The notes under the pieces are model-generated. The model had not been told where the DNA came from. It saw only the letters and a list, made by a program, of their open reading frames with translations, and did not search any database. 64,000 nucleotides of DNA, taken from positions 24,042 to 88,041 of IMG/VR virus record IMGVR_UViG_3300002460_000003; one strand, given 5' to 3'. A program made the position numbers and the translations under genes. Numbering within the stretch: position 1 is the stretch's first letter; the number at the start of each line of letters is the position of its first letter. This DNA is from a virus. Below, piece by piece: positions 1 through 64,000 of the stretch.

Positions 1-44
1 ATACCGAGCGTAGGATTAGTGGTGGCTACGGTATCAATTATTCT

Positions 45-119
45 TGGTGAGTAGCTCAGAGGTAGAGCAGACGACTGTTAATCGTCCGGTCGGTGGTTCG
101 ATCCCACCCTTACCAGCCA
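45..119 (+). tRNA. tRNA-Asn(GTT)
   Basis: Acceptor TGGTGAG/CTTACCA, D-arm GCTCAGAGGTAGAGC, anticodon loop CTGTTAA, T-loop GTTCGATC, encoded CCA. Confidence 0.95.
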
Positions 120-124
120 GATTT

Positions 125-200
125 GCTGAGATACGCTAGTGGCCAAGTGGATTGCCTTGTAAGCAATAAGTCGTCAGTTCGACTCTGACTCTCAGCACCA
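125..200 (+). tRNA. tRNA-Thr(TGT)
   Basis: Acceptor GCTGAGA/TCTCAGC, anticodon arm ATTGC-CTTGTAA-GCAAT, T-arm GTCAG-TTCGACT-CTGAC, encoded CCA. Confidence 0.9.
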
Positions 201-279
201 CATAAACATCCCATTGTTAATACATGATGGTGAGTGTTATGAAAGAAAAATAATAAAGGAGATTGGCTAGAGCCAACTT

Positions 280-1122
280 ATGTCAATATCCGTAGTCAAT
301 CTCCCCAGCCTAACAGAGTATGTAAACTTAGTTTCACTCTCTGGTTTAGATGAAGATGAAAGTTTAATTCTAAGAAACAACACGTCTACTACAGCCTTTA
401 TTATTCAAGCTGTATCTAAGCCAAGTGATAGTGCTGTAGGTTATCCTATCCTCCCCGGCGAAACTCTTTTAGTACATACCAACTTCACTCCTGTTTGGAT
501 TAAGGGTGGTACTGGCCCTTTCATTGTACAAGAGCTTACCAGTACTATCACACCCTTCACAGGTGTTGATCTTCCTGAGTCTGTCTACTCAAGTACAACA
601 GAAGCCCTTAGACGTGTCAAGGTTAGCTCAGAACCCTCTGTTGCAGCAGGTGTTCTGCATGGACTAACTTACGCTATCAGCGGTTCGTTCTCTGTAGCTG
701 CTGGTGATTTTATAGCAATGAATATCAGCCCAGCTTCTGATATCTTAGTTCACAAGATTACAACTAATCAAAATCTTGTATTCGATGTATATAATCAGCA
801 TGTTACAGGGACAGCAGATGGTATCTTCACAGCTAAGAACCTAAACCTTATTTCTGAGGATATCAGTCCAGCACAAGGGCAGTTATATACACCAGCAACA
901 CCTGTTGGTGATATTATCTTCTCAGGTATCTCTGAAGACAATCCTTATATCATTGCTAGCTTCCTGAAGAAGCCTTCTGTAGTTGTAAAGAATACTACTG
1001 GCGGAATAGCTACTATAAAAATAACAATTATATTCGAAGAGTTTGGTCCGAGGGAGGCATCATTCGGTTTGACAGCTTCAACCTTACTACTCTCAAATAC
1101 GGAGATGAGCACCTTTGGCTAG
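280..1122 (+). CDS. hypothetical protein, possibly virion-associated
   Basis: 280-aa ORF, Ser/Thr-rich with beta-strand-like composition; overlaps the next gene. Confidence 0.6.
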   Translation: MSISVVNLPSLTEYVNLVSLSGLDEDESLILRNNTSTTAFIIQAVSKPSDSAVGYPILPGETLLVHTNFTPVWIKGGTGPFIVQELTSTITPFTGVDLPESVYSSTTEALRRVKVSSEPSVAAGVLHGLTYAISGSFSVAAGDFIAMNISPASDILVHKITTNQNLVFDVYNQHVTGTADGIFTAKNLNLISEDISPAQGQLYTPATPVGDIIFSGISEDNPYIIASFLKKPSVVVKNTTGGIATIKITIIFEEFGPREASFGLTASTLLLSNTEMSTFG

Positions 1123-1693
1123 ACAAATAATTCCTAATAGTGGCCTTTGGTCATCTATTGCAGCTATCATTAACGCTAACGATGCTGAGCTTTATAATGA
1201 AGTGAAGGTTGGTGTTTATGATTACAATGACTTGGCTACAGCTACTACGCCAATTAGTATTGCAGTGGCTGGTACATATTATCCACTAACTAATGATGCT
1301 CTTGGTGCATTCACTAATCTCACTTATGCATTACCGGGTGTTCCTAATTTGTGGGATACTATTACTCAGTCATTTGATTTCACTGACCTAGCATTGGGTG
1401 ACACTGTAGATATTCGTTTGGATATCACTGTTACAAGTTCAGCTAACAACCAAGACTTCACTGTCACATTATTCCTTGCAGATGGTACAGGTGGTCAATA
1501 CGAACTACCATTAATCTCAGAGCGAAACTTCAAAGTAGCTGGCACAAGACAGCTTGTAGAGTTCACTGGTATTTATATGGGTGACACTAATACTTTGAAT
1601 AATCCTGCTAGATTTAAGATTAAGTCTTCTAACACAGGTAGTGTTATAGTCAATGGTTGGTATGTTCGTGCAATTAAACGGGTATTAGCTTAA
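1115..1693 (+). CDS. hypothetical protein, possibly virion-associated beta-sandwich
   Basis: 192-aa ORF, GGAG upstream, TTG start. Confidence 0.6.
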   Translation: MARQIIPNSGLWSSIAAIINANDAELYNEVKVGVYDYNDLATATTPISIAVAGTYYPLTNDALGAFTNLTYALPGVPNLWDTITQSFDFTDLALGDTVDIRLDITVTSSANNQDFTVTLFLADGTGGQYELPLISERNFKVAGTRQLVEFTGIYMGDTNTLNNPARFKIKSSNTGSVIVNGWYVRAIKRVLA

Positions 1694-1710
1694 TTATTTT
1701 GTTATAGCTA

Positions 1711-1739
1711 TTGCTTTTAGAGAATTAAGTTGTTATAAT
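1711..1739 (+). promoter_or_regulatory. sigma70-type promoter upstream of terminase
   Basis: TTGCTT-17-TATAAT with TGn extended -10. Confidence 0.6.
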
Positions 1740-1777
1740 TAATAATCTGAGATAGAGAATAACAAATGGAATAAACA

Positions 1778-3462
1778 ATGAGTGATTTTAGTTTCTCACC
1801 AGCGTCTAAGAAACAAGAATGGTTCTTATCAAGTGACGCTAATATTATTGTATATGGTGGTAAATTTGTGCCTCCATTTAAAACTCTCTTAAACGGGGAA
1901 AGCTAAGGGTAGATTACTACCTATGCCAATCCCGTGCCAATGTTTAAAGACAGTGCGTAGAGGCCATCGAAAACACACAGCAATGTGGAAGTGAGTAGAG
2001 TAGGGGTCAAGTGACTCCCGAAACAGAGAGAATTCTTTGAATTAAGAGTTGGTCCGACAACACCTGAAAGGGTGGAAGAAGTTTAACGAACTTCAAAACT
2101 GATAAGGCAATGGGTGGTGGTAAGTCATATTGCGGCTTACTTCGCCATTTACGTTGGGTAGATGATCCACAATATCGTGGTTATGTAGTCCGTAAACAGC
2201 AAACAAGTATTATGGTTGCTGGTGGACTTTTTGACGAAGCTTATGGGTTATATAAAGCTTACGATCCAAATGTAAAACCAAATAAAAAAGCCATGACATT
2301 TACCTTCTCTTCCGGTGCGGTTGTGGCTATGGGTCACTGTGAAACCAATGAGGATGCTGAGAAATGGCGTGGTAGACAAGTATCGGCGTGCATGATCGAC
2401 GAGGCCACACAGCTTCTAGAAGACCATGTTTTGGTTATTCTTTCTCGCCTACGATCTAAAGCAAAAATGGTTCCAAACCTTTTCTTAACTTGCAACCCGA
2501 ACCCGGACAGTTTTGTTCGTCGTTGGATTGACTGGTGGATTATCCCTAAAGGTCAAGAGAATGCAGGAAGACCTGATCCAGAGCGTGATGGTAAGGTAAG
2601 ATGGTTTATTCGTCAAAATAACGAAATGATTTGGGCAGACACAAGGCAAGAGTTACTTGATACTTACGGAAGTCATGTACTCCCCCTCTCCTTACAATTC
2701 ATCTCAGCAACAATCTACGATAACCCACCACTAATTAAATCCAACCCTGGATATCTTGCAAACCTTCAAGGTCTTAAACGTGTAAAACAAGAACGCGACC
2801 TTTACGGAAACTGGGATATTCGTGAAGATGCTTCTGGTTATTGGAAAGCCGAATGGCTTGGTGAACCAGTTAATCCATGTGATTTAGAAATTGTTTCTTA
2901 CTGTAGAGCATGGGATATCGCTGGCTCGATCCCATCCGAATCCCTGCCAAATCCTGACTGGACTGCTGGAGTTTTAATAGGTAAAACAAAGACAGGGTTA
3001 TATGTCATCGAAGATGTTGTGAGATTCAGAGCAAGGTTTGGTGAAGTCTTACAGAGAATTATTGTTACCGCTAAATCTGATCCCGATGGTACTCAAATCA
3101 TACTCCCCCAGGAGCCTGGACAAGCAGGAAAAGCTGCTGGTCAAATGATGATTAAAGAGCTTATTGAGGAAGGGTTCTACGCAAGAATGCGCCCATCTAA
3201 TAAATCTAAAGTCATTCGTTTCCAACCTTTCGCAGCAGCAACAGAGGCTGGGTTAGTTAGATACGTGGCTGGTACTTGGAATGATGAGTATTTCTTTGAG
3301 CTAGAAGCATTCACTGGTGACAGAAAGAATAAGGATGACCAAGTGGACGCATCGTCTGATGCCTTCATAACACTGGCTCAGAAAATGAATATACCAAACT
3401 TCCTCACAGGATTAAAATCAGCCGATTCTATCCTAACAACTACTAACCCATTTGCCCGATAG
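1778..3462 (+). CDS. terL: terminase large subunit, spliced: join(1778..1861,2107..3462), 479 aa
   Basis: Exon 1 MSDFSFSPASKKQEWFLSSDANIIVYGG joined to exon 2 AMGGGKS restores the Walker A motif; Walker B CMIDEA; TCNP coupling motif; nuclease motifs AWDIA and DDQVD. Confidence 0.93.
1862..2106 (+). ncRNA. group I self-splicing intron without homing endonuclease ORF
   Basis: Exon ends in U, intron ends in G; P1/IGS GCCTCCAT pairs with exon ATGGTGGT giving a U-G splice pair; P3 CTCTCT/AGAGAG; Q AATCCCGTGC; R GTAGAGGCCA; S AAGAGTTGGTCC; P8 and P9 hairpins. Confidence 0.9.
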
Positions 3463-3470
3463 GAGGCTAT

Positions 3471-4958
3471 ATGGCTGAAACAGCCGTTGAGAGTGTTACT
3501 ACACTTTCCCAAGGCGCAGACTCAACTATACCTCGGCTTAAACTAGGGCAATCAAGTTACAACGGTCTTTGGACTCTCGGTGGTAACATCTTTGAAGAGT
3601 GCAATTCAGAACTACGTTGGCCCCGAGCAATTCATACTTATAAGAAGATGGCTAAAGATGCCACCATTGCTCCTGCTCTCAACTTAGTTGAAATGGCAAT
3701 TGCTCGTGTCCCTTGGAGCATTAAGATTCCAGAGGGTTATGAAGATCAGCTAAAAGATAAAGCTGTATTCCTTGAGCAAGTCATGGGTGATATGGAGGAT
3801 AGTTTTGGATCATTCATCAGACGTGCTGCTACATTCAATCGTTATGGCTTTGCTCCTATTGAAAAGGTGTATCGCAAGCGTTTAAAGGGTAATGGTAGTA
3901 AGTATGACGATGGGTTGATTGGTATTGAAAGTCTCCCTCTAATTGCACAGGATACTGTAGCCAGTTGGGATTGGGAAAAGAAAGGTCGTAAGTTATCAGG
4001 TCTTTGGCAATTCATTGTTGAACCATCAGGTAAGAGTAACGCTACGCTAGTAAATACGAATAGTGAAGAATTCATTCGTCGTAAGAAGTTTATGTTGTTT
4101 CGCAACAACCCTCTGAAAGATAACCCTGAAGGTGAGTCACCTCTTAAAGCCTGTTGGGCTGCTTGGAAGTATAAGACTTCTTTAGAAGAGTTTGAAGCAA
4201 TGGGTGTGTCAAGTGATATGCGAGGACTTAAAGTTCTTTATATCCCGCCACGCTACATGGCAGAGGATGCTAGTCCTGAAGATAAGGCTGTGTATGATTA
4301 TTATAAAAATATCATGCGGAACCTGCATATGAATGAACAGAGTGGTTTGATTCTTCCTCAAGTCCTAGATGACCAAGGTGAACAATACTTTAAGTTTGAT
4401 GTTATCTCTGTTACTGGTCAAAAGGCTCATGATGTAAACAAGATTATTGGTCGTTATAAGAATGAGATTATTTCTTCTCTTATGGCTTCTCAGCTTGTAC
4501 TAGGTCAAGAAGGTGGTGGTTCATTCAGTCTTGCTGAGTCCCTACAGGGTATCTCAGATATGGCTATTGAGTCAAAGTTGATTGAGATTCAAGACCAACT
4601 CAACCATGACCTTATTCCTCAGTTGTTTGCTCTTAATGGTTGGGATACATCAGTCACTCCTCATTTCACCTTTGGTGATCTTAAGACTCCAGACCTCGAT
4701 GTTCTATCTAAGTTTATTCAACGTGTTGGTGCGGCAGGAATGCTGAGTCAAGACCCACGTACAATTAACTGGATTGCTGAACAGGCGAACATGCCAGTTC
4801 CTTTTGATGACACTTCAATGGATATTGATGAAGGGCGTAAGCAACTGACAGGCTTCTCATCTAATGCTGGTGAAGGTATGCAGGAAGGTATGCCATCTGG
4901 AACAGGTAGTGCTACAGGCGGTGGTGATCAATCAACTGGCAACTCGGAGAACACATAA
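3471..4958 (+). CDS. portal protein
   Basis: 495 aa directly after terL; DUF935-like motifs (NPEGESPL, GGGSFSLAE, LIPQLFALNG). Confidence 0.88.
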   Translation: MAETAVESVTTLSQGADSTIPRLKLGQSSYNGLWTLGGNIFEECNSELRWPRAIHTYKKMAKDATIAPALNLVEMAIARVPWSIKIPEGYEDQLKDKAVFLEQVMGDMEDSFGSFIRRAATFNRYGFAPIEKVYRKRLKGNGSKYDDGLIGIESLPLIAQDTVASWDWEKKGRKLSGLWQFIVEPSGKSNATLVNTNSEEFIRRKKFMLFRNNPLKDNPEGESPLKACWAAWKYKTSLEEFEAMGVSSDMRGLKVLYIPPRYMAEDASPEDKAVYDYYKNIMRNLHMNEQSGLILPQVLDDQGEQYFKFDVISVTGQKAHDVNKIIGRYKNEIISSLMASQLVLGQEGGGSFSLAESLQGISDMAIESKLIEIQDQLNHDLIPQLFALNGWDTSVTPHFTFGDLKTPDLDVLSKFIQRVGAAGMLSQDPRTINWIAEQANMPVPFDDTSMDIDEGRKQLTGFSSNAGEGMQEGMPSGTGSATGGGDQSTGNSENT

Positions 4959-5590
4959 TGCCGTGGACGAAGAGTAAATTGCCGAACGCAGCAAAGAATC
5001 TCACAGACAAACAAAAAGAGATATTTGTAGCAGTGGCTAATAGCGTTCTAAAAGATACTGGGGATGAGGGGCAAGCAATTGCCTCTGGTCTTGCAGCAGC
5101 GAAAAAGGAAAAGGGTATGAAGAAAAGTTTCGCTGAATCTTTAGGCGAACTCATTGAGAAACATTTTGGTGGTAGTGAACAAGAAGCTGAAGCAGTTGAG
5201 CAAGTAACCAAGTCTGTTAATGAGGAGCAACGTTTAGCTCTATTCATTGTACTAGAACCACAAGATGGTGGCGATACTACTACAGACCTACATGGTGATA
5301 CTTACACTGTAGAAGAAGTTGAGAAAGCTTGTCATAACTTCAATCAACATTGCATGAAAGCTAATCTATTCCACAAAGTTGAAACAGAAGAAGCTAAGAT
5401 TGTTGAGAGTTATGTAGCCCCTGTTGATTTTGTTCTCGACGATAAAACAATTAAAAAAGGCACTTGGTTGCAAAGTTGGTACTTCCCAGAAACAGAAGTA
5501 GGTGAACTCCTATGGAAATCTGTTAAAGATGGGACTGTCAATGGAGTTTCAATCCAAGGTCGAGCCACTACGGAGAGATTGGATGACTAA
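4958..5590 (+). CDS. XkdF-like putative prohead protease with N-terminal ChaB-like domain
   Basis: DLHGD, IVESY, IKKGTW and GVSIQG motifs; N-terminus MPWTKSKLP...GDEGQAIA resembles ChaB; position after portal. Confidence 0.7.
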   Translation: MPWTKSKLPNAAKNLTDKQKEIFVAVANSVLKDTGDEGQAIASGLAAAKKEKGMKKSFAESLGELIEKHFGGSEQEAEAVEQVTKSVNEEQRLALFIVLEPQDGGDTTTDLHGDTYTVEEVEKACHNFNQHCMKANLFHKVETEEAKIVESYVAPVDFVLDDKTIKKGTWLQSWYFPETEVGELLWKSVKDGTVNGVSIQGRATTERLDD

Positions 5591-6566
5591 AGCTATTAAG
5601 GCAACACGAAAGTTGTCTAACTTTAACTTTGATTTTGAAGGTGCTGCTGTTGCCCTTGTTGGTCCCGCTGTAGGGGGAAGTGCAAATGGCCACACAACTT
5701 TACTAACCAAAAGCTTAGAGGGTATCACTGAAGAACAAGTAGATAAAGCTACAGAAGTACAAGTCACAATGAATATTGTTGATTTTCTCTGTAAGTTCTA
5801 CCATCTCTGGTATGAAGATGCCATTGTTCTAGCTACTGCTTTTGGATATGACGTTGGTGATGCAGGTTATTCTTTTGATGAATCTGCTTCTGAATATGAT
5901 GAATATATCCAAGAGAAAGTTGATGCTATCCAAGTAATGAAGTCATTGGTTCTTGATAAAGAGATTGATGACATTAAGAAAGCTGTTGCTGAGTTGTCAG
6001 CAGAAGATTACTTACTCATTCTTAAAGCACAAGAACAATTTGAAAAGAACTTTGAAGCTGCAACCCTAAAAGTTGAAGCTATCAAGAAGTCCTCTGGCAT
6101 TCCAGCCAAGGGCGTTAGTGTATCGGAAGATACAAAGTCTCCCTCCGTGGAAATTCAAAAACAAGAAGAGGACTCTATGTCTGAGTTTATTACAAAAGCT
6201 GCACACGAAGAAGCAGTGAGCAAGGCAATCGAAGTTGCCCTTGCCCCTGTACAAGAAGAACTAAAGAAAGCCAAGGAACAACTTGAAGTAGTTGAACTTG
6301 CTAAATTAGAAGCTGTAGCAAAAGCGCGTAAAGCTGCAATTGCTGAAGTAGAGAAAGATGAAGCAGCCGCTGAAGCACTCTACAAATCCCTTGAAGCTGT
6401 CTCCGATGAAAGCTTTGAAGTGATCGTTAAATCACTCAAAGCCAAAGAAGAAAAGCTAGAAGATTCCGACCTCTTCAAACAGAAGAGCAAGAATACCGAA
6501 GTTGAAGAGCCTGTTGCAGAGAACGCTACTTCTGCAATTCTTAAAGCAAAATATCAAAATCAATAA
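5583..6566 (+). CDS. scaffold / head assembly protein
   Basis: Start MTKAIK after GGAG; acidic Ala/Glu/Lys-rich coiled-coil C-terminal half; lies before the capsid genes. Confidence 0.7.
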   Translation: MTKAIKATRKLSNFNFDFEGAAVALVGPAVGGSANGHTTLLTKSLEGITEEQVDKATEVQVTMNIVDFLCKFYHLWYEDAIVLATAFGYDVGDAGYSFDESASEYDEYIQEKVDAIQVMKSLVLDKEIDDIKKAVAELSAEDYLLILKAQEQFEKNFEAATLKVEAIKKSSGIPAKGVSVSEDTKSPSVEIQKQEEDSMSEFITKAAHEEAVSKAIEVALAPVQEELKKAKEQLEVVELAKLEAVAKARKAAIAEVEKDEAAAEALYKSLEAVSDESFEVIVKSLKAKEEKLEDSDLFKQKSKNTEVEEPVAENATSAILKAKYQNQ

Positions 6567-6584
6567 TATCTCGGAGATATAAAT

Positions 6585-6983
6585 ATGCCCACTATTGCTA
6601 CTGACACTTTCCGTCTGAGCCACCTTGTAAAGAAAGAACTATGGCCAGAAAAAGGCTTCTGCCGTTTGGAAGTCACCGTAAACGAAGCCACTGCTAAAAC
6701 TTATGCTGTTGGTACTGTTCTAGGTAAAGTTACCGCTGACGGTAAGTACAAAATTGCCGTACAGACTGCCGTTGATGGTAGTGCTGTTGCCGCTGCAATC
6801 GTACTTGACGACCATTCCATTGCTGCCACCACCGACACTAAGATTGTCGTTCTTGTTAAAGGCCCAGCAGAAGTATCTAAGGGTGCGTTGGTACTCGATG
6901 CTACTTATGACCTCGATGCAGAAAAAGATGTTGTATATGCATCTCTAGAAGCCCTAAACATTAACGTCGCACCAACAGTATAA
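6585..6983 (+). CDS. head decoration protein
   Basis: 132 aa, GTVLGKVTADGKY...DGS motif, directly upstream of the major capsid gene. Confidence 0.8.
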   Translation: MPTIATDTFRLSHLVKKELWPEKGFCRLEVTVNEATAKTYAVGTVLGKVTADGKYKIAVQTAVDGSAVAAAIVLDDHSIAATTDTKIVVLVKGPAEVSKGALVLDATYDLDAEKDVVYASLEALNINVAPTV

Positions 6984-6997
6984 GGATTAAATAGAAT

Positions 6998-8026
6998 ATG
7001 GCTATTATTCGTAGTTTTGACAACCCGTTTGAACTAGTAGACTGGACCCAAGACCTCTTGGTCGTCCCCAACCTCTACGGTAAGATTCAAAACATGGGTC
7101 TGTTCGATGTTGAAAGTGTTTCACAGAACACCGTAACCTTCGAGAAAATCAACCAGTCTCTGGGTCTTGTTGGCGACCGTCCTCGTGGCGTCCGTAACAA
7201 CGTTTCCCAAGATTACCTTCGTGAACTGAAGAGCTATCCTGTTCCTCACTTCCCACTAGACGATGCTATCAAGCCTGAAGATATTCAGGGTAAAGCAGCC
7301 TACGGTGGTAGCGGTACTGGTCAACCAGAAGTTCTAGATATGGTTCGTGCCCGCAAGATTGAACGTATTCGTCGTTCACATGCACAAACCCTAGAAGTTG
7401 CTCGTGCTCAGATGCTAACTGCTGGTACTGTGTATGCTCCTAATGGTACTGTTGTTGTTGACGTTTACTCTGACTTCGGCATTACCCGTAAAGAAGTTGA
7501 CTTCGTACTCGGCACTGGCACCACTGAAGTTATCCTAAAGGGTGAGGAAGTAATTGCTCACATCCAAGATAACCTATTCACTGGTGACATCGTTACTGAA
7601 GTTGTGGCTCTTTGCCACCCAACCTTCTTCAACAAGCTGATCACCCAAGCTAACGTTAAGACTGCTTACCAGTATTACACTAGCACCCAAGAGCCTCTGC
7701 GTAACCGTCTGGGCACTGGTCTGGATCGTGAGTTTGTTTACGGTGGCATCCGTTATGTTGAGTATCGTGGTTATGCTCCAGATGGCGTTACCCCGCTAAT
7801 CACCGCTGGCGAAGCTCGTGCTTTCCCAATGGGTACTACTGATGTGTTCAAAACTTACTTTGGCCCAGCCAACCGTTTTGAATTCAGCAACACCCTAGGT
7901 CTAGAAGCATATATGTTTGAAGAACGTAATCCTTCAGATACTGAAATCACCCTTCAGTCTGAGTCTAACTTCATCAACCTGATGCGTCGTCCTCAAGTAG
8001 TAGTTCGTATGTTCAGCTCCAACTAA
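6998..8026 (+). CDS. major capsid protein (Phage_cap_E-like)
   Basis: 342 aa, strongly biased codon usage, ends ESNFINLMRRPQVVV, followed by a terminator. Confidence 0.9.
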   Translation: MAIIRSFDNPFELVDWTQDLLVVPNLYGKIQNMGLFDVESVSQNTVTFEKINQSLGLVGDRPRGVRNNVSQDYLRELKSYPVPHFPLDDAIKPEDIQGKAAYGGSGTGQPEVLDMVRARKIERIRRSHAQTLEVARAQMLTAGTVYAPNGTVVVDVYSDFGITRKEVDFVLGTGTTEVILKGEEVIAHIQDNLFTGDIVTEVVALCHPTFFNKLITQANVKTAYQYYTSTQEPLRNRLGTGLDREFVYGGIRYVEYRGYAPDGVTPLITAGEARAFPMGTTDVFKTYFGPANRFEFSNTLGLEAYMFEERNPSDTEITLQSESNFINLMRRPQVVVRMFSSN

Positions 8027-8045
8027 TAGTGGAGTCTATAGTGCT

Positions 8046-8070
8046 GGGGTCGAAAGACCCCTTGCATTTC
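8046..8070 (+). terminator. hairpin terminator after capsid gene
   Basis: GGGGTC-GAAA-GACCCC followed by a weak T-rich tail. Confidence 0.6.
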
Positions 8071-8087
8071 CACTTTAAGGAGTTTTT

Positions 8088-8528
8088 ATGGCACTAACAC
8101 CCGTACAAACAGTAAGACTTCTTATTGGTGATACACCAACATCCCCATTCTATCAACTGTTCTCTGATGAAGAGATTCAACAGTTCCTAGATTTGAATGG
8201 ACAGAATATTATGCAAGCTGCTCGTTTGGCAGCTATCGCAGCAAGTATGCAATTAGCTGGTTACTCTTCAAGAGAGCGTACCGGAGATATTGAAGTCTGG
8301 TCTAACCTATCTACAGCATACTTAAAAGCACTAGAAAACTTCATTAATGACAGTAGTAGTGCAAACCTTCCTAATGGTTTGATGCCTTATGCATCTGGTA
8401 TTAGTTGGGCAGATTTCAACGCTAACAATGATAATCCAGATAATATTAGAAGCCCCCTTACACAAGTTAAGATTTGTGATACAGACTGGTGGAATGATAG
8501 TGATCCGTTCAACCTAACTACATTGTAA
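8088..8528 (+). CDS. head-tail adaptor
   Basis: VRLLIGD...FSDEEI motif; position after capsid gene; AAGGAG RBS. Confidence 0.7.
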   Translation: MALTPVQTVRLLIGDTPTSPFYQLFSDEEIQQFLDLNGQNIMQAARLAAIAASMQLAGYSSRERTGDIEVWSNLSTAYLKALENFINDSSSANLPNGLMPYASGISWADFNANNDNPDNIRSPLTQVKICDTDWWNDSDPFNLTTL

Positions 8529-8538
8529 GGAGTAAGTT

Positions 8539-8907
8539 ATGTTAAAACCTACTTTCTTACTAACCAAAAGTATAGAACTAACTGTCTATAGAAAGACACA
8601 GGGTAGTTATGTAAATGGTGATTGGGTTGAGGGAGCTGAAGCTGAGATTATTAGAACAGTTAATATCCAACCACTAAAACCAAATGAAATACTTATGCTA
8701 CCAGAAGCTGAAAGAACACGGCAATGGTGGAAAGTATACTCAGATGAAGACCTTCGTACAGATAAAGAAGGTGCTAGTGGTTACTCTGCTGATGAGTTTA
8801 TTTATCAGGGAGAGCGCTACAAGGTTATGAAAGTTAGTAACTATGAGATGGGTATTTTAAATCATCACAAGGCTCTAGCTACAAGAATTGAGTTAACTCC
8901 AAACTGA
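8539..8907 (+). CDS. head closure / head-tail joining protein
   Basis: 122 aa, GSYVNGDW and LPEAER motifs; synteny. Confidence 0.65.
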   Translation: MLKPTFLLTKSIELTVYRKTQGSYVNGDWVEGAEAEIIRTVNIQPLKPNEILMLPEAERTRQWWKVYSDEDLRTDKEGASGYSADEFIYQGERYKVMKVSNYEMGILNHHKALATRIELTPN

Positions 8908-8914
8908 GGTGTAT

Positions 8915-9409
8915 ATGGCTTTAGTTGATAAAGGGGGTTATCTAGTTGATGATGCTGTCTGGAAGAAGATGAGAAAGAACCTCGAAAGGGGTAATCATCT
9001 GGCAGCTAAGATTGGTTTCTTTCAAGATTCTACGTATGGTCCTGAGAACGACAACCTAACAGTTGCACAGGTTGCTCAGTGGCAAGAAGAGGGTAACGAT
9101 AAAATTCCAATGCGTCCATTCATCCGAAGTGGGTTTATGGAGAAGGTTCAACAAGAGAAGTGGATAACTCCTCAAGTGCTTGGTTGGATTGATGATATTG
9201 CAATGGGCAAGTCAACGTGGACTGCCATGTATAACAAATTAGGCCCAGTCTTTGTAAAGATGATGCAAGATGAGATTAGAGACTGGAAGATACCAATGAA
9301 CGCCCCACTCACTGTACAACTTAAGGGGTTCAACGATCCTCTTATTGATACAGGTAAGATGTTAGATAGTGTTGATTATCTATTAGGTCGTAAGTCTGGA
9401 GGACAGTAG
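8915..9409 (+). CDS. neck / tail completion protein
   Basis: IPMRPFIR and KGFNDPLIDTG motifs; GAGGT RBS. Confidence 0.7.
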   Translation: MALVDKGGYLVDDAVWKKMRKNLERGNHLAAKIGFFQDSTYGPENDNLTVAQVAQWQEEGNDKIPMRPFIRSGFMEKVQQEKWITPQVLGWIDDIAMGKSTWTAMYNKLGPVFVKMMQDEIRDWKIPMNAPLTVQLKGFNDPLIDTGKMLDSVDYLLGRKSGGQ

Positions 9410-9960
9410 TGTCTATATACTCAGATGTAAGAACTGCTGTTAGGTCAGGAGTATTAAAGGTCTTTGAAGGTAATGTCCCAGCAGTCGAGGTTATCTACTC
9501 ACACCTTAACGGTAATGAACCAGCTAATCCTTACGTTGTAGTTCAGATTGTAAATGTACAACAAAAGGGTAGAGTCCAGACAGCTACATTCACCGATGAT
9601 GGTGATGAATTTGGATTAAATAAGAACCTCTGGTTTAAGACCCATTATGAAGTCATGGTTCAGTTTAGCTTTTGTGGATCAACTGCTGGTGACTTAGCTT
9701 TTGAATTTAATAATGCAATCCTAAACAATATAGTGATAATAGAAGAATTCCAAAAAAGTAAACTATCACCTATTAGGAAAAGTCTTCTAAGACGAGCACC
9801 AATGCTACGTGACACACAGTGGATTGAATATCAAAACATGGATGTGACATTTAGTTATGCCGTACAAACCATTCAGCCGATTGATTGGGTGGAAAAGGTT
9901 GTATTGGTTGATGAAGTATCTGGTGAGATTTTCACCATCCCTGAAACACCTATTCCATAA
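9409..9960 (+). CDS. tail terminator / neck protein
   Basis: 183 aa, GTG start after GGAGG, directly before sheath. Confidence 0.6.
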   Translation: MSIYSDVRTAVRSGVLKVFEGNVPAVEVIYSHLNGNEPANPYVVVQIVNVQQKGRVQTATFTDDGDEFGLNKNLWFKTHYEVMVQFSFCGSTAGDLAFEFNNAILNNIVIIEEFQKSKLSPIRKSLLRRAPMLRDTQWIEYQNMDVTFSYAVQTIQPIDWVEKVVLVDEVSGEIFTIPETPIP

Positions 9961-9991
9961 ACAAAATAAGCTAATAAAAGAGGATACTCAA

Positions 9992-11287
9992 TTGGCCGAA
10001 TTAGACCAGATTGTACAAATTTTTATCACACGCGAAACGGCACAGATTGATACTGCCAGTTTCGACATCCCCGCTGTCCTTGCAACCTTTACCAACTTCT
10101 CAGAGCGTACCCGTACCTATACTAGCATTACTGGTGTTGCTGATGACTTCCCTTCAACTAGTAATGTTTACAAGATGGCATCTGCCCTGTTTGGTCAGAC
10201 ACTAAAGCCAACTAGCATTGTTGTTGGTCGTCGTCAAGTAGATGGTGTTGCTGGTTCAGTAGCCACTGTAGCCAATAGCACAACCTATACTGTAACCATT
10301 AATGGTACTATCTTTACTTTCACATCCGATGTTGATGCTACTGCTGTAGAGATTGTTGCTGGCCTTAAAGCTGCATATGACCTTGCTCCTATTTCAGGTA
10401 TCACTTTCGTTGATAACCTTGACGGTACTTTTGATGTATCCGTAGTCACTCCCGGTACTGCTTGGTCAATCGTAGCCTCTACTAATCTGACTCTGGTGAA
10501 TGATACTCCAACTGAGACTTGGACTGAAGCTCTTGAAGCAGTAGAAGACAGCAACAGCGTTTGGTATGCCCTAACTTGTGAATCACACGTTAAAGCAGAT
10601 ATCCTTGAACTGGCTGCTGCTATTCAGGCACGCCGTAAGATTTATGGTACATCTACTCAAGACACCGATGTCCCTACTGCTGCAATTACTGATGTTGCTA
10701 CTGCTCTTTCTGATGCAAACTATGATCGTACATTTATTGTATATCTACCAACCGCTGATGCTGACTATCCAGAGTGTGCTTGGATTGGTAGCCAACTTCC
10801 TGAAGTACCTGGTTCTAACACTTGGAACTTTAAATCAGTAAGTGGCCCAACTGTTAGTTCCCTGACTGATACTCAACGGGTTAACCTCCGTAGCAAGAAT
10901 TGCAATATGTACACTCGCGTAGCTGGTGTAGAAATCTTCCAAGATGGTGTTGTCTCTAGCTCAGAGTTCATTGACGTGATGATCTTTATTGACTGGGTAT
11001 ATGCCCGTCTACAAGAGGCCATCTTCTTCCGTCTAATCAATAGCAAGAAGATTCCATATACTCGTGTTGGTGCCACTATCATTGAAAACGAGATTCGTAC
11101 TGTACTCACCCAAGGTGTTACTAACGGTGGTATTGCACCTAATCCTGCCTTCACAGTAGAAGCTCCAGACCCATTGGCAATTTCCCCCACCCTCCGTGCT
11201 CAACGTACTATGGGTGATTTCCTGTTCAACTTCCGCTTGGCTGGTGCTGTGCATAAGGTTGTTGTTCGTGGCGTGGCTGGGGTTTAA
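9992..11287 (+). CDS. contractile tail sheath protein (DUF3383-like)
   Basis: Probable TTG start (MAELDQIV) after GAGGA; KIPYT and LAGAVHKV motifs. Confidence 0.88.
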   Translation: MAELDQIVQIFITRETAQIDTASFDIPAVLATFTNFSERTRTYTSITGVADDFPSTSNVYKMASALFGQTLKPTSIVVGRRQVDGVAGSVATVANSTTYTVTINGTIFTFTSDVDATAVEIVAGLKAAYDLAPISGITFVDNLDGTFDVSVVTPGTAWSIVASTNLTLVNDTPTETWTEALEAVEDSNSVWYALTCESHVKADILELAAAIQARRKIYGTSTQDTDVPTAAITDVATALSDANYDRTFIVYLPTADADYPECAWIGSQLPEVPGSNTWNFKSVSGPTVSSLTDTQRVNLRSKNCNMYTRVAGVEIFQDGVVSSSEFIDVMIFIDWVYARLQEAIFFRLINSKKIPYTRVGATIIENEIRTVLTQGVTNGGIAPNPAFTVEAPDPLAISPTLRAQRTMGDFLFNFRLAGAVHKVVVRGVAGV

Positions 11288-11298
11288 GGAGAACTATT

Positions 11299-11823
11299 AT
11301 GGCAACTTCACAAACTCTAAAGTCCTACTCCCCTGAAGACATGACAATCATTCTGTCTAACAGCCAGTTTTCTCATGTTATTACTGGTTATGCAGATGGT
11401 TCGTTTCTGACTATCACTCGGGAAACTCCAGCTTCAACTCTCTACGTTGGTGCTGATCTAAGTAATGCTCGTGTTGTTCGTGCTAACAAAGCATCAACAA
11501 TCACACTGAGCCTTCACCAAGCTTCTGACTCAACTGATGTTCTTTCTCAGCTTCTAGCTAATGATGAAGAAACTCGTGATGAGACTTGGTTGTTCAGTGT
11601 AACTATCAAGGATAACATTGGTCGTAGTGTTTACTACAGCCCACAAGCTTTCATTGGTAATCATCCAGACGCTATGTATAGCACTGGTATTGAGAACCGT
11701 GATTGGGTAATTCAGTGTGTAAGTCTCTCCAACCTACAAGGCGGTAATGGCAAGTTCGATCCTGATACTTTGTCAACCCTTGAAGCTATTGGTGGTACTG
11801 TTGCTGATAAGTGGCGACCATAA
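11299..11823 (+). CDS. tail tube protein (DUF3277-like)
   Basis: YSPED...ITGYADGSF motif; follows sheath; followed by a terminator. Confidence 0.8.
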   Translation: MATSQTLKSYSPEDMTIILSNSQFSHVITGYADGSFLTITRETPASTLYVGADLSNARVVRANKASTITLSLHQASDSTDVLSQLLANDEETRDETWLFSVTIKDNIGRSVYYSPQAFIGNHPDAMYSTGIENRDWVIQCVSLSNLQGGNGKFDPDTLSTLEAIGGTVADKWRP

Positions 11824-11839
11824 TAGTTCCTTTGTTTAT

Positions 11840-11866
11840 GGGGCTTGAAATATAGCCCCTATTTTA
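11840..11866 (+). terminator. rho-independent terminator after tail tube
   Basis: GGGGCT...AGCCCC followed by TATTTTT. Confidence 0.65.
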
Positions 11867-11878
11867 TAAGGAATTTAT

Positions 11879-12385
11879 ATGTCTAATAGTTTGAATCACT
11901 ATTCACCTGAAGATATCACTGTACTGTTGTTTGGTGTTGTACCACTCACAGGCTTTATCTCAGGTACATTTGTAAACATCTCTAAAGACCTTGCCCCATA
12001 TAGTTCAGCTAGAACTAGTGATGGGCAAGTTGCAAGACTTTATAACAACGATCAAACTTATACTATTACCCTGACGTTACAAAATACGTCAGAAGGTAAT
12101 GAGATATTAAATAAGTTATTGTTGATTGATGAGATTACCCAACGTGGTAAGTTTCCTCTACTAATTAAAGACCAACTAGGTAGTAGCATATTCTTTAGTA
12201 CAACTAGTTGGATTGAAGGTGTCCCAGATGTTGGTTATGGGCCAGACATCTCAGAACGTACATGGAATATCAGAAGCAGTCAAGGTGTTAACTACATTGG
12301 TGGTAATGCTGATGCTAGTTCTCTTATTGATGACCTCTTAAATACTGTAGCCGCTGCTGCACCAATCTTAGAGGGACTTTTCTAA
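11879..12385 (+). CDS. tail tube-like paralog
   Basis: Same YSPED...LTGF...IKDQLG pattern as 11299..11823. Confidence 0.7.
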   Translation: MSNSLNHYSPEDITVLLFGVVPLTGFISGTFVNISKDLAPYSSARTSDGQVARLYNNDQTYTITLTLQNTSEGNEILNKLLLIDEITQRGKFPLLIKDQLGSSIFFSTTSWIEGVPDVGYGPDISERTWNIRSSQGVNYIGGNADASSLIDDLLNTVAAAAPILEGLF

Positions 12386-12873
12386 TGAGCTTTTCTGTAA
12401 ACACATATAGTCCTACGGATGTAACACTATCCTTTGGTGGTTATGTCCTTACTGGTTGGAACACAATTAATATCCAACGAGTATATGCTGGCATGACTGC
12501 TGTTGATGGTATCAATGGTAAGAACACCAGAGTACGAAATAACAATACAGCGGCAGTCATTAATTTCTCATGCCTACAGTCAGGTGAGTCTAATGACATT
12601 TTATCGCAGATTCACGCACTAGATTTACAAACAGGCTCTGCAAGGATTTCACTTACACTTAAAGATTTATCTGGTTCAAGTATATTTACTTCATCCGAAG
12701 CATATATCCTTCAATATCCAGAAGTGGTGTTTAGTGATTCCTTTGAGTACCGAGTTTGGTCGATACGTTGTAACACAAGTGATGGTTGGATTGTTGGGGG
12801 CAATTTGCGTCCGTCCACGTCACTCTTTGATTCAGCCCTCAGTACCATTTCTGATATTGCGGGTCTTATTTAA
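12385..12873 (+). CDS. tail tube-like paralog
   Basis: YSPTD...LTGW...LKDLSG pattern. Confidence 0.7.
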   Translation: MSFSVNTYSPTDVTLSFGGYVLTGWNTINIQRVYAGMTAVDGINGKNTRVRNNNTAAVINFSCLQSGESNDILSQIHALDLQTGSARISLTLKDLSGSSIFTSSEAYILQYPEVVFSDSFEYRVWSIRCNTSDGWIVGGNLRPSTSLFDSALSTISDIAGLI

Positions 12874-12891
12874 ATTCTGAGGAAATTGGTA

Positions 12892-13200
12892 ATGATTTTA
12901 GCACAAGTTGAAAAAGAAGTTGATGGTGAGAACTACATTCTCAAAACATTCCCTGCAATGGTTGGTCTTGGTATTCAACACAAGATGCAAACTGAAGGTA
13001 TGACCCCTGAACTAACTCGTGAAGTTATCTGTAAGGGAGCTTCCAAGGGTAGTATGGATATTGACGCAAAGTCTTTTGATAAGATGTTTGCTGGTCGTTA
13101 TGCTCATATGTTTAAACTCCTTAGTGAGATTATGAAGCATAACTTCGGTGACATGGAAGAAGAAGGCCCAAACGTCGAAAGCGATTCAAGCGAAGAATAA
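12892..13200 (+). CDS. tail assembly chaperone (G-like)
   Basis: About 100 aa upstream of tape measure; slippery heptamer near 3' end; start may be TTG 12886. Confidence 0.75.
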   Translation: MILAQVEKEVDGENYILKTFPAMVGLGIQHKMQTEGMTPELTREVICKGASKGSMDIDAKSFDKMFAGRYAHMFKLLSEIMKHNFGDMEEEGPNVESDSSEE

Positions 13201-13442
13201 AAGCTAGTGAGTCGCAAGTACAAACAGCAGAAGTAAAAAGAATAGCAGAGGAGTTTAGTGGAAGCTTTGAAGTAATGCGTTTGTTAATGTATGAACCAAG
13301 GCTCTGCACTTTACATGAACTACAAACAATCTATAGCGTTGAAGATATGTATTTCATGCTAGAGATGATAGATGTACAAGATACACTGAAAGAAGAACAG
13401 AAGAAAGCATCAGCTCCAAAAGCCCAACCAAGGATAAGATAA
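13167..13442 (+). CDS. tail assembly chaperone -1 frameshift extension (G-T-like)
   Basis: C CCA AAC at 13167-13173; the -1 frame is open for 91 codons (…CTLHELQTIYSVEDMYFMLEMIDV…) to TAA 13440-13442. Confidence 0.8.
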   Translation, partial: PKRRKRFKRRIKASESQVQTAEVKRIAEEFSGSFEVMRLLMYEPRLCTLHELQTIYSVEDMYFMLEMIDVQDTLKEEQKKASAPKAQPRIR

Positions 13443-13445
13443 TTT

Positions 13446-14429
13446 ATGCAAAAATCAGAGTTAGAAGATGATTTTGTCGGGCATGAGTTCGGTGTGGATA
13501 ATCAACTTGTAGTGATAGGTTGGTTTGGTGAGTTAGTGGGTAGTAACAGAAAGTATACAGTCAAATGTAATAAGTGCTCTGGCGATAGTGAACTATATGG
13601 CAATGGTGAATTTCTTATTACTAAGAGTAAAATACTTGACGGTAGGATGCCATGTGGTTGCTCAAAAGCTCCAAAGAGGACTAAAGAGCAATACGAGATT
13701 CTGATAAAAAGAGCTTGCTCGGAAGATAACTATAAGTTCATGGGTTGGGATGGAGAGTTTATTGGTGTAAAGTCAAGGGTGTTAATTGAATGTCCTTGCC
13801 ACAACATCTGTACATCTAAAGTGATTAATGACTTTCTTTCTGGTGGCAGGCGGTGCATAGAAGCTAGGCGAGATAAAGTTAAAAACACTTTACTCCAGTC
13901 TGAAGATGAAGTTATTAAAAGGTTTTTCGACACTGGTGCTTTCCATAAAGAAACAGTTTTTAAAAGAAGCGGTAGAATTGTTCCTTGTGAGAGGTACAGA
14001 GAAGGAGTCAAGCCTTATTGGTTTGTTACCTGTGGTGAATGCAAAGAAAGTTTTGAGACTTTATATAGTACACTTCTTAAAGGTGGAATGTCCTGTGGAT
14101 GCTTTCGACATAAACAAACATTGTCCTACATAAATGGACTGCATGATAAAGAAACTATTGTAGCAATTAAGATAGGCATAACATCCTCCATAATAAATAG
14201 AGAGAAACAACAAGCGCTTGCTTGTATATTTTCAATTAAATCGCTGGGTGTTTGGAAGTTTAGCACTGTCACAGATTGTAAGGCAGCAGAATCTGAGATT
14301 AAAACAACACTTCCTTGTGGGGTTATTAATAAGATTGAAATGAAAGATGGTCATACAGAAACTTTATCCACACTATACATTGATGAAGTTATTAATATTT
14401 ATGAAAAATATGGTGGAATTAAAGTATGA
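13446..14429 (+). mobile_element. free-standing putative homing endonuclease (Cys-rich repeats plus GIY-YIG/T5orf172-like C-terminal domain)
   Basis: Repeated CxxC/CGC units; YINGL...IKIGIT...NRE motif; sits between chaperone and tape measure genes. Confidence 0.65.
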
Positions 14430-16276
14430 CACAAATTTCAAGCTACTATGCTAAGGTTTCCTTGTCTACGGATATGGCTGCGCTTAAGAAGGTAGATAGG
14501 TATTTAAAACTATTAGAAGCTAAACTGGCTAAGTTCCATAAAAAAGGTAAGATTGGTAATGGTGTATTTAATATCAATTTTGCTTTTAATACTAATAGAC
14601 TTCAATTTGAAGTACAGAAAGCTTTCAATGATGTTAGTCGCAGGGTAATTTTTCCTGTAAATAGGTTCCAGATAGACCAGAGTAGACTGACCAGAGATAT
14701 TAATTCATCTATTCGTCAGGCTATGTTGGGCGTAAACAGGAATCTAACATTGAACCCTAGGGTAACACAGCCTAGAGGTGTTACTGGCAGAGCAGCAGCG
14801 TTAGGGCAACCAACTGGAGGTCTTTCAGCTCGTCAAGCTGGTCTTGCTGGTGGGTCTGCTGGAATCTTTAGTCGTTATGGTGGTCCTGCTATTCTTGGTG
14901 GTGCAACTCTTTATGGTGGGTCTGCACTTAATAGAGCTAACCAAGAAATCATTAGCGCTCAATTGACTACACAAGCCGTAGTTGAGGCGCAGGGTTTAAA
15001 GGGAGAAGGACCAGCAGCATTTGAATGGTTGAGAGGACAAGGTAATCGTATTGGTTTTAGTTATCTAGATCAAGCACAAGATTATAACAACTTCCTATCT
15101 AACAGCCTTGGTGCTGGTAGAACACTAGACCAAGCTCAGAACACATATCTTGGCTTTGCTGAGTATGCGAGAGCAATGGGTACATCGCCAGCTCGCCAAA
15201 AGTTAGTAATGAACGCACTATCTCAAATGGAGGCAAAAGGAACTGTCTCTATGGAGGAATTGCGTAGGCAAATGGCTGAATCAATGCCGGGCACTATGTC
15301 GGTATTCGCTGAAGCTTTGCAACGCCAAACAGGTGGAGGATTGCAAGGACAGGAGGCCATGCAAGCGCTTATGGAAGCAGTTCCAGAAGGTAGAGTTAAG
15401 TCTGATATCCTTCCTATTGTTTCTGAAATTCTGAGAGAGAGAGCAAAGCCTAAACTAGACATTGCTATGAAGACTTCTCAAGCTGAACAAGCAAGAGCCG
15501 TTAACCTCCTTACTGACTTCACTAATATTGCATCTAAGGCTGGTCTTGAGGAAGGTTTCTCACGAATCTTTAGAACATTCACAGATGGATTGAGTGAGTC
15601 TTCTGGATTAGTTGAAAGAATGGCTCGCGGATTTAATGAGCTAACAAAACACGCAAGAGACTTACTTCTATTCCCGGAATCTTTTGTAAGAGCATTAGAA
15701 GGGAGAGATAGCGTAATTGCTGATTGGTTAGGTGCTGATGTAAGTGCCCAGCTAGTTAAAGACTGGACAGAGATTAAGAATCTGTTTGGTGATATTATGG
15801 GATTTGAAACTCCATCTTGGCTCCCAACTCTAGAAGCAACAGCCAAAGAGATTGCTGGTATTATGAATCTAGTGGCTGAGTTTCAGCGTTGGAGAGAGGG
15901 AGCATTTCCCACAGTAGTTGCTCAAGATACATCAACCCCTGTTGCTGCTCTAAGTTCATTTGCAAATAATTCTCTTATGAATATTGGTGCTGCTAAGGCT
16001 AGGGGTCAAGCGGTCTATGGTGATCCTACATCTCCTTATTACAAAGACCCTGCTGGCTATGATACACAAATGCGGGAGAAAGCATTAGCTGAAATGCAAC
16101 CAAACAGCACTCAAAATACCATGAGTATTGGTTCTATTAATGTGGAAGTCAATGGGGGTGATTGGGCTGGTGAAAATCCTACTGAGTCCGCTCAACAACT
16201 TGCAGATAAAATTATATATCAAGTTAAAGAGCAACTTCTTGGCGAAGCATGGCAGATGTATCCACAAACCCAATAA
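14426..16276 (+). CDS. tape measure protein
   Basis: 616 aa, ALSQM..KG.VSMEELRRQMAE motif, Ala/Gly-rich. Confidence 0.9.
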   Translation: MTQISSYYAKVSLSTDMAALKKVDRYLKLLEAKLAKFHKKGKIGNGVFNINFAFNTNRLQFEVQKAFNDVSRRVIFPVNRFQIDQSRLTRDINSSIRQAMLGVNRNLTLNPRVTQPRGVTGRAAALGQPTGGLSARQAGLAGGSAGIFSRYGGPAILGGATLYGGSALNRANQEIISAQLTTQAVVEAQGLKGEGPAAFEWLRGQGNRIGFSYLDQAQDYNNFLSNSLGAGRTLDQAQNTYLGFAEYARAMGTSPARQKLVMNALSQMEAKGTVSMEELRRQMAESMPGTMSVFAEALQRQTGGGLQGQEAMQALMEAVPEGRVKSDILPIVSEILRERAKPKLDIAMKTSQAEQARAVNLLTDFTNIASKAGLEEGFSRIFRTFTDGLSESSGLVERMARGFNELTKHARDLLLFPESFVRALEGRDSVIADWLGADVSAQLVKDWTEIKNLFGDIMGFETPSWLPTLEATAKEIAGIMNLVAEFQRWREGAFPTVVAQDTSTPVAALSSFANNSLMNIGAAKARGQAVYGDPTSPYYKDPAGYDTQMREKALAEMQPNSTQNTMSIGSINVEVNGGDWAGENPTESAQQLADKIIYQVKEQLLGEAWQMYPQTQ

Positions 16277-16285
16277 GGAGGGTCT

Positions 16286-17098
16286 ATGAGTTTAGGCTTA
16301 CACTGGGGCAGCACAGAGCGCCCTGAAGACCCTTCGGGTTTTATTTACTTCGATGTTGTCACTGCATACTCACAAGATTATAAAGGTAAAGTAACTAGTC
16401 ACCCGGTAGACTCTGGGGCTAATATTACAGATCACTTCATTAGAGAGAATCCAACATTCTCTCTTTCTGGTGTTATCTCTGGTGTTGATATCTCCCCAAT
16501 CCCAAGTTTGATTAGAGACTTTCAAGGGTTGCAACCAAACAATGCTAACCCTCAACCTGAACCAATCTCAGTAAATAGTGGTACTTCTGGTCTTTTACAA
16601 TTTCTTCCTGATTCGATTGGTCAGTTTCTAAACCTTGGTAATCCAATTGCTGAACTTGGTAATAATGGTCTTAGGAATGACTTCACAGAAGAAGTTAGGG
16701 ATTCACTCATCGGCATCCTCTCTGGTGTTAAGTATAACCCTAAGACGGATAGGTATGATAGTTTCATCCAAACAGTAGAAATCTATGAGTTTGATGGTTA
16801 TAATATTAAGTCGATTGTCTTTGATCTAGTGTTAACCAACTTTAAGATTAGACAAGATGTCAATACTGGTGATGCACTTTATTTTGATTGCAGTCTAGAA
16901 CAAGTTACATTCGCTACTTTAGAAAAGACAGAACTACCGCAAGATGTTCAGAACGCACTAAAGAAGAAAGTTACACCAACAGCTAAGAAGGGTAAGAAAG
17001 GAAGTACACCTAAAGACTGTGCTGCTGCTCAAGAGGCAGGGGATACTACAGCGCCCGCTACCCCTGCTGAAGACCTTGATCCACTAAGAAAACAATAA
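16286..17098 (+). CDS. baseplate / tail-tube initiator (Dit-like)
   Basis: TSHPVDSGANITDH motif; follows tape measure. Confidence 0.75.
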   Translation: MSLGLHWGSTERPEDPSGFIYFDVVTAYSQDYKGKVTSHPVDSGANITDHFIRENPTFSLSGVISGVDISPIPSLIRDFQGLQPNNANPQPEPISVNSGTSGLLQFLPDSIGQFLNLGNPIAELGNNGLRNDFTEEVRDSLIGILSGVKYNPKTDRYDSFIQTVEIYEFDGYNIKSIVFDLVLTNFKIRQDVNTGDALYFDCSLEQVTFATLEKTELPQDVQNALKKKVTPTAKKGKKGSTPKDCAAAQEAGDTTAPATPAEDLDPLRKQ

Positions 17099-17112
17099 GG
17101 AAGGAGATACAA

Positions 17113-17448
17113 ATGACTGTTCAATATGTACCACTTCCTCTATTCACTGATGCTGATTATAGTTACTCTATTGCATTAGAAGGTGAAGCATTTATTTTCA
17201 GAGCTTATTATAATGAAAGGGCTGCTCAGTGGTTCTTTGATTTAAACTTTGAAGATGGTACTCCACTTATCCTTGGTGTTGGTTTAGTCCCTTCTTATAT
17301 TATTGGCTTGGATTATGTACTGACCCCAATTACTGGTTATATTTGGTTAGAGCCTATCGGTACAATTAATACTGAGAAATATAAAGAGTTTCCTTTCGAG
17401 TTATCTGAATACTATAAGTGCTTTTATATCTATGATGATGGTGAATAA
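17113..17448 (+). CDS. baseplate protein
   Basis: 111 aa, YNER..QWFFD motif; synteny. Confidence 0.65.
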   Translation: MTVQYVPLPLFTDADYSYSIALEGEAFIFRAYYNERAAQWFFDLNFEDGTPLILGVGLVPSYIIGLDYVLTPITGYIWLEPIGTINTEKYKEFPFELSEYYKCFYIYDDGE

Positions 17449-18330
17449 ATGGCTATCATCTACCAAAAGAATAGAGCATATTCGTTAATCATTGGTGATA
17501 TTGAAACAGGTGATGGATTTGAAGTCACTGAACTTAATATCTCCTTTGATGTTTCCAAGTCAAGTTCAAACAAAGACAAGACAAACAGTTGTGTAATTGA
17601 AGTTTATAATCTTTCTAAAGAGAAACAAAAGCTTTTAGAAAAAGATTATATTGCTGCTGTACTTAGTGCTGGTTATCATGACACTGCAATCAAAAGGTTG
17701 TTTGCTGGACAAGTAACAGAAGCCACTACACGCAAATCAGGTACAGATAGTATCACTCAGATTCGTATGGGTGCGGCTTATACAGAACTAAACCACTCAA
17801 CACTAAGTAAGTATGTAGCACCCGGTAAGACCTACAGAGACGTTCTTGAAGAGATTCGTAAAGAGCTTCCCGGTGTTTCTCGTGCGGTGTATAACGGAAC
17901 TAACCTAAACAATCCTGTGTTAGATGGTTATCCGCTCTCTGGTACAGCTAGAGAGCTGTTAGATGAGATTAGTGAAGCACAGCAAGTTGAGTGGCATGTT
18001 GATGATGGTGTTCTTTACGCTAATGATATGTCAGGCACATCAACAGATAACCTTGCAACATCATTTATAATTAACAAGACAACTGGTTTGATTGAACTTC
18101 CATATGCTGTTAGCGGTGATCATGCCAGAGCCAAGAAAGACCCAGTTAAAAAGACTGGTGTACAAATGAAGATTCTTCTCAATCCTGAGATACTTCCCGG
18201 TTCTATCATTCTCCTAGAAGATGATAACTTTGGTGGATACTACAAAGTAGAGTCCACCAGAACATATGGTCAATGGCGTGGTAATGATTGGTATACGGAT
18301 TTAAGATGTTCACAAAAGATTAAAGTATAA
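17449..18330 (+). CDS. baseplate hub protein
   Basis: IEVYNLS, LSAGY, TGLIELP and LLNPEI motifs. Confidence 0.75.
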   Translation: MAIIYQKNRAYSLIIGDIETGDGFEVTELNISFDVSKSSSNKDKTNSCVIEVYNLSKEKQKLLEKDYIAAVLSAGYHDTAIKRLFAGQVTEATTRKSGTDSITQIRMGAAYTELNHSTLSKYVAPGKTYRDVLEEIRKELPGVSRAVYNGTNLNNPVLDGYPLSGTARELLDEISEAQQVEWHVDDGVLYANDMSGTSTDNLATSFIINKTTGLIELPYAVSGDHARAKKDPVKKTGVQMKILLNPEILPGSIILLEDDNFGGYYKVESTRTYGQWRGNDWYTDLRCSQKIKV

Positions 18331-18340
18331 GGAGCTAAGT

Positions 18341-19126
18341 GTGTCTCGTGAAAAAAGTATGCAAGAGCTTCTTAATAACTCTTTTAGTTATAACATGAAT
18401 AACATCCACACAGCTATTCCAGCTATTGTTGTGACTGTTCGTAATGACCTAGAAGATATGACGCTGGATGTTCAACCAACTTTAAATATTAAAAATAAAA
18501 ATGGTTCTATAGAAGAACGTCCAGTGGTACTTAATGTTCCATTTCAGTTCCCATCATCTAGTACAGCAGCTTTTACCTTTCCAATTAATGTAGGTGACTC
18601 TGTTCTGCTTATCTTCTCCATGAGGGGGTTGGATACATGGAAAAGGGGAACAGGTAGACAAGTAACACCAACAGATTTCAGGAAGTTTGATAAGAAAGAT
18701 TGTTTTGCCATTCCCGGCATCCATACTATTTCTAATTCAATCAATGACCCTCAAAAACGTTTCTGGCCTCATAGTACACTAGATGCTGTCTTAGTAAATA
18801 ACATCGGTACAGGTCAAGAAAACGAAGTAAGACTTAAGGCTTCTGGTGACGTTATCGTCAACACTCAACAGAATGTTGAAGTGAATTGCAATAATGCTAC
18901 TGTGACTGCTCAGGCTGATATAACAATGACTTGTGCTAACTTTAGTCTGGATGCCTCTACTTCTATTACTGTTACATCCCCAACTACAACTTGGATTGGT
19001 GACATTAATCAGACTGGTAATTACAACATCACTGGCTCTTATATCTTAACAGGTACAAGCACCTTTAATGGTATTGCCTTTGATACGCATGATCACATCC
19101 CTGGCCCTGGCCCATCTAATCCATAA
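18341..19126 (+). CDS. baseplate central spike (gp138/gpV-like)
   Basis: HTAIPA, FPINVGD, beta-helix repeats and a C-terminal HxH (THDH) motif. Confidence 0.85.
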   Translation: MSREKSMQELLNNSFSYNMNNIHTAIPAIVVTVRNDLEDMTLDVQPTLNIKNKNGSIEERPVVLNVPFQFPSSSTAAFTFPINVGDSVLLIFSMRGLDTWKRGTGRQVTPTDFRKFDKKDCFAIPGIHTISNSINDPQKRFWPHSTLDAVLVNNIGTGQENEVRLKASGDVIVNTQQNVEVNCNNATVTAQADITMTCANFSLDASTSITVTSPTTTWIGDINQTGNYNITGSYILTGTSTFNGIAFDTHDHIPGPGPSNP

Positions 19127-19137
19127 GGAGAAGTATC

Positions 19138-19503
19138 ATTGATATTCTACTAGATGAAAGCACTCACGATGCTATATTCTTCAATGGGCCTCTTACAAAA
19201 GAGTATACCACTCAGCCGTATACTCAGACAACTGCACAACGACTTAAGATTCGTCTGCTAACTTTCCAAGAAGAGTATGTTTTTAATACAACATATGGTG
19301 TTCCCTACTGGCAACAGATTCTAGGTAAGAAGACAACTAAAGCAGCAGTTGACCTTTTGTTCCAACAACAAATCCTTCTAGAAACCGGTGTGAAAGAAAT
19401 CACATCCTTTTCTTCAACTCTAGTAAATAGAAATTACTCAATGACTTTCAGAGTGAAGGTTGTTAGCGGTGAAGAAACAACTCCAATTACAATCACCCTG
19501 TAG
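19138..19503 (+). CDS. baseplate wedge subunit (gp25/gpW-like), ATT start; absent from ORF track
   Basis: 121 sense codons (M)DILLDESTHD...QRLKIRLLTF..E...NTTYGVPYWQQILGKK; TAAGGAG 7 nt upstream; in-frame stop at 19117 excludes an upstream canonical start. Confidence 0.85.
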   Translation: MDILLDESTHDAIFFNGPLTKEYTTQPYTQTTAQRLKIRLLTFQEEYVFNTTYGVPYWQQILGKKTTKAAVDLLFQQQILLETGVKEITSFSSTLVNRNYSMTFRVKVVSGEETTPITITL

Positions 19504-19533
19504 TCAATCAGGGAAATATTCTGAGGAAATTAC

Positions 19534-20997
19534 ATGGCATTTGGCATAACTCCAGAAGGATTCGTCCTCAAACGCTTACAAGATATTCTAACAGAGCAAA
19601 GGGTGAAAGCAAGAGAGTTGTTTGGTGATCTGGTAGCCCCCGGCGATGTAGTGGACGTATCAGACAGCTCTGTACTTGGTCGTCTAATCAATATGGATGC
19701 CTTTGGTGATGCTGACCTTTGGGAAGTAGCCCAACAGTCCTACAGCGCTCTTGATCCTAATTCAGCCACTGGTATTGCTCTAGATAACATTGTTCAATAT
19801 GGCGGCATTAGTCGTCAAGGTGCTTCAGCTACAACAGCCATTGGTTTGTTTGCTGGTAGTAATGGTACTCTGATTCCAGCAGGTAATACAGTAGCAGCTC
19901 CAGTTACAGGTACTCAATTCACTGTAACGGACAGCGTTGCATTATCTCCATCGTTGGCTGCTGGTATCACCGTTGCTGTTCTGACTGTAACCGATAGTGT
20001 TAACTATACAATCAACTATACTGTCAGCACTACAACAACAAACACAGTTACCTACAACTCAGGTGTTGGTGCTACAACAGCCAACATCCTAGCTGGTTTA
20101 CAAGCTGAGATAACATCTTCACATCCTTTGCTAATTGCTACAGTTGTAGGAACTACTCTTGTTGTAGACAGAGTTGATGTATTTCAAGCAAGTACGTTCT
20201 CTACTGGTACTCGTTTAAACATTACTAAAGTGAAGAAGATTGGTAGTCTACAGGCAACCGCTGATGGTCCTCTAGAGCAAGAAGCTAACACAATCACGCA
20301 GATTATTACTCCTGTCCTTGGTTGGGATAGTGTTACAAACCCACTTGAAGCATCTGCCGGTACTCTTAAGGAAACTGATGAAGAGCTTCGCATTAGGTTT
20401 CGTAATACTAAACTAGAACGTTCAAGTAACATCCTAGACAGTCTGTACTCAGCACTACTTAATCTTACAGGTGTTGATGAAGTAGCTATCTACGAGAATG
20501 ACACTGACATCACAGACTCTAATGGTGTCCTTCCTCATAGTTTCCTTCCTATTGTACTTGGTGGTAGCTCTCAGTTAATTGCTGACACTATCTGGGAAAA
20601 TAAACCAATGGGCATTAGAAGTCAAGGTAACACAGTAATTAGTGTTACTGATACCCAAGGCTTCCCACATGACATTGGTTTTGAAAGACCAAACCCTGTG
20701 ACAATCTACATGATTATCAATTTAAGCTTGAACCCTGAAGACCCAACTACCTTCCCCGGTGATGGTGTAGCCCAGATTCAAAGTAATATTCAGTCTTATG
20801 CCGGTGACAATCTTGGTGTTGGTAGAGACGTTATTTTCTCTCGGCTATTTACTCCTGTTAACGAAGTTCCGGGACATCAGGTAGACAGTATGTTTATTGG
20901 TACATCCCCAGCGCCTGCAACTACTGCCAATATAATCGTTCCGTTCAATGGTATTGCCAGCTTTGAAACTGTAAATCTTATAATTAATGTGGCATAA
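19534..20997 (+). CDS. baseplate J-like protein
   Basis: MAFGITPEGF, ATGIALD, ETDEELRIR and YENDT motifs. Confidence 0.88.
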   Translation: MAFGITPEGFVLKRLQDILTEQRVKARELFGDLVAPGDVVDVSDSSVLGRLINMDAFGDADLWEVAQQSYSALDPNSATGIALDNIVQYGGISRQGASATTAIGLFAGSNGTLIPAGNTVAAPVTGTQFTVTDSVALSPSLAAGITVAVLTVTDSVNYTINYTVSTTTTNTVTYNSGVGATTANILAGLQAEITSSHPLLIATVVGTTLVVDRVDVFQASTFSTGTRLNITKVKKIGSLQATADGPLEQEANTITQIITPVLGWDSVTNPLEASAGTLKETDEELRIRFRNTKLERSSNILDSLYSALLNLTGVDEVAIYENDTDITDSNGVLPHSFLPIVLGGSSQLIADTIWENKPMGIRSQGNTVISVTDTQGFPHDIGFERPNPVTIYMIINLSLNPEDPTTFPGDGVAQIQSNIQSYAGDNLGVGRDVIFSRLFTPVNEVPGHQVDSMFIGTSPAPATTANIIVPFNGIASFETVNLIINVA

Positions 20998-21006
20998 GGA
21001 GTAGAC

Positions 21007-21798
21007 ATGATTATTCCTTTTGATTCGGAGGATTATCTAGAGACAGCAAGAAGCCAAATCACTGAACAGTTCAAGGATAAAGATATCCTAGACCGTTACC
21101 TACAACTAATCATTGACCAACAATATACAATCCAAGAGGTATTCAAAGACTTACTTCAGAAAAGAAGTATTGATGAAGCTACTGGGGCAACACTAGATAT
21201 TATTGGGGAGATTGTTGGTCAACCAAGAGAACTAATCTCTGCTGATCTATTTGACTTCTTTGGTTTCCAAGGTGCGTTGAAAGCTGGTGGCTACGGGGAT
21301 TTTGGTAATCCGGCAGTTGGTAGTAGATGGTATGACTTTGGACAACCTCTTGGTGGCAACATTCTCCTTGATGATGAAACATATCGTCTGTTCATCAAAG
21401 CTAAGATTCTAAAGAATAATACAGCATCTACTCCTGAAGAATTTATTGCTTTCATTAACTTCTTGTTTGGTACAGCTACTACAGCGTATCTTGCAGAAGG
21501 CGAAGCAGAGTATACCATTCTATTTGGCAGAGAGCTTACAGCTTTCGAGCAGGTGTTGTTGAACTATACATCATCTAGTGCAGGGTATCCATCAAGACTT
21601 ATTCCAAAAACTGTTGGTGTTAGGGTTAATTTTGGTTACTTCCTAGCCGATGATTACTTTGGTTTCCAAGGTGCTCCAGGTGCTAAAGGTTATGGTGATT
21701 TGACAGGAACATATGGCTATGGACTTGGATATGGACTTGGTTACGGTGATTCAGATTTTGCAATTATAGGTGGCGGAACATACGCTACCTTATTTTAA
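21007..21798 (+). CDS. baseplate wedge protein (DUF2612-like)
   Basis: ATGATLDIIGEIVG and LDDETYRLFIKAKI motifs; two FGFQGA..A.GYGD repeats. Confidence 0.8.
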   Translation: MIIPFDSEDYLETARSQITEQFKDKDILDRYLQLIIDQQYTIQEVFKDLLQKRSIDEATGATLDIIGEIVGQPRELISADLFDFFGFQGALKAGGYGDFGNPAVGSRWYDFGQPLGGNILLDDETYRLFIKAKILKNNTASTPEEFIAFINFLFGTATTAYLAEGEAEYTILFGRELTAFEQVLLNYTSSSAGYPSRLIPKTVGVRVNFGYFLADDYFGFQGAPGAKGYGDLTGTYGYGLGYGLGYGDSDFAIIGGGTYATLF

Positions 21799-21813
21799 CT
21801 TTGAGGATAAATA

Positions 21814-22668
21814 ATGGCTTTTAATTCAAAACCATCTGGCATGAATATCGTTTGGGCATCTGCCGGTGATATCCTTGATCCGGGTGATACAAAATATCAA
21901 ACTGGTTGGGGGGTTGAAATTCCACCACGCCAATGGGAAAACTACTCCCAGAATAAACAAGATGGCTTCATGGCTCATGCCAACCAACTCGGTATGGTAG
22001 ATTGGGATGCTGAGACTGAATATCAAGCAAATAAAAGCTATGTACAAGGCACAACTAATGGTACTGTCTACCGTTGTATTCTTACTCATACCAACCAAGA
22101 CCCAGAGCTGGATGTAACTAATACTTATTGGATTATTGCATTCGCTTCGGCTGGTGATTTCTACACTAAGACTGAGACAGATAGTCTTTATTTAGCTAAA
22201 GCTCAGAATCTTGCAGACCTTACAAACACAGCGACTGCTCGGACTAATCTAAGTGTATACTCTCAAGCACAGACTTATACCCAAGCAGAAGTTGATGCTA
22301 AAACAACTGTAGCATCAACAGCACAAGCACAATCATTTGTATCAAATACCACGTTAATTACACCACTAAGACTAAAAGAAGCTTTTCAAGGGTTAAATCA
22401 GAGTATTTCTACTAACGGCTTCCAAAAACTTCCGAATGGATTGATAATTCAATGGGGTGCCCATGTTACAGGAACAGCCCTCACAGAACAAACTGTAAGT
22501 TTTCCTTTAACCTTCCCAACATCAGTATTTTCTGTTGTATTTACAGGAGCATCCTCTGCTGCATCCTCTGCTGCTGTTTGGAGAACTGCTGTACCAACAA
22601 CTTCCGGTTTTAAATATTCAGCGGAGGTTGGGGGGAACACTGTTTTATATATGACCATAGGAATTTAA
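21814..22668 (+). CDS. tail fibre protein
   Basis: KYQTGW and ARTNL motifs; C-terminal GFQKLPNGLIIQWG...FPLTFPT (gp53-like) domain. Confidence 0.85.
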   Translation: MAFNSKPSGMNIVWASAGDILDPGDTKYQTGWGVEIPPRQWENYSQNKQDGFMAHANQLGMVDWDAETEYQANKSYVQGTTNGTVYRCILTHTNQDPELDVTNTYWIIAFASAGDFYTKTETDSLYLAKAQNLADLTNTATARTNLSVYSQAQTYTQAEVDAKTTVASTAQAQSFVSNTTLITPLRLKEAFQGLNQSISTNGFQKLPNGLIIQWGAHVTGTALTEQTVSFPLTFPTSVFSVVFTGASSAASSAAVWRTAVPTTSGFKYSAEVGGNTVLYMTIGI

Positions 22669-22669
22669 T

Positions 22670-23056
22670 ATGCAATATTTTTTCAGTCAAAGTACAAACG
22701 GTTTTTACATCAAACCGTTTAATGAACAAATTCCGAAGGACGCCATTGAATTGTCTAAACTAGAGTATGAGGATGTCCTAGTAAAGCAAGGCAAAGGTTA
22801 TAAACTATCTACAAAAAATGGTAGCTTAGTCACAGAACAATATGACCAATCTGAGAATTACCAAGCCTTAGAGCGTAAATGGAGGAATTCGGAGCTTACC
22901 TATTGCGATATAGAGATATATAAACTACAAGATTCTGATTCTACTGCTAGAAGTTCTATAACAGAGTGGAGAACATATAGAAAACTACTAAGGCGGTGGC
23001 CTGAACACCCCAACTTTCCGGACACCAATTTCCGGCCAACACCACCAGACGCGTAA
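22670..23056 (+). CDS. tail fibre assembly chaperone
   Basis: YFFSQSTNGFY, ERKWRNSEL and YR..LR.WP....FP....RP motifs. Confidence 0.8.
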   Translation: MQYFFSQSTNGFYIKPFNEQIPKDAIELSKLEYEDVLVKQGKGYKLSTKNGSLVTEQYDQSENYQALERKWRNSELTYCDIEIYKLQDSDSTARSSITEWRTYRKLLRRWPEHPNFPDTNFRPTPPDA

Positions 23057-23066
23057 GGAGTTTTAA

Positions 23067-25481
23067 ATGTCACAACAACAATCCCCTTGGGTTGAGGGGG
23101 CATATGGTTGGAGTTTTGGAGAATCTGGCTGGAACCCTGGTATGGATCAGAACTTACTTAAGTTCTCTTTTCTTTTTGATCGTAATGTGGATAGTATTGT
23201 TGCATCCCTCCCTCCTGCTGTAAATGGGCAAGCACATTACAACACAGTAGATAACCGCCTATATTTTGCAGTAGGTACTACTTATTATAGTTGCCCTGTC
23301 CCTAAATGGTTTTCAGTTATTGTTAAGCCTAGTGGAGATGTCTGGCAATTTAATGGGGTAAATCTTGTACAAATAGATAGCCCATCAGACTTAGATATTA
23401 GATTAGATTCACTAGAATTAACAGCTTCCCAGCTTGGTACAGCAGCTTTTGAAGATGTTGCCTTTTTTGCTTCACAATCAGCACTAGATGTTGTAGAAGC
23501 TAACAGCCAAGCATATACTGATGTCTTGCGGACAGATTTAGCTGATAGTGTTGACCAGACAAAAGGTGCATCTCTCGTAGGTTTTGATCCTGCATTGATA
23601 TACCCAACAACTACTGTTGGGGGGTACTTGAATTACACTCCAAGTTTAAATCCAATCATTGTATATGATTGGGATGATTCTACTGGAACAGATAATTCTA
23701 CAGCATTACAGGCATATGTTGATTCTACATATGTATCCCCAACAGTAGTTGGGCGTGGCCGCATTGATCTGCTTAACGGCAGGGCTGCTGCTATCAGCTC
23801 AACTATCCAGATCCTTCAAAAAACCCTTGATCTGTCCGGCAGTGAAGGACTGCTTAAATGGACTGGGACAGCAGGTCTGCCGATGGTCCGGGTGGTCGAT
23901 TCTTCACGATGCCGTATCTCCGACATGATCCTGCTTGGAGATATCACTAACACCCCAAGCGCTGCGATCTATTTCGAAGCAGAGGCCCCACTTGCAACTT
24001 TAGGAACAAACGAAAACCACGTCGTCGAGCGGGTCATAATCGGCCGCAGATGGCTGACGGATACCACCACGGGTGGCAGCACGGACGCCACGCCAGCAGG
24101 AAAAATCACGAATGGCATCGTGATCGGAGGTGCGATTGACGGAAACAATGACGAGTACACAATTCGCAATTGTCAAATCCATTCCGCAGTTGATGCGGGT
24201 ATAGACTTCAAAAACTCTCAGTCAATCTGGTCAATGATTGATGGCGTTCTGACGAACGACTGCAATGTGGGAGTCCGTGTAGGCTGTAACATGAACGCCA
24301 CGCACCTTACCTTCAACCGGAACAAAGTTGCCGATCTAGAAGGGATCAGAAATACAGAAATGTGGATCAATGGTTTTGAATCTGAGAATGCAAAACTAGC
24401 AATATGGTCAAAGGGTGGGGCCAGCTTCTTTGTGCGCGGCGGCAAAATACTTATTAATCAGGCGACTCCCGGTAATTTCACTAGGACGGAAAACGGCGGA
24501 GTACTTTCGCTAAATGACATGCTGATAGTAAGCAGCGGGGCTGGGGCGCAAACATTTTATTTCCGTGCTGCATCCGTCAAGACTGGGGCGTTTCGGCTGC
24601 GCGGGTGTACTATCACTAATGGTAGCCAGCGCGATACATACGATATCGATACTGGAATCATAAGCTCGCAACAACATGAAATTGATATCGAGCACGGGGA
24701 GTTCATCTTTAAGACCCGCGCACCATATCTTGACCGGGCTGTTACCCCCGCGTCTGCCGCTGACGGTAGTTCTGCGTTGATTGGGTCGGGATCTGCAAAA
24801 ACACCGCTAACAAGTTTTTTCCAAGTCGCATATCAGACGGCTATCGGAAACCAGCACTTGACGGTGGCAACCGATGCTGCGACCCAGGTTCGTGCTAGGG
24901 TTTCGAATGTAAGTGGCGGGGCGTTACAGCTGGCTCCTGGGCGCATTCGCTGGATGGCAATGGATGACCATGTACAGTCTATCGGCAGCTTGGCAATTGA
25001 TGTCCCCTTGCTGGCTGCTGGAGCCGGTCAAACGGTAAACATACCGGTTGCAGGTGCACAAATTGGTGATTTCACACTTCACACAACAGATGTGTCGTAT
25101 ACAGGCCCCACTATTACCAGCTACGTGTCAGCGCCCGGGGTTGTATCCCTGCGGGTACAAAACCAATCTGGCGGACCTAGTGATCCGGCATCAGCAGTAT
25201 TAAGCGCTGCGGTTATCAGGCCATCTGGTAACTTTATGGGCGGATTGATAGACCCCGGTATTGTAGAAATGGCCGCAGGCTCTACTACGACACGATCCGT
25301 TACAGTAACGGGCGCACAACTCGGAGCGCATGCTCTAGTCGCATACACCGCAGATATTTTAGGGGTGACGATGACTGCTCATGTATCCGCAGCAAATACT
25401 GTAACGGTTGTTATTTCAAATCTAACGGCAGCGCCAGTGAATTTTCCGGCAGGTGGATTTAAAGTCATGGTTATGTTTTGA
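23067..25481 (+). CDS. tail spike / receptor-binding protein, probable beta-helix depolymerase
   Basis: 804 aa; N-terminal YGWSFGESGW anchor, KGASLVG neck, TDNSTALQ beta-helix cap, repeated C-terminal beta domains. Confidence 0.75.
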   Translation: MSQQQSPWVEGAYGWSFGESGWNPGMDQNLLKFSFLFDRNVDSIVASLPPAVNGQAHYNTVDNRLYFAVGTTYYSCPVPKWFSVIVKPSGDVWQFNGVNLVQIDSPSDLDIRLDSLELTASQLGTAAFEDVAFFASQSALDVVEANSQAYTDVLRTDLADSVDQTKGASLVGFDPALIYPTTTVGGYLNYTPSLNPIIVYDWDDSTGTDNSTALQAYVDSTYVSPTVVGRGRIDLLNGRAAAISSTIQILQKTLDLSGSEGLLKWTGTAGLPMVRVVDSSRCRISDMILLGDITNTPSAAIYFEAEAPLATLGTNENHVVERVIIGRRWLTDTTTGGSTDATPAGKITNGIVIGGAIDGNNDEYTIRNCQIHSAVDAGIDFKNSQSIWSMIDGVLTNDCNVGVRVGCNMNATHLTFNRNKVADLEGIRNTEMWINGFESENAKLAIWSKGGASFFVRGGKILINQATPGNFTRTENGGVLSLNDMLIVSSGAGAQTFYFRAASVKTGAFRLRGCTITNGSQRDTYDIDTGIISSQQHEIDIEHGEFIFKTRAPYLDRAVTPASAADGSSALIGSGSAKTPLTSFFQVAYQTAIGNQHLTVATDAATQVRARVSNVSGGALQLAPGRIRWMAMDDHVQSIGSLAIDVPLLAAGAGQTVNIPVAGAQIGDFTLHTTDVSYTGPTITSYVSAPGVVSLRVQNQSGGPSDPASAVLSAAVIRPSGNFMGGLIDPGIVEMAAGSTTTRSVTVTGAQLGAHALVAYTADILGVTMTAHVSAANTVTVVISNLTAAPVNFPAGGFKVMVMF

Positions 25482-25491
25482 GAATAAATAG

Positions 25492-26064
25492 ATGAGTCCA
25501 ACCTTAAAACAAAAACTCATTGTTTCATTTATTGCTCTGGGGCTTAGTGCCCCAGCAGCATTCTTTGTTTACGATGTCACAATCCCCTCTGAAGGATTAT
25601 ACACTAGCGTGTATTTAGACCCAGTTCAACTCCCCACTGTTTGTGTTGGGAGGCTGGATAGGAAGTTGAAGCTTGGGCAAACATTTACTCTTGATGAATG
25701 TATGGAAATGTTAGCTCAAGATTGGAAAAAACACCAAGCTCAATTAGATAGGGTTGTCAAAGTACCTTACAAATCAGAGTGGCAACAACAAGCTCTTACT
25801 GATTTCACATTCAACCTTGGGATTGGTAATGTCCAGTCTTCAACACTTCTCAAGCTGCTGAATCAAGGGAAGCATGTTGAGGCCTGTAAACAACTTACAC
25901 GTTGGATTAAAGCAGGTGGTAAAACATTAGCTGGTCTTGTCAAACGTAGAAATAAAGAGATGCCATTTTGCATGGGCGAGTTGAGTTGGGATAAACAGCA
26001 ATCCTACAAAGAGTTTAAGAGAGAGTACGATGAAATTAATACCAAACAAAAAGAAGGTTCTTAA
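25492..26064 (+). CDS. endolysin, GH24 lysozyme with probable SAR anchor
   Basis: E-x8-D-x5-T triad (EGLYTSVYLDPVQLPT), FNLG and GLVKRR motifs; weakly hydrophobic N-terminal helix. Confidence 0.88.
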   Translation: MSPTLKQKLIVSFIALGLSAPAAFFVYDVTIPSEGLYTSVYLDPVQLPTVCVGRLDRKLKLGQTFTLDECMEMLAQDWKKHQAQLDRVVKVPYKSEWQQQALTDFTFNLGIGNVQSSTLLKLLNQGKHVEACKQLTRWIKAGGKTLAGLVKRRNKEMPFCMGELSWDKQQSYKEFKREYDEINTKQKEGS

Positions 26065-26272
26065 GTCTTATTCTTTCTTGAGTATGGCTGCTAATTTCCT
26101 AATTGCTTTATCCATCTCAGGTCTGTCTGTATTGGGAGTGTTATCAAGTGAGATTGCCCTTCCTCTCCTTTGTTGTCTTGCTATTGCCTTTGGTATGGCT
26201 GGGCTTGCTGGTCGTTTTGTGGATCAGAATATTGATGATGGCTTACTCGGGGATGAAAAAGATGTTCAGTAG
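26030..26272 (+). CDS. holin
   Basis: 80 aa, two hydrophobic segments, charged C-terminus, within the lysis cassette. Confidence 0.7.
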   Translation: MKLIPNKKKVLKSYSFLSMAANFLIALSISGLSVLGVLSSEIALPLLCCLAIAFGMAGLAGRFVDQNIDDGLLGDEKDVQ

Positions 26273-26690
26273 TCTGACAGTCAAACCCCTCATCATAACT
26301 CTCTTAGCTTCCATAGCCTTAAATGGACTTATGTTGATGGTTTCTAAGCATTATTATGACGCTAGGGCCGAAGCAGTATATAGCCTCAAAGAAGCAGAGA
26401 AAACGATTCTAGAGCAGCTAAAGGCTAAGGAATTAGCCGATAAAGCTTGTGTTATAGCTGACAGTGTAGCCACATCTTTTCAGATTGAGAATAATCAGTC
26501 TGTAGAAGAAAGGGATAAGGAATTATCCTCCATACAAAGTATCCCAAGCACTCCTAAGAAAGTTGAGGTAACAGTTGATGATGTTAAAAGCAATGTTGCT
26601 GACGTTGATGATAGGCTGCCTAGTAGCATTATCAGCGTGCTCTCCTCAACAGATAATCGTGTACAGAGACAAACCAATCCTAACCCCTGA
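26262..26690 (+). CDS. i-spanin (Rz-like)
   Basis: N-terminal transmembrane helix followed by coiled-coil; overlaps o-spanin. Confidence 0.75.
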   Translation: MFSSLTVKPLIITLLASIALNGLMLMVSKHYYDARAEAVYSLKEAEKTILEQLKAKELADKACVIADSVATSFQIENNQSVEERDKELSSIQSIPSTPKKVEVTVDDVKSNVADVDDRLPSSIISVLSSTDNRVQRQTNPNP

Positions 26691-26871
26691 CAGCTTGCTT
26701 GTAGACCCTTGTGGACTAGCTACAGCAGGTGACACTGTTCGGAGTTTAGCTAGTGGATACATCTACAACACAAGCTGCCTTTCCCAATATAAACTTCTCC
26801 TTGAAAAACAGAGGGAGCATAAAAGAAAAGTAGTGGAGCTTTATAAGAATGACAACACAGACAGCAAATAG
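26578..26871 (+). CDS. o-spanin lipoprotein (Rz1-like)
   Basis: Lipobox LSAC, Pro-containing mature part, overlaps i-spanin in another frame, GAGGT RBS. Confidence 0.8.
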   Translation: MMLKAMLLTLMIGCLVALSACSPQQIIVYRDKPILTPDSLLVDPCGLATAGDTVRSLASGYIYNTSCLSQYKLLLEKQREHKRKVVELYKNDNTDSK

Positions 26872-27136
26872 TCGGTTAAATACCTACTGGGAAAAGTTTG
26901 GGTTATGGGCTTGTGGAGTTATTATTGCTCTTCTATGCCTTGCCTATAATGACCAGAAGGCTCAGATTGAAAAGATGGAAGAGAAAGTTCAATTCCTCTA
27001 CATCGACAAGGTGAACAAGTCTGATCTTAAAGACACTGAAGCTAGGATTATGAATCGGATTGAAGGGATGCAAACAGATATCCTGGCTCGTATGGATATT
27101 CTCTTTAATAAGATTGATAGCTCACCAAGACGATAA
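26849..27136 (+). CDS. membrane-anchored hypothetical protein
   Basis: One transmembrane segment plus coiled-coil. Confidence 0.65.
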   Translation: MTTQTANSRLNTYWEKFGLWACGVIIALLCLAYNDQKAQIEKMEEKVQFLYIDKVNKSDLKDTEARIMNRIEGMQTDILARMDILFNKIDSSPRR

Positions 27137-27186
27137 AATTAATAAAGGCCGGCGATGGCTACAGTTTTTAGCACAAGGAATGCAGT

Positions 27187-27552
27187 ATGCTAAGAAATAT
27201 CGTAGACCTTACATTTCTGTTACTGGCTGTTCTATTGATTACAATCTTATTGAGAGATATGAAAGTTTCAGACAATAATAATAACACTCAGTTGAACATA
27301 GAAGCTCTACGTCTTGAAGTAACCAAAGTCATGTCTACTAATATTCAATATATGGAAGGTAGAATTAATAAGCTTGGTGAAACACAAGACACATACCAAG
27401 TTAGTACAACTCATAAGGTTAACCTTCTAGAACAGAAAGTTGAGAAGTTAGAAAAAGATAATAAAAACACTAATAGAATTATAAACACTATCACCAATAA
27501 CAATACTAATATTGTGAACAGTGAAGATAGAAAATCTAATAACAATAAATAA
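27187..27552 (+). CDS. membrane-anchored hypothetical protein
   Basis: N-terminal transmembrane segment, coiled-coil, Asn-rich tail; AAGGA RBS. Confidence 0.65.
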   Translation: MLRNIVDLTFLLLAVLLITILLRDMKVSDNNNNTQLNIEALRLEVTKVMSTNIQYMEGRINKLGETQDTYQVSTTHKVNLLEQKVEKLEKDNKNTNRIINTITNNNTNIVNSEDRKSNNNK

Positions 27553-27586
27553 TAAAAGGTGCGCCAACACCTAGCCTCAGAATATT

Positions 27587-27615
27587 GCCCCCTTCCTCAC
27601 GGTTGGGGGCTTTTT
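27587..27615 (+). terminator. terminator between convergent late and replication modules
   Basis: GCCCCC...GGGGGC followed by TTTTT. Confidence 0.8.
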
Positions 27616-27616
27616 G

Positions 27617-27871
27617 TTATTTGAAACTAATATAATCTGCCGGAGCTTGAAAGTACGTTAATATTTCATTATCTGAAACTAGTGGGTCAAATTTAACCTC
27701 CATCTCACGAAGAAATTCCATCACTTTCCACTCAACAGTCCCATGAACTACATCACTACTGACATTATTAAATACTACTGAAATTACATCTCCCAACATA
27801 TCTACTTCCTCCTGAGACTCAAGAGTAATAACAACTGGTTGGAATTCCTGTTTCTTTGTTTCAATTTTCAT
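27617..27871 (-). CDS. hypothetical protein
   Basis: AAGGAG RBS, 84 aa, FQPVVITLESQEE. Confidence 0.7.
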   Translation of the reverse strand: MKIETKKQEFQPVVITLESQEEVDMLGDVISVVFNNVSSDVVHGTVEWKVMEFLREMEVKFDPLVSDNEILTYFQAPADYISFK

Positions 27872-27881
27872 TTTATTCTCC

Positions 27882-28823
27882 TTAATTATCCAAATGTTTT
27901 AGAAACTCTACACGTACTGTCTTACCAACTTCATTGGACAAGAGCTTATTGAATTGCTTCCAATTATCTTCTGCTTCCACTTTAGGTTCACGTTCAGTTT
28001 CCTTTGTAAAGTCTTCCAAGATATCTTGTACAGTAAGACCAAGAATCTTACCGAAGTCTTTGTTAGTCACTTGACCAAACTTACTGACTACATTGCACAC
28101 TCGTTGTTCTGTATTATACTCAAGGATACTGTTCAACAAGTCTGACAAGTCCTCAGACAATTCAAACACTTCATTCTTTGGTTTAGACTTCTTCTCACTA
28201 AAGCTTTCAGTCTTATTCTTGAAGTAAATACGATTACCGTTATCAAGCCAAGCTGGTTCTACAGGTTCAATTACCAATCCCTCAGACGTGTTATCTTCTT
28301 CATAACCTTCTGGTGTTAGCAGAGACTTAAACGTGTTTGGTAGAGCTAGACCCTCAGCGAAAGTGCCAGATGAGATGAACGGGACATTAGGAATTCCGAT
28401 ACCTTCACACATAGACCTCTGTTTAAGTTTGTTCTGTACCAAACCATTAAGTCTCATATCAAAGGCACGGAAGTCTTTTTCACCATACTCAACTTCTTTT
28501 TGGATGTTGCCGCCAAACAATTCACCATAAATAACTAGGGTCAGGTCTGTCCAATCTTCTGTTTTCGACAGTACTTCCCATAAAGACATAACCTTATCTT
28601 GATACTTATTAATTACAGCCTGACAGTTGAAGAACGTACCGTCAACAAACTGAGTACGACTAGCAACCTTCACTTCCGTACCATCACACCAAAAGCTAAA
28701 GTTAGCTCCGTGTAGTTTCTCAGTGGCAATCCACAGGCCGCCATCTTTCCCTTCATACTGAACCTTGTCAATCAGATTCTGACGATAAGTGTTTTCCAAG
28801 CTACTGAACTTCTGGAATTCCAT
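27882..28823 (-). CDS. RNA ligase, Rnl2 family
   Basis: EKLHGANF (motif I), YGELFG, FRAFD, EGLVI and FKNK; start MEFQKF after GAGGAG. Confidence 0.9.
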   Translation of the reverse strand: MEFQKFSSLENTYRQNLIDKVQYEGKDGGLWIATEKLHGANFSFWCDGTEVKVASRTQFVDGTFFNCQAVINKYQDKVMSLWEVLSKTEDWTDLTLVIYGELFGGNIQKEVEYGEKDFRAFDMRLNGLVQNKLKQRSMCEGIGIPNVPFISSGTFAEGLALPNTFKSLLTPEGYEEDNTSEGLVIEPVEPAWLDNGNRIYFKNKTESFSEKKSKPKNEVFELSEDLSDLLNSILEYNTEQRVCNVVSKFGQVTNKDFGKILGLTVQDILEDFTKETEREPKVEAEDNWKQFNKLLSNEVGKTVRVEFLKHLDN

Positions 28824-28834
28824 TCTCTTTCTCC

Positions 28835-29068
28835 TCAATGAATTGTCTGTTGTGTAAATTCTGGTAAATCTTCTTTCCCATCAGCATCCATAAACTGTAA
28901 TTCACATACGTGATAGCTGATATAGGAATACATATTTGTGTGGTTAAGGTATTTCAGTTTAGCTTCCATTGCCTCCTTAGTGATGTAGTAACCACAATGG
29001 AATGTTCGTACATCATCAGGGTCTTCTTCGTATAGCTCATAGATGTGGTAGATTGTTGGGATAATCAT
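28835..29068 (-). CDS. hypothetical protein
   Basis: 77-aa ORF coupled to upstream gene. Confidence 0.55.
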   Translation of the reverse strand: MIIPTIYHIYELYEEDPDDVRTFHCGYYITKEAMEAKLKYLNHTNMYSYISYHVCELQFMDADGKEDLPEFTQQTIH

Positions 29069-29379
29069 TTATTATCCTCCGATAAAGCTCCAAAGTCAAT
29101 TATTGTATCCCAGTGTTTACCCCTCCGAATTTCGGATGCTCTATTATAATAATCACTTGCTAGCTTACTGAATTCAGATGAACAGAGTACAAGACGACTA
29201 ACTTCACGTTCAATGTAGTCTGGTAGCTTAACATACGGATACCTGCCTTCTAAATAGTCTTTGTATTTATCTTGTGTATCCGAATATTTATAGTTACCGC
29301 CATATCCAATAGCCAACTCGTACTGTTCAAAATATTCCTCTTGTCTGAACAACTCCTCGAACTCTTCTTTTGTCTTCAT
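29065..29379 (-). CDS. hypothetical protein
   Basis: Start MKTKEEF after GGAGG. Confidence 0.6.
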   Translation of the reverse strand: MKTKEEFEELFRQEEYFEQYELAIGYGGNYKYSDTQDKYKDYLEGRYPYVKLPDYIEREVSRLVLCSSEFSKLASDYYNRASEIRRGKHWDTIIDFGALSEDNK

Positions 29380-29397
29380 AATATTTATCCTCCAGTA

Positions 29398-29433
29398 AAT
29401 AAAAACTCCACGACCCGTTAAGATCATGGAGTT
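29398..29433 (-). terminator. terminator after nrdAB-glutaredoxin
   Basis: AACTCCA...TGGAGTT stem with T-run on the minus strand. Confidence 0.55.
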
Positions 29434-29448
29434 AATGTTAAGCTAGAT

Positions 29449-29688
29449 TTAGGTGGCTGTCAAGCTTTCTTTAAGCTCTTTGAATCCACCTACGTACTGC
29501 TCTAGTTTAAAGATTTGAGGGACTGCCCTCGGCGCTGGTAAGTCTAGCTTTTCAAACAATAAAAAGAAATCCTCACGAGACACATCCTCACCCACCTTCT
29601 TGTATTCAAACAGCAACCCCCTAGATTCTAGCAGAGCAGTTGCTTGAACGCAATATGTACAATTTTCTTTCCCGTATACAACAAACAT
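29449..29688 (-). CDS. glutaredoxin
   Basis: CTYC active site, VPQIF, YVGGF. Confidence 0.92.
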   Translation of the reverse strand: MFVVYGKENCTYCVQATALLESRGLLFEYKKVGEDVSREDFFLLFEKLDLPAPRAVPQIFKLEQYVGGFKELKESLTAT

Positions 29689-29710
29689 TATTTTACCCTC
29701 AGATTTATAT

Positions 29711-30787
29711 TTAAAAGCCTAAGTCATCAAAGTCGATGTTATCAGTATCATCTTTCACAGACCCAACTTTGTAGGAGGTTAACTGAATCTCTTGTGGTGC
29801 AACCTGCATCTTTGAGCTGTCAATATACTTATCCATGTAAGAGCATGGATTCTTTTCAATCACTTGGAAATCAAATGGGATACCCAACGCATCATACAGG
29901 GGCTTAGCCATATAGAGTGTGTACTCTTGAAGTAATTCAGCAGTAAGGCCAATCACCTGCCTACCCTCACTGAAGAGATACTTTGCATTCTTTACTTCTT
30001 GTGCAGTGATTGCATCCAATACACCCTTAATCTCATCTTTAAGTTCAGAGAAAGTCTTCAACCACTCTTTGTCTTGTTTAAGGATGTTTAAGATTGCGTA
30101 GTCCATACGAGTATGCAAGACTTCATCACGAGCAATCAGGGTTACTAAAGAGCCAATGCCTTGAAAGATACCAGTCTCAGCAATAGCAAAAGTAACGGCG
30201 AAACTACTCATGAATGCAATTGCCTCAAGGGCAAACAGTGCAGTAAATGCAAGAGCAATAGCCTTACGTTTCTCTTCCAAGGTAGCCGTGGTTGGTAGTG
30301 ATTCAAGTTGATCAAATGCTCTAACAATGGCTTCGCTACGAGAGACAATATCTACGTTATTATAAGTATCACGTAGCACTTGGTTTGGGTTCAGAACAGT
30401 CTGTTTGACAATATGACTGTATGTCCGAGCATGGATTGTCTCAAAGAAACTCCATGCGTTAATCATACCCTCTAGTTCAGAGTTAGTCACATAACGCATC
30501 AACAGACCAGCAATAGACTTAGATGCCACAGAATCTGCAAGAAACTGCCACGAGATAGTTTTCACCATTAGGTCAACAACATCTTTTGGTGCATTGATCA
30601 TGTCTTGTTTATCTTGGCTAAGAGATACCTCATTCTCATTCCAGATTTGACTTACCTGTTTTTGGTACAGATCTTCAAGTTCTGGATAAGCCACATTGAT
30701 TGTATCAAACAGTCCTAAGTCTTCTCCAAGAAACAGCGGGTATTTGTTTGTTTCAAATCCTTTATTATTTACATTAAATACAGACAC
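29711..30787 (-). CDS. nrdB: ribonucleotide reductase class Ia beta subunit
   Basis: ETIHARTY, LEAIAF and RDEVLH iron/radical motifs. Confidence 0.95.
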   Translation of the reverse strand: MSVFNVNNKGFETNKYPLFLGEDLGLFDTINVAYPELEDLYQKQVSQIWNENEVSLSQDKQDMINAPKDVVDLMVKTISWQFLADSVASKSIAGLLMRYVTNSELEGMINAWSFFETIHARTYSHIVKQTVLNPNQVLRDTYNNVDIVSRSEAIVRAFDQLESLPTTATLEEKRKAIALAFTALFALEAIAFMSSFAVTFAIAETGIFQGIGSLVTLIARDEVLHTRMDYAILNILKQDKEWLKTFSELKDEIKGVLDAITAQEVKNAKYLFSEGRQVIGLTAELLQEYTLYMAKPLYDALGIPFDFQVIEKNPCSYMDKYIDSSKMQVAPQEIQLTSYKVGSVKDDTDNIDFDDLGF

Positions 30788-30831
30788 ATTTATCTCCTAA
30801 AGAGGGCTACGTGTGTAGCCCTTGTAGTATA

Positions 30832-33015
30832 TTAAAGTTTGCAGCTTTCGCAAGCCTCTTCCTCTTCTTCAGCACCAAGAAGCTCTTGGATGCCACCGCC
30901 ATTGTAATCACGAGTATTCATGTAGTATTGGGTTTTGTTGCCAAGCTTAGCCTGAGCAACCCATTCTTTCATAAGTTCACTGAGTGGCTTCTTCTCATCC
31001 TCATATTTACTTGGGTCAAAGTAGTAATCTGCACTAATAGCCTGATCTGAGAAATCTTGAACTCGGGAATAATACTTTGCTAGCGTTGTGTTGTCAACAT
31101 CCCAAGCCAGTAGATTACCTTTCGACCACTCTTTACATATATATTGAATAACACCTTTACGGGACTTCTTATTAATTACAGGTTGACGAATCGGGTATAA
31201 ACTGTTTGGTGCATCACAGAACAAAGCACTTGACTCAGTAGGCATGTGAGCTACCAGCACTGAATGCTTACGCCCTTTACCCCTCAGCGATTCCCAATCA
31301 AGTACAGGAATATAACCCTTGTTGAATCTTGTGTCCATAGGGAGCCAATCTTTCTTAATACCTTCTACAACATAGCCACTCTCTTTACTCAATTGCTGTG
31401 AAGCTTTCAGTAAATAGAAGTAGTGATATTCTGCAAGCTTGCTTACGAAGTTGAAAGACTCTTCACTACCATCATAATCCAATCCATTCTTATACAAAGC
31501 AGATGCAAGCCCTGTGATACCAATACCCGCACTTCGTCGTTTCATAATGCTGGCTTTCATAGAGTTTGTCATCATTGGTGCTTTGTCAATCATCTTATCT
31601 ACAGCTTTCAGGGCAACACTTGCAATATGTTCATATTCGGCAAATGCAACCTTAGCAGCATTGATGGCGGCCAGTGTACAAAAAGCTGTCTCTCCGCTGG
31701 ACTGCTCTGCATAAAGGTCTTGCATATCTTTATAAGACTTTGTTACTAGACAAATTTCTTGGCACAAGTTAGACAGACGAACTATATCGATAAAAGGTGT
31801 ATGTTCATTTACACGAGTGACGTTAATTGAGTAGACGCGACCAGTCTCATTACGTGCAATCAATACACTCTTCAACAAGTCTCGTGCTTTAAGTTTCTTA
31901 AACTTCTTACCACAGGCGATGGCTTTATTTACAACTTCATTATATTCAACAGCTTTCAAGACATAGAAAGCATCGTGAGCTTCTGGGGCTTCAACTAGGT
32001 CAAACAAATACCAGTCTTCATTGTTAATTACAGCCTGTAAAAAAGCATCATTGTAAGCAAAACTATAGTCCATCTTATCCAGACGGGTTTCAATATCCAC
32101 TCGCTGAGTCTTCCACATTACAATGCTTTCAACTTCAGGATCAATACACTTAAACGTTACTGTTGCACTACCACCGCGAGAGACTTGAGTAAACATCTTA
32201 ACTGCTTTATCAAGTGTAGCGTAGATGCTATGTTTACCAAGATGCTCTACAGCACCACCCTTTACAGGGGAACCCTTAGAGCGTGTGTCAAACTCAATAC
32301 CAATACCAGCTTTCTTTGCTGTCATCTTATAGGCAATGTGTTCTGCAACACCAATACTGTCTACGGTATCTCCGCCTGTAATAATGCAGCAACTAATGGT
32401 GTCAAAGTCCCCTGTACGGATACCATTGAGTGCGGGTGTAGGGAGATTTACTTTACCCTCAATCAAAGCTTTAGCTAGATCAAAAGCATCCTTAGAGTCC
32501 CCATGTAATCCTAGTCCAATACCAAGACAACCAATATGAGGAGTCTCTACAGGTACACCACCTTTACGAATAGCATACTTATCCCCCCATTGAACAATCT
32601 GCCAGTATTCTAGATGATTCTGATAAACCTCTTTGTACCAACCCTCCCATACTGCGTTATATTGTGGCATTGTCTCCTTATCCCACACACCATTTTTAAT
32701 CATGGCATTGTAGATAGTTTCAAAGCTATCCTGATCACTCACTCCAAGTAACCGCTCCATATTCTTTCGCAGGCTGGCCTGTTCTAGACGTGCTGCAATA
32801 CGAGAGTAACCAATCTCTTCCTTGTCCAAACAAACATTAATCATTGTCTGGTGAATATCCGATGCTTTAGCTGTCTCTGGTAGACGTTTGTAAGTTGAGA
32901 GTGCAATCTCCGACCAGTCCCCTCCAGTCTTGGTTGCATATTGTGCCCACTTATTAAGCTTCTCTGCTCGAAACTCTTCAATACTCCCATCGTATTTGAT
33001 CACATTTTTTAACAA
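30832..33015 (-). CDS. nrdA: ribonucleotide reductase class Ia alpha subunit
   Basis: N-terminal ATP-cone-like VIKYDG, PTP, SCC, NLCQEI, C-terminal CESCKL. Confidence 0.95.
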   Translation of the reverse strand: MLKNVIKYDGSIEEFRAEKLNKWAQYATKTGGDWSEIALSTYKRLPETAKASDIHQTMINVCLDKEEIGYSRIAARLEQASLRKNMERLLGVSDQDSFETIYNAMIKNGVWDKETMPQYNAVWEGWYKEVYQNHLEYWQIVQWGDKYAIRKGGVPVETPHIGCLGIGLGLHGDSKDAFDLAKALIEGKVNLPTPALNGIRTGDFDTISCCIITGGDTVDSIGVAEHIAYKMTAKKAGIGIEFDTRSKGSPVKGGAVEHLGKHSIYATLDKAVKMFTQVSRGGSATVTFKCIDPEVESIVMWKTQRVDIETRLDKMDYSFAYNDAFLQAVINNEDWYLFDLVEAPEAHDAFYVLKAVEYNEVVNKAIACGKKFKKLKARDLLKSVLIARNETGRVYSINVTRVNEHTPFIDIVRLSNLCQEICLVTKSYKDMQDLYAEQSSGETAFCTLAAINAAKVAFAEYEHIASVALKAVDKMIDKAPMMTNSMKASIMKRRSAGIGITGLASALYKNGLDYDGSEESFNFVSKLAEYHYFYLLKASQQLSKESGYVVEGIKKDWLPMDTRFNKGYIPVLDWESLRGKGRKHSVLVAHMPTESSALFCDAPNSLYPIRQPVINKKSRKGVIQYICKEWSKGNLLAWDVDNTTLAKYYSRVQDFSDQAISADYYFDPSKYEDEKKPLSELMKEWVAQAKLGNKTQYYMNTRDYNGGGIQELLGAEEEEEACESCKL

Positions 33016-33033
33016 GTCCTACTCCTTATTTAC

Positions 33034-33435
33034 TCAGTTGTTTTTATTTCGTTCATTATTAACAGCAGACTTACCAGCTTTCTCATCAACAAAGGCTTTA
33101 TCAGCACTTCCTTGATTACCCATCATAATAAGTTCACTTCGTAGTTCAGGGTCACGGATACAAGCTACCTTACATTCCCATGACATATTACCAGACAACT
33201 CCCACTGACGATCAGTTCGCTCTACCCCGTTATACCGACCACCAAACCACGGTGTATTGTCTTTCTTTGTTAGTGGTCGATGGTTACATTCATCAATGTG
33301 GTAGGGTTGTTCAGTGTCTAGCCCAAGGGAATATAGAACAGCTTCTAGAGTTTTCTTATCTTCATTCAGGATTGCTTTCTTAGCTACATCGTATTGCATT
33401 AGGTCATACAACGAGATTGATCGTGGTGTACTCAT
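33034..33435 (-). CDS. hypothetical protein
   Basis: 133 aa, AAGGAG RBS. Confidence 0.65.
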   Translation of the reverse strand: MSTPRSISLYDLMQYDVAKKAILNEDKKTLEAVLYSLGLDTEQPYHIDECNHRPLTKKDNTPWFGGRYNGVERTDRQWELSGNMSWECKVACIRDPELRSELIMMGNQGSADKAFVDEKAGKSAVNNERNKNN

Positions 33436-33445
33436 ATGTTACTCC

Positions 33446-33664
33446 TTATTCATCATTATTAAATTCTTCAATCGCTTCTCGTGGACTGTCGCCATTACAG
33501 TACATTTCCATAAACTCAGCAGCATTGTCGCAGAAGATGAGAAAGGCATCCTCTTTCTTAATGTTGAAGAAGCTGCGTTTCTTAATCAGGTTCATTAAGT
33601 CGTTGAGCCAGATATCAAGTGGATAATCAGCTAACTCTTTAAATGGGAAAGTTTGTTCTTTCAT
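33446..33664 (-). CDS. hypothetical protein
   Basis: 72 aa, GAGGAG RBS. Confidence 0.6.
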   Translation of the reverse strand: MKEQTFPFKELADYPLDIWLNDLMNLIKKRSFFNIKKEDAFLIFCDNAAEFMEMYCNGDSPREAIEEFNNDE

Positions 33665-33665
33665 T

Positions 33666-34388
33666 TTAGTTCTCCTCTAGTAATGCTTTGTAACTAACAG
33701 GGAAAAGTTCTTTTACAATGTCAGCTACTTGTTCAGCCACAATTCTAGTTTCATATTGGGTATCTTTCTTTAAGCGTAGCTTGAGCATATCGCAGAACGC
33801 ACCAAGTGTACCACTCCATACCCAAGTCGTCATCATTGATTGTGGCAATACCATGCGTGCTTCCTCTGCACAAACGCCTAAATCAAGTAGTGTATTGTAT
33901 GTCTCTAGTGCTGCTTTGTTTACTTCTTCAGGACGATAGATGCAATTACCTTCAACGTTCTCAATATGATCAATTACACTAATATCCACAGCTTCTTCAG
34001 AACTACCTTGCTTTACATTCTCAGCAGCCTTACGCCATGACTCAGGTGTGTAGAACTCAGGGTCATCTTTTACATACCGACGACTAACTTCATTCCAAGG
34101 CATAAACTTATGCTTCACCAGTTGACGTGCTACAAACACTGGTGCTTTTACACGAACACTGATAAAGCTGTGGTTGAATGGGCTGAAGTGCTTGTGTTTG
34201 GCAAGGTAATTAATAAGCTTTACATCTGAAACCTTGAGGTGCCCCTTTTCATCCCAACAAAGCCCACCCTCCTCATCATAGTAATCATGCTCCAGCTCAC
34301 TCTGCTTATCAAAAGAAGTTCTTGCTGCATCAACCACCGAAAGATCGTCACCACAATGGTTAATATATTCCACTTTAATCTGACTCAT
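33666..34388 (-). CDS. thyX: flavin-dependent thymidylate synthase
   Basis: DAARTSF, HFSPF, ARQLVKHK...NEVSRRY, ARMVLP and TQYE motifs. Confidence 0.93.
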   Translation of the reverse strand: MSQIKVEYINHCGDDLSVVDAARTSFDKQSELEHDYYDEEGGLCWDEKGHLKVSDVKLINYLAKHKHFSPFNHSFISVRVKAPVFVARQLVKHKFMPWNEVSRRYVKDDPEFYTPESWRKAAENVKQGSSEEAVDISVIDHIENVEGNCIYRPEEVNKAALETYNTLLDLGVCAEEARMVLPQSMMTTWVWSGTLGAFCDMLKLRLKKDTQYETRIVAEQVADIVKELFPVSYKALLEEN

Positions 34389-34557
34389 TCTTCCTCTCCT
34401 TTATCTTCCAAATTCTTTTTGTATTCTAGCATCTCCAAGTGCTGTTGCCAAGTATCGGCTGCAAACACTTCTAGTTCATACATCATACCTGTAGCTTTAA
34501 AACTATTGAAGGTTTCCTCTGAATCAACCCAAAAGAAATATTTGTCACTTGGTAGTT

Positions 34558-35037
34558 TCATTTGTAAACCTCTGGAACAAACTTGCCAATATCCGGTGAC
34601 TCATGATGCTTCAACTTCATTACCTTGTTATCTACATTACGTTTTACAGTGTAGTAAAGCTCTCCATCATACTGTACAGACTCAACATAACACTCTTCTC
34701 CTTTATCTGCAAGGCATTCCTTACTCTCAGCGGCATAAGTATAGCTTGTAGTGAACTTGCTATCATTGTTCTCACATACAGCGTCCCACGCTTTCTTAGT
34801 GTCTACTTCCCCAGCGATTAGCAAGTCTTCCATGTATTCATTAGTGTAGCGTACATCAAGGAATCCATCAAGTACAGCCTGCATGTTCTCTTCTTCACAA
34901 GCATCAAGAAGTTCTTTTGCCTCCTCATACACACGTTCTGCTTGATGCTTCAGTTGTTTCCAGTATTCATAATCAGCCCCCATGTGTGGTGCATTGCCGC
35001 TGATTACATTAAATTTAGTTACACGGTAGTTACTCAC
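34558..35037 (-). CDS. MazG-like nucleotide pyrophosphohydrolase
   Basis: EEAKEL...LDGFLD...VCENNDSK...KVMK pattern. Confidence 0.7.
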   Translation of the reverse strand: MSNYRVTKFNVISGNAPHMGADYEYWKQLKHQAERVYEEAKELLDACEEENMQAVLDGFLDVRYTNEYMEDLLIAGEVDTKKAWDAVCENNDSKFTTSYTYAAESKECLADKGEECYVESVQYDGELYYTVKRNVDNKVMKLKHHESPDIGKFVPEVYK

Positions 35038-35315
35038 TGTTTCTCCTTCAGTTTAATTTCAAATTCATTAATAACATCCGACAACTCATTCACTTCTTTA
35101 GTCATACTATCGAAAATATCCTGCCTCTTTTCATTCAGGTATTCTAGATACTCACCACCCAACTCAAGCATTCGCGTTCGGTACTCTTCAATTGGTTCCT
35201 CCCAAATCTGTACACCTTGCCCATTCCACATTGTACCACGAGCAAACTTAGCCTCTTTACTAAGCTTCTCTTTAATCTTAGAAATTGTCTCATGAATATC
35301 ATCAAACTCAGACAT
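35034..35315 (-). CDS. hypothetical protein
   Basis: 93 aa, AAGGAGG RBS. Confidence 0.6.
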   Translation of the reverse strand: MSEFDDIHETISKIKEKLSKEAKFARGTMWNGQGVQIWEEPIEEYRTRMLELGGEYLEYLNEKRQDIFDSMTKEVNELSDVINEFEIKLKEKQ

Positions 35316-35324
35316 ACTCCCTCC

Positions 35325-35873
35325 TTATAAATATCGACTACAAATCTTATTAACAACTTCATCATCCCAAACACCAAATGACATTTCAACTTCACACTGA
35401 ACATCTTGTGTATATGGTGTATTAAACAGTATTCGCTTCTCTTTGTCAAACCCCTTTAATTGACTCATACGATCATCAATCATTGCTACAACAGAGCCAT
35501 TCATTCCCCACTTCTCTTTAGTGAGCATTACACCAGACTTAAAAGGAAACCACTCATCCAGCCAATAGTACTTAGTCTTGCTGTGCATTCCCTTGTGTTG
35601 GCTGATGAAGAAGATATCGAAGTGCTCAGAGAGCTTTTCAAGCGCTTCAACACTACCTTGTATCGGGGAAAACTGACTGTAATCAAGCGTTCTCCAGTAG
35701 TGCAATGGGTCAGCCACAGAGGGGAACAACTCACTTAAATTGTATGGTAATTCCCCGACGATTTCTACTTCATTCTCAAATCCATTGTGGTATTGAAGGT
35801 ACTGTATCCACCCCTCATCAGAGGGGCAAACACAGAGGTCAACATCGCACCCCAAGATGGGCTTAGTCACCAT
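35325..35873 (-). CDS. HAD-family 5'(3')-deoxyribonucleotidase-like protein
   Basis: DVD motif I, K..WL..FP, MIDDR motif IV. Confidence 0.8.
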   Translation of the reverse strand: MVTKPILGCDVDLCVCPSDEGWIQYLQYHNGFENEVEIVGELPYNLSELFPSVADPLHYWRTLDYSQFSPIQGSVEALEKLSEHFDIFFISQHKGMHSKTKYYWLDEWFPFKSGVMLTKEKWGMNGSVVAMIDDRMSQLKGFDKEKRILFNTPYTQDVQCEVEMSFGVWDDEVVNKICSRYL

Positions 35874-36351
35874 ACTGTAGTTCCAAGATCAGTTCAAGGT
35901 AGTGAATTGCCTTTTCAATATCAGCCTTACCATTCTTCAGCTTGTGGCGAGTTGTGTATTTAATCACATTCCCTTGGAAGTAATCAAGACCGTTAGCTTG
36001 AATATACTCAACTGGTTGAATCTTACAACCTTTGTAATGGCCCCCACTCACTTGCTTGTCTAGTGCCGATAGTGGGTTGGTTGTGTAAACCTCAACACTG
36101 TCTTCTTTAGTATTCAGAAGGACTAGTGGGTTTGTACCAAAACTTTCAACACCAATATAACCCTCTGCATTCCCGGGCTTACTAGTCCACAATCCAGAGT
36201 CGTAGGCTTTGATAGTCCAACCCGGTTCCCCATAGTATCCCTCATCAGTAAAAGAAATAAGTTCTACATATTTAGAACAATCCTGCTCTAATAAACCCCA
36301 ACCAGTCTCTTTAATCAAAACAACATCACCAGATTTCAAATCACTATTCAT
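35863..36351 (-). CDS. DUF3310-domain protein
   Basis: QVSGGHY..IQP..GNVIKY..K.G..DIEKA..YL. Confidence 0.85.
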   Translation of the reverse strand: MNSDLKSGDVVLIKETGWGLLEQDCSKYVELISFTDEGYYGEPGWTIKAYDSGLWTSKPGNAEGYIGVESFGTNPLVLLNTKEDSVEVYTTNPLSALDKQVSGGHYKGCKIQPVEYIQANGLDYFQGNVIKYTTRHKLKNGKADIEKAIHYLELILELQYGD

Positions 36352-36360
36352 ATTTACTCC

Positions 36361-37140
36361 TTACAAATATTTTTCTAATAGGTATTTAAGAGAAACAAAA
36401 CAAGGATCATATTTACCCTCGCTCACTTGGTTCTTCATGACAACACCACGCCAGTGAGACTTATTCCCTTGGCTTCCCATGTAACCTTCATCATGCATAT
36501 AAAATGCACCAGCTACAAGCCCTTGTCGTGCCTCACCATCTGGTAGGAACTGAATACCGTATTGCAGCGTTTGTTGATGGCCCATGCTGAATGACCAACC
36601 CAAGTTCTTCAACTTAGCATCAATATTACCACCTACACAGTTTTTCAGCAAGCTATTTGGATTAACAAAGTAATGACTATACCGAATACCATCGATATTG
36701 ACAATCTCTAGAAAATCATGACACTCCCAGCCTGCTTCAGCAAAGCCAAGGTCATCAACTGAAATAAGACCTTCTAGTTTACGATCATTCTCAATAGCCC
36801 GCTCAATCCGCGCCTGGTCATGATTTCCGTAGCACATAACCATTCGTGGTTTATACTGCTTCTTACGGTTCAATGCTTGCCGCATGTTGTATTCTTTGAG
36901 TGGACCTAGTAAAACATCCATTGCTTTACGTGAAGATTCAATATCTTTCGTATACATACGACCCTCGAAAGACTTCTTACCCACATCATAGGAACTTAAA
37001 CTAGGCATATCTGCCCAATCGCCGATCATTACAATAACTTCTGGTTGTTTTTTAACGATGTAATTTCCCAATGCTTCAAGATGCTGAAGTGGTACACCAT
37101 CTTTTGCTTGTACATCTGGAATAAACAAATGTCGAGTCAA
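36361..37140 (-). CDS. calcineurin-like metallophosphoesterase
   Basis: IPD, GDWAD, GNHD, SH and GH motifs. Confidence 0.88.
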   Translation of the reverse strand: MTRHLFIPDVQAKDGVPLQHLEALGNYIVKKQPEVIVMIGDWADMPSLSSYDVGKKSFEGRMYTKDIESSRKAMDVLLGPLKEYNMRQALNRKKQYKPRMVMCYGNHDQARIERAIENDRKLEGLISVDDLGFAEAGWECHDFLEIVNIDGIRYSHYFVNPNSLLKNCVGGNIDAKLKNLGWSFSMGHQQTLQYGIQFLPDGEARQGLVAGAFYMHDEGYMGSQGNKSHWRGVVMKNQVSEGKYDPCFVSLKYLLEKYL

Positions 37141-37141
37141 C

Positions 37142-37393
37142 TTATTCTCCTTTCAATTTAAGATATGATTCTAAACTCACATGACTAAACTCAACTAACG
37201 TAGCGTAAAGATTGTACTTCTCTGCCGCATTAAGAGTTTGAAAGCTATCAAGACTAGCATCAAGCGTGCCAAGAAAGAACTCAAAGTGTGCTCTCAAACT
37301 CTGCTCACTGATATGTACATCACCAGATGATACTTTGTGTGGAGTGTTTTCTCTACTTGGGAATTGATATATATTGTCATCTTTATCAGTCAT
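37142..37393 (-). CDS. hypothetical protein
   Basis: GGAGG RBS, about 83 aa. Confidence 0.55.
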   Translation of the reverse strand: MTDKDDNIYQFPSRENTPHKVSSGDVHISEQSLRAHFEFFLGTLDASLDSFQTLNAAEKYNLYATLVEFSHVSLESYLKLKGE

Positions 37394-37493
37394 CAAATAC
37401 CTCCAGTAATCTGAGTTAACCAGATATTGGCAAACACTCCCACTTGCACAAGAAGTGAGTAGTTGCTATAGCTCCAATAAAGCTCTTCACTAT

Positions 37494-37856
37494 TCATTTC
37501 TTTTTACCTCCAATATATTCAGTAGTTGGTGGTATTGGGAGATAAGTAGTAGAAACACAATCTGCAAGCTTAGTATTCATACTATAAGGTGTACATTTAG
37601 GACAACCACACGACAATCCCATAGGCTTCATTCTATCTTCTGGTGGCAGTGAATCAAATGCACAGGTGCTTGTAATAGAGCCACCTTTACCTAAGTTTCT
37701 ATCTCCCCATAGAGGTTCAGTTTGCCAGTAACTGGGGTCAACTTGGATATGATATTTATTCCTAAGTTGTGTATCAATATACCTGTTCACGATGAAAAGC
37801 TCTTTCTCAAGAGCATCAACTCTCTTCACTAAGGCATCCAAATCAATATCTGTCAT
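37494..37856 (-). CDS. hypothetical protein with CGCPKC motif
   Basis: Start MTDID after AGGAG. Confidence 0.6.
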   Translation of the reverse strand: MTDIDLDALVKRVDALEKELFIVNRYIDTQLRNKYHIQVDPSYWQTEPLWGDRNLGKGGSITSTCAFDSLPPEDRMKPMGLSCGCPKCTPYSMNTKLADCVSTTYLPIPPTTEYIGGKKK

Positions 37857-37994
37857 TTGTCTCCTCCTTATAAAACTCAAGAGCCAATTCATCTAACTCT
37901 CTACCAAAAGCATTAACATCTGCTTCTAATTGCTTTAGTCTGTCTTCAAAGTCAAGCATCTTTCGTGTTAGGATTTGGTAATCAATATCATCTA

Positions 37995-38210
37995 TCATTC
38001 TTCGTCCCTCAGAATCTTTAAACCCATCACTTTAGTGAAATCGGGAATCATATTCCCATTATAGATTAATCGCCATGTACCGTCTGGTAGTTGATCAAGA
38101 TGAATCATATTCTGTTTAGTTTTTACTGCTGTGGCTTTAGACAGCACAAGCACCTCACCAGTTCCCTCTAGCTCGATAGCTCGATAAGTGTCACCCTTCA
38201 TTTTGCTCAT
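37995..38210 (-). CDS. hypothetical protein
   Basis: 71-aa ORF overlapping the nuclease gene. Confidence 0.55.
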   Translation of the reverse strand: MSKMKGDTYRAIELEGTGEVLVLSKATAVKTKQNMIHLDQLPDGTWRLIYNGNMIPDFTKVMGLKILRDEE

Positions 38211-38733
38211 TCTTCAACACCTCTCTAATCAAATTACGTCGAGTTTCAGCATTCTTACTATAACCTGAAATACCATTTTTAGCTAGGAATTTATCTTGAT
38301 CTGATGCTTTTTGTTTACATAGGGCAATGACTTCACTTTCAATGATCGCATCAGCCAGTGGAATGTTCAGCTTCTGTGATAATGTAACGTGGGAATGGCA
38401 TGTATGGCACAACTCCCTAATGTCATCAAACGTCACCCATAGAATCATTTTAGCCCATTCTGTGAATGTTTGCCAATCTTTAAATCCGTAACCGCCCTCC
38501 AAATGATCAACCTCGCAAGTGCGTGACTGTTGCCCACACATCTCACAGTCACTACACCATACCTCTTTACCCTTCACACCAATAGGTGCTTTGTAACGTC
38601 TCTGTTGTTTGTAAGCAATTTTCACCGGATGGCGGGACCAGATGCGGCGGATTGAACCTCTTAGCCAATTGAAGTAGGCTTTCTCATCCTTCCAAGGTGA
38701 GTTTGGAATTTTCCATGGTTCTTTCATTCCCAT
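38191..38733 (-). CDS. HNH endonuclease
   Basis: CEMC...EVDH...LCHTCH motif. Confidence 0.8.
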   Translation of the reverse strand: MGMKEPWKIPNSPWKDEKAYFNWLRGSIRRIWSRHPVKIAYKQQRRYKAPIGVKGKEVWCSDCEMCGQQSRTCEVDHLEGGYGFKDWQTFTEWAKMILWVTFDDIRELCHTCHSHVTLSQKLNIPLADAIIESEVIALCKQKASDQDKFLAKNGISGYSKNAETRRNLIREVLKNEQNEG

Positions 38734-39062
38734 GCTGGTACGAACTTTTCTGTCTTCTGCTTCGTAACGTAATGAGCAGGGATGACTTGTTCAGGGACAA
38801 GCTCTTGATACTCTTCTACCTTGCAGTAGTCAACATCGTCCCACTCACAGCCCCAGTCATCGCTCCATGTACCATTTAGGGTGACACAAACCCCTAGGAA
38901 ATCAGAGGCATCAATATCATCATTCTTTAATTCCTCTACATCTGTTTGAGTGAATGTATGGCTCACCCATGCATAGAATGACGAACCTTTACGGTGCTCT
39001 TTCTCAAACTCACCGGCCTCTGCCACATAGTCTTGCAACTGTTCTTTAGTAATTTTATTCAT
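38724..39062 (-). CDS. hypothetical protein
   Basis: 112 aa, GGAGG RBS. Confidence 0.6.
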   Translation of the reverse strand: MNKITKEQLQDYVAEAGEFEKEHRKGSSFYAWVSHTFTQTDVEELKNDDIDASDFLGVCVTLNGTWSDDWGCEWDDVDYCKVEEYQELVPEQVIPAHYVTKQKTEKFVPAWE

Positions 39063-40140
39063 AATCCACCTCCATAGCTTTTAAAAAATCACGAACATGA
39101 CCAACATCTTTAGTAACATCTGTTCGCATCCTCAACAACCTAAACTGTTCGTTCAAATGGTCAAGCCAATTACGTTCGGATACATCACCCCTGAAAGATT
39201 TAAATGGTTGTTTCTCATCTCCGTAGAACGCTCTATAAGCCTCTACAACACGTTCAAATACTTCTTTAGGGCTTTGTGCATCTCCAACTAAAGCTCTTGC
39301 TGTCTTCTCTCCTAAACCCTTTCCTGAGCGCCTAATTGCATACTTCTTATGTAGTTCATCAGTAAGCTTTGGTAAGCCCGGAATTGAGTCAATTGTATCT
39401 CCGCTGAGGTGCTGACTTGCCAAGTTCTTAATAGCTTCAAGTGGTGTTATCTCAACTAATCCAAGTTCAGGTTTATCGAAGTTGTAGTGGATTTGTGGAT
39501 ATTGTCCTAAATCTTTATCACACCAAACCCCAACAACACTGAGCTTATCAAAGTCCCTCTTAGCTTTAATCCAACCTTTCCAAAGCTCCTGAGTTACAAT
39601 CTCATCTGTCTCAACACCTTCTGCTATAACCATATGTGCTTTGTATTTAGTCAACATGTATTCTTTGACAACATCATACAACAAAGGTTTACTTGGTCGT
39701 TCATTTTTATATGGTTGGGTCTGAGCAATATCATAACGGAAATTCTCACCAACACCAAAACAAATCTTGAAGTCTTTACACCAAGGCTGGTTTGTGATTA
39801 CCTCAATCTTAGATTTGAATCGCCCTTTAACAATTTGCTCTGGTGTTACAACAGCACCACTATAGTTAGTAGTCCCTGTAAGCAAACGAACACCAGCAAC
39901 AACTTCAAAAGCATCTGGTGAAACTTTATCCAATCCTTTCTCAATCTTTTTAGCATTCACTTCAGCAAGCCAACCACCTTCTTTTTTCCAGTGATCACCA
40001 AAGAAAGCTGTCTGGTTTTTAAACTCCCTAGTCCAGTTGGTTTCTTTGTGTGTGACAGTGACGAATGTTTCTTGAGCTGCTAGGGCAGCATGAATGATGA
40101 GAGTATCAACGTCAATTATTGCTGTGTATTGTTTAGTCAT
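39055..40140 (-). CDS. 5'-3' exonuclease (T7 gp6 / RNase H-like)
   Basis: IDVD, NFR..YK.ER, ETD, DKD, GDTIDSIPG and GEKTA motifs. Confidence 0.88.
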   Translation of the reverse strand: MTKQYTAIIDVDTLIIHAALAAQETFVTVTHKETNWTREFKNQTAFFGDHWKKEGGWLAEVNAKKIEKGLDKVSPDAFEVVAGVRLLTGTTNYSGAVVTPEQIVKGRFKSKIEVITNQPWCKDFKICFGVGENFRYDIAQTQPYKNERPSKPLLYDVVKEYMLTKYKAHMVIAEGVETDEIVTQELWKGWIKAKRDFDKLSVVGVWCDKDLGQYPQIHYNFDKPELGLVEITPLEAIKNLASQHLSGDTIDSIPGLPKLTDELHKKYAIRRSGKGLGEKTARALVGDAQSPKEVFERVVEAYRAFYGDEKQPFKSFRGDVSERNWLDHLNEQFRLLRMRTDVTKDVGHVRDFLKAMEVDYE

Positions 40141-40146
40141 AATACC

Positions 40147-40467
40147 TCACCAGACATGAGCACCACCACGAACACGAGGTTTAACTCCAGTTAGTTCTTC
40201 AAAGCTATTGGCAGCAGCTTGTACTTCTGCAAACCATTGTTCATTAATCTCGTGATAGTTTGGAATCTTAAATCCAATAAACCAACTCTCAGAGGGAGAA
40301 TCATAATACGGACTTGCGGTTTCAAAGTAACACTCAATCACTTCATGCGGGTCTTCACAAGCTTCATGTTTAACTGTTTCACCACCTTCAATAATCTTTT
40401 CAAAGAAGTCCTCTAACTCATCATAAGAGCAGCCAACAAGCAAACTGTGGTCTACATCAATACCCAT
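40147..40467 (-). CDS. hypothetical protein
   Basis: Start MGIDVD after GGAGG. Confidence 0.6.
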   Translation of the reverse strand: MGIDVDHSLLVGCSYDELEDFFEKIIEGGETVKHEACEDPHEVIECYFETASPYYDSPSESWFIGFKIPNYHEINEQWFAEVQAAANSFEELTGVKPRVRGGAHVW

Positions 40468-40512
40468 ATCTACCTCCAAAGAATAAGGAGCATATTTCAG
40501 CTCCTATTTATA

Positions 40513-40761
40513 TTAACTATACATCTCTTGAATTTCTTGAAGCTTCTTCAGCTTATCTGCCTTACCCTGCAAATCATCAGATTTAGCTTTAGCTACAGCA
40601 GCATTGATAATCTCTTTTACACTATCCTTCTCAAAACCCTCAGTGTTGTATTCTTTATCGTAAGTAAACTCCCCAATTAGCTCCTTCATATCTTCCTTGT
40701 TGGTGATAGCTTCTTGAGCCAGTTGGTATGCACGGTTGTAAAGTGATTGAAGTTCTTTCAT
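40513..40761 (-). CDS. small helical protein, possibly dsDNA-binding (DsbA/GapR-like)
   Basis: EDMKEL...GF...I pattern, next to SSB; family call tentative. Confidence 0.45.
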   Translation of the reverse strand: MKELQSLYNRAYQLAQEAITNKEDMKELIGEFTYDKEYNTEGFEKDSVKEIINAAVAKAKSDDLQGKADKLKKLQEIQEMYS

Positions 40762-40847
40762 TATTTATTTCTCCTCAGTTTGTTTAAGTTTTATAATGCC
40801 CATTACTTTGAAATACTCTCCATAATGGGCAAGTTATTGCTTATTGA

Positions 40848-41528
40848 TCAGAACGGCAGTGGATCGGCGTTATCATCTTCAGGTTCTTGTTCTGGTGCAG
40901 CTTTGGCTGGAACGTCTTGTTCAGCAGCCTTTCCTTCAACCTTCTTCACCTTGTAAGACACACCAAGTACATCATCCTCAACACTATCAGCAGCGGCTTT
41001 CTGTTCATAAGGAACATGCTCAAGCACTTGCAGAGTATCCAGAGTGACAACCACCTGATTGTCTTGGTTACGATAGCCAAACAGTTTCAGTGTACAAACA
41101 GAACCATTACCTACGTTCTCAGTGAAGGCAGAACCATCAGCACCAATCACATTGACGGTCATTGGATTCCCTTTTTTACTGAACTCAGGCTTGGCTACAG
41201 TGAAGCCGTACATACCCTCAACAGCATCATAATTTACTTTCCCCTCCTCAACTTGGGAAGACAGTGGATATTTGATTCGACGTGGTGGCTTAGAGGTTTT
41301 ATCCTTACCAACAAGTGCAAAACTCTTATTCACCATCACTTCATCAAGCAGCTTATCTTTAGTCTCTTCATCAACAAACACAGTCACACTGTATTCACGA
41401 TCATCAGATTGATACTTCTTCTTAGGATCATGAACTGTAGCATAGAATACTGAAGCATCTTTGATATAGAGATTCACAGTTTCCAGACCACCAGTTTTAG
41501 GCAGTTCACGAATTACGATACTAGTCAT
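40848..41528 (-). CDS. single-stranded DNA-binding protein (gp2.5-like)
   Basis: VGNGS...LQVLEHVPY motif and acidic tail ending DPLPF. Confidence 0.8.
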   Translation of the reverse strand: MTSIVIRELPKTGGLETVNLYIKDASVFYATVHDPKKKYQSDDREYSVTVFVDEETKDKLLDEVMVNKSFALVGKDKTSKPPRRIKYPLSSQVEEGKVNYDAVEGMYGFTVAKPEFSKKGNPMTVNVIGADGSAFTENVGNGSVCTLKLFGYRNQDNQVVVTLDTLQVLEHVPYEQKAAADSVEDDVLGVSYKVKKVEGKAAEQDVPAKAAPEQEPEDDNADPLPF

Positions 41529-42039
41529 ATTTATTTCCTCTTTCGGTTGTGTATAATTTAGTCACTTAAAGTTGAGACTATTACATTTGCCTTTCGGCTG
41601 TTACTTGTGTTTCCACAAATTCATCAAATCTTCCCAGTCTCAGCAATAATCTCTAGTGCTTGGAAGCTAGGGACTACTTGTCGGATACCACTATACTCGT
41701 TTACATCAGCAGTTGCAAGTAGTTGTAGAATTTTATACATACCACTCCATGAGCTTGCAGACCGTTGTAGTGCTTTACCTTTTCGAGCTAGACGCTTTTT
41801 AGTTTTCAGTTTCATTTGTTTCTCCTTAGATTACTTGATTACATAGACGAACAGCTTGGTTTAGGGATTCTTCACTGGCTAGCTCACTTTCAATTGATAC
41901 CTCATCCAGCTCAAAGTCTCCCTTATTAACATTTTCCCATGCAAGTTCCAGAGCTTCGTCTTCATTTTCCGCATCTTGAACCACAACAGAACAATACGCT
42001 TTAACTAACACCTCATACGATGGCATGTTGCTTCTCCTC

Positions 42040-42255
42040 TTATTTACTAAACAGTTTAACAAGACCTAGGAATACTAGTGCAATACCAGCTAGACTCAGT
42101 ACAAAAGCAATTGGTAGCCACAATGGACTAAGTACCCACCACCAACTCCAAGCAGCTACAGCACCAATCCCAGCAAGCTTTAGAGTGATGAACACAATAG
42201 CCAGCAAACCACAGAAACCAATACCACCAGTTGAAGCTTCAGATTTGTTACTCAT
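42040..42255 (-). CDS. small membrane protein
   Basis: GIGF.GLL.IVFI.LKL.G...WSWWWVLSPLW conserved phage membrane motif. Confidence 0.75.
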   Translation of the reverse strand: MSNKSEASTGGIGFCGLLAIVFITLKLAGIGAVAAWSWWWVLSPLWLPIAFVLSLAGIALVFLGLVKLFSK

Positions 42256-42266
42256 CAGTGTACTCC

Positions 42267-42560
42267 TTATTTAAGTTTAGATTCATCAAAAGCTTCAAAT
42301 GTAATGATAGCTTTACATGACTGCATCTTACCATTTTTGTAGTAACTTTTCCACTGGTCGCCTTGCTCCTCACCATCCCCTTCAACAACGATCAGTTGGT
42401 CAGGGAACATTTTACTTACCTCTTTGCAATGTTCGTCACAACCATACCACTTGGCATTCATAGTACCATTGTACCAGCCACCGTAGCCGGAAGCCTCCTC
42501 AATAGCTGTAATAACTTCAGGGCTGTTACTGGAAATATCAAAGTCTGTGTAATAACCCAT
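42267..42560 (-). CDS. hypothetical protein
   Basis: MGYYTDF...KWY...GDGEE conserved phage pattern. Confidence 0.65.
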   Translation of the reverse strand: MGYYTDFDISSNSPEVITAIEEASGYGGWYNGTMNAKWYGCDEHCKEVSKMFPDQLIVVEGDGEEQGDQWKSYYKNGKMQSCKAIITFEAFDESKLK

Positions 42561-42743
42561 CCTAACGTACCTCCTTGACAGCTTCCAATACAAAGCGCTT
42601 CTGGATAATCTTAGCATTAATATTACTTTCTTTCCAATACTTTTTCTCTGCTCTCGCCTCACTCCGAGTAAAGCACTTATAAGACGGACCATTCTCTGTT
42701 ACAACAAGGTACTCATATTTTGTAGTCATTTTAAATCTCCTCT

Positions 42744-42986
42744 TTAAACATAGCCAATTTGATAGAACTCGTCAAGTGCAGTAATGACGTTTGTATATGC
42801 TTGTGCACATAGAGGACCACTTGCATCCTTCTCAAGACTTTCAAGAAGCTTCTTCACCACATCCATAGTAAACGTCACATCAGCGACAGCTAAATCTACA
42901 TCAAGAATTAGCTCAAGGGATTCATCCCATGTTAGATGACTAATCATATCTCTAACATCGATCTCCACATTTGTTAATACATTCAT
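42744..42986 (-). CDS. hypothetical protein
   Basis: 80 aa downstream of a TTGACA element at 43064-43069 (minus strand). Confidence 0.6.
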   Translation of the reverse strand: MNVLTNVEIDVRDMISHLTWDESLELILDVDLAVADVTFTMDVVKKLLESLEKDASGPLCAQAYTNVITALDEFYQIGYV

Positions 42987-43089
42987 TCATCCTCTCCTCA
43001 TTCAATTTATCAATGCCCTTTATCTCTTGAGCTGGTATGTATTATTTCAGATTTACAGGGTTGTGTCAAGGGAATATTTGGTTATTTTA

Positions 43090-45234
43090 TCAGTGAATGT
43101 CTGAATACCTATAACCATATTGCGTGTCACACCCAAGCTTCCTACGTAGTTTATACTTTTCATTCACAATGTCAATAGATGATAGAATAATTTCCTTAAA
43201 CTCCTCCTTATACTTCGGTAAGTCCTTGATTACTAAGACATTCTCATCATGAAAGGATGCTGTCAAGGTCTTCTTGCCATACTTAGCCTGCATTTGGTCT
43301 AGGATAGCATCTACCCACATATCAAAGAAATAGCTGCCTGTACCTTGGGCAAGTGTAGAGAACCTATCAGACTCTTTTCGTAATGCATAAGCGAACCCGT
43401 TAACTGGGTTGACAAGCCACTTGTTACCCTTGCTGTCACGGATTACAACCTGTTCTTCTGCAATAGCTTTTACAGACCAGTTTAGCTTCCAGTAAGCCTC
43501 ATGTAGAGCTTTACCTTCTGCAAGACTTACACCTGCTGCCTGAGCAATCTTGGCAGCCCCAGCATTATACACAGAAGCATAGTTAGTTGTCTTACCTTTC
43601 TTACGTGCTGCCTTTGCATTAGCCGATTTATAACCACGCTTGAAGTCTTCAAACTCTTTCTGTGTAACCATTCTAGCAGTGAGTGCCATCAAAATGTGTG
43701 GGTCAAAGTCATCCTCCTGCATTGTTGCAACATAATCAGGGTCATGAGCCAACATGAAGTGATGCTTGCAACGGTCTTCAAGGCTGCTAAGGTCAGAGCC
43801 TACACTTGTTTTACCTTTGCCAGCAATCAGCACACCACGAATGTCTTTACCATATGCTTTATCTACTCCGGGCAGATTAACCAACTCTCGATGCTGAACC
43901 CTGAGTGTATTAGTGAAGCCACCAATACGGGCTTGTAACCATTTACCATCCTTCAAGTCACGGATGAAACCCTTAACCAACCCTAAGCGGTGCTTTGCTA
44001 CGTTGTAGGCTGCATACTTACGAATCTCTGGTACTTGTTCAGCCAGCTCTAGTACAGACTCACACAACTCCTTACCATCGTCACCACCTACTGTTATCTG
44101 TGGAATAGCACGTTCCTCTGGACGACACTCTTTCCACTCATTCCACTTGCTATGATGTGACCCTTCCTTTGGTTTCTTAGCAATCCAAGCATTAAATTTA
44201 TCTTCGTCTTTCTCATATTTGAAAGATATTGGTTCCCAGCCATAGGAGTAAAGCAGGCTTTTAACCTGAATAGGTGATGATGCACTTGGTTCTTCATAAC
44301 CAGTGAGCACCTTAAACACACCTTTTACATCTGTTTCTTCAACCTTCAGTGTACCATTTTCATCCACTTCCTTAGCTTTAAAAGTCTCCATCAACTCTTT
44401 CCACTTAACACCGATAACAGAAAGGGTTCCATCCTTCTTGAATGACTTCTTTGGGGCTTCCTTCTTAGAATACTGAGGAACTCTTGGCATAACGCTTTCA
44501 AGTTCATCCTTTGCAGCATTACATATTACTTCAAGCTTGGCCTCTGTTTCAAGTAGAAGATCAACATCAACTTCCCACATTGTTTTCTCTTGTAGCCGAG
44601 CGCAGTCCATCTTGAACATCAAAAATGTCAGCAGGCGGTTGATGTGATCTTCAACAGACAAACCAACAAGATCATCAATAGCTAAAGATTCATCATCAGA
44701 AATCCGCTTACCACCAACTGCCCCAGCATCAATCTCAACCTTAACAGTTGTGTAGATTTCTATTAGGCGTTGTTTTAAGTCTTTCCACAAAGCTTGGTTG
44801 ATCTTAACGTCTTCTTTTACACGATTCTCATACACTTCATAAGGCTGTTCAGACCAATCATCTACGGCAGGTTTCTCAATACCATAGTCTTCATGGAATG
44901 AACCCAAACCATGTACACGACGATTAAAATTGAGATACCAGCTTACAGCCAACGTATCAATTAGCATCAAACGTGACAAATCAATATTAAACAGCTTCTC
45001 CATAAGTGGAATATCAAATGATATACCGTTATGCATGACCATTGGAATTTCATTATCCATGTGGTATAGAAAGCACTTAACGATTCTGTCTGACTGAGTG
45101 CTACCGTTAAATGTAGAGACTCCCTTACCATCTAACTGATAACCCAATACATGCAGCTTTGTGGCTACATCTAGGAGTCCATCAGATTCTAGGTCAGCCA
45201 CAGTGGCCTTTTTCCAGTTGTAAATCTTTTTCAT
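43090..45234 (-). CDS. family A DNA polymerase with 3'-5' exonuclease
   Basis: DLESDG (Exo I), HNGISFD, motif A DLSSLEDR, motif B RKKGKTTNY, motif C HDE. Confidence 0.95.
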   Translation of the reverse strand: MKKIYNWKKATVADLESDGLLDVATKLHVLGYQLDGKGVSTFNGSTQSDRIVKCFLYHMDNEIPMVMHNGISFDIPLMEKLFNIDLSRLMLIDTLAVSWYLNFNRRVHGLGSFHEDYGIEKPAVDDWSEQPYEVYENRVKEDVKINQALWKDLKQRLIEIYTTVKVEIDAGAVGGKRISDDESLAIDDLVGLSVEDHINRLLTFLMFKMDCARLQEKTMWEVDVDLLLETEAKLEVICNAAKDELESVMPRVPQYSKKEAPKKSFKKDGTLSVIGVKWKELMETFKAKEVDENGTLKVEETDVKGVFKVLTGYEEPSASSPIQVKSLLYSYGWEPISFKYEKDEDKFNAWIAKKPKEGSHHSKWNEWKECRPEERAIPQITVGGDDGKELCESVLELAEQVPEIRKYAAYNVAKHRLGLVKGFIRDLKDGKWLQARIGGFTNTLRVQHRELVNLPGVDKAYGKDIRGVLIAGKGKTSVGSDLSSLEDRCKHHFMLAHDPDYVATMQEDDFDPHILMALTARMVTQKEFEDFKRGYKSANAKAARKKGKTTNYASVYNAGAAKIAQAAGVSLAEGKALHEAYWKLNWSVKAIAEEQVVIRDSKGNKWLVNPVNGFAYALRKESDRFSTLAQGTGSYFFDMWVDAILDQMQAKYGKKTLTASFHDENVLVIKDLPKYKEEFKEIILSSIDIVNEKYKLRRKLGCDTQYGYRYSDIH

Positions 45235-45291
45235 TTGCCCTCCTGTGTTGTGTCAGCAACAATACCACAAATAACTGACCAAGTAAATAGC

Positions 45292-47010
45292 TTAGAGTGA
45301 ATCTCCTTCCCACTCATACTGTAGGAGGAGTCCTGTTGCTTGGTCATAACGTGTCTTAAATTTATCTTCGCCACCAAACATGCGATTTTTGATACAACCC
45401 AAGAAGCTGTTAGCTTTTAGGTCTCCCTGTGCATGTTTGTTACGTTCAAAGCTCATAATCAATGGGAAAGCACGCATGATACCACGACTGCCTGTAAGCT
45501 GACTAGCAAGCACTTCACCGCCATTCTCATGGTCTTTCATATCCTTACCCTTTGGTGGGTTAAGGTGACTATAGAGGTCAATGTGGACATCCAGTTCTGC
45601 TGCAAGGTTAGCCAGCTCACTAGACCACTTATTAATAAACTCATTAGCTTCACCACTTGATAGATGGTCAACTAGTCGTGTCATGTTATCAATAGCATGA
45701 AAGCGTACACCATACTCCATTGTATTGTAGCGGATTGCTTTTACAATTTCTTCAATGTCAAATCTGTTTTGTGCTGCTTGTCCATCAGACTCCCATAGGA
45801 ATAGTTTACCCTCTAGGCTATAAGCTGTCTCTAGATACTGCTCTCGGTGACGTTCATGAATATTTGGTACGTGGTATGGGATACCATCAATTTTACCAGC
45901 AATGTTATACAAAGTGGAGCGGTTAGGTTCTTCAAGCAAGGCAACAAACACTTTTTCATTGTGTTGTGTGATGTTGTGTGCGTGCTTCATGTGTGCGATC
46001 AGTGTTTTACCTAAACCAACACCTGCTGCTGTACAAGTAGCCTCTCCCATACGCTGAGTACAGTTCATATCTGTAAACGCCTGCCAAGGATAAGCAAAGC
46101 CGGGCTTAGGTGGCTCAGAGTCACGAGACAAGACAGTAGACACGCCAACAACACCTTCAGTAACAGGCTTTGCACTCTTCCAAATACAGAAGTCTGCAAA
46201 CAAGTCACTATCCCCACGTTGTAGGGCTTCATTAGCATCCTTGGCGTTAGTTGGGTAAGTGTTCACTTTAACGTCTGGCATAATCTTCTGTACATCTTTT
46301 ACAGCTTTCTTACCAGCCTCATCGTTATCAAAAACAAGAACAATTTCAGTGAAGAATTTGTTAATCTCCTTACGCATACGTCCTAGAGTAGTAACAGCAC
46401 TACCCACACCATGAGGCAGACTTACCACAGAGAACTTGTTGTAAGAGCTTTTACGCTTCTCTGCATGAGCCTCAAGCATCTGCTCTAGTGCCCGACAATC
46501 CCACTCACCTTCTGTGATGTATAGGCGAGGCTTAGGGCCATTAGCATTCTTCTTTGCAATCTCCCAATTGAATAGGTCAGCACCTTTGATATCACCAACA
46601 GACCACATTGCTTTCTTATCAAGCATGATGGCTTTATAGCCAAGTAGTTTACCCTCAAGTGTATAAGGGAAGTTAAAGGTAAAAGGTGTTACGCCATCAA
46701 ACTCGCTGTAAGCCAGCTTAATACCAGATTTAGCAAAGTATTCAGGGTTAATGCCCCGATGAACAAACTTAGGAGCTTTTAGGTTACGAATCTCTTGGAT
46801 TTCTTCGTTGATTTCATCCTCTGATTTTCGCTTAGGTGGCTTTGGTAGCTTACCATTATAAGGGTCTTCTATATATGCCTCAAGACCTTTTGCAGCACAG
46901 CTAAAGCAATAACCAGAGAACGTATTTTTACCGTCATCATAGAACACTTGCAGGCTGTTCTCAGACTTACAATGTTCAACAGCATGTTTAATCTTTTCTA
47001 CGCAGCTAAT
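45292..47010 (-). CDS. primase-helicase, ATT start 21 codons upstream of the ORF-track start
   Basis: Zn-finger region (C..CFSC), TOPRIM ITEGEWD and FDNDEAG, Walker A GVGLGKT, SHL and GSR motifs; GGAGGTG 4 nt before ATT. Confidence 0.88.
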   Translation of the reverse strand: MSCVEKIKHAVEHCKSENSLQVFYDDGKNTFSGYCFSCAAKGLEAYIEDPYNGKLPKPPKRKSEDEINEEIQEIRNLKAPKFVHRGINPEYFAKSGIKLAYSEFDGVTPFTFNFPYTLEGKLLGYKAIMLDKKAMWSVGDIKGADLFNWEIAKKNANGPKPRLYITEGEWDCRALEQMLEAHAEKRKSSYNKFSVVSLPHGVGSAVTTLGRMRKEINKFFTEIVLVFDNDEAGKKAVKDVQKIMPDVKVNTYPTNAKDANEALQRGDSDLFADFCIWKSAKPVTEGVVGVSTVLSRDSEPPKPGFAYPWQAFTDMNCTQRMGEATCTAAGVGLGKTLIAHMKHAHNITQHNEKVFVALLEEPNRSTLYNIAGKIDGIPYHVPNIHERHREQYLETAYSLEGKLFLWESDGQAAQNRFDIEEIVKAIRYNTMEYGVRFHAIDNMTRLVDHLSSGEANEFINKWSSELANLAAELDVHIDLYSHLNPPKGKDMKDHENGGEVLASQLTGSRGIMRAFPLIMSFERNKHAQGDLKANSFLGCIKNRMFGGEDKFKTRYDQATGLLLQYEWEGDSL

Positions 47011-47046
47011 GATACACCTCCAAATTTAGTTGTCTCTTTATTGAGA

Positions 47047-47346
47047 TTAATACTCACAATCATTCTTCATTTCTTCCAGCTCAACCATCACCTTCTCTTC
47101 AAGCAATTCAGCATACTCATCAGCAAGGTCTTGAGCTTCTAGGTCAAACCACTCTCGATCACTACCATCCTCATACTCTTCATAAACATGACCACAAACC
47201 CACTCAAGCTCAGTGTAACCAAAAGCATCTTCTGGTGTATCTGCTCTCATCCCCATAGGTTTCTGAACATACAGGTAAGTGATTGTAATGTCAAATACAT
47301 AGCTGTCAATACAGATTTCTAGGTCAAACGGAGTGAATTTAGACAT
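47047..47346 (-). CDS. hypothetical protein
   Basis: Start MSKFTPF after GGAG; acidic. Confidence 0.6.
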   Translation of the reverse strand: MSKFTPFDLEICIDSYVFDITITYLYVQKPMGMRADTPEDAFGYTELEWVCGHVYEEYEDGSDREWFDLEAQDLADEYAELLEEKVMVELEEMKNDCEY

Positions 47347-47612
47347 TGGGGTTCTCCAGACTATACTTGGCAACTCTGCGCATTTCTATCGCATCATTTG
47401 ATGGATATTCTACAATCTCTTTTAAGACTTCACGAAACCGTTCAGTTTCAACCTCAGTTTCTATCAACAATGATAAAATCTCTATGTGTTCTGCTACTCT
47501 GATGGTTAGTCGATCTTTTAGAAATTCAACTTCTTTTTGAAGTTCCTCAATAGCATCCAATAACGTACCAGCTTCAATACCACCCTCTGCCCACTCCTGA
47601 CGATAATTCATT

Positions 47613-48014
47613 TCATTCCTCCAATTCTTCATTCCAAGACTCAGCTTGTTCAAACAACTGCTGAGCATCATAGAAGATGCTTCCAGCTTCGTCAACAGAA
47701 TCTATTGATGTGTAATAGCTATCACCATCATGATCATAATCCCACCCAAGCTGGTAACTACAAACCTCACCTGTTTTGAAAGCAATGTGAGCATTAAAAT
47801 AACTTACATAGCTATGACAGTCAAAGTGAGGTTGATCCCACATGCCGCCATCTCGATTAAACCGGGAGAATGCAGGGTGCTTCGGGTAGATGTAAAGGTA
47901 AACACACCACTTATTATCTCCATCATACCCAATATGTTTAGTCACTGAAACAAGAAAGTTCTTACCCTCTTTCTTCCATTCAAGCTTTGGTTTCCATCCT
48001 TCTAAATTAGCCAT
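47613..48014 (-). CDS. hypothetical protein
   Basis: 133 aa, W.VY.YI...HP and LGWDYDH conserved phage pattern. Confidence 0.65.
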   Translation of the reverse strand: MANLEGWKPKLEWKKEGKNFLVSVTKHIGYDGDNKWCVYLYIYPKHPAFSRFNRDGGMWDQPHFDCHSYVSYFNAHIAFKTGEVCSYQLGWDYDHDGDSYYTSIDSVDEAGSIFYDAQQLFEQAESWNEELEE

Positions 48015-48253
48015 TTTAACTCCCCTTACAATCTGCTAGGATTTCTTCAATATATACTGCTTCATTATCCATGTTAGCCTCACTATTCCACATAGCGGTT
48101 GCAGCTTTCTCCAGTGCTTCTCGTAAGCGCTCAATTTCAGCGGATAAAGCAATGGCATATTGACGTACCTCTTCTAGAGAGCCAAAATCCACACTGTTTG
48201 AGTCAGGCGCTTCACTCATTTTCATTCCTCCAATTCATTAGTTTCAAGATTAG

Positions 48254-48283
48254 ATTCTACACCCTCTCCACAACCACTGTCAA
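48254..48283 (-). promoter_or_regulatory. sigma70-type promoter for replication module
   Basis: TTGACA-18-TAGAAT on the minus strand. Confidence 0.6.
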
Positions 48284-48472
48284 ACATCAATTCAATAGCC
48301 TCTTTCCCTTGTGTATCTGACCCCTCAGAAGCGTTTTCTAGGTCATCTAGGGCTACCATACTAGGTAGGTCTTGTCGTCCTTCTATTGTCCCTTCTAAAA
48401 GGCTCTATAATCGACGACAAGATTTGTGCATGTGGTGGGCTACTGGATTACGAGATAGACCCGCTTTGTTTT

Positions 48473-48832
48473 TCATTTTGGTACAGGTACGTTAGAAATC
48501 CACTCAGCCACATCATAGTGTTCAGAGTAACACTTCCTATCTCCAAACACCCTCACGACAAACTGATCATTCAGATGGATGAGAGTTGGTGAGTTATTTC
48601 TATTGAACATCCTAACCCAATAATAGCCGGGAAGGTCTGGAGTTTTGTTGCTGTCGATCAAACCTTCGTATTCCTCTGGTGACATATACCAAGAGGAGCC
48701 TTCATCATCAACAAAACCTAAACACATTTCTGAATGCTCTTCCTCTAGGTATTTTCGCATGACTACCTCACCAATGTCAAATTCATGACCTGTGAAGCAA
48801 GCTGTGACTTTAACCTTTGTGCCTTCTTTCAT
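48473..48832 (-). CDS. hypothetical protein
   Basis: Start MKEGTKV after AGGAG, downstream of the promoter at 48867-48894. Confidence 0.65.
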   Translation of the reverse strand: MKEGTKVKVTACFTGHEFDIGEVVMRKYLEEEHSEMCLGFVDDEGSSWYMSPEEYEGLIDSNKTPDLPGYYWVRMFNRNNSPTLIHLNDQFVVRVFGDRKCYSEHYDVAEWISNVPVPK

Positions 48833-48866
48833 CTCATCTCTCCTCTGTTTTGTTCCGATGTGCCCT

Positions 48867-48957
48867 ATCATACCAGCTTTACACCCATTGTCAACAGGTT
48901 CTTCTCTAAAATCTTTTCTATTGAAACACTTGACTCTGAGATTTCTAGGTGTATAAT
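48867..48957. promoter_or_regulatory. back-to-back divergent sigma70 promoters
   Basis: Minus: TTGACA(48894-48889)-16-TATGAT. Plus: TTGACT(48930)-16-TATAAT(48952). Confidence 0.7.
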
Positions 48958-48963
48958 AGCTCA

Positions 48964-49170
48964 CTTACCTTTTGGTATAGGCGTTCCGATGGTTCCCTTG
49001 GCTAGCAGCCTAAAGCAAACCTGTCAATTTGTCGTTGTGGAGGAATTGTAGCGAACAATCTCCTGTGAAGCAAGCGATTCATGACTCTAATGAAGAGTAA
49101 GTGGTGGCAACATCGTCCCCTGATGACCTCCGACTGTGGCAACACACGCAAGCCCGACACGCTTAGATAT
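48964..49170 (+). ncRNA. candidate structured ncRNA 1
   Basis: Follows a promoter, no credible ORF, several hairpins including two with GCAA tetraloops. Confidence 0.5.
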
Positions 49171-49232
49171 GAATGAGAATTTATTTTCTCCTAGTGGTTG
49201 ACACTAGCCTATGATAGTCGTAGTATCTGAGC

Positions 49233-49400
49233 CATAGAGGGTTAAGTCTATGAAGGAATGCACCTACGGGAATGGTGCTAGGGCATAGCTAAAGGCCCAA
49301 GAGATTGAATCTGTATCCTCTTGCTCTATTACTAGAGAGCAGTGGTTTCCACCCTAACCTCAGAGATGCTGAGGGGGAGGCCACAGGATATAGAGGGGGA
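49233..49400 (+). ncRNA. candidate structured ncRNA 2 / leader
   Basis: Follows TTGACA(49198)-17-TAGTAT; tandem hairpins and a three-way junction. Confidence 0.5.
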
Positions 49401-49585
49401 AAGAACAACTTAAATTTGAGGAGATGGTGAAATGATCTACGCAATCTACATAAATGGTGTTTACAAACGATGCTCGGGGGGGTGATACTAAATCTCAAGC
49501 ACTGAATGCAGCTCTCAACGAAGGAATGCATTTGTTGATTAGTGATAAGGTGCATCTAGTACAGACTAAGATAGGAGGGAGTACG

Positions 49586-49801
49586 ATGAAAATTTACGAT
49601 GTATTTGTTGATCAAGTGCATATCGACAAGAAAGAGACTCGTATCAAAAATTATCAGGTGGTTGGTTGTGACCTTTATCAAGCCGTATTCTGTGCTGGTC
49701 AGCGATTCCATGATAATACTGACTGGGTAACAGAAAAACTCAAAGTCGGCTCATTAGATGGTAAAGAGTTTTACGAGACAGTTTTTGAGGGCGGGGAATG
49801 A
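49586..49801 (+). CDS. hypothetical early protein
   Basis: AGGAGG RBS before MKIYDV. Confidence 0.6.
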   Translation: MKIYDVFVDQVHIDKKETRIKNYQVVGCDLYQAVFCAGQRFHDNTDWVTEKLKVGSLDGKEFYETVFEGGE

Positions 49802-50332
49802 AAACAATCCAAACAGATGAACTAACATTCTATACAATCATCGGTAAATCTGGTGCTAAAATCACTGGTGTTGATGTAGGGCGTACTCATGGTATTAATC
49901 AATACACAAGGAATGGTAGATTTGTTGGTGTACATTCTTGGACAGGTAGTGGTGCATTACGTGAGAGTTATTTTGAAATTGCTAGCTATCTAATGGAGGC
50001 TTATAAATGATCACATACAAAAACGTTACACTAGTAAAATCATCTGATGGTGATTGGGAAGGGCTTTATATTGATAGTGAACTGTATTGTGAAAATCATA
50101 GTGTAGAAGTTCAAGATGTACTTGACTTGATTAACAACCATCACTTGAAAGAGGCATTTAGTTTTGAAGTGAGCTGTGATTGGCTGATTGATGAAATGGG
50201 TGGGCTTCTACCTCATTCTCTCAGTGATATTCCTGAAGGTGCTAGAGTGTGAGAGTTTGGAATAAACAGCTTGACAACCTCACAACATAATGTAATCATA
50301 GCTGCACACACCGAGATTAAAGGAGTAGAGAA

Positions 50333-50836
50333 ATGAACATCTTCGCATCTGATAAATGCCCAATCAAGTCAGCACAGAACCTAGCTAATGTCCATGTGGT
50401 GAAAATGCTAAGTGAAGGAATTCAAATTTTGTCAACTGCTCATTATATCCTAGACGGTAATCAGGTAGGAATGAAACCTACCCACCAAAACCATCCTGCT
50501 AACATTTGGTGCCGTACTAATAAAGCTAATTACTCTTGGCTTTTAGAGCATACAAAAGCGCTTTGTGATGAATACACACATCGATATGGGAAAGTGCATA
50601 AGTCTTCAATTCACCTACTGAGCCTAAGCAAGCATCCTGTTTCGATTGAAGATGGAGAGCTATTAGAGTTTGTACGCTGTATGCCTGACGAATTTAAGCT
50701 AGCTTCTCTGCTCGACCCTTGCAAAAGCTATCAATTATACCTTAAGTCTAAGTATAATGACTGGACAACACGAACTGAGAAGCGTAGGATGAAGGTTGAG
50801 TGGACAGGGCGGAATAAACCGCACTGGATTGATTGA
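50333..50836 (+). CDS. pyrimidine-dimer glycosylase / DenV-related protein
   Basis: MNIF..D.CP..SA, HVVKM..E..Q.LST, H.NHP...W and EYTHRYGKVH motifs. Confidence 0.75.
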   Translation: MNIFASDKCPIKSAQNLANVHVVKMLSEGIQILSTAHYILDGNQVGMKPTHQNHPANIWCRTNKANYSWLLEHTKALCDEYTHRYGKVHKSSIHLLSLSKHPVSIEDGELLEFVRCMPDEFKLASLLDPCKSYQLYLKSKYNDWTTRTEKRRMKVEWTGRNKPHWID

Positions 50837-50847
50837 GGAGGATTAAA

Positions 50848-51318
50848 ATGAAAGAAGGTATTTCCATTCGGGAAGGTGACGTGTTTCGTTGGTACTACAA
50901 AAACGACACAGAATATCGTGCTAGCTGTGGAGGTGGCACAGCTTACTGGTGTATGGATAATCAAGCCATCGTTCGTAATGGTGAGCTTGTCGATACTTAT
51001 TGGGATGGTATCCAGATGGATAGACTACCTTCAAATTCAACATATCTTAAACTTGGTAAAGTTGATCTAGAATTTGTCTGTAATGTAAACGATGTAAAAT
51101 TTATTGAAAAGTGGCAAACAGAGGACTATGATACAGTTTATAACCTCAGCCACCAAAAAGGCAGTTATGTGTGTTATGCTGTTGACAAGAATGCAAATGT
51201 GAGTACCAAAGCTTTACGCATTAAATACCAACTAAAACTTGAGGAGGCTGAGAGTGATAAGCGATGTGCTGAATGGGATATTGAACGGTATACTAAATTG
51301 CTTTCTGAACTCCAATGA
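50848..51318 (+). CDS. hypothetical early protein
   Basis: GAGGAGG RBS before MKEG. Confidence 0.65.
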   Translation: MKEGISIREGDVFRWYYKNDTEYRASCGGGTAYWCMDNQAIVRNGELVDTYWDGIQMDRLPSNSTYLKLGKVDLEFVCNVNDVKFIEKWQTEDYDTVYNLSHQKGSYVCYAVDKNANVSTKALRIKYQLKLEEAESDKRCAEWDIERYTKLLSELQ

Positions 51319-51451
51319 CCATAACCAAACTCACAGGTTCTCTGTCCTCTTATTACAAAGCATCATATAAGAATTATGAGTCTTATGCATTGACAGAGAA
51401 AGAAGCTTGTGGTATGCTTCAGACATTGATAAACAAGAGAGGAGTTAAGTG

Positions 51452-51703
51452 ATGGATATTGATAACGGAGGCCCAGCATTTCCAATAACACTGCCGCATG
51501 GAGAGCAGTATAAAGTTCATTTAGAGTTTGATGGTATGACTTTACGTGACTACTTTGCAGCTAAAGCTATGGCAGCACTCATGCTTGTATACTGGGAGGC
51601 TCAAGATGAATATGCAGACGCTACCTCACTTTTGAGGTGTCAAGCTACATCCGCTTATGAGTATGCAGATGCCATGATCGCAGAACGGAATAAAACAAAA
51701 TGA
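51452..51703 (+). CDS. conserved phage protein (GGPAFP...GMTLRDYFAAKAM family)
   Basis: Recognisable family motif. Confidence 0.75.
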   Translation: MDIDNGGPAFPITLPHGEQYKVHLEFDGMTLRDYFAAKAMAALMLVYWEAQDEYADATSLLRCQATSAYEYADAMIAERNKTK

Positions 51704-51895
51704 CTTCACAACAACTATTTGAACAATTCATTTCTTCTAGACAACTTGACCCTAATTACGCTGCTATGTTTACCAAATGTAAAGATAAACAAGGGAATGA
51801 ATTAGAAGAATATGCTTGTCATCGTATACAGCAAGACTATATACTGTGGCAGAGGGCTGTAGAGGTAGCGTTAATTATTGAAGAGGAGATTTAAT

Positions 51896-52237
51896 ATGAA
51901 AGACTTTCTTATCAAGAATAATTATAAGCTTTATGGTGAAGAGAAAGATGAGTTTGGCATAACTCAGAAGTATCAAAAGAGGGTCGACGCAGATTACCCC
52001 GAGTATCCATTATGTGCCTGTAATGATAAACTCTTCATTAATATTGATTTCTATGCTTTTACAATTGGAGATATAAACAGTAGATCAGCGTCAATCTTTC
52101 TAGTGCATGGAAATAATAAAGGCGAGTGGTGTGATATTAAAATTTATGGATTGAAAGAGACAGATGTATTAAGTAAACTTTACCGTCTTGAACTTAAAGT
52201 CATGGATATGTGGAAAGTATTCTACGAGGGAATCTAA
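51896..52237 (+). CDS. hypothetical early protein
   Basis: GAGGAG RBS before MKDFL. Confidence 0.6.
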   Translation: MKDFLIKNNYKLYGEEKDEFGITQKYQKRVDADYPEYPLCACNDKLFINIDFYAFTIGDINSRSASIFLVHGNNKGEWCDIKIYGLKETDVLSKLYRLELKVMDMWKVFYEGI

Positions 52238-52429
52238 ATGAACTCTAAACTAGCTTCTCGTAAATTCATCCTCTCCTGTTCGATGATAATTATATTGACA
52301 GGTGTTCTATGTTTTGATAAGATTTCAGAAGATAACTATTCGTATTTGATTACGTTGATTATCTCGGGTTATTTAATTTCTAATGTTTCTCAATCAGCTT
52401 TACTTAAGAAGGAGAATAAAGATGTCTAA
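52238..52429 (+). CDS. small two-transmembrane protein (SRKF motif, holin-like)
   Basis: KLASRKFIL followed by two hydrophobic segments. Confidence 0.55.
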   Translation: MNSKLASRKFILSCSMIIILTGVLCFDKISEDNYSYLITLIISGYLISNVSQSALLKKENKDV

Positions 52430-52799
52430 AGATAAACCAGTTGTGAACTATGAGCGCATAGAACGTTTCATTCAAGCGGAATGCGAATGGCCCAATGGGA
52501 CACCAGATGAAATTATCTCTCAGATGCTAGAGATTAAAAAGCAATACGCTGATTGGGGTAATTTGAATATTAGTTATGAGTGGAGCGGGTATGAGGATTG
52601 TGAATATTATGTTAGCGGAACTCGGTTGGAAAATGACGATGAATATAACTGTCGTATTGAACAAGAAGAGGATAAACTGTCCTTTTGGGAAGAAAAAGAA
52701 TCAGAGCGTATTGCTAAAGAAATATTAGAGAATCAAATACAAATGCAGGCAGATTTAAAAGAGCTTGCACGACTGAAAGCTAAGTACGGAGAAAAGTAA
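52422..52799 (+). CDS. hypothetical early protein
   Basis: AAGGAG RBS before MSKDK. Confidence 0.6.
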   Translation: MSKDKPVVNYERIERFIQAECEWPNGTPDEIISQMLEIKKQYADWGNLNISYEWSGYEDCEYYVSGTRLENDDEYNCRIEQEEDKLSFWEEKESERIAKEILENQIQMQADLKELARLKAKYGEK

Positions 52800-53025
52800 T
52801 ATGGAAATTAAACGTAGTGAAGAGTGGGATAAATGGTGTAAGAGTGGTGAAGTTTTTAATAGGTATAAACATGTTAAACTTCACAAGAAAATGATGGATA
52901 AAGTAGATGCAGATAACCTCGATATTGAGTCTATGCGTGAAATTTTAAAGGAGATTATTAAAGTTACCTTTCCAGTGTCAGAAAGTGAACTTGAAACTAT
53001 AAACAAGATTCTAGAGGAAAAGTAA

Positions 53026-53385
53026 ATGCTTGAGTACGTATTGCGCTGTGCTAGAAAACTTCCTTATAAACGAGGACAACAGCGTGTGTATTCTGTTATA
53101 ACAGATTCTAGAGGTCGTGTTGTTGCAGAAAGTGCTTGCTATTACCTGAAGTCTCACCCTAAACAGAAAGAGTATTCTATTAAAGCAGGATTCGATGAAG
53201 CTCGTTGCATGATGCATGCAGAGCTTAGAGCCTGTATCTTGTCAAAGGGGAAAGGTGTTAAGATTACAGTGGCTCGGGTTGCTGCTGATGGACGACCACT
53301 AGACGCAATTCCTTGCCCATCTTGCCGCTTGTGTATCGCTGATCATGGTGGTATAAAGGAAATCAGCTACAGCACAGGAAGCTAA
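53026..53385 (+). CDS. zinc-dependent nucleotide deaminase-like protein
   Basis: HAE...PCPSC motif. Confidence 0.8.
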   Translation: MLEYVLRCARKLPYKRGQQRVYSVITDSRGRVVAESACYYLKSHPKQKEYSIKAGFDEARCMMHAELRACILSKGKGVKITVARVAADGRPLDAIPCPSCRLCIADHGGIKEISYSTGS

Positions 53386-53403
53386 AAGAATTTAAAATAA
53401 AGC

Positions 53404-53431
53404 TTGACGTGTTGGTAGGATGGTGTAGAAT
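53404..53431 (+). promoter_or_regulatory. sigma70 promoter for tRNA-Arg
   Basis: AAATAAAGC-TTGACG-16-TAGAAT. Confidence 0.6.
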
Positions 53432-53468
53432 TAGGGCTAACAGAGTTACTAACACAAAGCAAGATCAT

Positions 53469-53545
53469 CGAGCGTTGGCGCAACTGGATAGCGCAAGGGA
53501 TTTCTACTCCCTAGGTTAAAGGTTTGAATCCTTTACGCTCGACCA
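53469..53545 (+). tRNA. tRNA-Arg(TCT)
   Basis: Acceptor CGAGCGT/ACGCTCG, D-arm GCGCAACTGGATAGCGC, anticodon arm AGGGA-TTTCTAC-TCCCT, variant T-loop TTTGAAT, encoded CCA. Confidence 0.88.
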
Positions 53546-53974
53546 AATTCGTAACAAGAGAGGACAAACCTAATGAGTGACTACAAAAATTGTGTGATTA
53601 AAGACATCCGTAAATTCCCCGGAAAAGGTGATACACTTTATGCGTGTTTGTATTCTATTGAGGGTGATCTTATAATCTCTGCTACTTTAGATTATATTGT
53701 ACAAGCACTGAAAGAGAGGGTGTGACATGATCCACTACAACAAGCAATCTAAATATAAATACCTTTACAGTATGCTAGAAAACCTATCTCTAGCGTGTTC
53801 TCTAAAGAGTCTTTATTTTCAGCACGGGTCTGCTGTTGGTTGGACTTGTGCTCATTATATAGTACAATTTAATAATGAAGAGTTGGTGAGGTTTGACAAT
53901 CTTGTAAAAGAGATTGTCAGAATTAAAGAGAAAGAACTAATTGCAAATAAGTGGACTAATTAAAGGAGAATATT

Positions 53975-54541
53975 ATGTTTAAAGTAGGTGATAAAGTTGA
54001 GTGTATTAGAATGCAATCAGCAGGAAACTACGTGATGAATACTGGATACATTGGTTATGTGACACATGTAAAGGGTTTATCTCTTGCTGTAGATGGTCTA
54101 CTTCATGCGGGACACACTGTGATGTCTTATCAAGCTTTTAAGCTTGTAGAAGAAAAGCCACAATTCGATCTTAAAAAGAATCCTTGGTTTATCCGTACAG
54201 GAACTAAAGAGAAATCAGAAGCTGCACAGAAATGGTTGTTTGAACACGGGATGAGTTGGTCTGGGGCTAGGGGAAATGTAATCCTGAACTTTGGTGAAGA
54301 TTATCTTGTTAATGTAAGTGGTAATGGGTATGTAGGAGAGTATGTAATGTGGTGTTCGGATAGTTCACCACATGCATCAGCTAAAGAAATCATCATGGAG
54401 TTTGAGACTGTTGTAAAATCTGTAACCTATCCAGTCCTAGAGACTGAGTCTGCTAAGAAAGCACAAGACAAGAAGATTAAAGAACTGAAGGAGACAATTG
54501 ACAAGGCTCAACAACAACTAGAAGAAATGATGGGTAAATAG
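53975..54541 (+). CDS. hypothetical early protein
   Basis: 188 aa, MFKVGDKV start, AAGGAG RBS. Confidence 0.7.
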   Translation: MFKVGDKVECIRMQSAGNYVMNTGYIGYVTHVKGLSLAVDGLLHAGHTVMSYQAFKLVEEKPQFDLKKNPWFIRTGTKEKSEAAQKWLFEHGMSWSGARGNVILNFGEDYLVNVSGNGYVGEYVMWCSDSSPHASAKEIIMEFETVVKSVTYPVLETESAKKAQDKKIKELKETIDKAQQQLEEMMGK

Positions 54542-55026
54542 CTAAAATTTATGAGGGGTTGTCTGGGGATTGAAAGATTCTATTAGACAATCCCTTTTCT
54601 TTTGTCTAGAATAAGCACATACCAAACAAATGAGAGGATAAACAAATGCGAGCTACTAGTCACTTCGTACATTTCGTACTAACAATCCTATTCTTTCCGT
54701 GGATTATCGTCTGGGTGTTGTGTGCTAGCATGAACTCACGACACAACCAAAAAGAACTTTACAAGCTACAGAAAGAACAGGTAGAATTGCTAAAACAACG
54801 TAAGTATTGGAATTAAGGAGAAGATTATGAAACCTGAATTTTATAGAGTACCTAGTGACATCTTTGATATCAAAGTTATTAAAGTCCACGACAAGTATTA
54901 TAGTTTTGGTTTCACTTGCAGAAGCTTTAGCGGTATTTGGGAGGAAGTTAAGGATAAGCTTGATACATTAGAAACTTGTGACTTAACTGACGAAGATATG
55001 AATGAATTTTTGGTGGAGGATGTAGA

Positions 55027-55644
55027 ATGAAACTTGTAGAAATTTTGGCTAAAGAGTTGAAAGAGTGGCCTATTAATACAGATTCAATCTGGCAAGACTA
55101 TGACGGCGAATTGAGGTTTTTTAGAGACAGGGGTACAAGCTTTACAGGTATTTACCTTTCAGAGATATGTGACGACTGTTTACGAGAGAGATACGACAGT
55201 TCGCCGGTAAATAAAGTCACTAAATATATGTGGGAGGCAGAGAAAGCTAAGCTGAATGCGCAGAACACGTCAATGGAAGCTGAAAACTTCAACCCAATCT
55301 ATTGCCGGGATCGTATCAAAGAGATTGATAGTGTCGTAGAAAGTCTAGAGGAAGAACGTGTGTCACTTGTTCAAGCTCTTGAGGATGAGGGCTTCGCACT
55401 AGTAAGTGCTGTGCTTATCAATGCAACACCAGTTGAGGATATGAGTGATTGGAAGAACTGGAAAGAAGGTGACTTGCTCACATTCTCTGAAAGGGGATCG
55501 GATTATGATTTTACAGTAGGTAAAAATTACGGATTTATCAAAGTTGATGAGGATGACGATATTCTCGTGCTAGATGACAGTGGTGAAGAAAACGGATACC
55601 AAGTTACAGCAGAAATGTTTAAATGGCACTCACGCCCACAATAA
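55027..55644 (+). CDS. hypothetical early protein
   Basis: 205 aa, MKLVEILAKEL.EWP...QDYDG conserved phage N-terminus. Confidence 0.7.
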   Translation: MKLVEILAKELKEWPINTDSIWQDYDGELRFFRDRGTSFTGIYLSEICDDCLRERYDSSPVNKVTKYMWEAEKAKLNAQNTSMEAENFNPIYCRDRIKEIDSVVESLEEERVSLVQALEDEGFALVSAVLINATPVEDMSDWKNWKEGDLLTFSERGSDYDFTVGKNYGFIKVDEDDDILVLDDSGEENGYQVTAEMFKWHSRPQ

Positions 55645-55816
55645 GGGGACTTGACATGTTTGCTCTATTGCTCTATTGTTCTATATTCAGTTGGTGGTGA
55701 GGGCTAATAAGCCAACTAAAAGTAAAGTAACGACTTATCATAATGAAAATAAAGCTTGACACACAGACGCTCTAGGATTACTCTTAGGGCGTCTTCTGTT
55801 TAATTGGAGAGAGAAA

Positions 55817-56218
55817 ATGAAGAAAGTGATCGTGTTACTTGGAGAACAAGTCTCTGCTTTAGACTTCCAATGTGGGGGTAGTAATGTATCTGGCTTAAAA
55901 GGTGGTAAGTGGGTTCATTACGTTGAGTCTACTTCTAGAAAGTGTCCAGAGAACGACAAGCACCCTAAGATCTATAAAGAGTGGCTTGTTAGTGAATTAG
56001 ATTATGTGTTAAAGTGTTGGAATATTATTGTAACTACAAATTCAATGCACACAATCAACATCCTTTCTGATATGATTAGGTGCGATGTGCTATTATCTGA
56101 ACAGGTAGAGATTAACATTCTGTCAGAAGATAACTCAAAAATTAATCATGTTGTGAGTATTGACAGTATGGGTTACTTATCAGATAATTGGCCTGTAGGA
56201 TTTCTTAGCAGTTGGTGA
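55817..56218 (+). CDS. small protein resembling a degenerate ABC/AAA_21 ATPase with DUF3696-like tail
   Basis: VIVLLGE, PENDKHP, IIVTTNS and IDSMGYLSDNWPVGF motifs; own promoter TTGACA(55756)-17-TACTCT and GGAG RBS. Confidence 0.55.
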   Translation: MKKVIVLLGEQVSALDFQCGGSNVSGLKGGKWVHYVESTSRKCPENDKHPKIYKEWLVSELDYVLKCWNIIVTTNSMHTINILSDMIRCDVLLSEQVEINILSEDNSKINHVVSIDSMGYLSDNWPVGFLSSW

Positions 56219-56226
56219 GGTGATTT

Positions 56227-56805
56227 ATGTCTGGTTCAATTGGTCGCAGTTACTTAATTCAAAGCTGGAATGGTGCTGCTGAGTATTCAGGTGAACAAAT
56301 TGGTAACAGGCTTAAAGAAAGTACAGAGCTATTCTTAAAGAATGGTCAGGCTAATACTGCCCTATTTGCAGAGCCTGAAGCACCAAAGAAAACTAAAAAG
56401 CCTATCCCTATTGCACACCAGATCACACCACAGCAGCGCTCGCTTGACAAACTAGACCAACAAGAGCTATCCTTACACAAAGCATATAAGAATGAGGAAG
56501 TAAGCCTAGAGGAATACGAAGAGCTTCTGTACGCCTTAGACCAAAAACGAGAGAGAGCGTTCAAATCTCTTTGTAAGGCTTTAGGGAGGCAAGAAACGAA
56601 CGATAGTGACTACCCTGTGGGTCAGGGTGGGTATGACGATAAAACCCTAAATACATATGATAAAGCATTGACTAAGAGTGGATTCAAGCGTAATGTAGGT
56701 GGTGTTGAGGTTGTAAACACAAACAGCTTTGCAAAAGATGTAAAAATCCTGTTGACAGGTTCTACAATTGGCCTTATAATCCTGCTAACACTAATAAACA
56801 TATGA
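56227..56805 (+). CDS. hypothetical early protein with C-terminal hydrophobic segment
   Basis: 192 aa, GAGGT RBS. Confidence 0.65.
   Translation: MSGSIGRSYLIQSWNGAAEYSGEQIGNRLKESTELFLKNGQANTALFAEPEAPKKTKKPIPIAHQITPQQRSLDKLDQQELSLHKAYKNEEVSLEEYEELLYALDQKRERAFKSLCKALGRQETNDSDYPVGQGGYDDKTLNTYDKALTKSGFKRNVGGVEVVNTNSFAKDVKILLTGSTIGLIILLTLINI
56752..56780 (+). promoter_or_regulatory. perfect-consensus sigma70 promoter
   Basis: TTGACA-17-TATAAT. Confidence 0.8.
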
Positions 56806-56815
56806 GGAGAAACAA

Positions 56816-58408
56816 ATGAATCTTTACGTATTAGTTCGGCAGAACAAAGATAATCCTGATGATGTGGGTCTGTGTGCTACGACCAGTAATGAAACCTTCC
56901 ACTATACTGACCTGAATCTGGCCATAAAAGACAAGAGGAATATTGAGGAAATTTATGGCGATGAAGAACAATATTGTATTGCAAAACTCGTCTTTCTAGA
57001 CTAAAAAGGTGTATAGCATGGAACAGTTTTATGTGGTAGTGTGTACAGACATGGACGATTTAGCTTCTCGCTTGTGTAGGACAGCTACAAAGCAGAATCT
57101 ATTTAAATCGGAAGAAGAAGCACAATATTGTATTGACGATGCTTTAGATTGGGGATACACTGAGTTCAAATACAGAATTGCAAAGCTAACATACCTTGAT
57201 TGACACTGGAGAGATAAGATGAAAGTTAATATGAATAAAGACAAGGACACGCTACTCAATTGGTTTATTGTCTGTGGTGTTAGTACGGATAAAGAACAGT
57301 TTAACAAACTTGTAGAGTCAGAGGGTTTTGATTCCGAGGCAGTCGATTTAAAGATTGTTGTAAATGGTTTTGAGTTCACTAACATTGAAGATTTGTTTGA
57401 ACGCATGGAAAAACATATTGACGAACAAGTGGAAAAGCGCTATAAATATGATGAAGAGATTGCAGGTAAGCTTGAAAAGATTCAAAGTGTTATTAATGGT
57501 AACTACGACGAGGAAGATTGAAATGGGTTTTAAACCAGAAGCAGGACAAAGTATATACAATGCAACAAAAGCTGCGATTGTATATTGTGCTGAAAATAAC
57601 TGTACACAAGTTCAATTTAGCTTCAATGAAATTATGTTGGCTGTAAGTTATAATTCAAATGCAACTGACATCTGTGAAATCTACTCACTTAAGCACTCAC
57701 TTCGCCAGAAGAATGGAAACTAAAATGAAAACCACTACTAACATTAAATTTGAGGCTAACAACATGAACCATAACATGAACCATAACATGAACCATAACA
57801 TGAACACTAAATCTTACACTTACGAGCAGCAGAAGCGCCAAGAACGAAAAGAGGATAAGAACCTGCGGAGTTTGCGTAAGTCTCGCAAAGGTTTGTGGAT
57901 TGCTCATTCTGAACGTGCTGAATAAGGGGAAATATTATGGGTTATTTTCTAGGTCTGGCTCTTGGTGCTTTTATGGGTGTTTTCTGGATGTTTATCACTG
58001 TGAGTCCTGAAGACTTGAATCAGATCAATACAGTATGTATTAACAATAAAGGTGTTGAGAAAGTATTTGTAGAGGTCGGGCGGATTCGTGTATACTGTAA
58101 GGATGGTGCTGAGTTCACATTGAAAGACTAAGAGGCTTAAATCATGTGGTGCGTCTTATCAATTCTTTTGCTTGCATGTCTAGGATTGTTCTGCTATCTT
58201 GTTTGTAAAGCATGGCAACGAGAGGGGTTTAAAGATGAAAAATAGTTTTGTTCAAGTGATTATTGGTGTTATAATCCTAGCTGTGATTACAGGATACCTA
58301 GCACACATTGGCAGCATGGCCGTAGTTGTGTCTGGTTCTCTACTGTTGTTTAGTGTTTTAGCAGCACCGTATCTAGCTGGATTTTTAGACTCCTTTGATA
58401 AGGGTTAG
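56816..58408 (+). other. run of small early ORFs (56816..57004, ~57017..57203, 57219..57521, ~57523..57723, ~57725..57925, 57937..58131, ~58235..58408)
   Basis: Head-to-tail + strand ORFs with RBS-like motifs; no recognisable function. Confidence 0.6.
57761..57805 (+). repeat. 12-bp in-frame tandem repeat (AACATGAACCAT) x3.75
   Basis: Exact repeat encoding NMNH units. Confidence 0.95.
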
Positions 58409-58629
58409 ACAATATGAACAGCCTACTAAAGATGTACAGCAAACAAAGAGACAAAGCATTCATTAGACAAGATGGAGAGCGCTTCCTGTTCTGGTGTGCT
58501 AGAGTGGCAGAGTGTTTAGAATTGATGGAAGCCCGCCAACAAAATGCTTGACAATGTGAATGGTATCAACTAAGATTGCTTCAACGGTGGTTTGCCACTA
58601 AATAATTTCTTTATAGAAAGGTGATTTAA

Positions 58630-58950
58630 ATGAGCTTAGATGTCTACCTAAAAACTGAAGAAGGTTATGTGTTTGATTGGAACATAACCCATAATCTCGC
58701 TAAGATGGCAAGTGAAGCAGGTCTGTATAACGCCCTTTGGAACCCAGAGAAAGTTGAGTCAACAAAGGCAGAACATCTGACGGAAGTATTAAAAGAAGGC
58801 TTACTAGAGCTGGTTTGTAATGAAGAATACTATAAGACTTTAAACCCTTCAAATGGTTGGGGCAGCTATGAGGGATTGGTAAAGTTTGTCTCTAAATACT
58901 TGATTGCTTGCACACAATATCCGAATGCCGATATAGAAGTCAGTCGGTGA
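58630..58950 (+). CDS. conserved phage hypothetical protein
   Basis: MSLDVYL, NITHNL..MA and NPSNGWG motifs; promoter TTGACA(58548)-17-TAAGAT. Confidence 0.7.
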   Translation: MSLDVYLKTEEGYVFDWNITHNLAKMASEAGLYNALWNPEKVESTKAEHLTEVLKEGLLELVCNEEYYKTLNPSNGWGSYEGLVKFVSKYLIACTQYPNADIEVSR

Positions 58951-59482
58951 TAAATAAAGAATCTATCGAACAAGAGTAGTTAATAGAAATATTCAGTTGT
59001 ACAAACACAAGCTTGTCGGTTATTCTTAAAACATCAACAATACGTTGATGAGTATTGGAGGCAACAAGTCTCCTTAATAGAAAGAGGATTACAAAATGTT
59101 CGCATGTCAAGTTAATGGTCGCAGGATCAAATTTGAAACCCTAGCACTTGCTAGTAAGTTTGCAAGCGAAGTCTTTAACAAGACAGGAATTATCCTTGGC
59201 ATTGAGAAGGTAAATTAAATGTACGGCATGATACTAGTTATGTGTTTACTCGATGGACATTGCTATGAAACAATACCTGCTGTATACTCTACAAAAGAAG
59301 AATGTATTGCAGAAGTAGCACACCAACGAGTGCAGGGAATGCCTAAACAGATGCTTTATTGTGATGAATTGAAGGAAGGAGAGTAACAATGAACCCTCAC
59401 ACTCTGATTAATGCTTGTCTATTCTCTATTGGGCTGGGTGTTGGGTTGTTGTGTTTTATGTGAAAAGAATTTAAAAATATTG

Positions 59483-62400
59483 TTGACAGGCTGTTGAAGC
59501 TGGCTTAGAATCTGTACATAGAAAACAAACAGAGGGTTGAATAATGATCTATATAGAAATTACTCTTAACAACGTGGTCTGTGCCAAGCGTTGTCCTAAG
59601 TTCGTAGACGACCACGGCATGGTTAATACACAAGCCATTAGGAATTATTTCTGTAGTTTAGGGTATGAGGTAGGGCACATTCGGTTGTGCTAGCTTTAAA
59701 ATAAACCCTTGACAGCCCCACTCAACCTGCTAAACTTACACCTACAGAAGCAAAACACTCACTAAAAGGATACAGAAAATGAAGATTAATATTAACGGTA
59801 AGACTGTAAACGTGATAAAAGTCAAGGCCATTCAAAACAATGGTGCGTGGTTGAATGTTTATGTTGATAATGCAGACAACCACGGAATTCCAGTAGCTTG
59901 CCACTCCGTTCCTAAACAGTGGTTCGACAGTAAAGAACAAGCAGTGATAAAAACAGGCGGTAATGTGTATAAACACATCTAAATAAATTCTTGACATAGA
60001 ATTTTAGCGGCTTATACTAGAAACAAGCCAGAGCAATTAAGCAAAGGCAACCTAAAAAGGATACAGAAAATGAACAGCATCCATGAAGTCCTCACCTACG
60101 GTTCGGTCGTAGCATCCAACGAAGACATGGACATTCTGATCACTGTAAATGGGGCTTACTTTAATATCTGGTGTGGTGACTACTCGGGTAAGTATCAAAA
60201 CACCGATTGCCGTGCAACTAGCTTTGAAAATGGTCTGTATGGCCAGGATATGGTGAAAGTGGTAGAGAAGGCCGAAGCAATCCTAGAAGAAATACTGTCT
60301 AGCGACAACGGTGACTCTGAAGAGGATGAAGAATAAATAATCCCAAAAAGCCCTTGCATAGTCTTGGGCTTTTTGCTATTCTGAGCTTACACAAACAAAG
60401 CAGAACATAGGCTAATGACTCTTCTGAAGCTCTTCCTAATGACTCATCACATACCTGTGAAAATATCTACAAATGAGGGCTTGACATACTACAAAACAGT
60501 GTCTAAGATGGTAGGTAGGAAGTTGGAACATAGTCTTTATGGTTTTATTATTAATTGAAAGGTGATCCTCATGTACAAACTAACTGTTATCCGCACTGGC
60601 TCAACATATGTACACACTAGTGAACACTCTACAATTGCAGAAGCCGTTGATGAATTGAGTGGAAGGGTTATTATGCGGATCACCAAACGTCAAGCGGACA
60701 AGATTGCAGATGATGTTAGGCTTTACGATGATTGTCAATGGAAGCATAAAAACTTCATGATGGTTTTGGAGATTGTATAACATGAAAAAGCAATTAAGCT
60801 TCGCACAGCGTCTAGCTCTTCAAGTACACTCTGCCAGTACAATGACAAAGGGTGTGACAACACCATACGGCTTTGAAGCTTATGCAAAGATAGCTGCTAG
60901 CTGTCAGGGTAAGAGGCTGGTTAGAGATTGGCGATAAAATAAATTGAAAATAGTGGTTGACTTCGATTCTAGCTGTGCCATAATTACCCAACGAAACGCA
61001 AACACACCTGCACAACGGAGTAAGACAGATGACCAAGAATCAAGCAGAGTGGGCGAGCAATCACGACTGGTTTACTAGCTATTATGAAGACCTAGACGGC
61101 GTGTGGGTTGTTGTAGTCAAAGACCCGATTGAAGGTGGCGAACTCCATCGCTCTCAATTCATTAGCCTTGTAGAGTTGAAAGCATGGGCAGGCTACTAAA
61201 ATAAATCAACAAAAGCTGTTGACAAGCTAGCTGGATGCTGTAGACTGATAAACAAGAAAGGCGAATTGGTGACCTAATAAATGGGTCTGTTGCCTACTGG
61301 AGAGATGATATGATTTTTATTGAAGGTTGTGGCTCACATGGTGACGATTTTATGTTCAAGATTGAACAGCACAACGAACACAAGAAATTTTGTATCCAAG
61401 TCAACCGATTTGGTGAACGTGCAGAATGGTTTGGCTGGTGTGAAGATATTGAAACCTGTAAAAAGTGGTTGGATTCTAAAATAAAAGCTTGACACCATAT
61501 CCTGACAGGCTATACTAGACACAACAGAGCAAGAAACCTAACCAAGTAAAAGACGTAATCGGAGATTACCACCATGACCAACACTATCAGCTTCACTCGC
61601 ATCAAGAATGACATCAACGGCAATCCTCGTTATGTTTGCCACTTCTTGACTCTGAATACTCAAGAAGAGTTGGATGCTATCGGCGATGCTTGGATTAGTG
61701 ACAAATACGCTATTGCTTGTGGTCGTGCCAAGTCTATCGGTGGTAAGCGCTTCCATAACAAGCAATATGGTGGTGGTATTGTGTTTCAGTCTTACAACCT
61801 CGATTGTGAGGTTGAGGCAATTAATCGGGCGACTGGCAAGGCATACACTGGATACGTTTGTAACTAATTCAAATTCTTTTCAAAAAGCCCTTGACTGACA
61901 TCAAGGGCTTTGCCATAATAGTCCTACTGAGAAGCAAACCACAGAAGAGAAAAGAAAATGACTTACACACTGATGACTCAAGAACACGCCACTACAGAAC
62001 AAGAATACCGCACCATTGAATCAGTAACCTTTGCTCATAAGATGGGTGAGAATGGCGGATTCTATAAAGTACAGCTGATTGACGAAAGCGGTATCATCAT
62101 TACAGAATGGAAGGCATAGTATGTGGATTAGTACAGACAAAGAGCTACCAGACGAATTATTTAGCTATGGTTGTGAGTCTGTTGATGTTATGGTTGCAGC
62201 TAAACCATACAATGTGTGGGAGTACGGCATCGCCTATTGTGTACGCCATAAAGATGGCGTGTCATGGGTCAGCTCAAACGAAAGGATTTTAAATAAACCG
62301 CTTTATTGGTCATACATTAATCCTCCTGAAATTGAGGTTTTATAATGCAAACAGTAAAACTGAAAGGTATTGAAGGCGACTTCCACATACAACAAGAACA

Positions 62401-62625
62401 AGGTGTTTTTGTCACCCTTCTAGCCATGCAATGGCAAAACATTGATGGCAACCTATTCTATATGCCTACAAAGATAGGTTTTAAAGAATGGCAAGCAATG
62501 GGTGGCAGTCTAAGTAGTGAAGCTAAAATCAAATACAGCTATGGTGAGCTGTCATGCCATAAGAATCAGATTGTCGATTAAGTAGTAAAATAAAGCTTTA
62601 CATGCCTTCAATCCTTTGCTATTCT
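59483..62625 (+). promoter_or_regulatory. array of strong sigma70 early promoters (-35 at 59483, 59709, 59991, 60354, 60481, 60957, 61219, 61489, 61891, 62597)
   Basis: TTGACA/TTGACT/TTGCAT/TTTACA with 16-17 bp spacers and TAnnnT or CATAAT -10 boxes; A-rich upstream tracts. Confidence 0.75.
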
Positions 62626-63529
62626 TTAATCACTGAGAAGCAAAACGCTTCCAGATGAGGAGTAACAGACATGATTTATAAGACTTTCACCATTTGGGTT
62701 AGCTTCGACAACGGCCAATCTTCTAAAGACTTTCAAGTAGTGGCAATCGATGCTAAATCAGCAATTCAAGACATTACAGAAGCTTATGGTGAGTGTCTGG
62801 TCATTAATCATGATATGGGTGTTTAGACATGAAAGAACAAATTAATTTCCGTAAAGCTTGGAACACTTACAATGTAGAGGCAAACGCTAAGCTACCTAAA
62901 AACATTACCAAAGAATATGCCTTTGTTCTAAAGTGTCACTATTGTTTAGGTCAGGCAACTAAACAAGGTCTTGAAGTTAAGGATGAGGTGTCGGTACTTA
63001 AAGCGCTTAATGATATGGAGAACAAAAACATTCCGTTAAACATCACAAGATTACTGACGTACATTAAGTAAGTAGGAGGTACTATGAAAACAGTTGTTTT
63101 ATATAAGTCAATTATAAATGACGATGAGTGTGAATATTATATCTTTTATCACTGGGAAGAGTTTAAAGGTGAAATGGTGTGGATTTGTGATGAATTGGAA
63201 CGATGGACGTATGATGAGGCATGTTTAAAGTACCCTGTTGATGAATATCGTTGGAGGCAAGCAGACCGCGACATTGAAGACATTTTAGAGGATGATAGAA
63301 TTAATACTTATAGTGCATTAAACCTAAACCAATGAAACGGTATTCAATACGTAGTACAATTGGTTATGCTTATGCACAATTCCCAGCAAACAACAAAGCT
63401 GAAGCTTTAGAGTGTGCTGTAAGACATGCAAACCACATGGATATTGAATATTACACAGTGGCTTATGTAGGTAAGTGGTACGGAGACGATAACCCGCAAG
63501 AGTACCACGTTAAAATTACTACCAATTAG
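59779..63529 (+). other. small early ORFs (59779..59982, 60070..60336, ~60571..60780, 61310..61492, 61574..61867, ~62121..62345, 62345..62581, 62829..63071, 63084..63335, 63332..63529, plus several under 60 aa)
   Basis: Each has an RBS, most lie directly behind their own promoter; no functional motif recognised. Confidence 0.6.
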
Positions 63530-63538
63530 CAACAAAAC

Positions 63539-63560
63539 AGGCCGCTTTATGCGGCCTTTC
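63539..63560 (+). terminator. terminator ending the early region
   Basis: AGGCCGC-TTTAT-GCGGCCT followed by TT. Confidence 0.65.
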
Positions 63561-63700
63561 ACATACCCTATACAACCCCACTCCCTACACTCTAAAGCAT
63601 CTAAAACAACGCTGTACTATAGGATAATAGACAATATCAGGCTATCTATCAAGTCACTCTCTGCTAGCCTTCTAAATACCCTTCAAAGCCTTATGAATAC

Positions 63701-63774
63701 TTATCCACAGACTTATCCACAACCTCTAAGCTATTACTTAAAATAGTACATACCTGTGGATAACCTGTGGATAA
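63701..63774. promoter_or_regulatory. cluster of four perfect DnaA boxes
   Basis: TTATCCACA at 63701 and 63713; TGTGGATAA at 63755 and 63766. Confidence 0.8.
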
Positions 63775-64000
63775 CTTTAATCACTGTAAGAGTGTATCGA
63801 ATTAGTGACAATGTCCTTCCTCCCTATCACATCCTTTAAAACCCTTTATGGGTTAAGCACACTAACATCCCACTATCAACCCTTTTCTCATCTTATTTAC
63901 AAATTTCTTTTCTCTATCACCTTCTACCAATCGATTAATACATTCAATTGTACAGATAGCTGCTGCTGACAGATAATAAACCCATCGAAGTAAACAACCA

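Follow-up and report, generated by a model that had tools for sequence, protein, structure and literature searches.

The AUU start codon of Escherichia coli infC is autoregulated through IF3 proofreading, and sensitivity to IF3 is expected for any AUH start (AUU, AUC or AUA). In Staphylococcus aureus, cvfC1, ccpN and infC are described as having AUU or AUA starts, all with extended Shine-Dalgarno (SD) sequences, and the non-canonical starts of cvfC1, ccpN and citZ are reported to reach about 10% of AUG in reporter fusions (PMC13009471, Nat Commun 2026). According to the cryo-EM part of that report, an AU that follows the SD is base-paired to the A-U lying 5′ of CCUCC, and GU can fully take its place; the starts of cvfC1 and ccpN are given there as conserved among relatives. 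In a survey of start-codon switches, weaker start codons were described as accompanied by SDs that are stronger or better conserved, with positions -1 to -3 coupled to the switches (Belinky, Rogozin, Koonin 2017, PMC5622118). For phages, a review (PMC3014915) describes the split ribosome-binding site of T4 gene 25, based on the work of Nivinskas 1999 and Malys and Nivinskas 2009, in which a hairpin draws the SD, located 27 nt upstream, nearer to the AUG.

The window analysed here is a 64,000-nt stretch of a viral metagenome record (IMGVR_UViG_3300002460_000003, positions 24,042 to 88,041). Two genes in it start with ATT (Table 1). As the earlier note had read them, both carry GTATC-ATT behind an SD, at 19133-19140 on the plus strand and 47015-47008 on the minus strand, with an in-frame ATC directly before each ATT (19135-19137 and 47013-47011, respectively). 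The TAA at 19124-19126, inside the baseplate SD, is the stop codon of an upstream 261-aa baseplate gene. The primase site holds GGAGGTGTATC, with the start-proximal [AG]U pairing that characterises an extended SD, and its SD:anti-SD duplex was calculated at -13.1 to -14.6 kcal/mol. The baseplate site (-9.0 to -9.3 kcal/mol) fits that description partly, having TAAGGAG, two mismatches and then GTATC; GGTG is absent from it, and its SD is a weakened copy, differing at two positions, of the TAAGGAGGTGT allele found in relatives.

Table 1. Position of the two ATT-start genes and their initiation signals in the window
Feature	Position	Strand	Remark
SD TAAGGAG, baseplate wedge gene	19124..19130	+	AA spacer, then GTATC
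GTATC spacer (-5..-1), baseplate gene	19133..19137	+	includes in-frame ATC
Baseplate wedge subunit gene (gp25/W-like, 121 aa)	19138..19503	+	start ATT 19138-19140
Extended SD GGAGGTG, primase/helicase gene	47021-47015	-	then TATC
TATC spacer (-4..-1), primase gene	47014-47011	-	with G 47015 = GTATC
DNA primase/helicase gene (T7 gp4-like, 572 aa)	45292..47010	-	start ATT 47010-47008

The product of the baseplate gene matched the baseplate wedge subunit family phrog_120 (E 5e-25), and that of the primase gene matched phrog_239 (E 3e-122) and the Pfam domains Toprim and DnaB_C. The baseplate reading frame opens after TAA 19117-19119 (plus strand), and no in-frame ATG, GTG or TTG occurs until 79 codons past the opening. 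The primase frame is open from an in-frame TAA five codons 5′ of the ATT onward; its first canonical codon is a GTG 26 codons past the opening, which has a poor SD (-2.7 kcal/mol) and would, if used, leave the protein without the zinc-finger region's first Cys and His, and no internal start led by an SD was found in the first 200 codons. In a census of 179 chosen open reading frames (ORFs) of the 88-kb genome, a usable canonical start was missing from these two only. The baseplate ATT aligned with GTG of Pseudomonas phage vB_PsaM_M1 and with ATG, GTG or TTG in 101 of 121 orthologue rows. With the ATT placed against these canonical starts, N-terminal residues were conserved from residue 2 on, the Asp at residue 2 being invariant. 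Likewise, the primase ATT aligned with TTG, GTG or ATG in 17 relatives and with ATT in 2, and for other proteins with ATH (ATT, ATC or ATA) starts the alignments to PHROG profiles began at residues 1-5 and profile positions 2-6. Each AUH codon is found where orthologues start, in a frame lacking a usable canonical start, and as judged from these alignments both ATT codons are genuine homologous start positions.

Orthologues of the baseplate gene were collected from 159 loci, which gave 121 distinct start contexts: ATG 58, GTG 23, TTG 15, ATC 8, ATA 8, ATT 3 and six more that were canonical after the alignment was shifted. ATH starts accounted for 19 of the 121 contexts (16%), and 18 of these 19 had GGTGT ending at -4 (-8..-4), with constant spacing and the consensus TAAGGAGGTGT-RTY-ATH. 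For comparison with canonical starts, a 121-row table was made from 120 relatives' contexts and the window, one relative shorter than 90 residues being left out. The GGTGT motif was present in 18/20 ATH rows versus 2/101 canonical rows, the two ATH rows devoid of it being the window and L118. Downstream of the motif, the ATH rows had T at -4 (19/20), A or G at -3 (20/20), T at -2 (17/20) and C or T at -1 (19/20). The mean SD:anti-SD duplex was -14.4 kcal/mol in ATH rows and -7.8 kcal/mol in canonical rows (Mann-Whitney p 7e-11, kinship ignored). The ATH state changed 15 times on the tree of the 121 orthologues; supported branches gave 9 independent pairs, and in a mean of 8.7 of them the motif changed in the same direction (sign test, median p 0.004). 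Across the baseplate tree, ATH starts and the GGTGT motif co-vary.

The start codons of the primase relatives (n=21) were TTG 14, GTG 2, ATG 1 and ATT 3, one distant locus being set apart. AUH starts recur at both genes (19/121 baseplate contexts, 3/21 primases) without being fixed, the majority of relatives having canonical starts. One ATT-start primase, L248, has the ordinary context taaggaaaatcaaa ATT, indicating that the motif is not obligatory.

The motif was also sought beyond these two genes by scanning IMG/VR for the exact pattern AAGGAGGTGT followed by 3 nt and AT, with 112-118 stretches listed as matches per scan. ORFs were required to have at least 80 codons, a frame opening no more than 30 codons upstream and no in-frame canonical start upstream; for ATH, canonical starts were also excluded from the next four codons. 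Among the matches listed, ORFs starting with ATH and ATG numbered 18 and 24 behind an ATC spacer, 13 and 29 behind GTC, 5 and 28 behind AAC, and 1 and 19 behind AAA, respectively. Grouped into distinct BLAST families, again among the matches listed, the RTC spacers preceded 16 ATH and 27 ATG families, versus 5 and 42 for the control spacers AAA and AAC (Fisher p 0.005); with the baseplate family removed, RTC still preceded 15 ATH and 27 ATG families (p 0.0056). The AAC spacer, with C at -1 alone, was intermediate (4 ATH and 24 ATG families among the matches listed), and RTC was less clearly separated from it (p 0.034 among the same matches). In phage genes of unrelated families, ATH starts are associated with an RTC spacer behind the strong SD. 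GTC behaves like ATC, so an in-frame ATC is not required as a second near-cognate codon, and a G.U pair appears to be tolerated in the spacer. The 27 ATG families reveal that the motif alone does not dictate ATH, and at the remaining GGAGGTG+4 nt sites, from roughly 3 Mb of phage loci, ATG followed 21 times and ATH once, doubtfully. The ATH families behind the motif included tape measure, prohead protease, baseplate wedge, tail proteins and primase. The claim in the earlier note that the shared context is no coincidence and is tied to non-AUG initiation is borne out by the 18/20 ATH rows, the tree test and the RTC enrichment.

The 3′ tail of 16S rRNA is the simplest recogniser of such a motif, and the two sites are probably weak AUH starts rescued by maximal, start-proximal SD pairing with that tail. 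The initiator tRNA would read both ATT codons, which would become usable through an unusually long SD helix extending toward the start codon. The consensus TAAGGAGGUGU-RUY-AUH could pair all 13 nt of the single-stranded tail (E. coli G1530-A1542) provided that U(-4) is bulged out, and GUAUC would form the start-proximal end of the helix, with G(-5) and then R(-3), U(-2) and Y(-1). The predicted duplex has 10 bp, a one-base bulge and 3 bp, with -17.2 kcal/mol, calculated on a tail that may not be that of the host; from this model we infer contact with 16S positions 1530-1532. Since -4 is T in 19/20 ATH rows and a pure bulge should tolerate other bases, the actual register may differ. The primase site has the motif in full, and the baseplate site has a copy weakened at two positions with GUAUC kept. 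Expression from the AUH starts would be reduced, the likely outcome being a low, tightly positioned initiation rate for two proteins needed in small amounts, and dependence on IF3, presumed from the start codon, would be a by-product of its proofreading. One of the ATH families is, however, a major tail protein, a high-copy product that fits poorly with a low-copy rationale.

Compared with the described systems, the phage sites resemble the S. aureus type as reported in that AUH replaces AUG behind a strong extended SD with [AG]U shortly after the SD core, and the published search motif AGGN[AG]T accommodates the phage AGGTGT (PMC13009471). Unlike that type, the genes here are phage genes; the phage consensus is longer, TAAGGAGGTGT-RTY reaching to -1, where the preferred C or U could pair with G1530, and the ATH state toggles with canonical starts (15 changes among the 121 orthologues). 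The E. coli infC start is similar in having AUU, a good SD and an expected discrimination by IF3, but its context is ggaggaataaggt ATT instead of the phage GGAGGTGT-RTY, and the codon of the phage genes varies among relatives; furthermore, neither phage gene codes for IF3, so that no feedback loop is evident. The coupling reported by PMC5622118 concerns, as described there, GUG and UUG, whereas the phage ATH starts have a discrete, near-invariant upstream allele. T4 gene 25, as reviewed in PMC3014915, is also a gp25-type wedge subunit with an unusual, conserved initiation region, in another phage group. Assignment to its structure-assisted SD was rejected: the phage sites have an adjacent SD, their unusual element is the start codon, and the initiation regions (100 nt) fold worse than shuffles (z +1.2 for baseplate and +1.0 for primase), which gives no indication of a structural switch. 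The two genes would add a phage case to the mechanism described from S. aureus (2026).

It is possible, though we hold it only tentatively, that AAGGAGGUGU-RUY marks a distinct, portable class of phage initiation region in which AUU, AUC or AUA is licensed by the entire 16S tail to G1530. If so, pairing would continue right up to mRNA position -1, and a discrete allele would have been swapped repeatedly with an ordinary SD plus AUG, GUG or UUG in at least 16 unrelated families. Genes of this class may depend on host initiation fidelity (IF3, growth state) or on particular host ribosomes.

The earlier note had gone further, taking GTATC-ATT as a signal that ties the synthesis of primase and baseplate wedge to IF3, a phage factor or an sRNA for timed or conditional expression. 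AUH starts are inherently under IF3 proofreading, as established for E. coli infC, and the context is both specific and recurrent; the efficiency of the ccpN AUA start is, in addition, reported to be medium-dependent (PMC13009471). Such dedicated control is nevertheless unlikely and found no support in the variable start codon, the tRNA set or the sRNA complementarity. The earlier note had named ATG at both sites in relatives as evidence against its proposal, and canonical starts do largely prevail there (101/121 baseplate rows, 17/21 primases), the non-canonical codons being ATT, ATC or ATA. The codon is not ATT-specific, as ATC (8) and ATA (8) outnumber ATT (3) at the baseplate site. Nor do the two genes change start type in concert: of the nine genomes possessing both, three use ATH for the baseplate gene, and the primase gene uses it in the window alone. 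No initiator-like tRNA was found among the tRNAs of the genome, which are tRNA-Asn, -Thr and -Arg only. Complementarity to an sRNA was evaluated for two candidate regions: with the 49-kb non-coding region, either site fell at the 0.19-0.87 quantile of random windows, and with the CCUCC hairpins (genome position 22.8 kb) the sites ranked 68th and 21st against 163 canonical sites, as controls do. The infC context itself differs, and the presence of the motif in many unrelated phages makes one common phage factor unlikely. Membership in the class of infC-type, IF3-autoregulated AUU starts was rejected, given that relatives have TTG, GTG, ATG, ATT, ATC or ATA and not a strictly conserved AUH.

It is quite improbable that the two starts decayed independently to ATT in genes tolerant of low expression, with AT-rich spacers and a strong SD accounting for the likeness. 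The bare 8-mer is indeed not enriched in the window (3 seen versus 2.42 expected; 47/100 shuffles reach 3), and of its 4 copies genome-wide the other 2 lack an SD and lead frames of only 21 and 11 codons. ATT is also common as the -1 codon before ATG in this genome (10/163), TATT-ATG is among the commonest contexts and TATY occurs in 7/163, so that a single ATG to ATH change in such a context would yield TATT-ATH. Against this, GTATC stands at -5..-1 in 0/163 canonical starts of the genome (P 9e-4 under their position matrix), and the fixed spacing of GGTGT before ATH and the family-level RTC difference described above would both be left without explanation. Moreover, AUU switches are given as about 1 in 61,358 bacterial AUG starts (PMC5622118), versus the 15 ATH changes in 121 orthologues here.

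Still less probable is the spread of one mobile SD-spacer-ATH allele through recombination where the upstream gene meets the wedge gene, the scatter on the tree being mosaicism. Two relatives with near-identical proteins, L006 (ATC, ggtgtatt) and L007 (ATG, ordinary SD), differ in the whole upstream block, and at the primase gene ggagGTGTATC ATT of the window takes the place, as a block, of ggagAATTTAAA TTG of relatives; modules are mosaic as well, G008 having the same primase and no detectable baseplate J homologue. However, at least 15 further gene families, unrelated to this one and on unrelated contigs, have the motif before ATH, which homologous recombination cannot account for, and the block variants ATC, GTC, ATT and GTT at -3..-1 suggest evolution in place. 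Exchange of this kind is compatible with the long-helix explanation of how the sites function.

That the ATTs are misassembled ATGs or reflect frameshift or read-through from an upstream frame is hardly credible: although the record is a metagenome assembly and the GTG within GGAGGTG opens a short out-of-frame ORF, ATH occurs in 19 other assemblies at the baseplate site and ATT in 2 at the primase site, that GTG is missing from the window's baseplate site, abuts the SD without a spacer and is followed by TAT or TGT depending on the allele, with no slippery site, and orthologues independently have a canonical start at this very residue. A programmed +1/-1 frameshift or read-through of the prfB type was discarded as a class, the frames being open only 5-6 codons upstream. 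The earlier note had judged two independent sequencing errors unlikely, and at the baseplate site the independent Logan contigs of X6 and X7, from two other studies, had 0 differences over 19103-19400, so no error exists there; a contig of X4, which begins only at 19130, agreed too. For the primase site the corresponding evidence is one relative, L023, with the same context and T at -1 (ggaggtgtatt ATT).

Weak starts in other core genes, also listed in the earlier note, were confirmed for nrdA (TTG), nrdB (GTG), the metallo-phosphoesterase (TTG) and the tail completion protein (GTG). The GTG start given there for the spike holds if the spike is taken to be the upstream 261-aa gene, the identity as a spike being itself putative; the product of this gene matched the baseplate assembly protein phrog_3216 (E 2.4e-6) and one Pfam N-terminal domain.

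Sequence inspection confirmed that GTATC-ATT lies behind a Shine-Dalgarno (SD) sequence at two sites, one on each strand, as the earlier note had claimed, in a phage record of 88,041 bp (40% G+C, direct terminal repeats), bases 24042-88041 of which form the window. The gene at the first site is flanked by a 261-aa baseplate gene on one side and a Baseplate_J gene on the other, and that at the second adjoins a family-A DNA polymerase gene. At both sites the reading frame opens only a few codons 5′ of the ATT and a usable canonical start (ATG, GTG or TTG) is absent. The baseplate ORF has no in-frame ATG/GTG/TTG until 79 codons after its opening; in the primase ORF the first in-frame canonical codon is a GTG, 26 codons past the frame opening and with a poor SD (-2.7 kcal/mol), use of which would cost the protein the first Cys and His, in the zinc-finger region. 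In a census that chose 179 ORFs, all but these two had a usable canonical start. The first 200 codons of the primase contain no SD-led canonical start, and an internal start like that of T7 gene 4B was therefore rejected.

The two ATT start sites, their genes and other features discussed (window coordinates)
Feature	Strand	Coordinates	Length	Sequence or PHROG match
Baseplate start site	+	ATT 19138-19140		TAAGGAG-AA-GTATC-ATT-GAT
Primase start site	-	ATT 47010-47008		GGAGGTG-TATC-ATT-AGC
Baseplate wedge subunit	+		121 aa	phrog_120, E 5e-25
T7 gp4-like primase/helicase	-		572 aa	phrog_239, E 3e-122
Region between divergent genes		48964-49454	~490 nt	
Tail assembly chaperone	+	12886-13200	104 aa	phrog_1613
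Open frame after the chaperone	+	13275-13442	96 codons	
Gene upstream of the sheath ORF		9409-9960		
Sheath ORF	+	9857-11287, from ATG 9857		

The bare 8-mer GTATC-ATT is not enriched, with 3 copies in the window versus 2.42 expected, and the remaining two of the 4 copies in the whole genome lack an SD and head open frames of just 21 and 11 codons. As a start context GTATC is unusual in this genome: among 163 canonical starts (135 ATG, 14 TTG and 14 GTG), none had GTATC at -5 to -1 and seven had TATY (Y, C or T), and the probability of GTATC under the position matrix of these starts was 9e-4. Assembly error is excluded at the baseplate site, because contigs from sequencing runs X6 and X7, of two further studies, showed zero differences over 19103-19400.

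In the closest cultured relative, Pseudomonas phage vB_PsaM_M1, a GTG occupies exactly the position of the window's baseplate ATT. Metagenomes and IMG/VR, scanned by alignment, gave 160 loci of baseplate orthologues, 159 of them readable and representing 121 distinct contexts, in which the homologous codon was ATG (58), GTG (23), TTG (15), ATC (8), ATA (8) or ATT (3), 6 further contexts being canonical after an alignment shift. GGTGT ending at -4 was found, with invariant spacing, in 18 of the 19 contexts having ATT, ATC or ATA (ATH), the consensus of which was TAAGGAGGTGT-RTY-ATH-GAY (R, A or G). For tree construction, a table of 121 rows was made from the window and the contexts of 120 relatives, one relative with fewer than 90 residues being left out; the motif (GGTGT ending at -4) was present in 18/20 ATH rows versus 2/101 canonical rows, and the predicted SD:anti-SD duplex averaged -14.4 versus -7.8 kcal/mol (p 7e-11, a value that ignores kinship). 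The only ATH rows without GGTG were a relative's locus, L118, and the window's own baseplate site, which is two positions off the consensus, keeps GTATC, and has an SD predicted to be only moderate. The only canonical rows with GGTGT at -8 to -4, L093 and L186, combine the strong motif with an ATG start (ggtgtatt ATG) and can be regarded as 'intermediate' alleles.

The maximum-likelihood tree required 15 changes of ATH state and 14 of the motif, counts that may be inflated because the tree was built on about 120 residues; of 9 independent pairs taken on supported branches, an average of 8.7 showed the motif changing with the ATH state (sign test, median p 0.004). Junction recombination could have contributed to these changes. 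Locus L006 and loci L007/L031 encode near-identical wedge proteins behind entirely different upstream blocks, with aaggaaggtgtatt before ATC in the former and ttaaggatctttgct before ATG in the latter, suggesting that SD, spacer and start codon are swapped or evolve together, as a block. Belinky et al. reported that weaker starts accompany stronger SDs and that bacterial switches to AUU are extremely rare (PMC5622118, main text); against this rarity the 15 ATH changes are notable, and the orthologue comparison suggests that start codon and ribosome-binding site can toggle as a unit far oftener than bacteria switch to AUU.

The spacer was examined in unrelated phage genes by scanning IMG/VR with the SD held fixed, as AAGGAGGTGT plus three bases plus AT, and reading the base that followed and the ORF downstream (112-118 stretches listed per scan). 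In all spacer sets, ORFs had at least 80 codons, a frame opening at most 30 codons upstream and no upstream in-frame canonical start; ATH ORFs were additionally required to lack a canonical start among the four codons that follow. Among the matches listed, the ATH and ATG ORFs numbered 18 and 24 behind the spacer ATC (-3 to -1), 13 and 29 behind GTC, 5 and 28 behind AAC, and 1 and 19 behind AAA. Counted as distinct BLAST families among the matches listed, RTC (ATC or GTC) gave 16 ATH and 27 ATG versus 5 and 42 for the controls AAC and AAA together (Fisher p 0.005), and 15 and 27 when the baseplate family, the source of the motif, was left out (p 0.0056). Because RTC is enriched before ATH relative to control spacers at a fixed SD, the five bases of GTATC matter for the ATH initiation context. 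With other spacers, GGAGGTG plus 4 nt preceded ATG 21 times and ATH once, doubtfully, in about 3 Mb of fetched phage loci.

The ATH families among the matches listed included two of tape-measure proteins, a head maturation protease, tail proteins, a major tail protein and an amidotransferase, and PHROG alignments of the proteins began within the first few residues; the inclusion of the high-copy major tail protein is counted as a weak point, as is the occurrence of the motif before ATG in many families. Long ORFs with apparent ATT, ATC or ATA starts behind AAGGAGGTGT-RTC were seen at loci L267, L276, L282, L286, L294, L299, L502, L534, L610 and others, on unrelated phage contigs. Tandem near-cognate codons (ATC-ATT) were ruled out as the relevant feature, GTC spacers being as ATH-enriched as ATC; because GTC does as well, an additional near-cognate codon in the form of the in-frame ATC is not required. 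Genome G009 offered a third candidate for an ATH start (agaggtgtaga ATA, 152 aa), which was rejected on the ground that its homologue in genome G006 starts at the downstream Met, and other motif-first matches in nine genomes were inside longer ORFs or short.

At the DNA level, the cultured-phage collection yielded no relatives of the primase region and one weak match to the baseplate region, so the comparisons were made with protein sequences and in IMG/VR. In a set of 21 IMG/VR rows (window included; 55-88% identity, aligned from residue 1), the homologous primase start codon was TTG in 14, GTG in 2, ATG in 1 and ATT in 3, and one distant locus (1/21) had an ATG three codons upstream. The ATT-start primases were those of the window, L023 (ggaggtgtatt ATT) and L248 (taaggaaaatcaaa ATT). 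At L248 (IMGVR_UViG_3300005577_000040, locus position 601), where the primase is 58% identical to that of the window, the ATT stands in an ordinary context and looks like an independent ATT start that lacks the GGTGT-RTY motif; this locus shows that the motif is not obligatory for the use of ATT. The contig of L023, G008, is a 96.6-kb phage whose ATT-start primase has 74% identity to the window's, but in which neither the wedge protein nor the Baseplate_J protein of the window has a detectable homologue; the replication and tail modules form a mosaic.

The shared GTATC-ATT had been read as a possible sign of dedicated control by IF3, a phage factor or an sRNA. Its tie to non-AUG initiation is upheld by the ATH-motif association and the RTC enrichment, whereas a dedicated factor is not. 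The primase does not share the ATC/GAT complementarity by which a small hairpin could present the start codon of the baseplate gene, and both initiation regions fold worse than shuffles, so a structural switch there is not supported. An sRNA is disfavoured by the complementarity of the 49-kb non-coding region and of the CCUCC hairpins (genome position 22.8 kb) to the sites, which was at control level, and coordinated control of both genes by the sites being uncoordinated among the nine genomes holding both. Neither an IF3 gene nor an initiator-like tRNA was found in the phage genome, and an Rfam search gave three tRNAs only. The 49-kb region itself is visibly G+C-rich, contains none of the ORFs of the 50-aa list and matched no Rfam family at the gathering threshold.

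Most simply, the recogniser would be the ribosome's own 16S tail. The consensus could pair with all 13 nt of the single-stranded 16S 3′ tail with U(-4) bulged, at a predicted -17.2 kcal/mol computed with an assumed tail sequence. R(-3), U(-2) and Y(-1) could pair, wobble allowed, with U1532, A1531 and G1530. A variant tail with an extra A, the perfect complement without a bulge, was rejected, its 15-mer in rRNA context occurring in 0 of the 120 genome matches listed.

In an S. aureus initiation complex resolved by cryo-EM, the SD core is followed by an AU that pairs with the A-U upstream of CCUCC and for which GU substitutes fully; cvfC1, ccpN and infC have AUU/AUA starts, each with an extended SD, and in reporter fusions cvfC1, ccpN and citZ gave, from their non-canonical starts, about 10% of AUG output (PMC13009471, main text). 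This start-proximal extended SD pairing is a direct precedent for the proposed phage pairing, the phage sites being distinguished by a sharper consensus and by switching at an unexpectedly high rate; the ATT sites would be a phage instance of the mechanism, and our sequence comparisons suggest that the pairing, described in 2026 for cellular genes of S. aureus, is also widespread in phages. The E. coli infC start context differs from the phage motif, and T4 gene 25, whose product belongs to the same family as the wedge protein, also has an unusual initiation region, of a different kind (PMC3014915, main text). The papers searched, supplements aside, contained no description of the motif with ATT, ATC or ATA starts in phages; the supplement of PMC13009471 may bear on the comparison.

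Standard gene callers disallow ATT, ATC and ATA starts, so that such genes are dropped or shortened: here the 121-aa baseplate protein disappears and the primase is left with an incomplete zinc finger, and the ORFs behind AAGGAGGTGT-RTC in unrelated contigs would probably be shortened or missed. The motif offers a simple rule to rescue ATH-start genes in phage genomes and metagenomes, and the natural series of sequence variants can be used for asking how near the P site an SD helix can reach; the finding is of practical use in annotation and of moderate interest for translation-initiation biology.

The tail assembly chaperone is followed by an open frame whose first ATG is 41 codons in; programmed frameshift pairs of tail chaperones usually have this arrangement, upstream of the tape measure region. 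The sheath ORF, taken from its ATG, overlaps the upstream gene by about 100 nt, and its alignment to the tail-sheath profile begins only at residue 45; its true start is probably later, perhaps at the TTG assumed in the earlier note.
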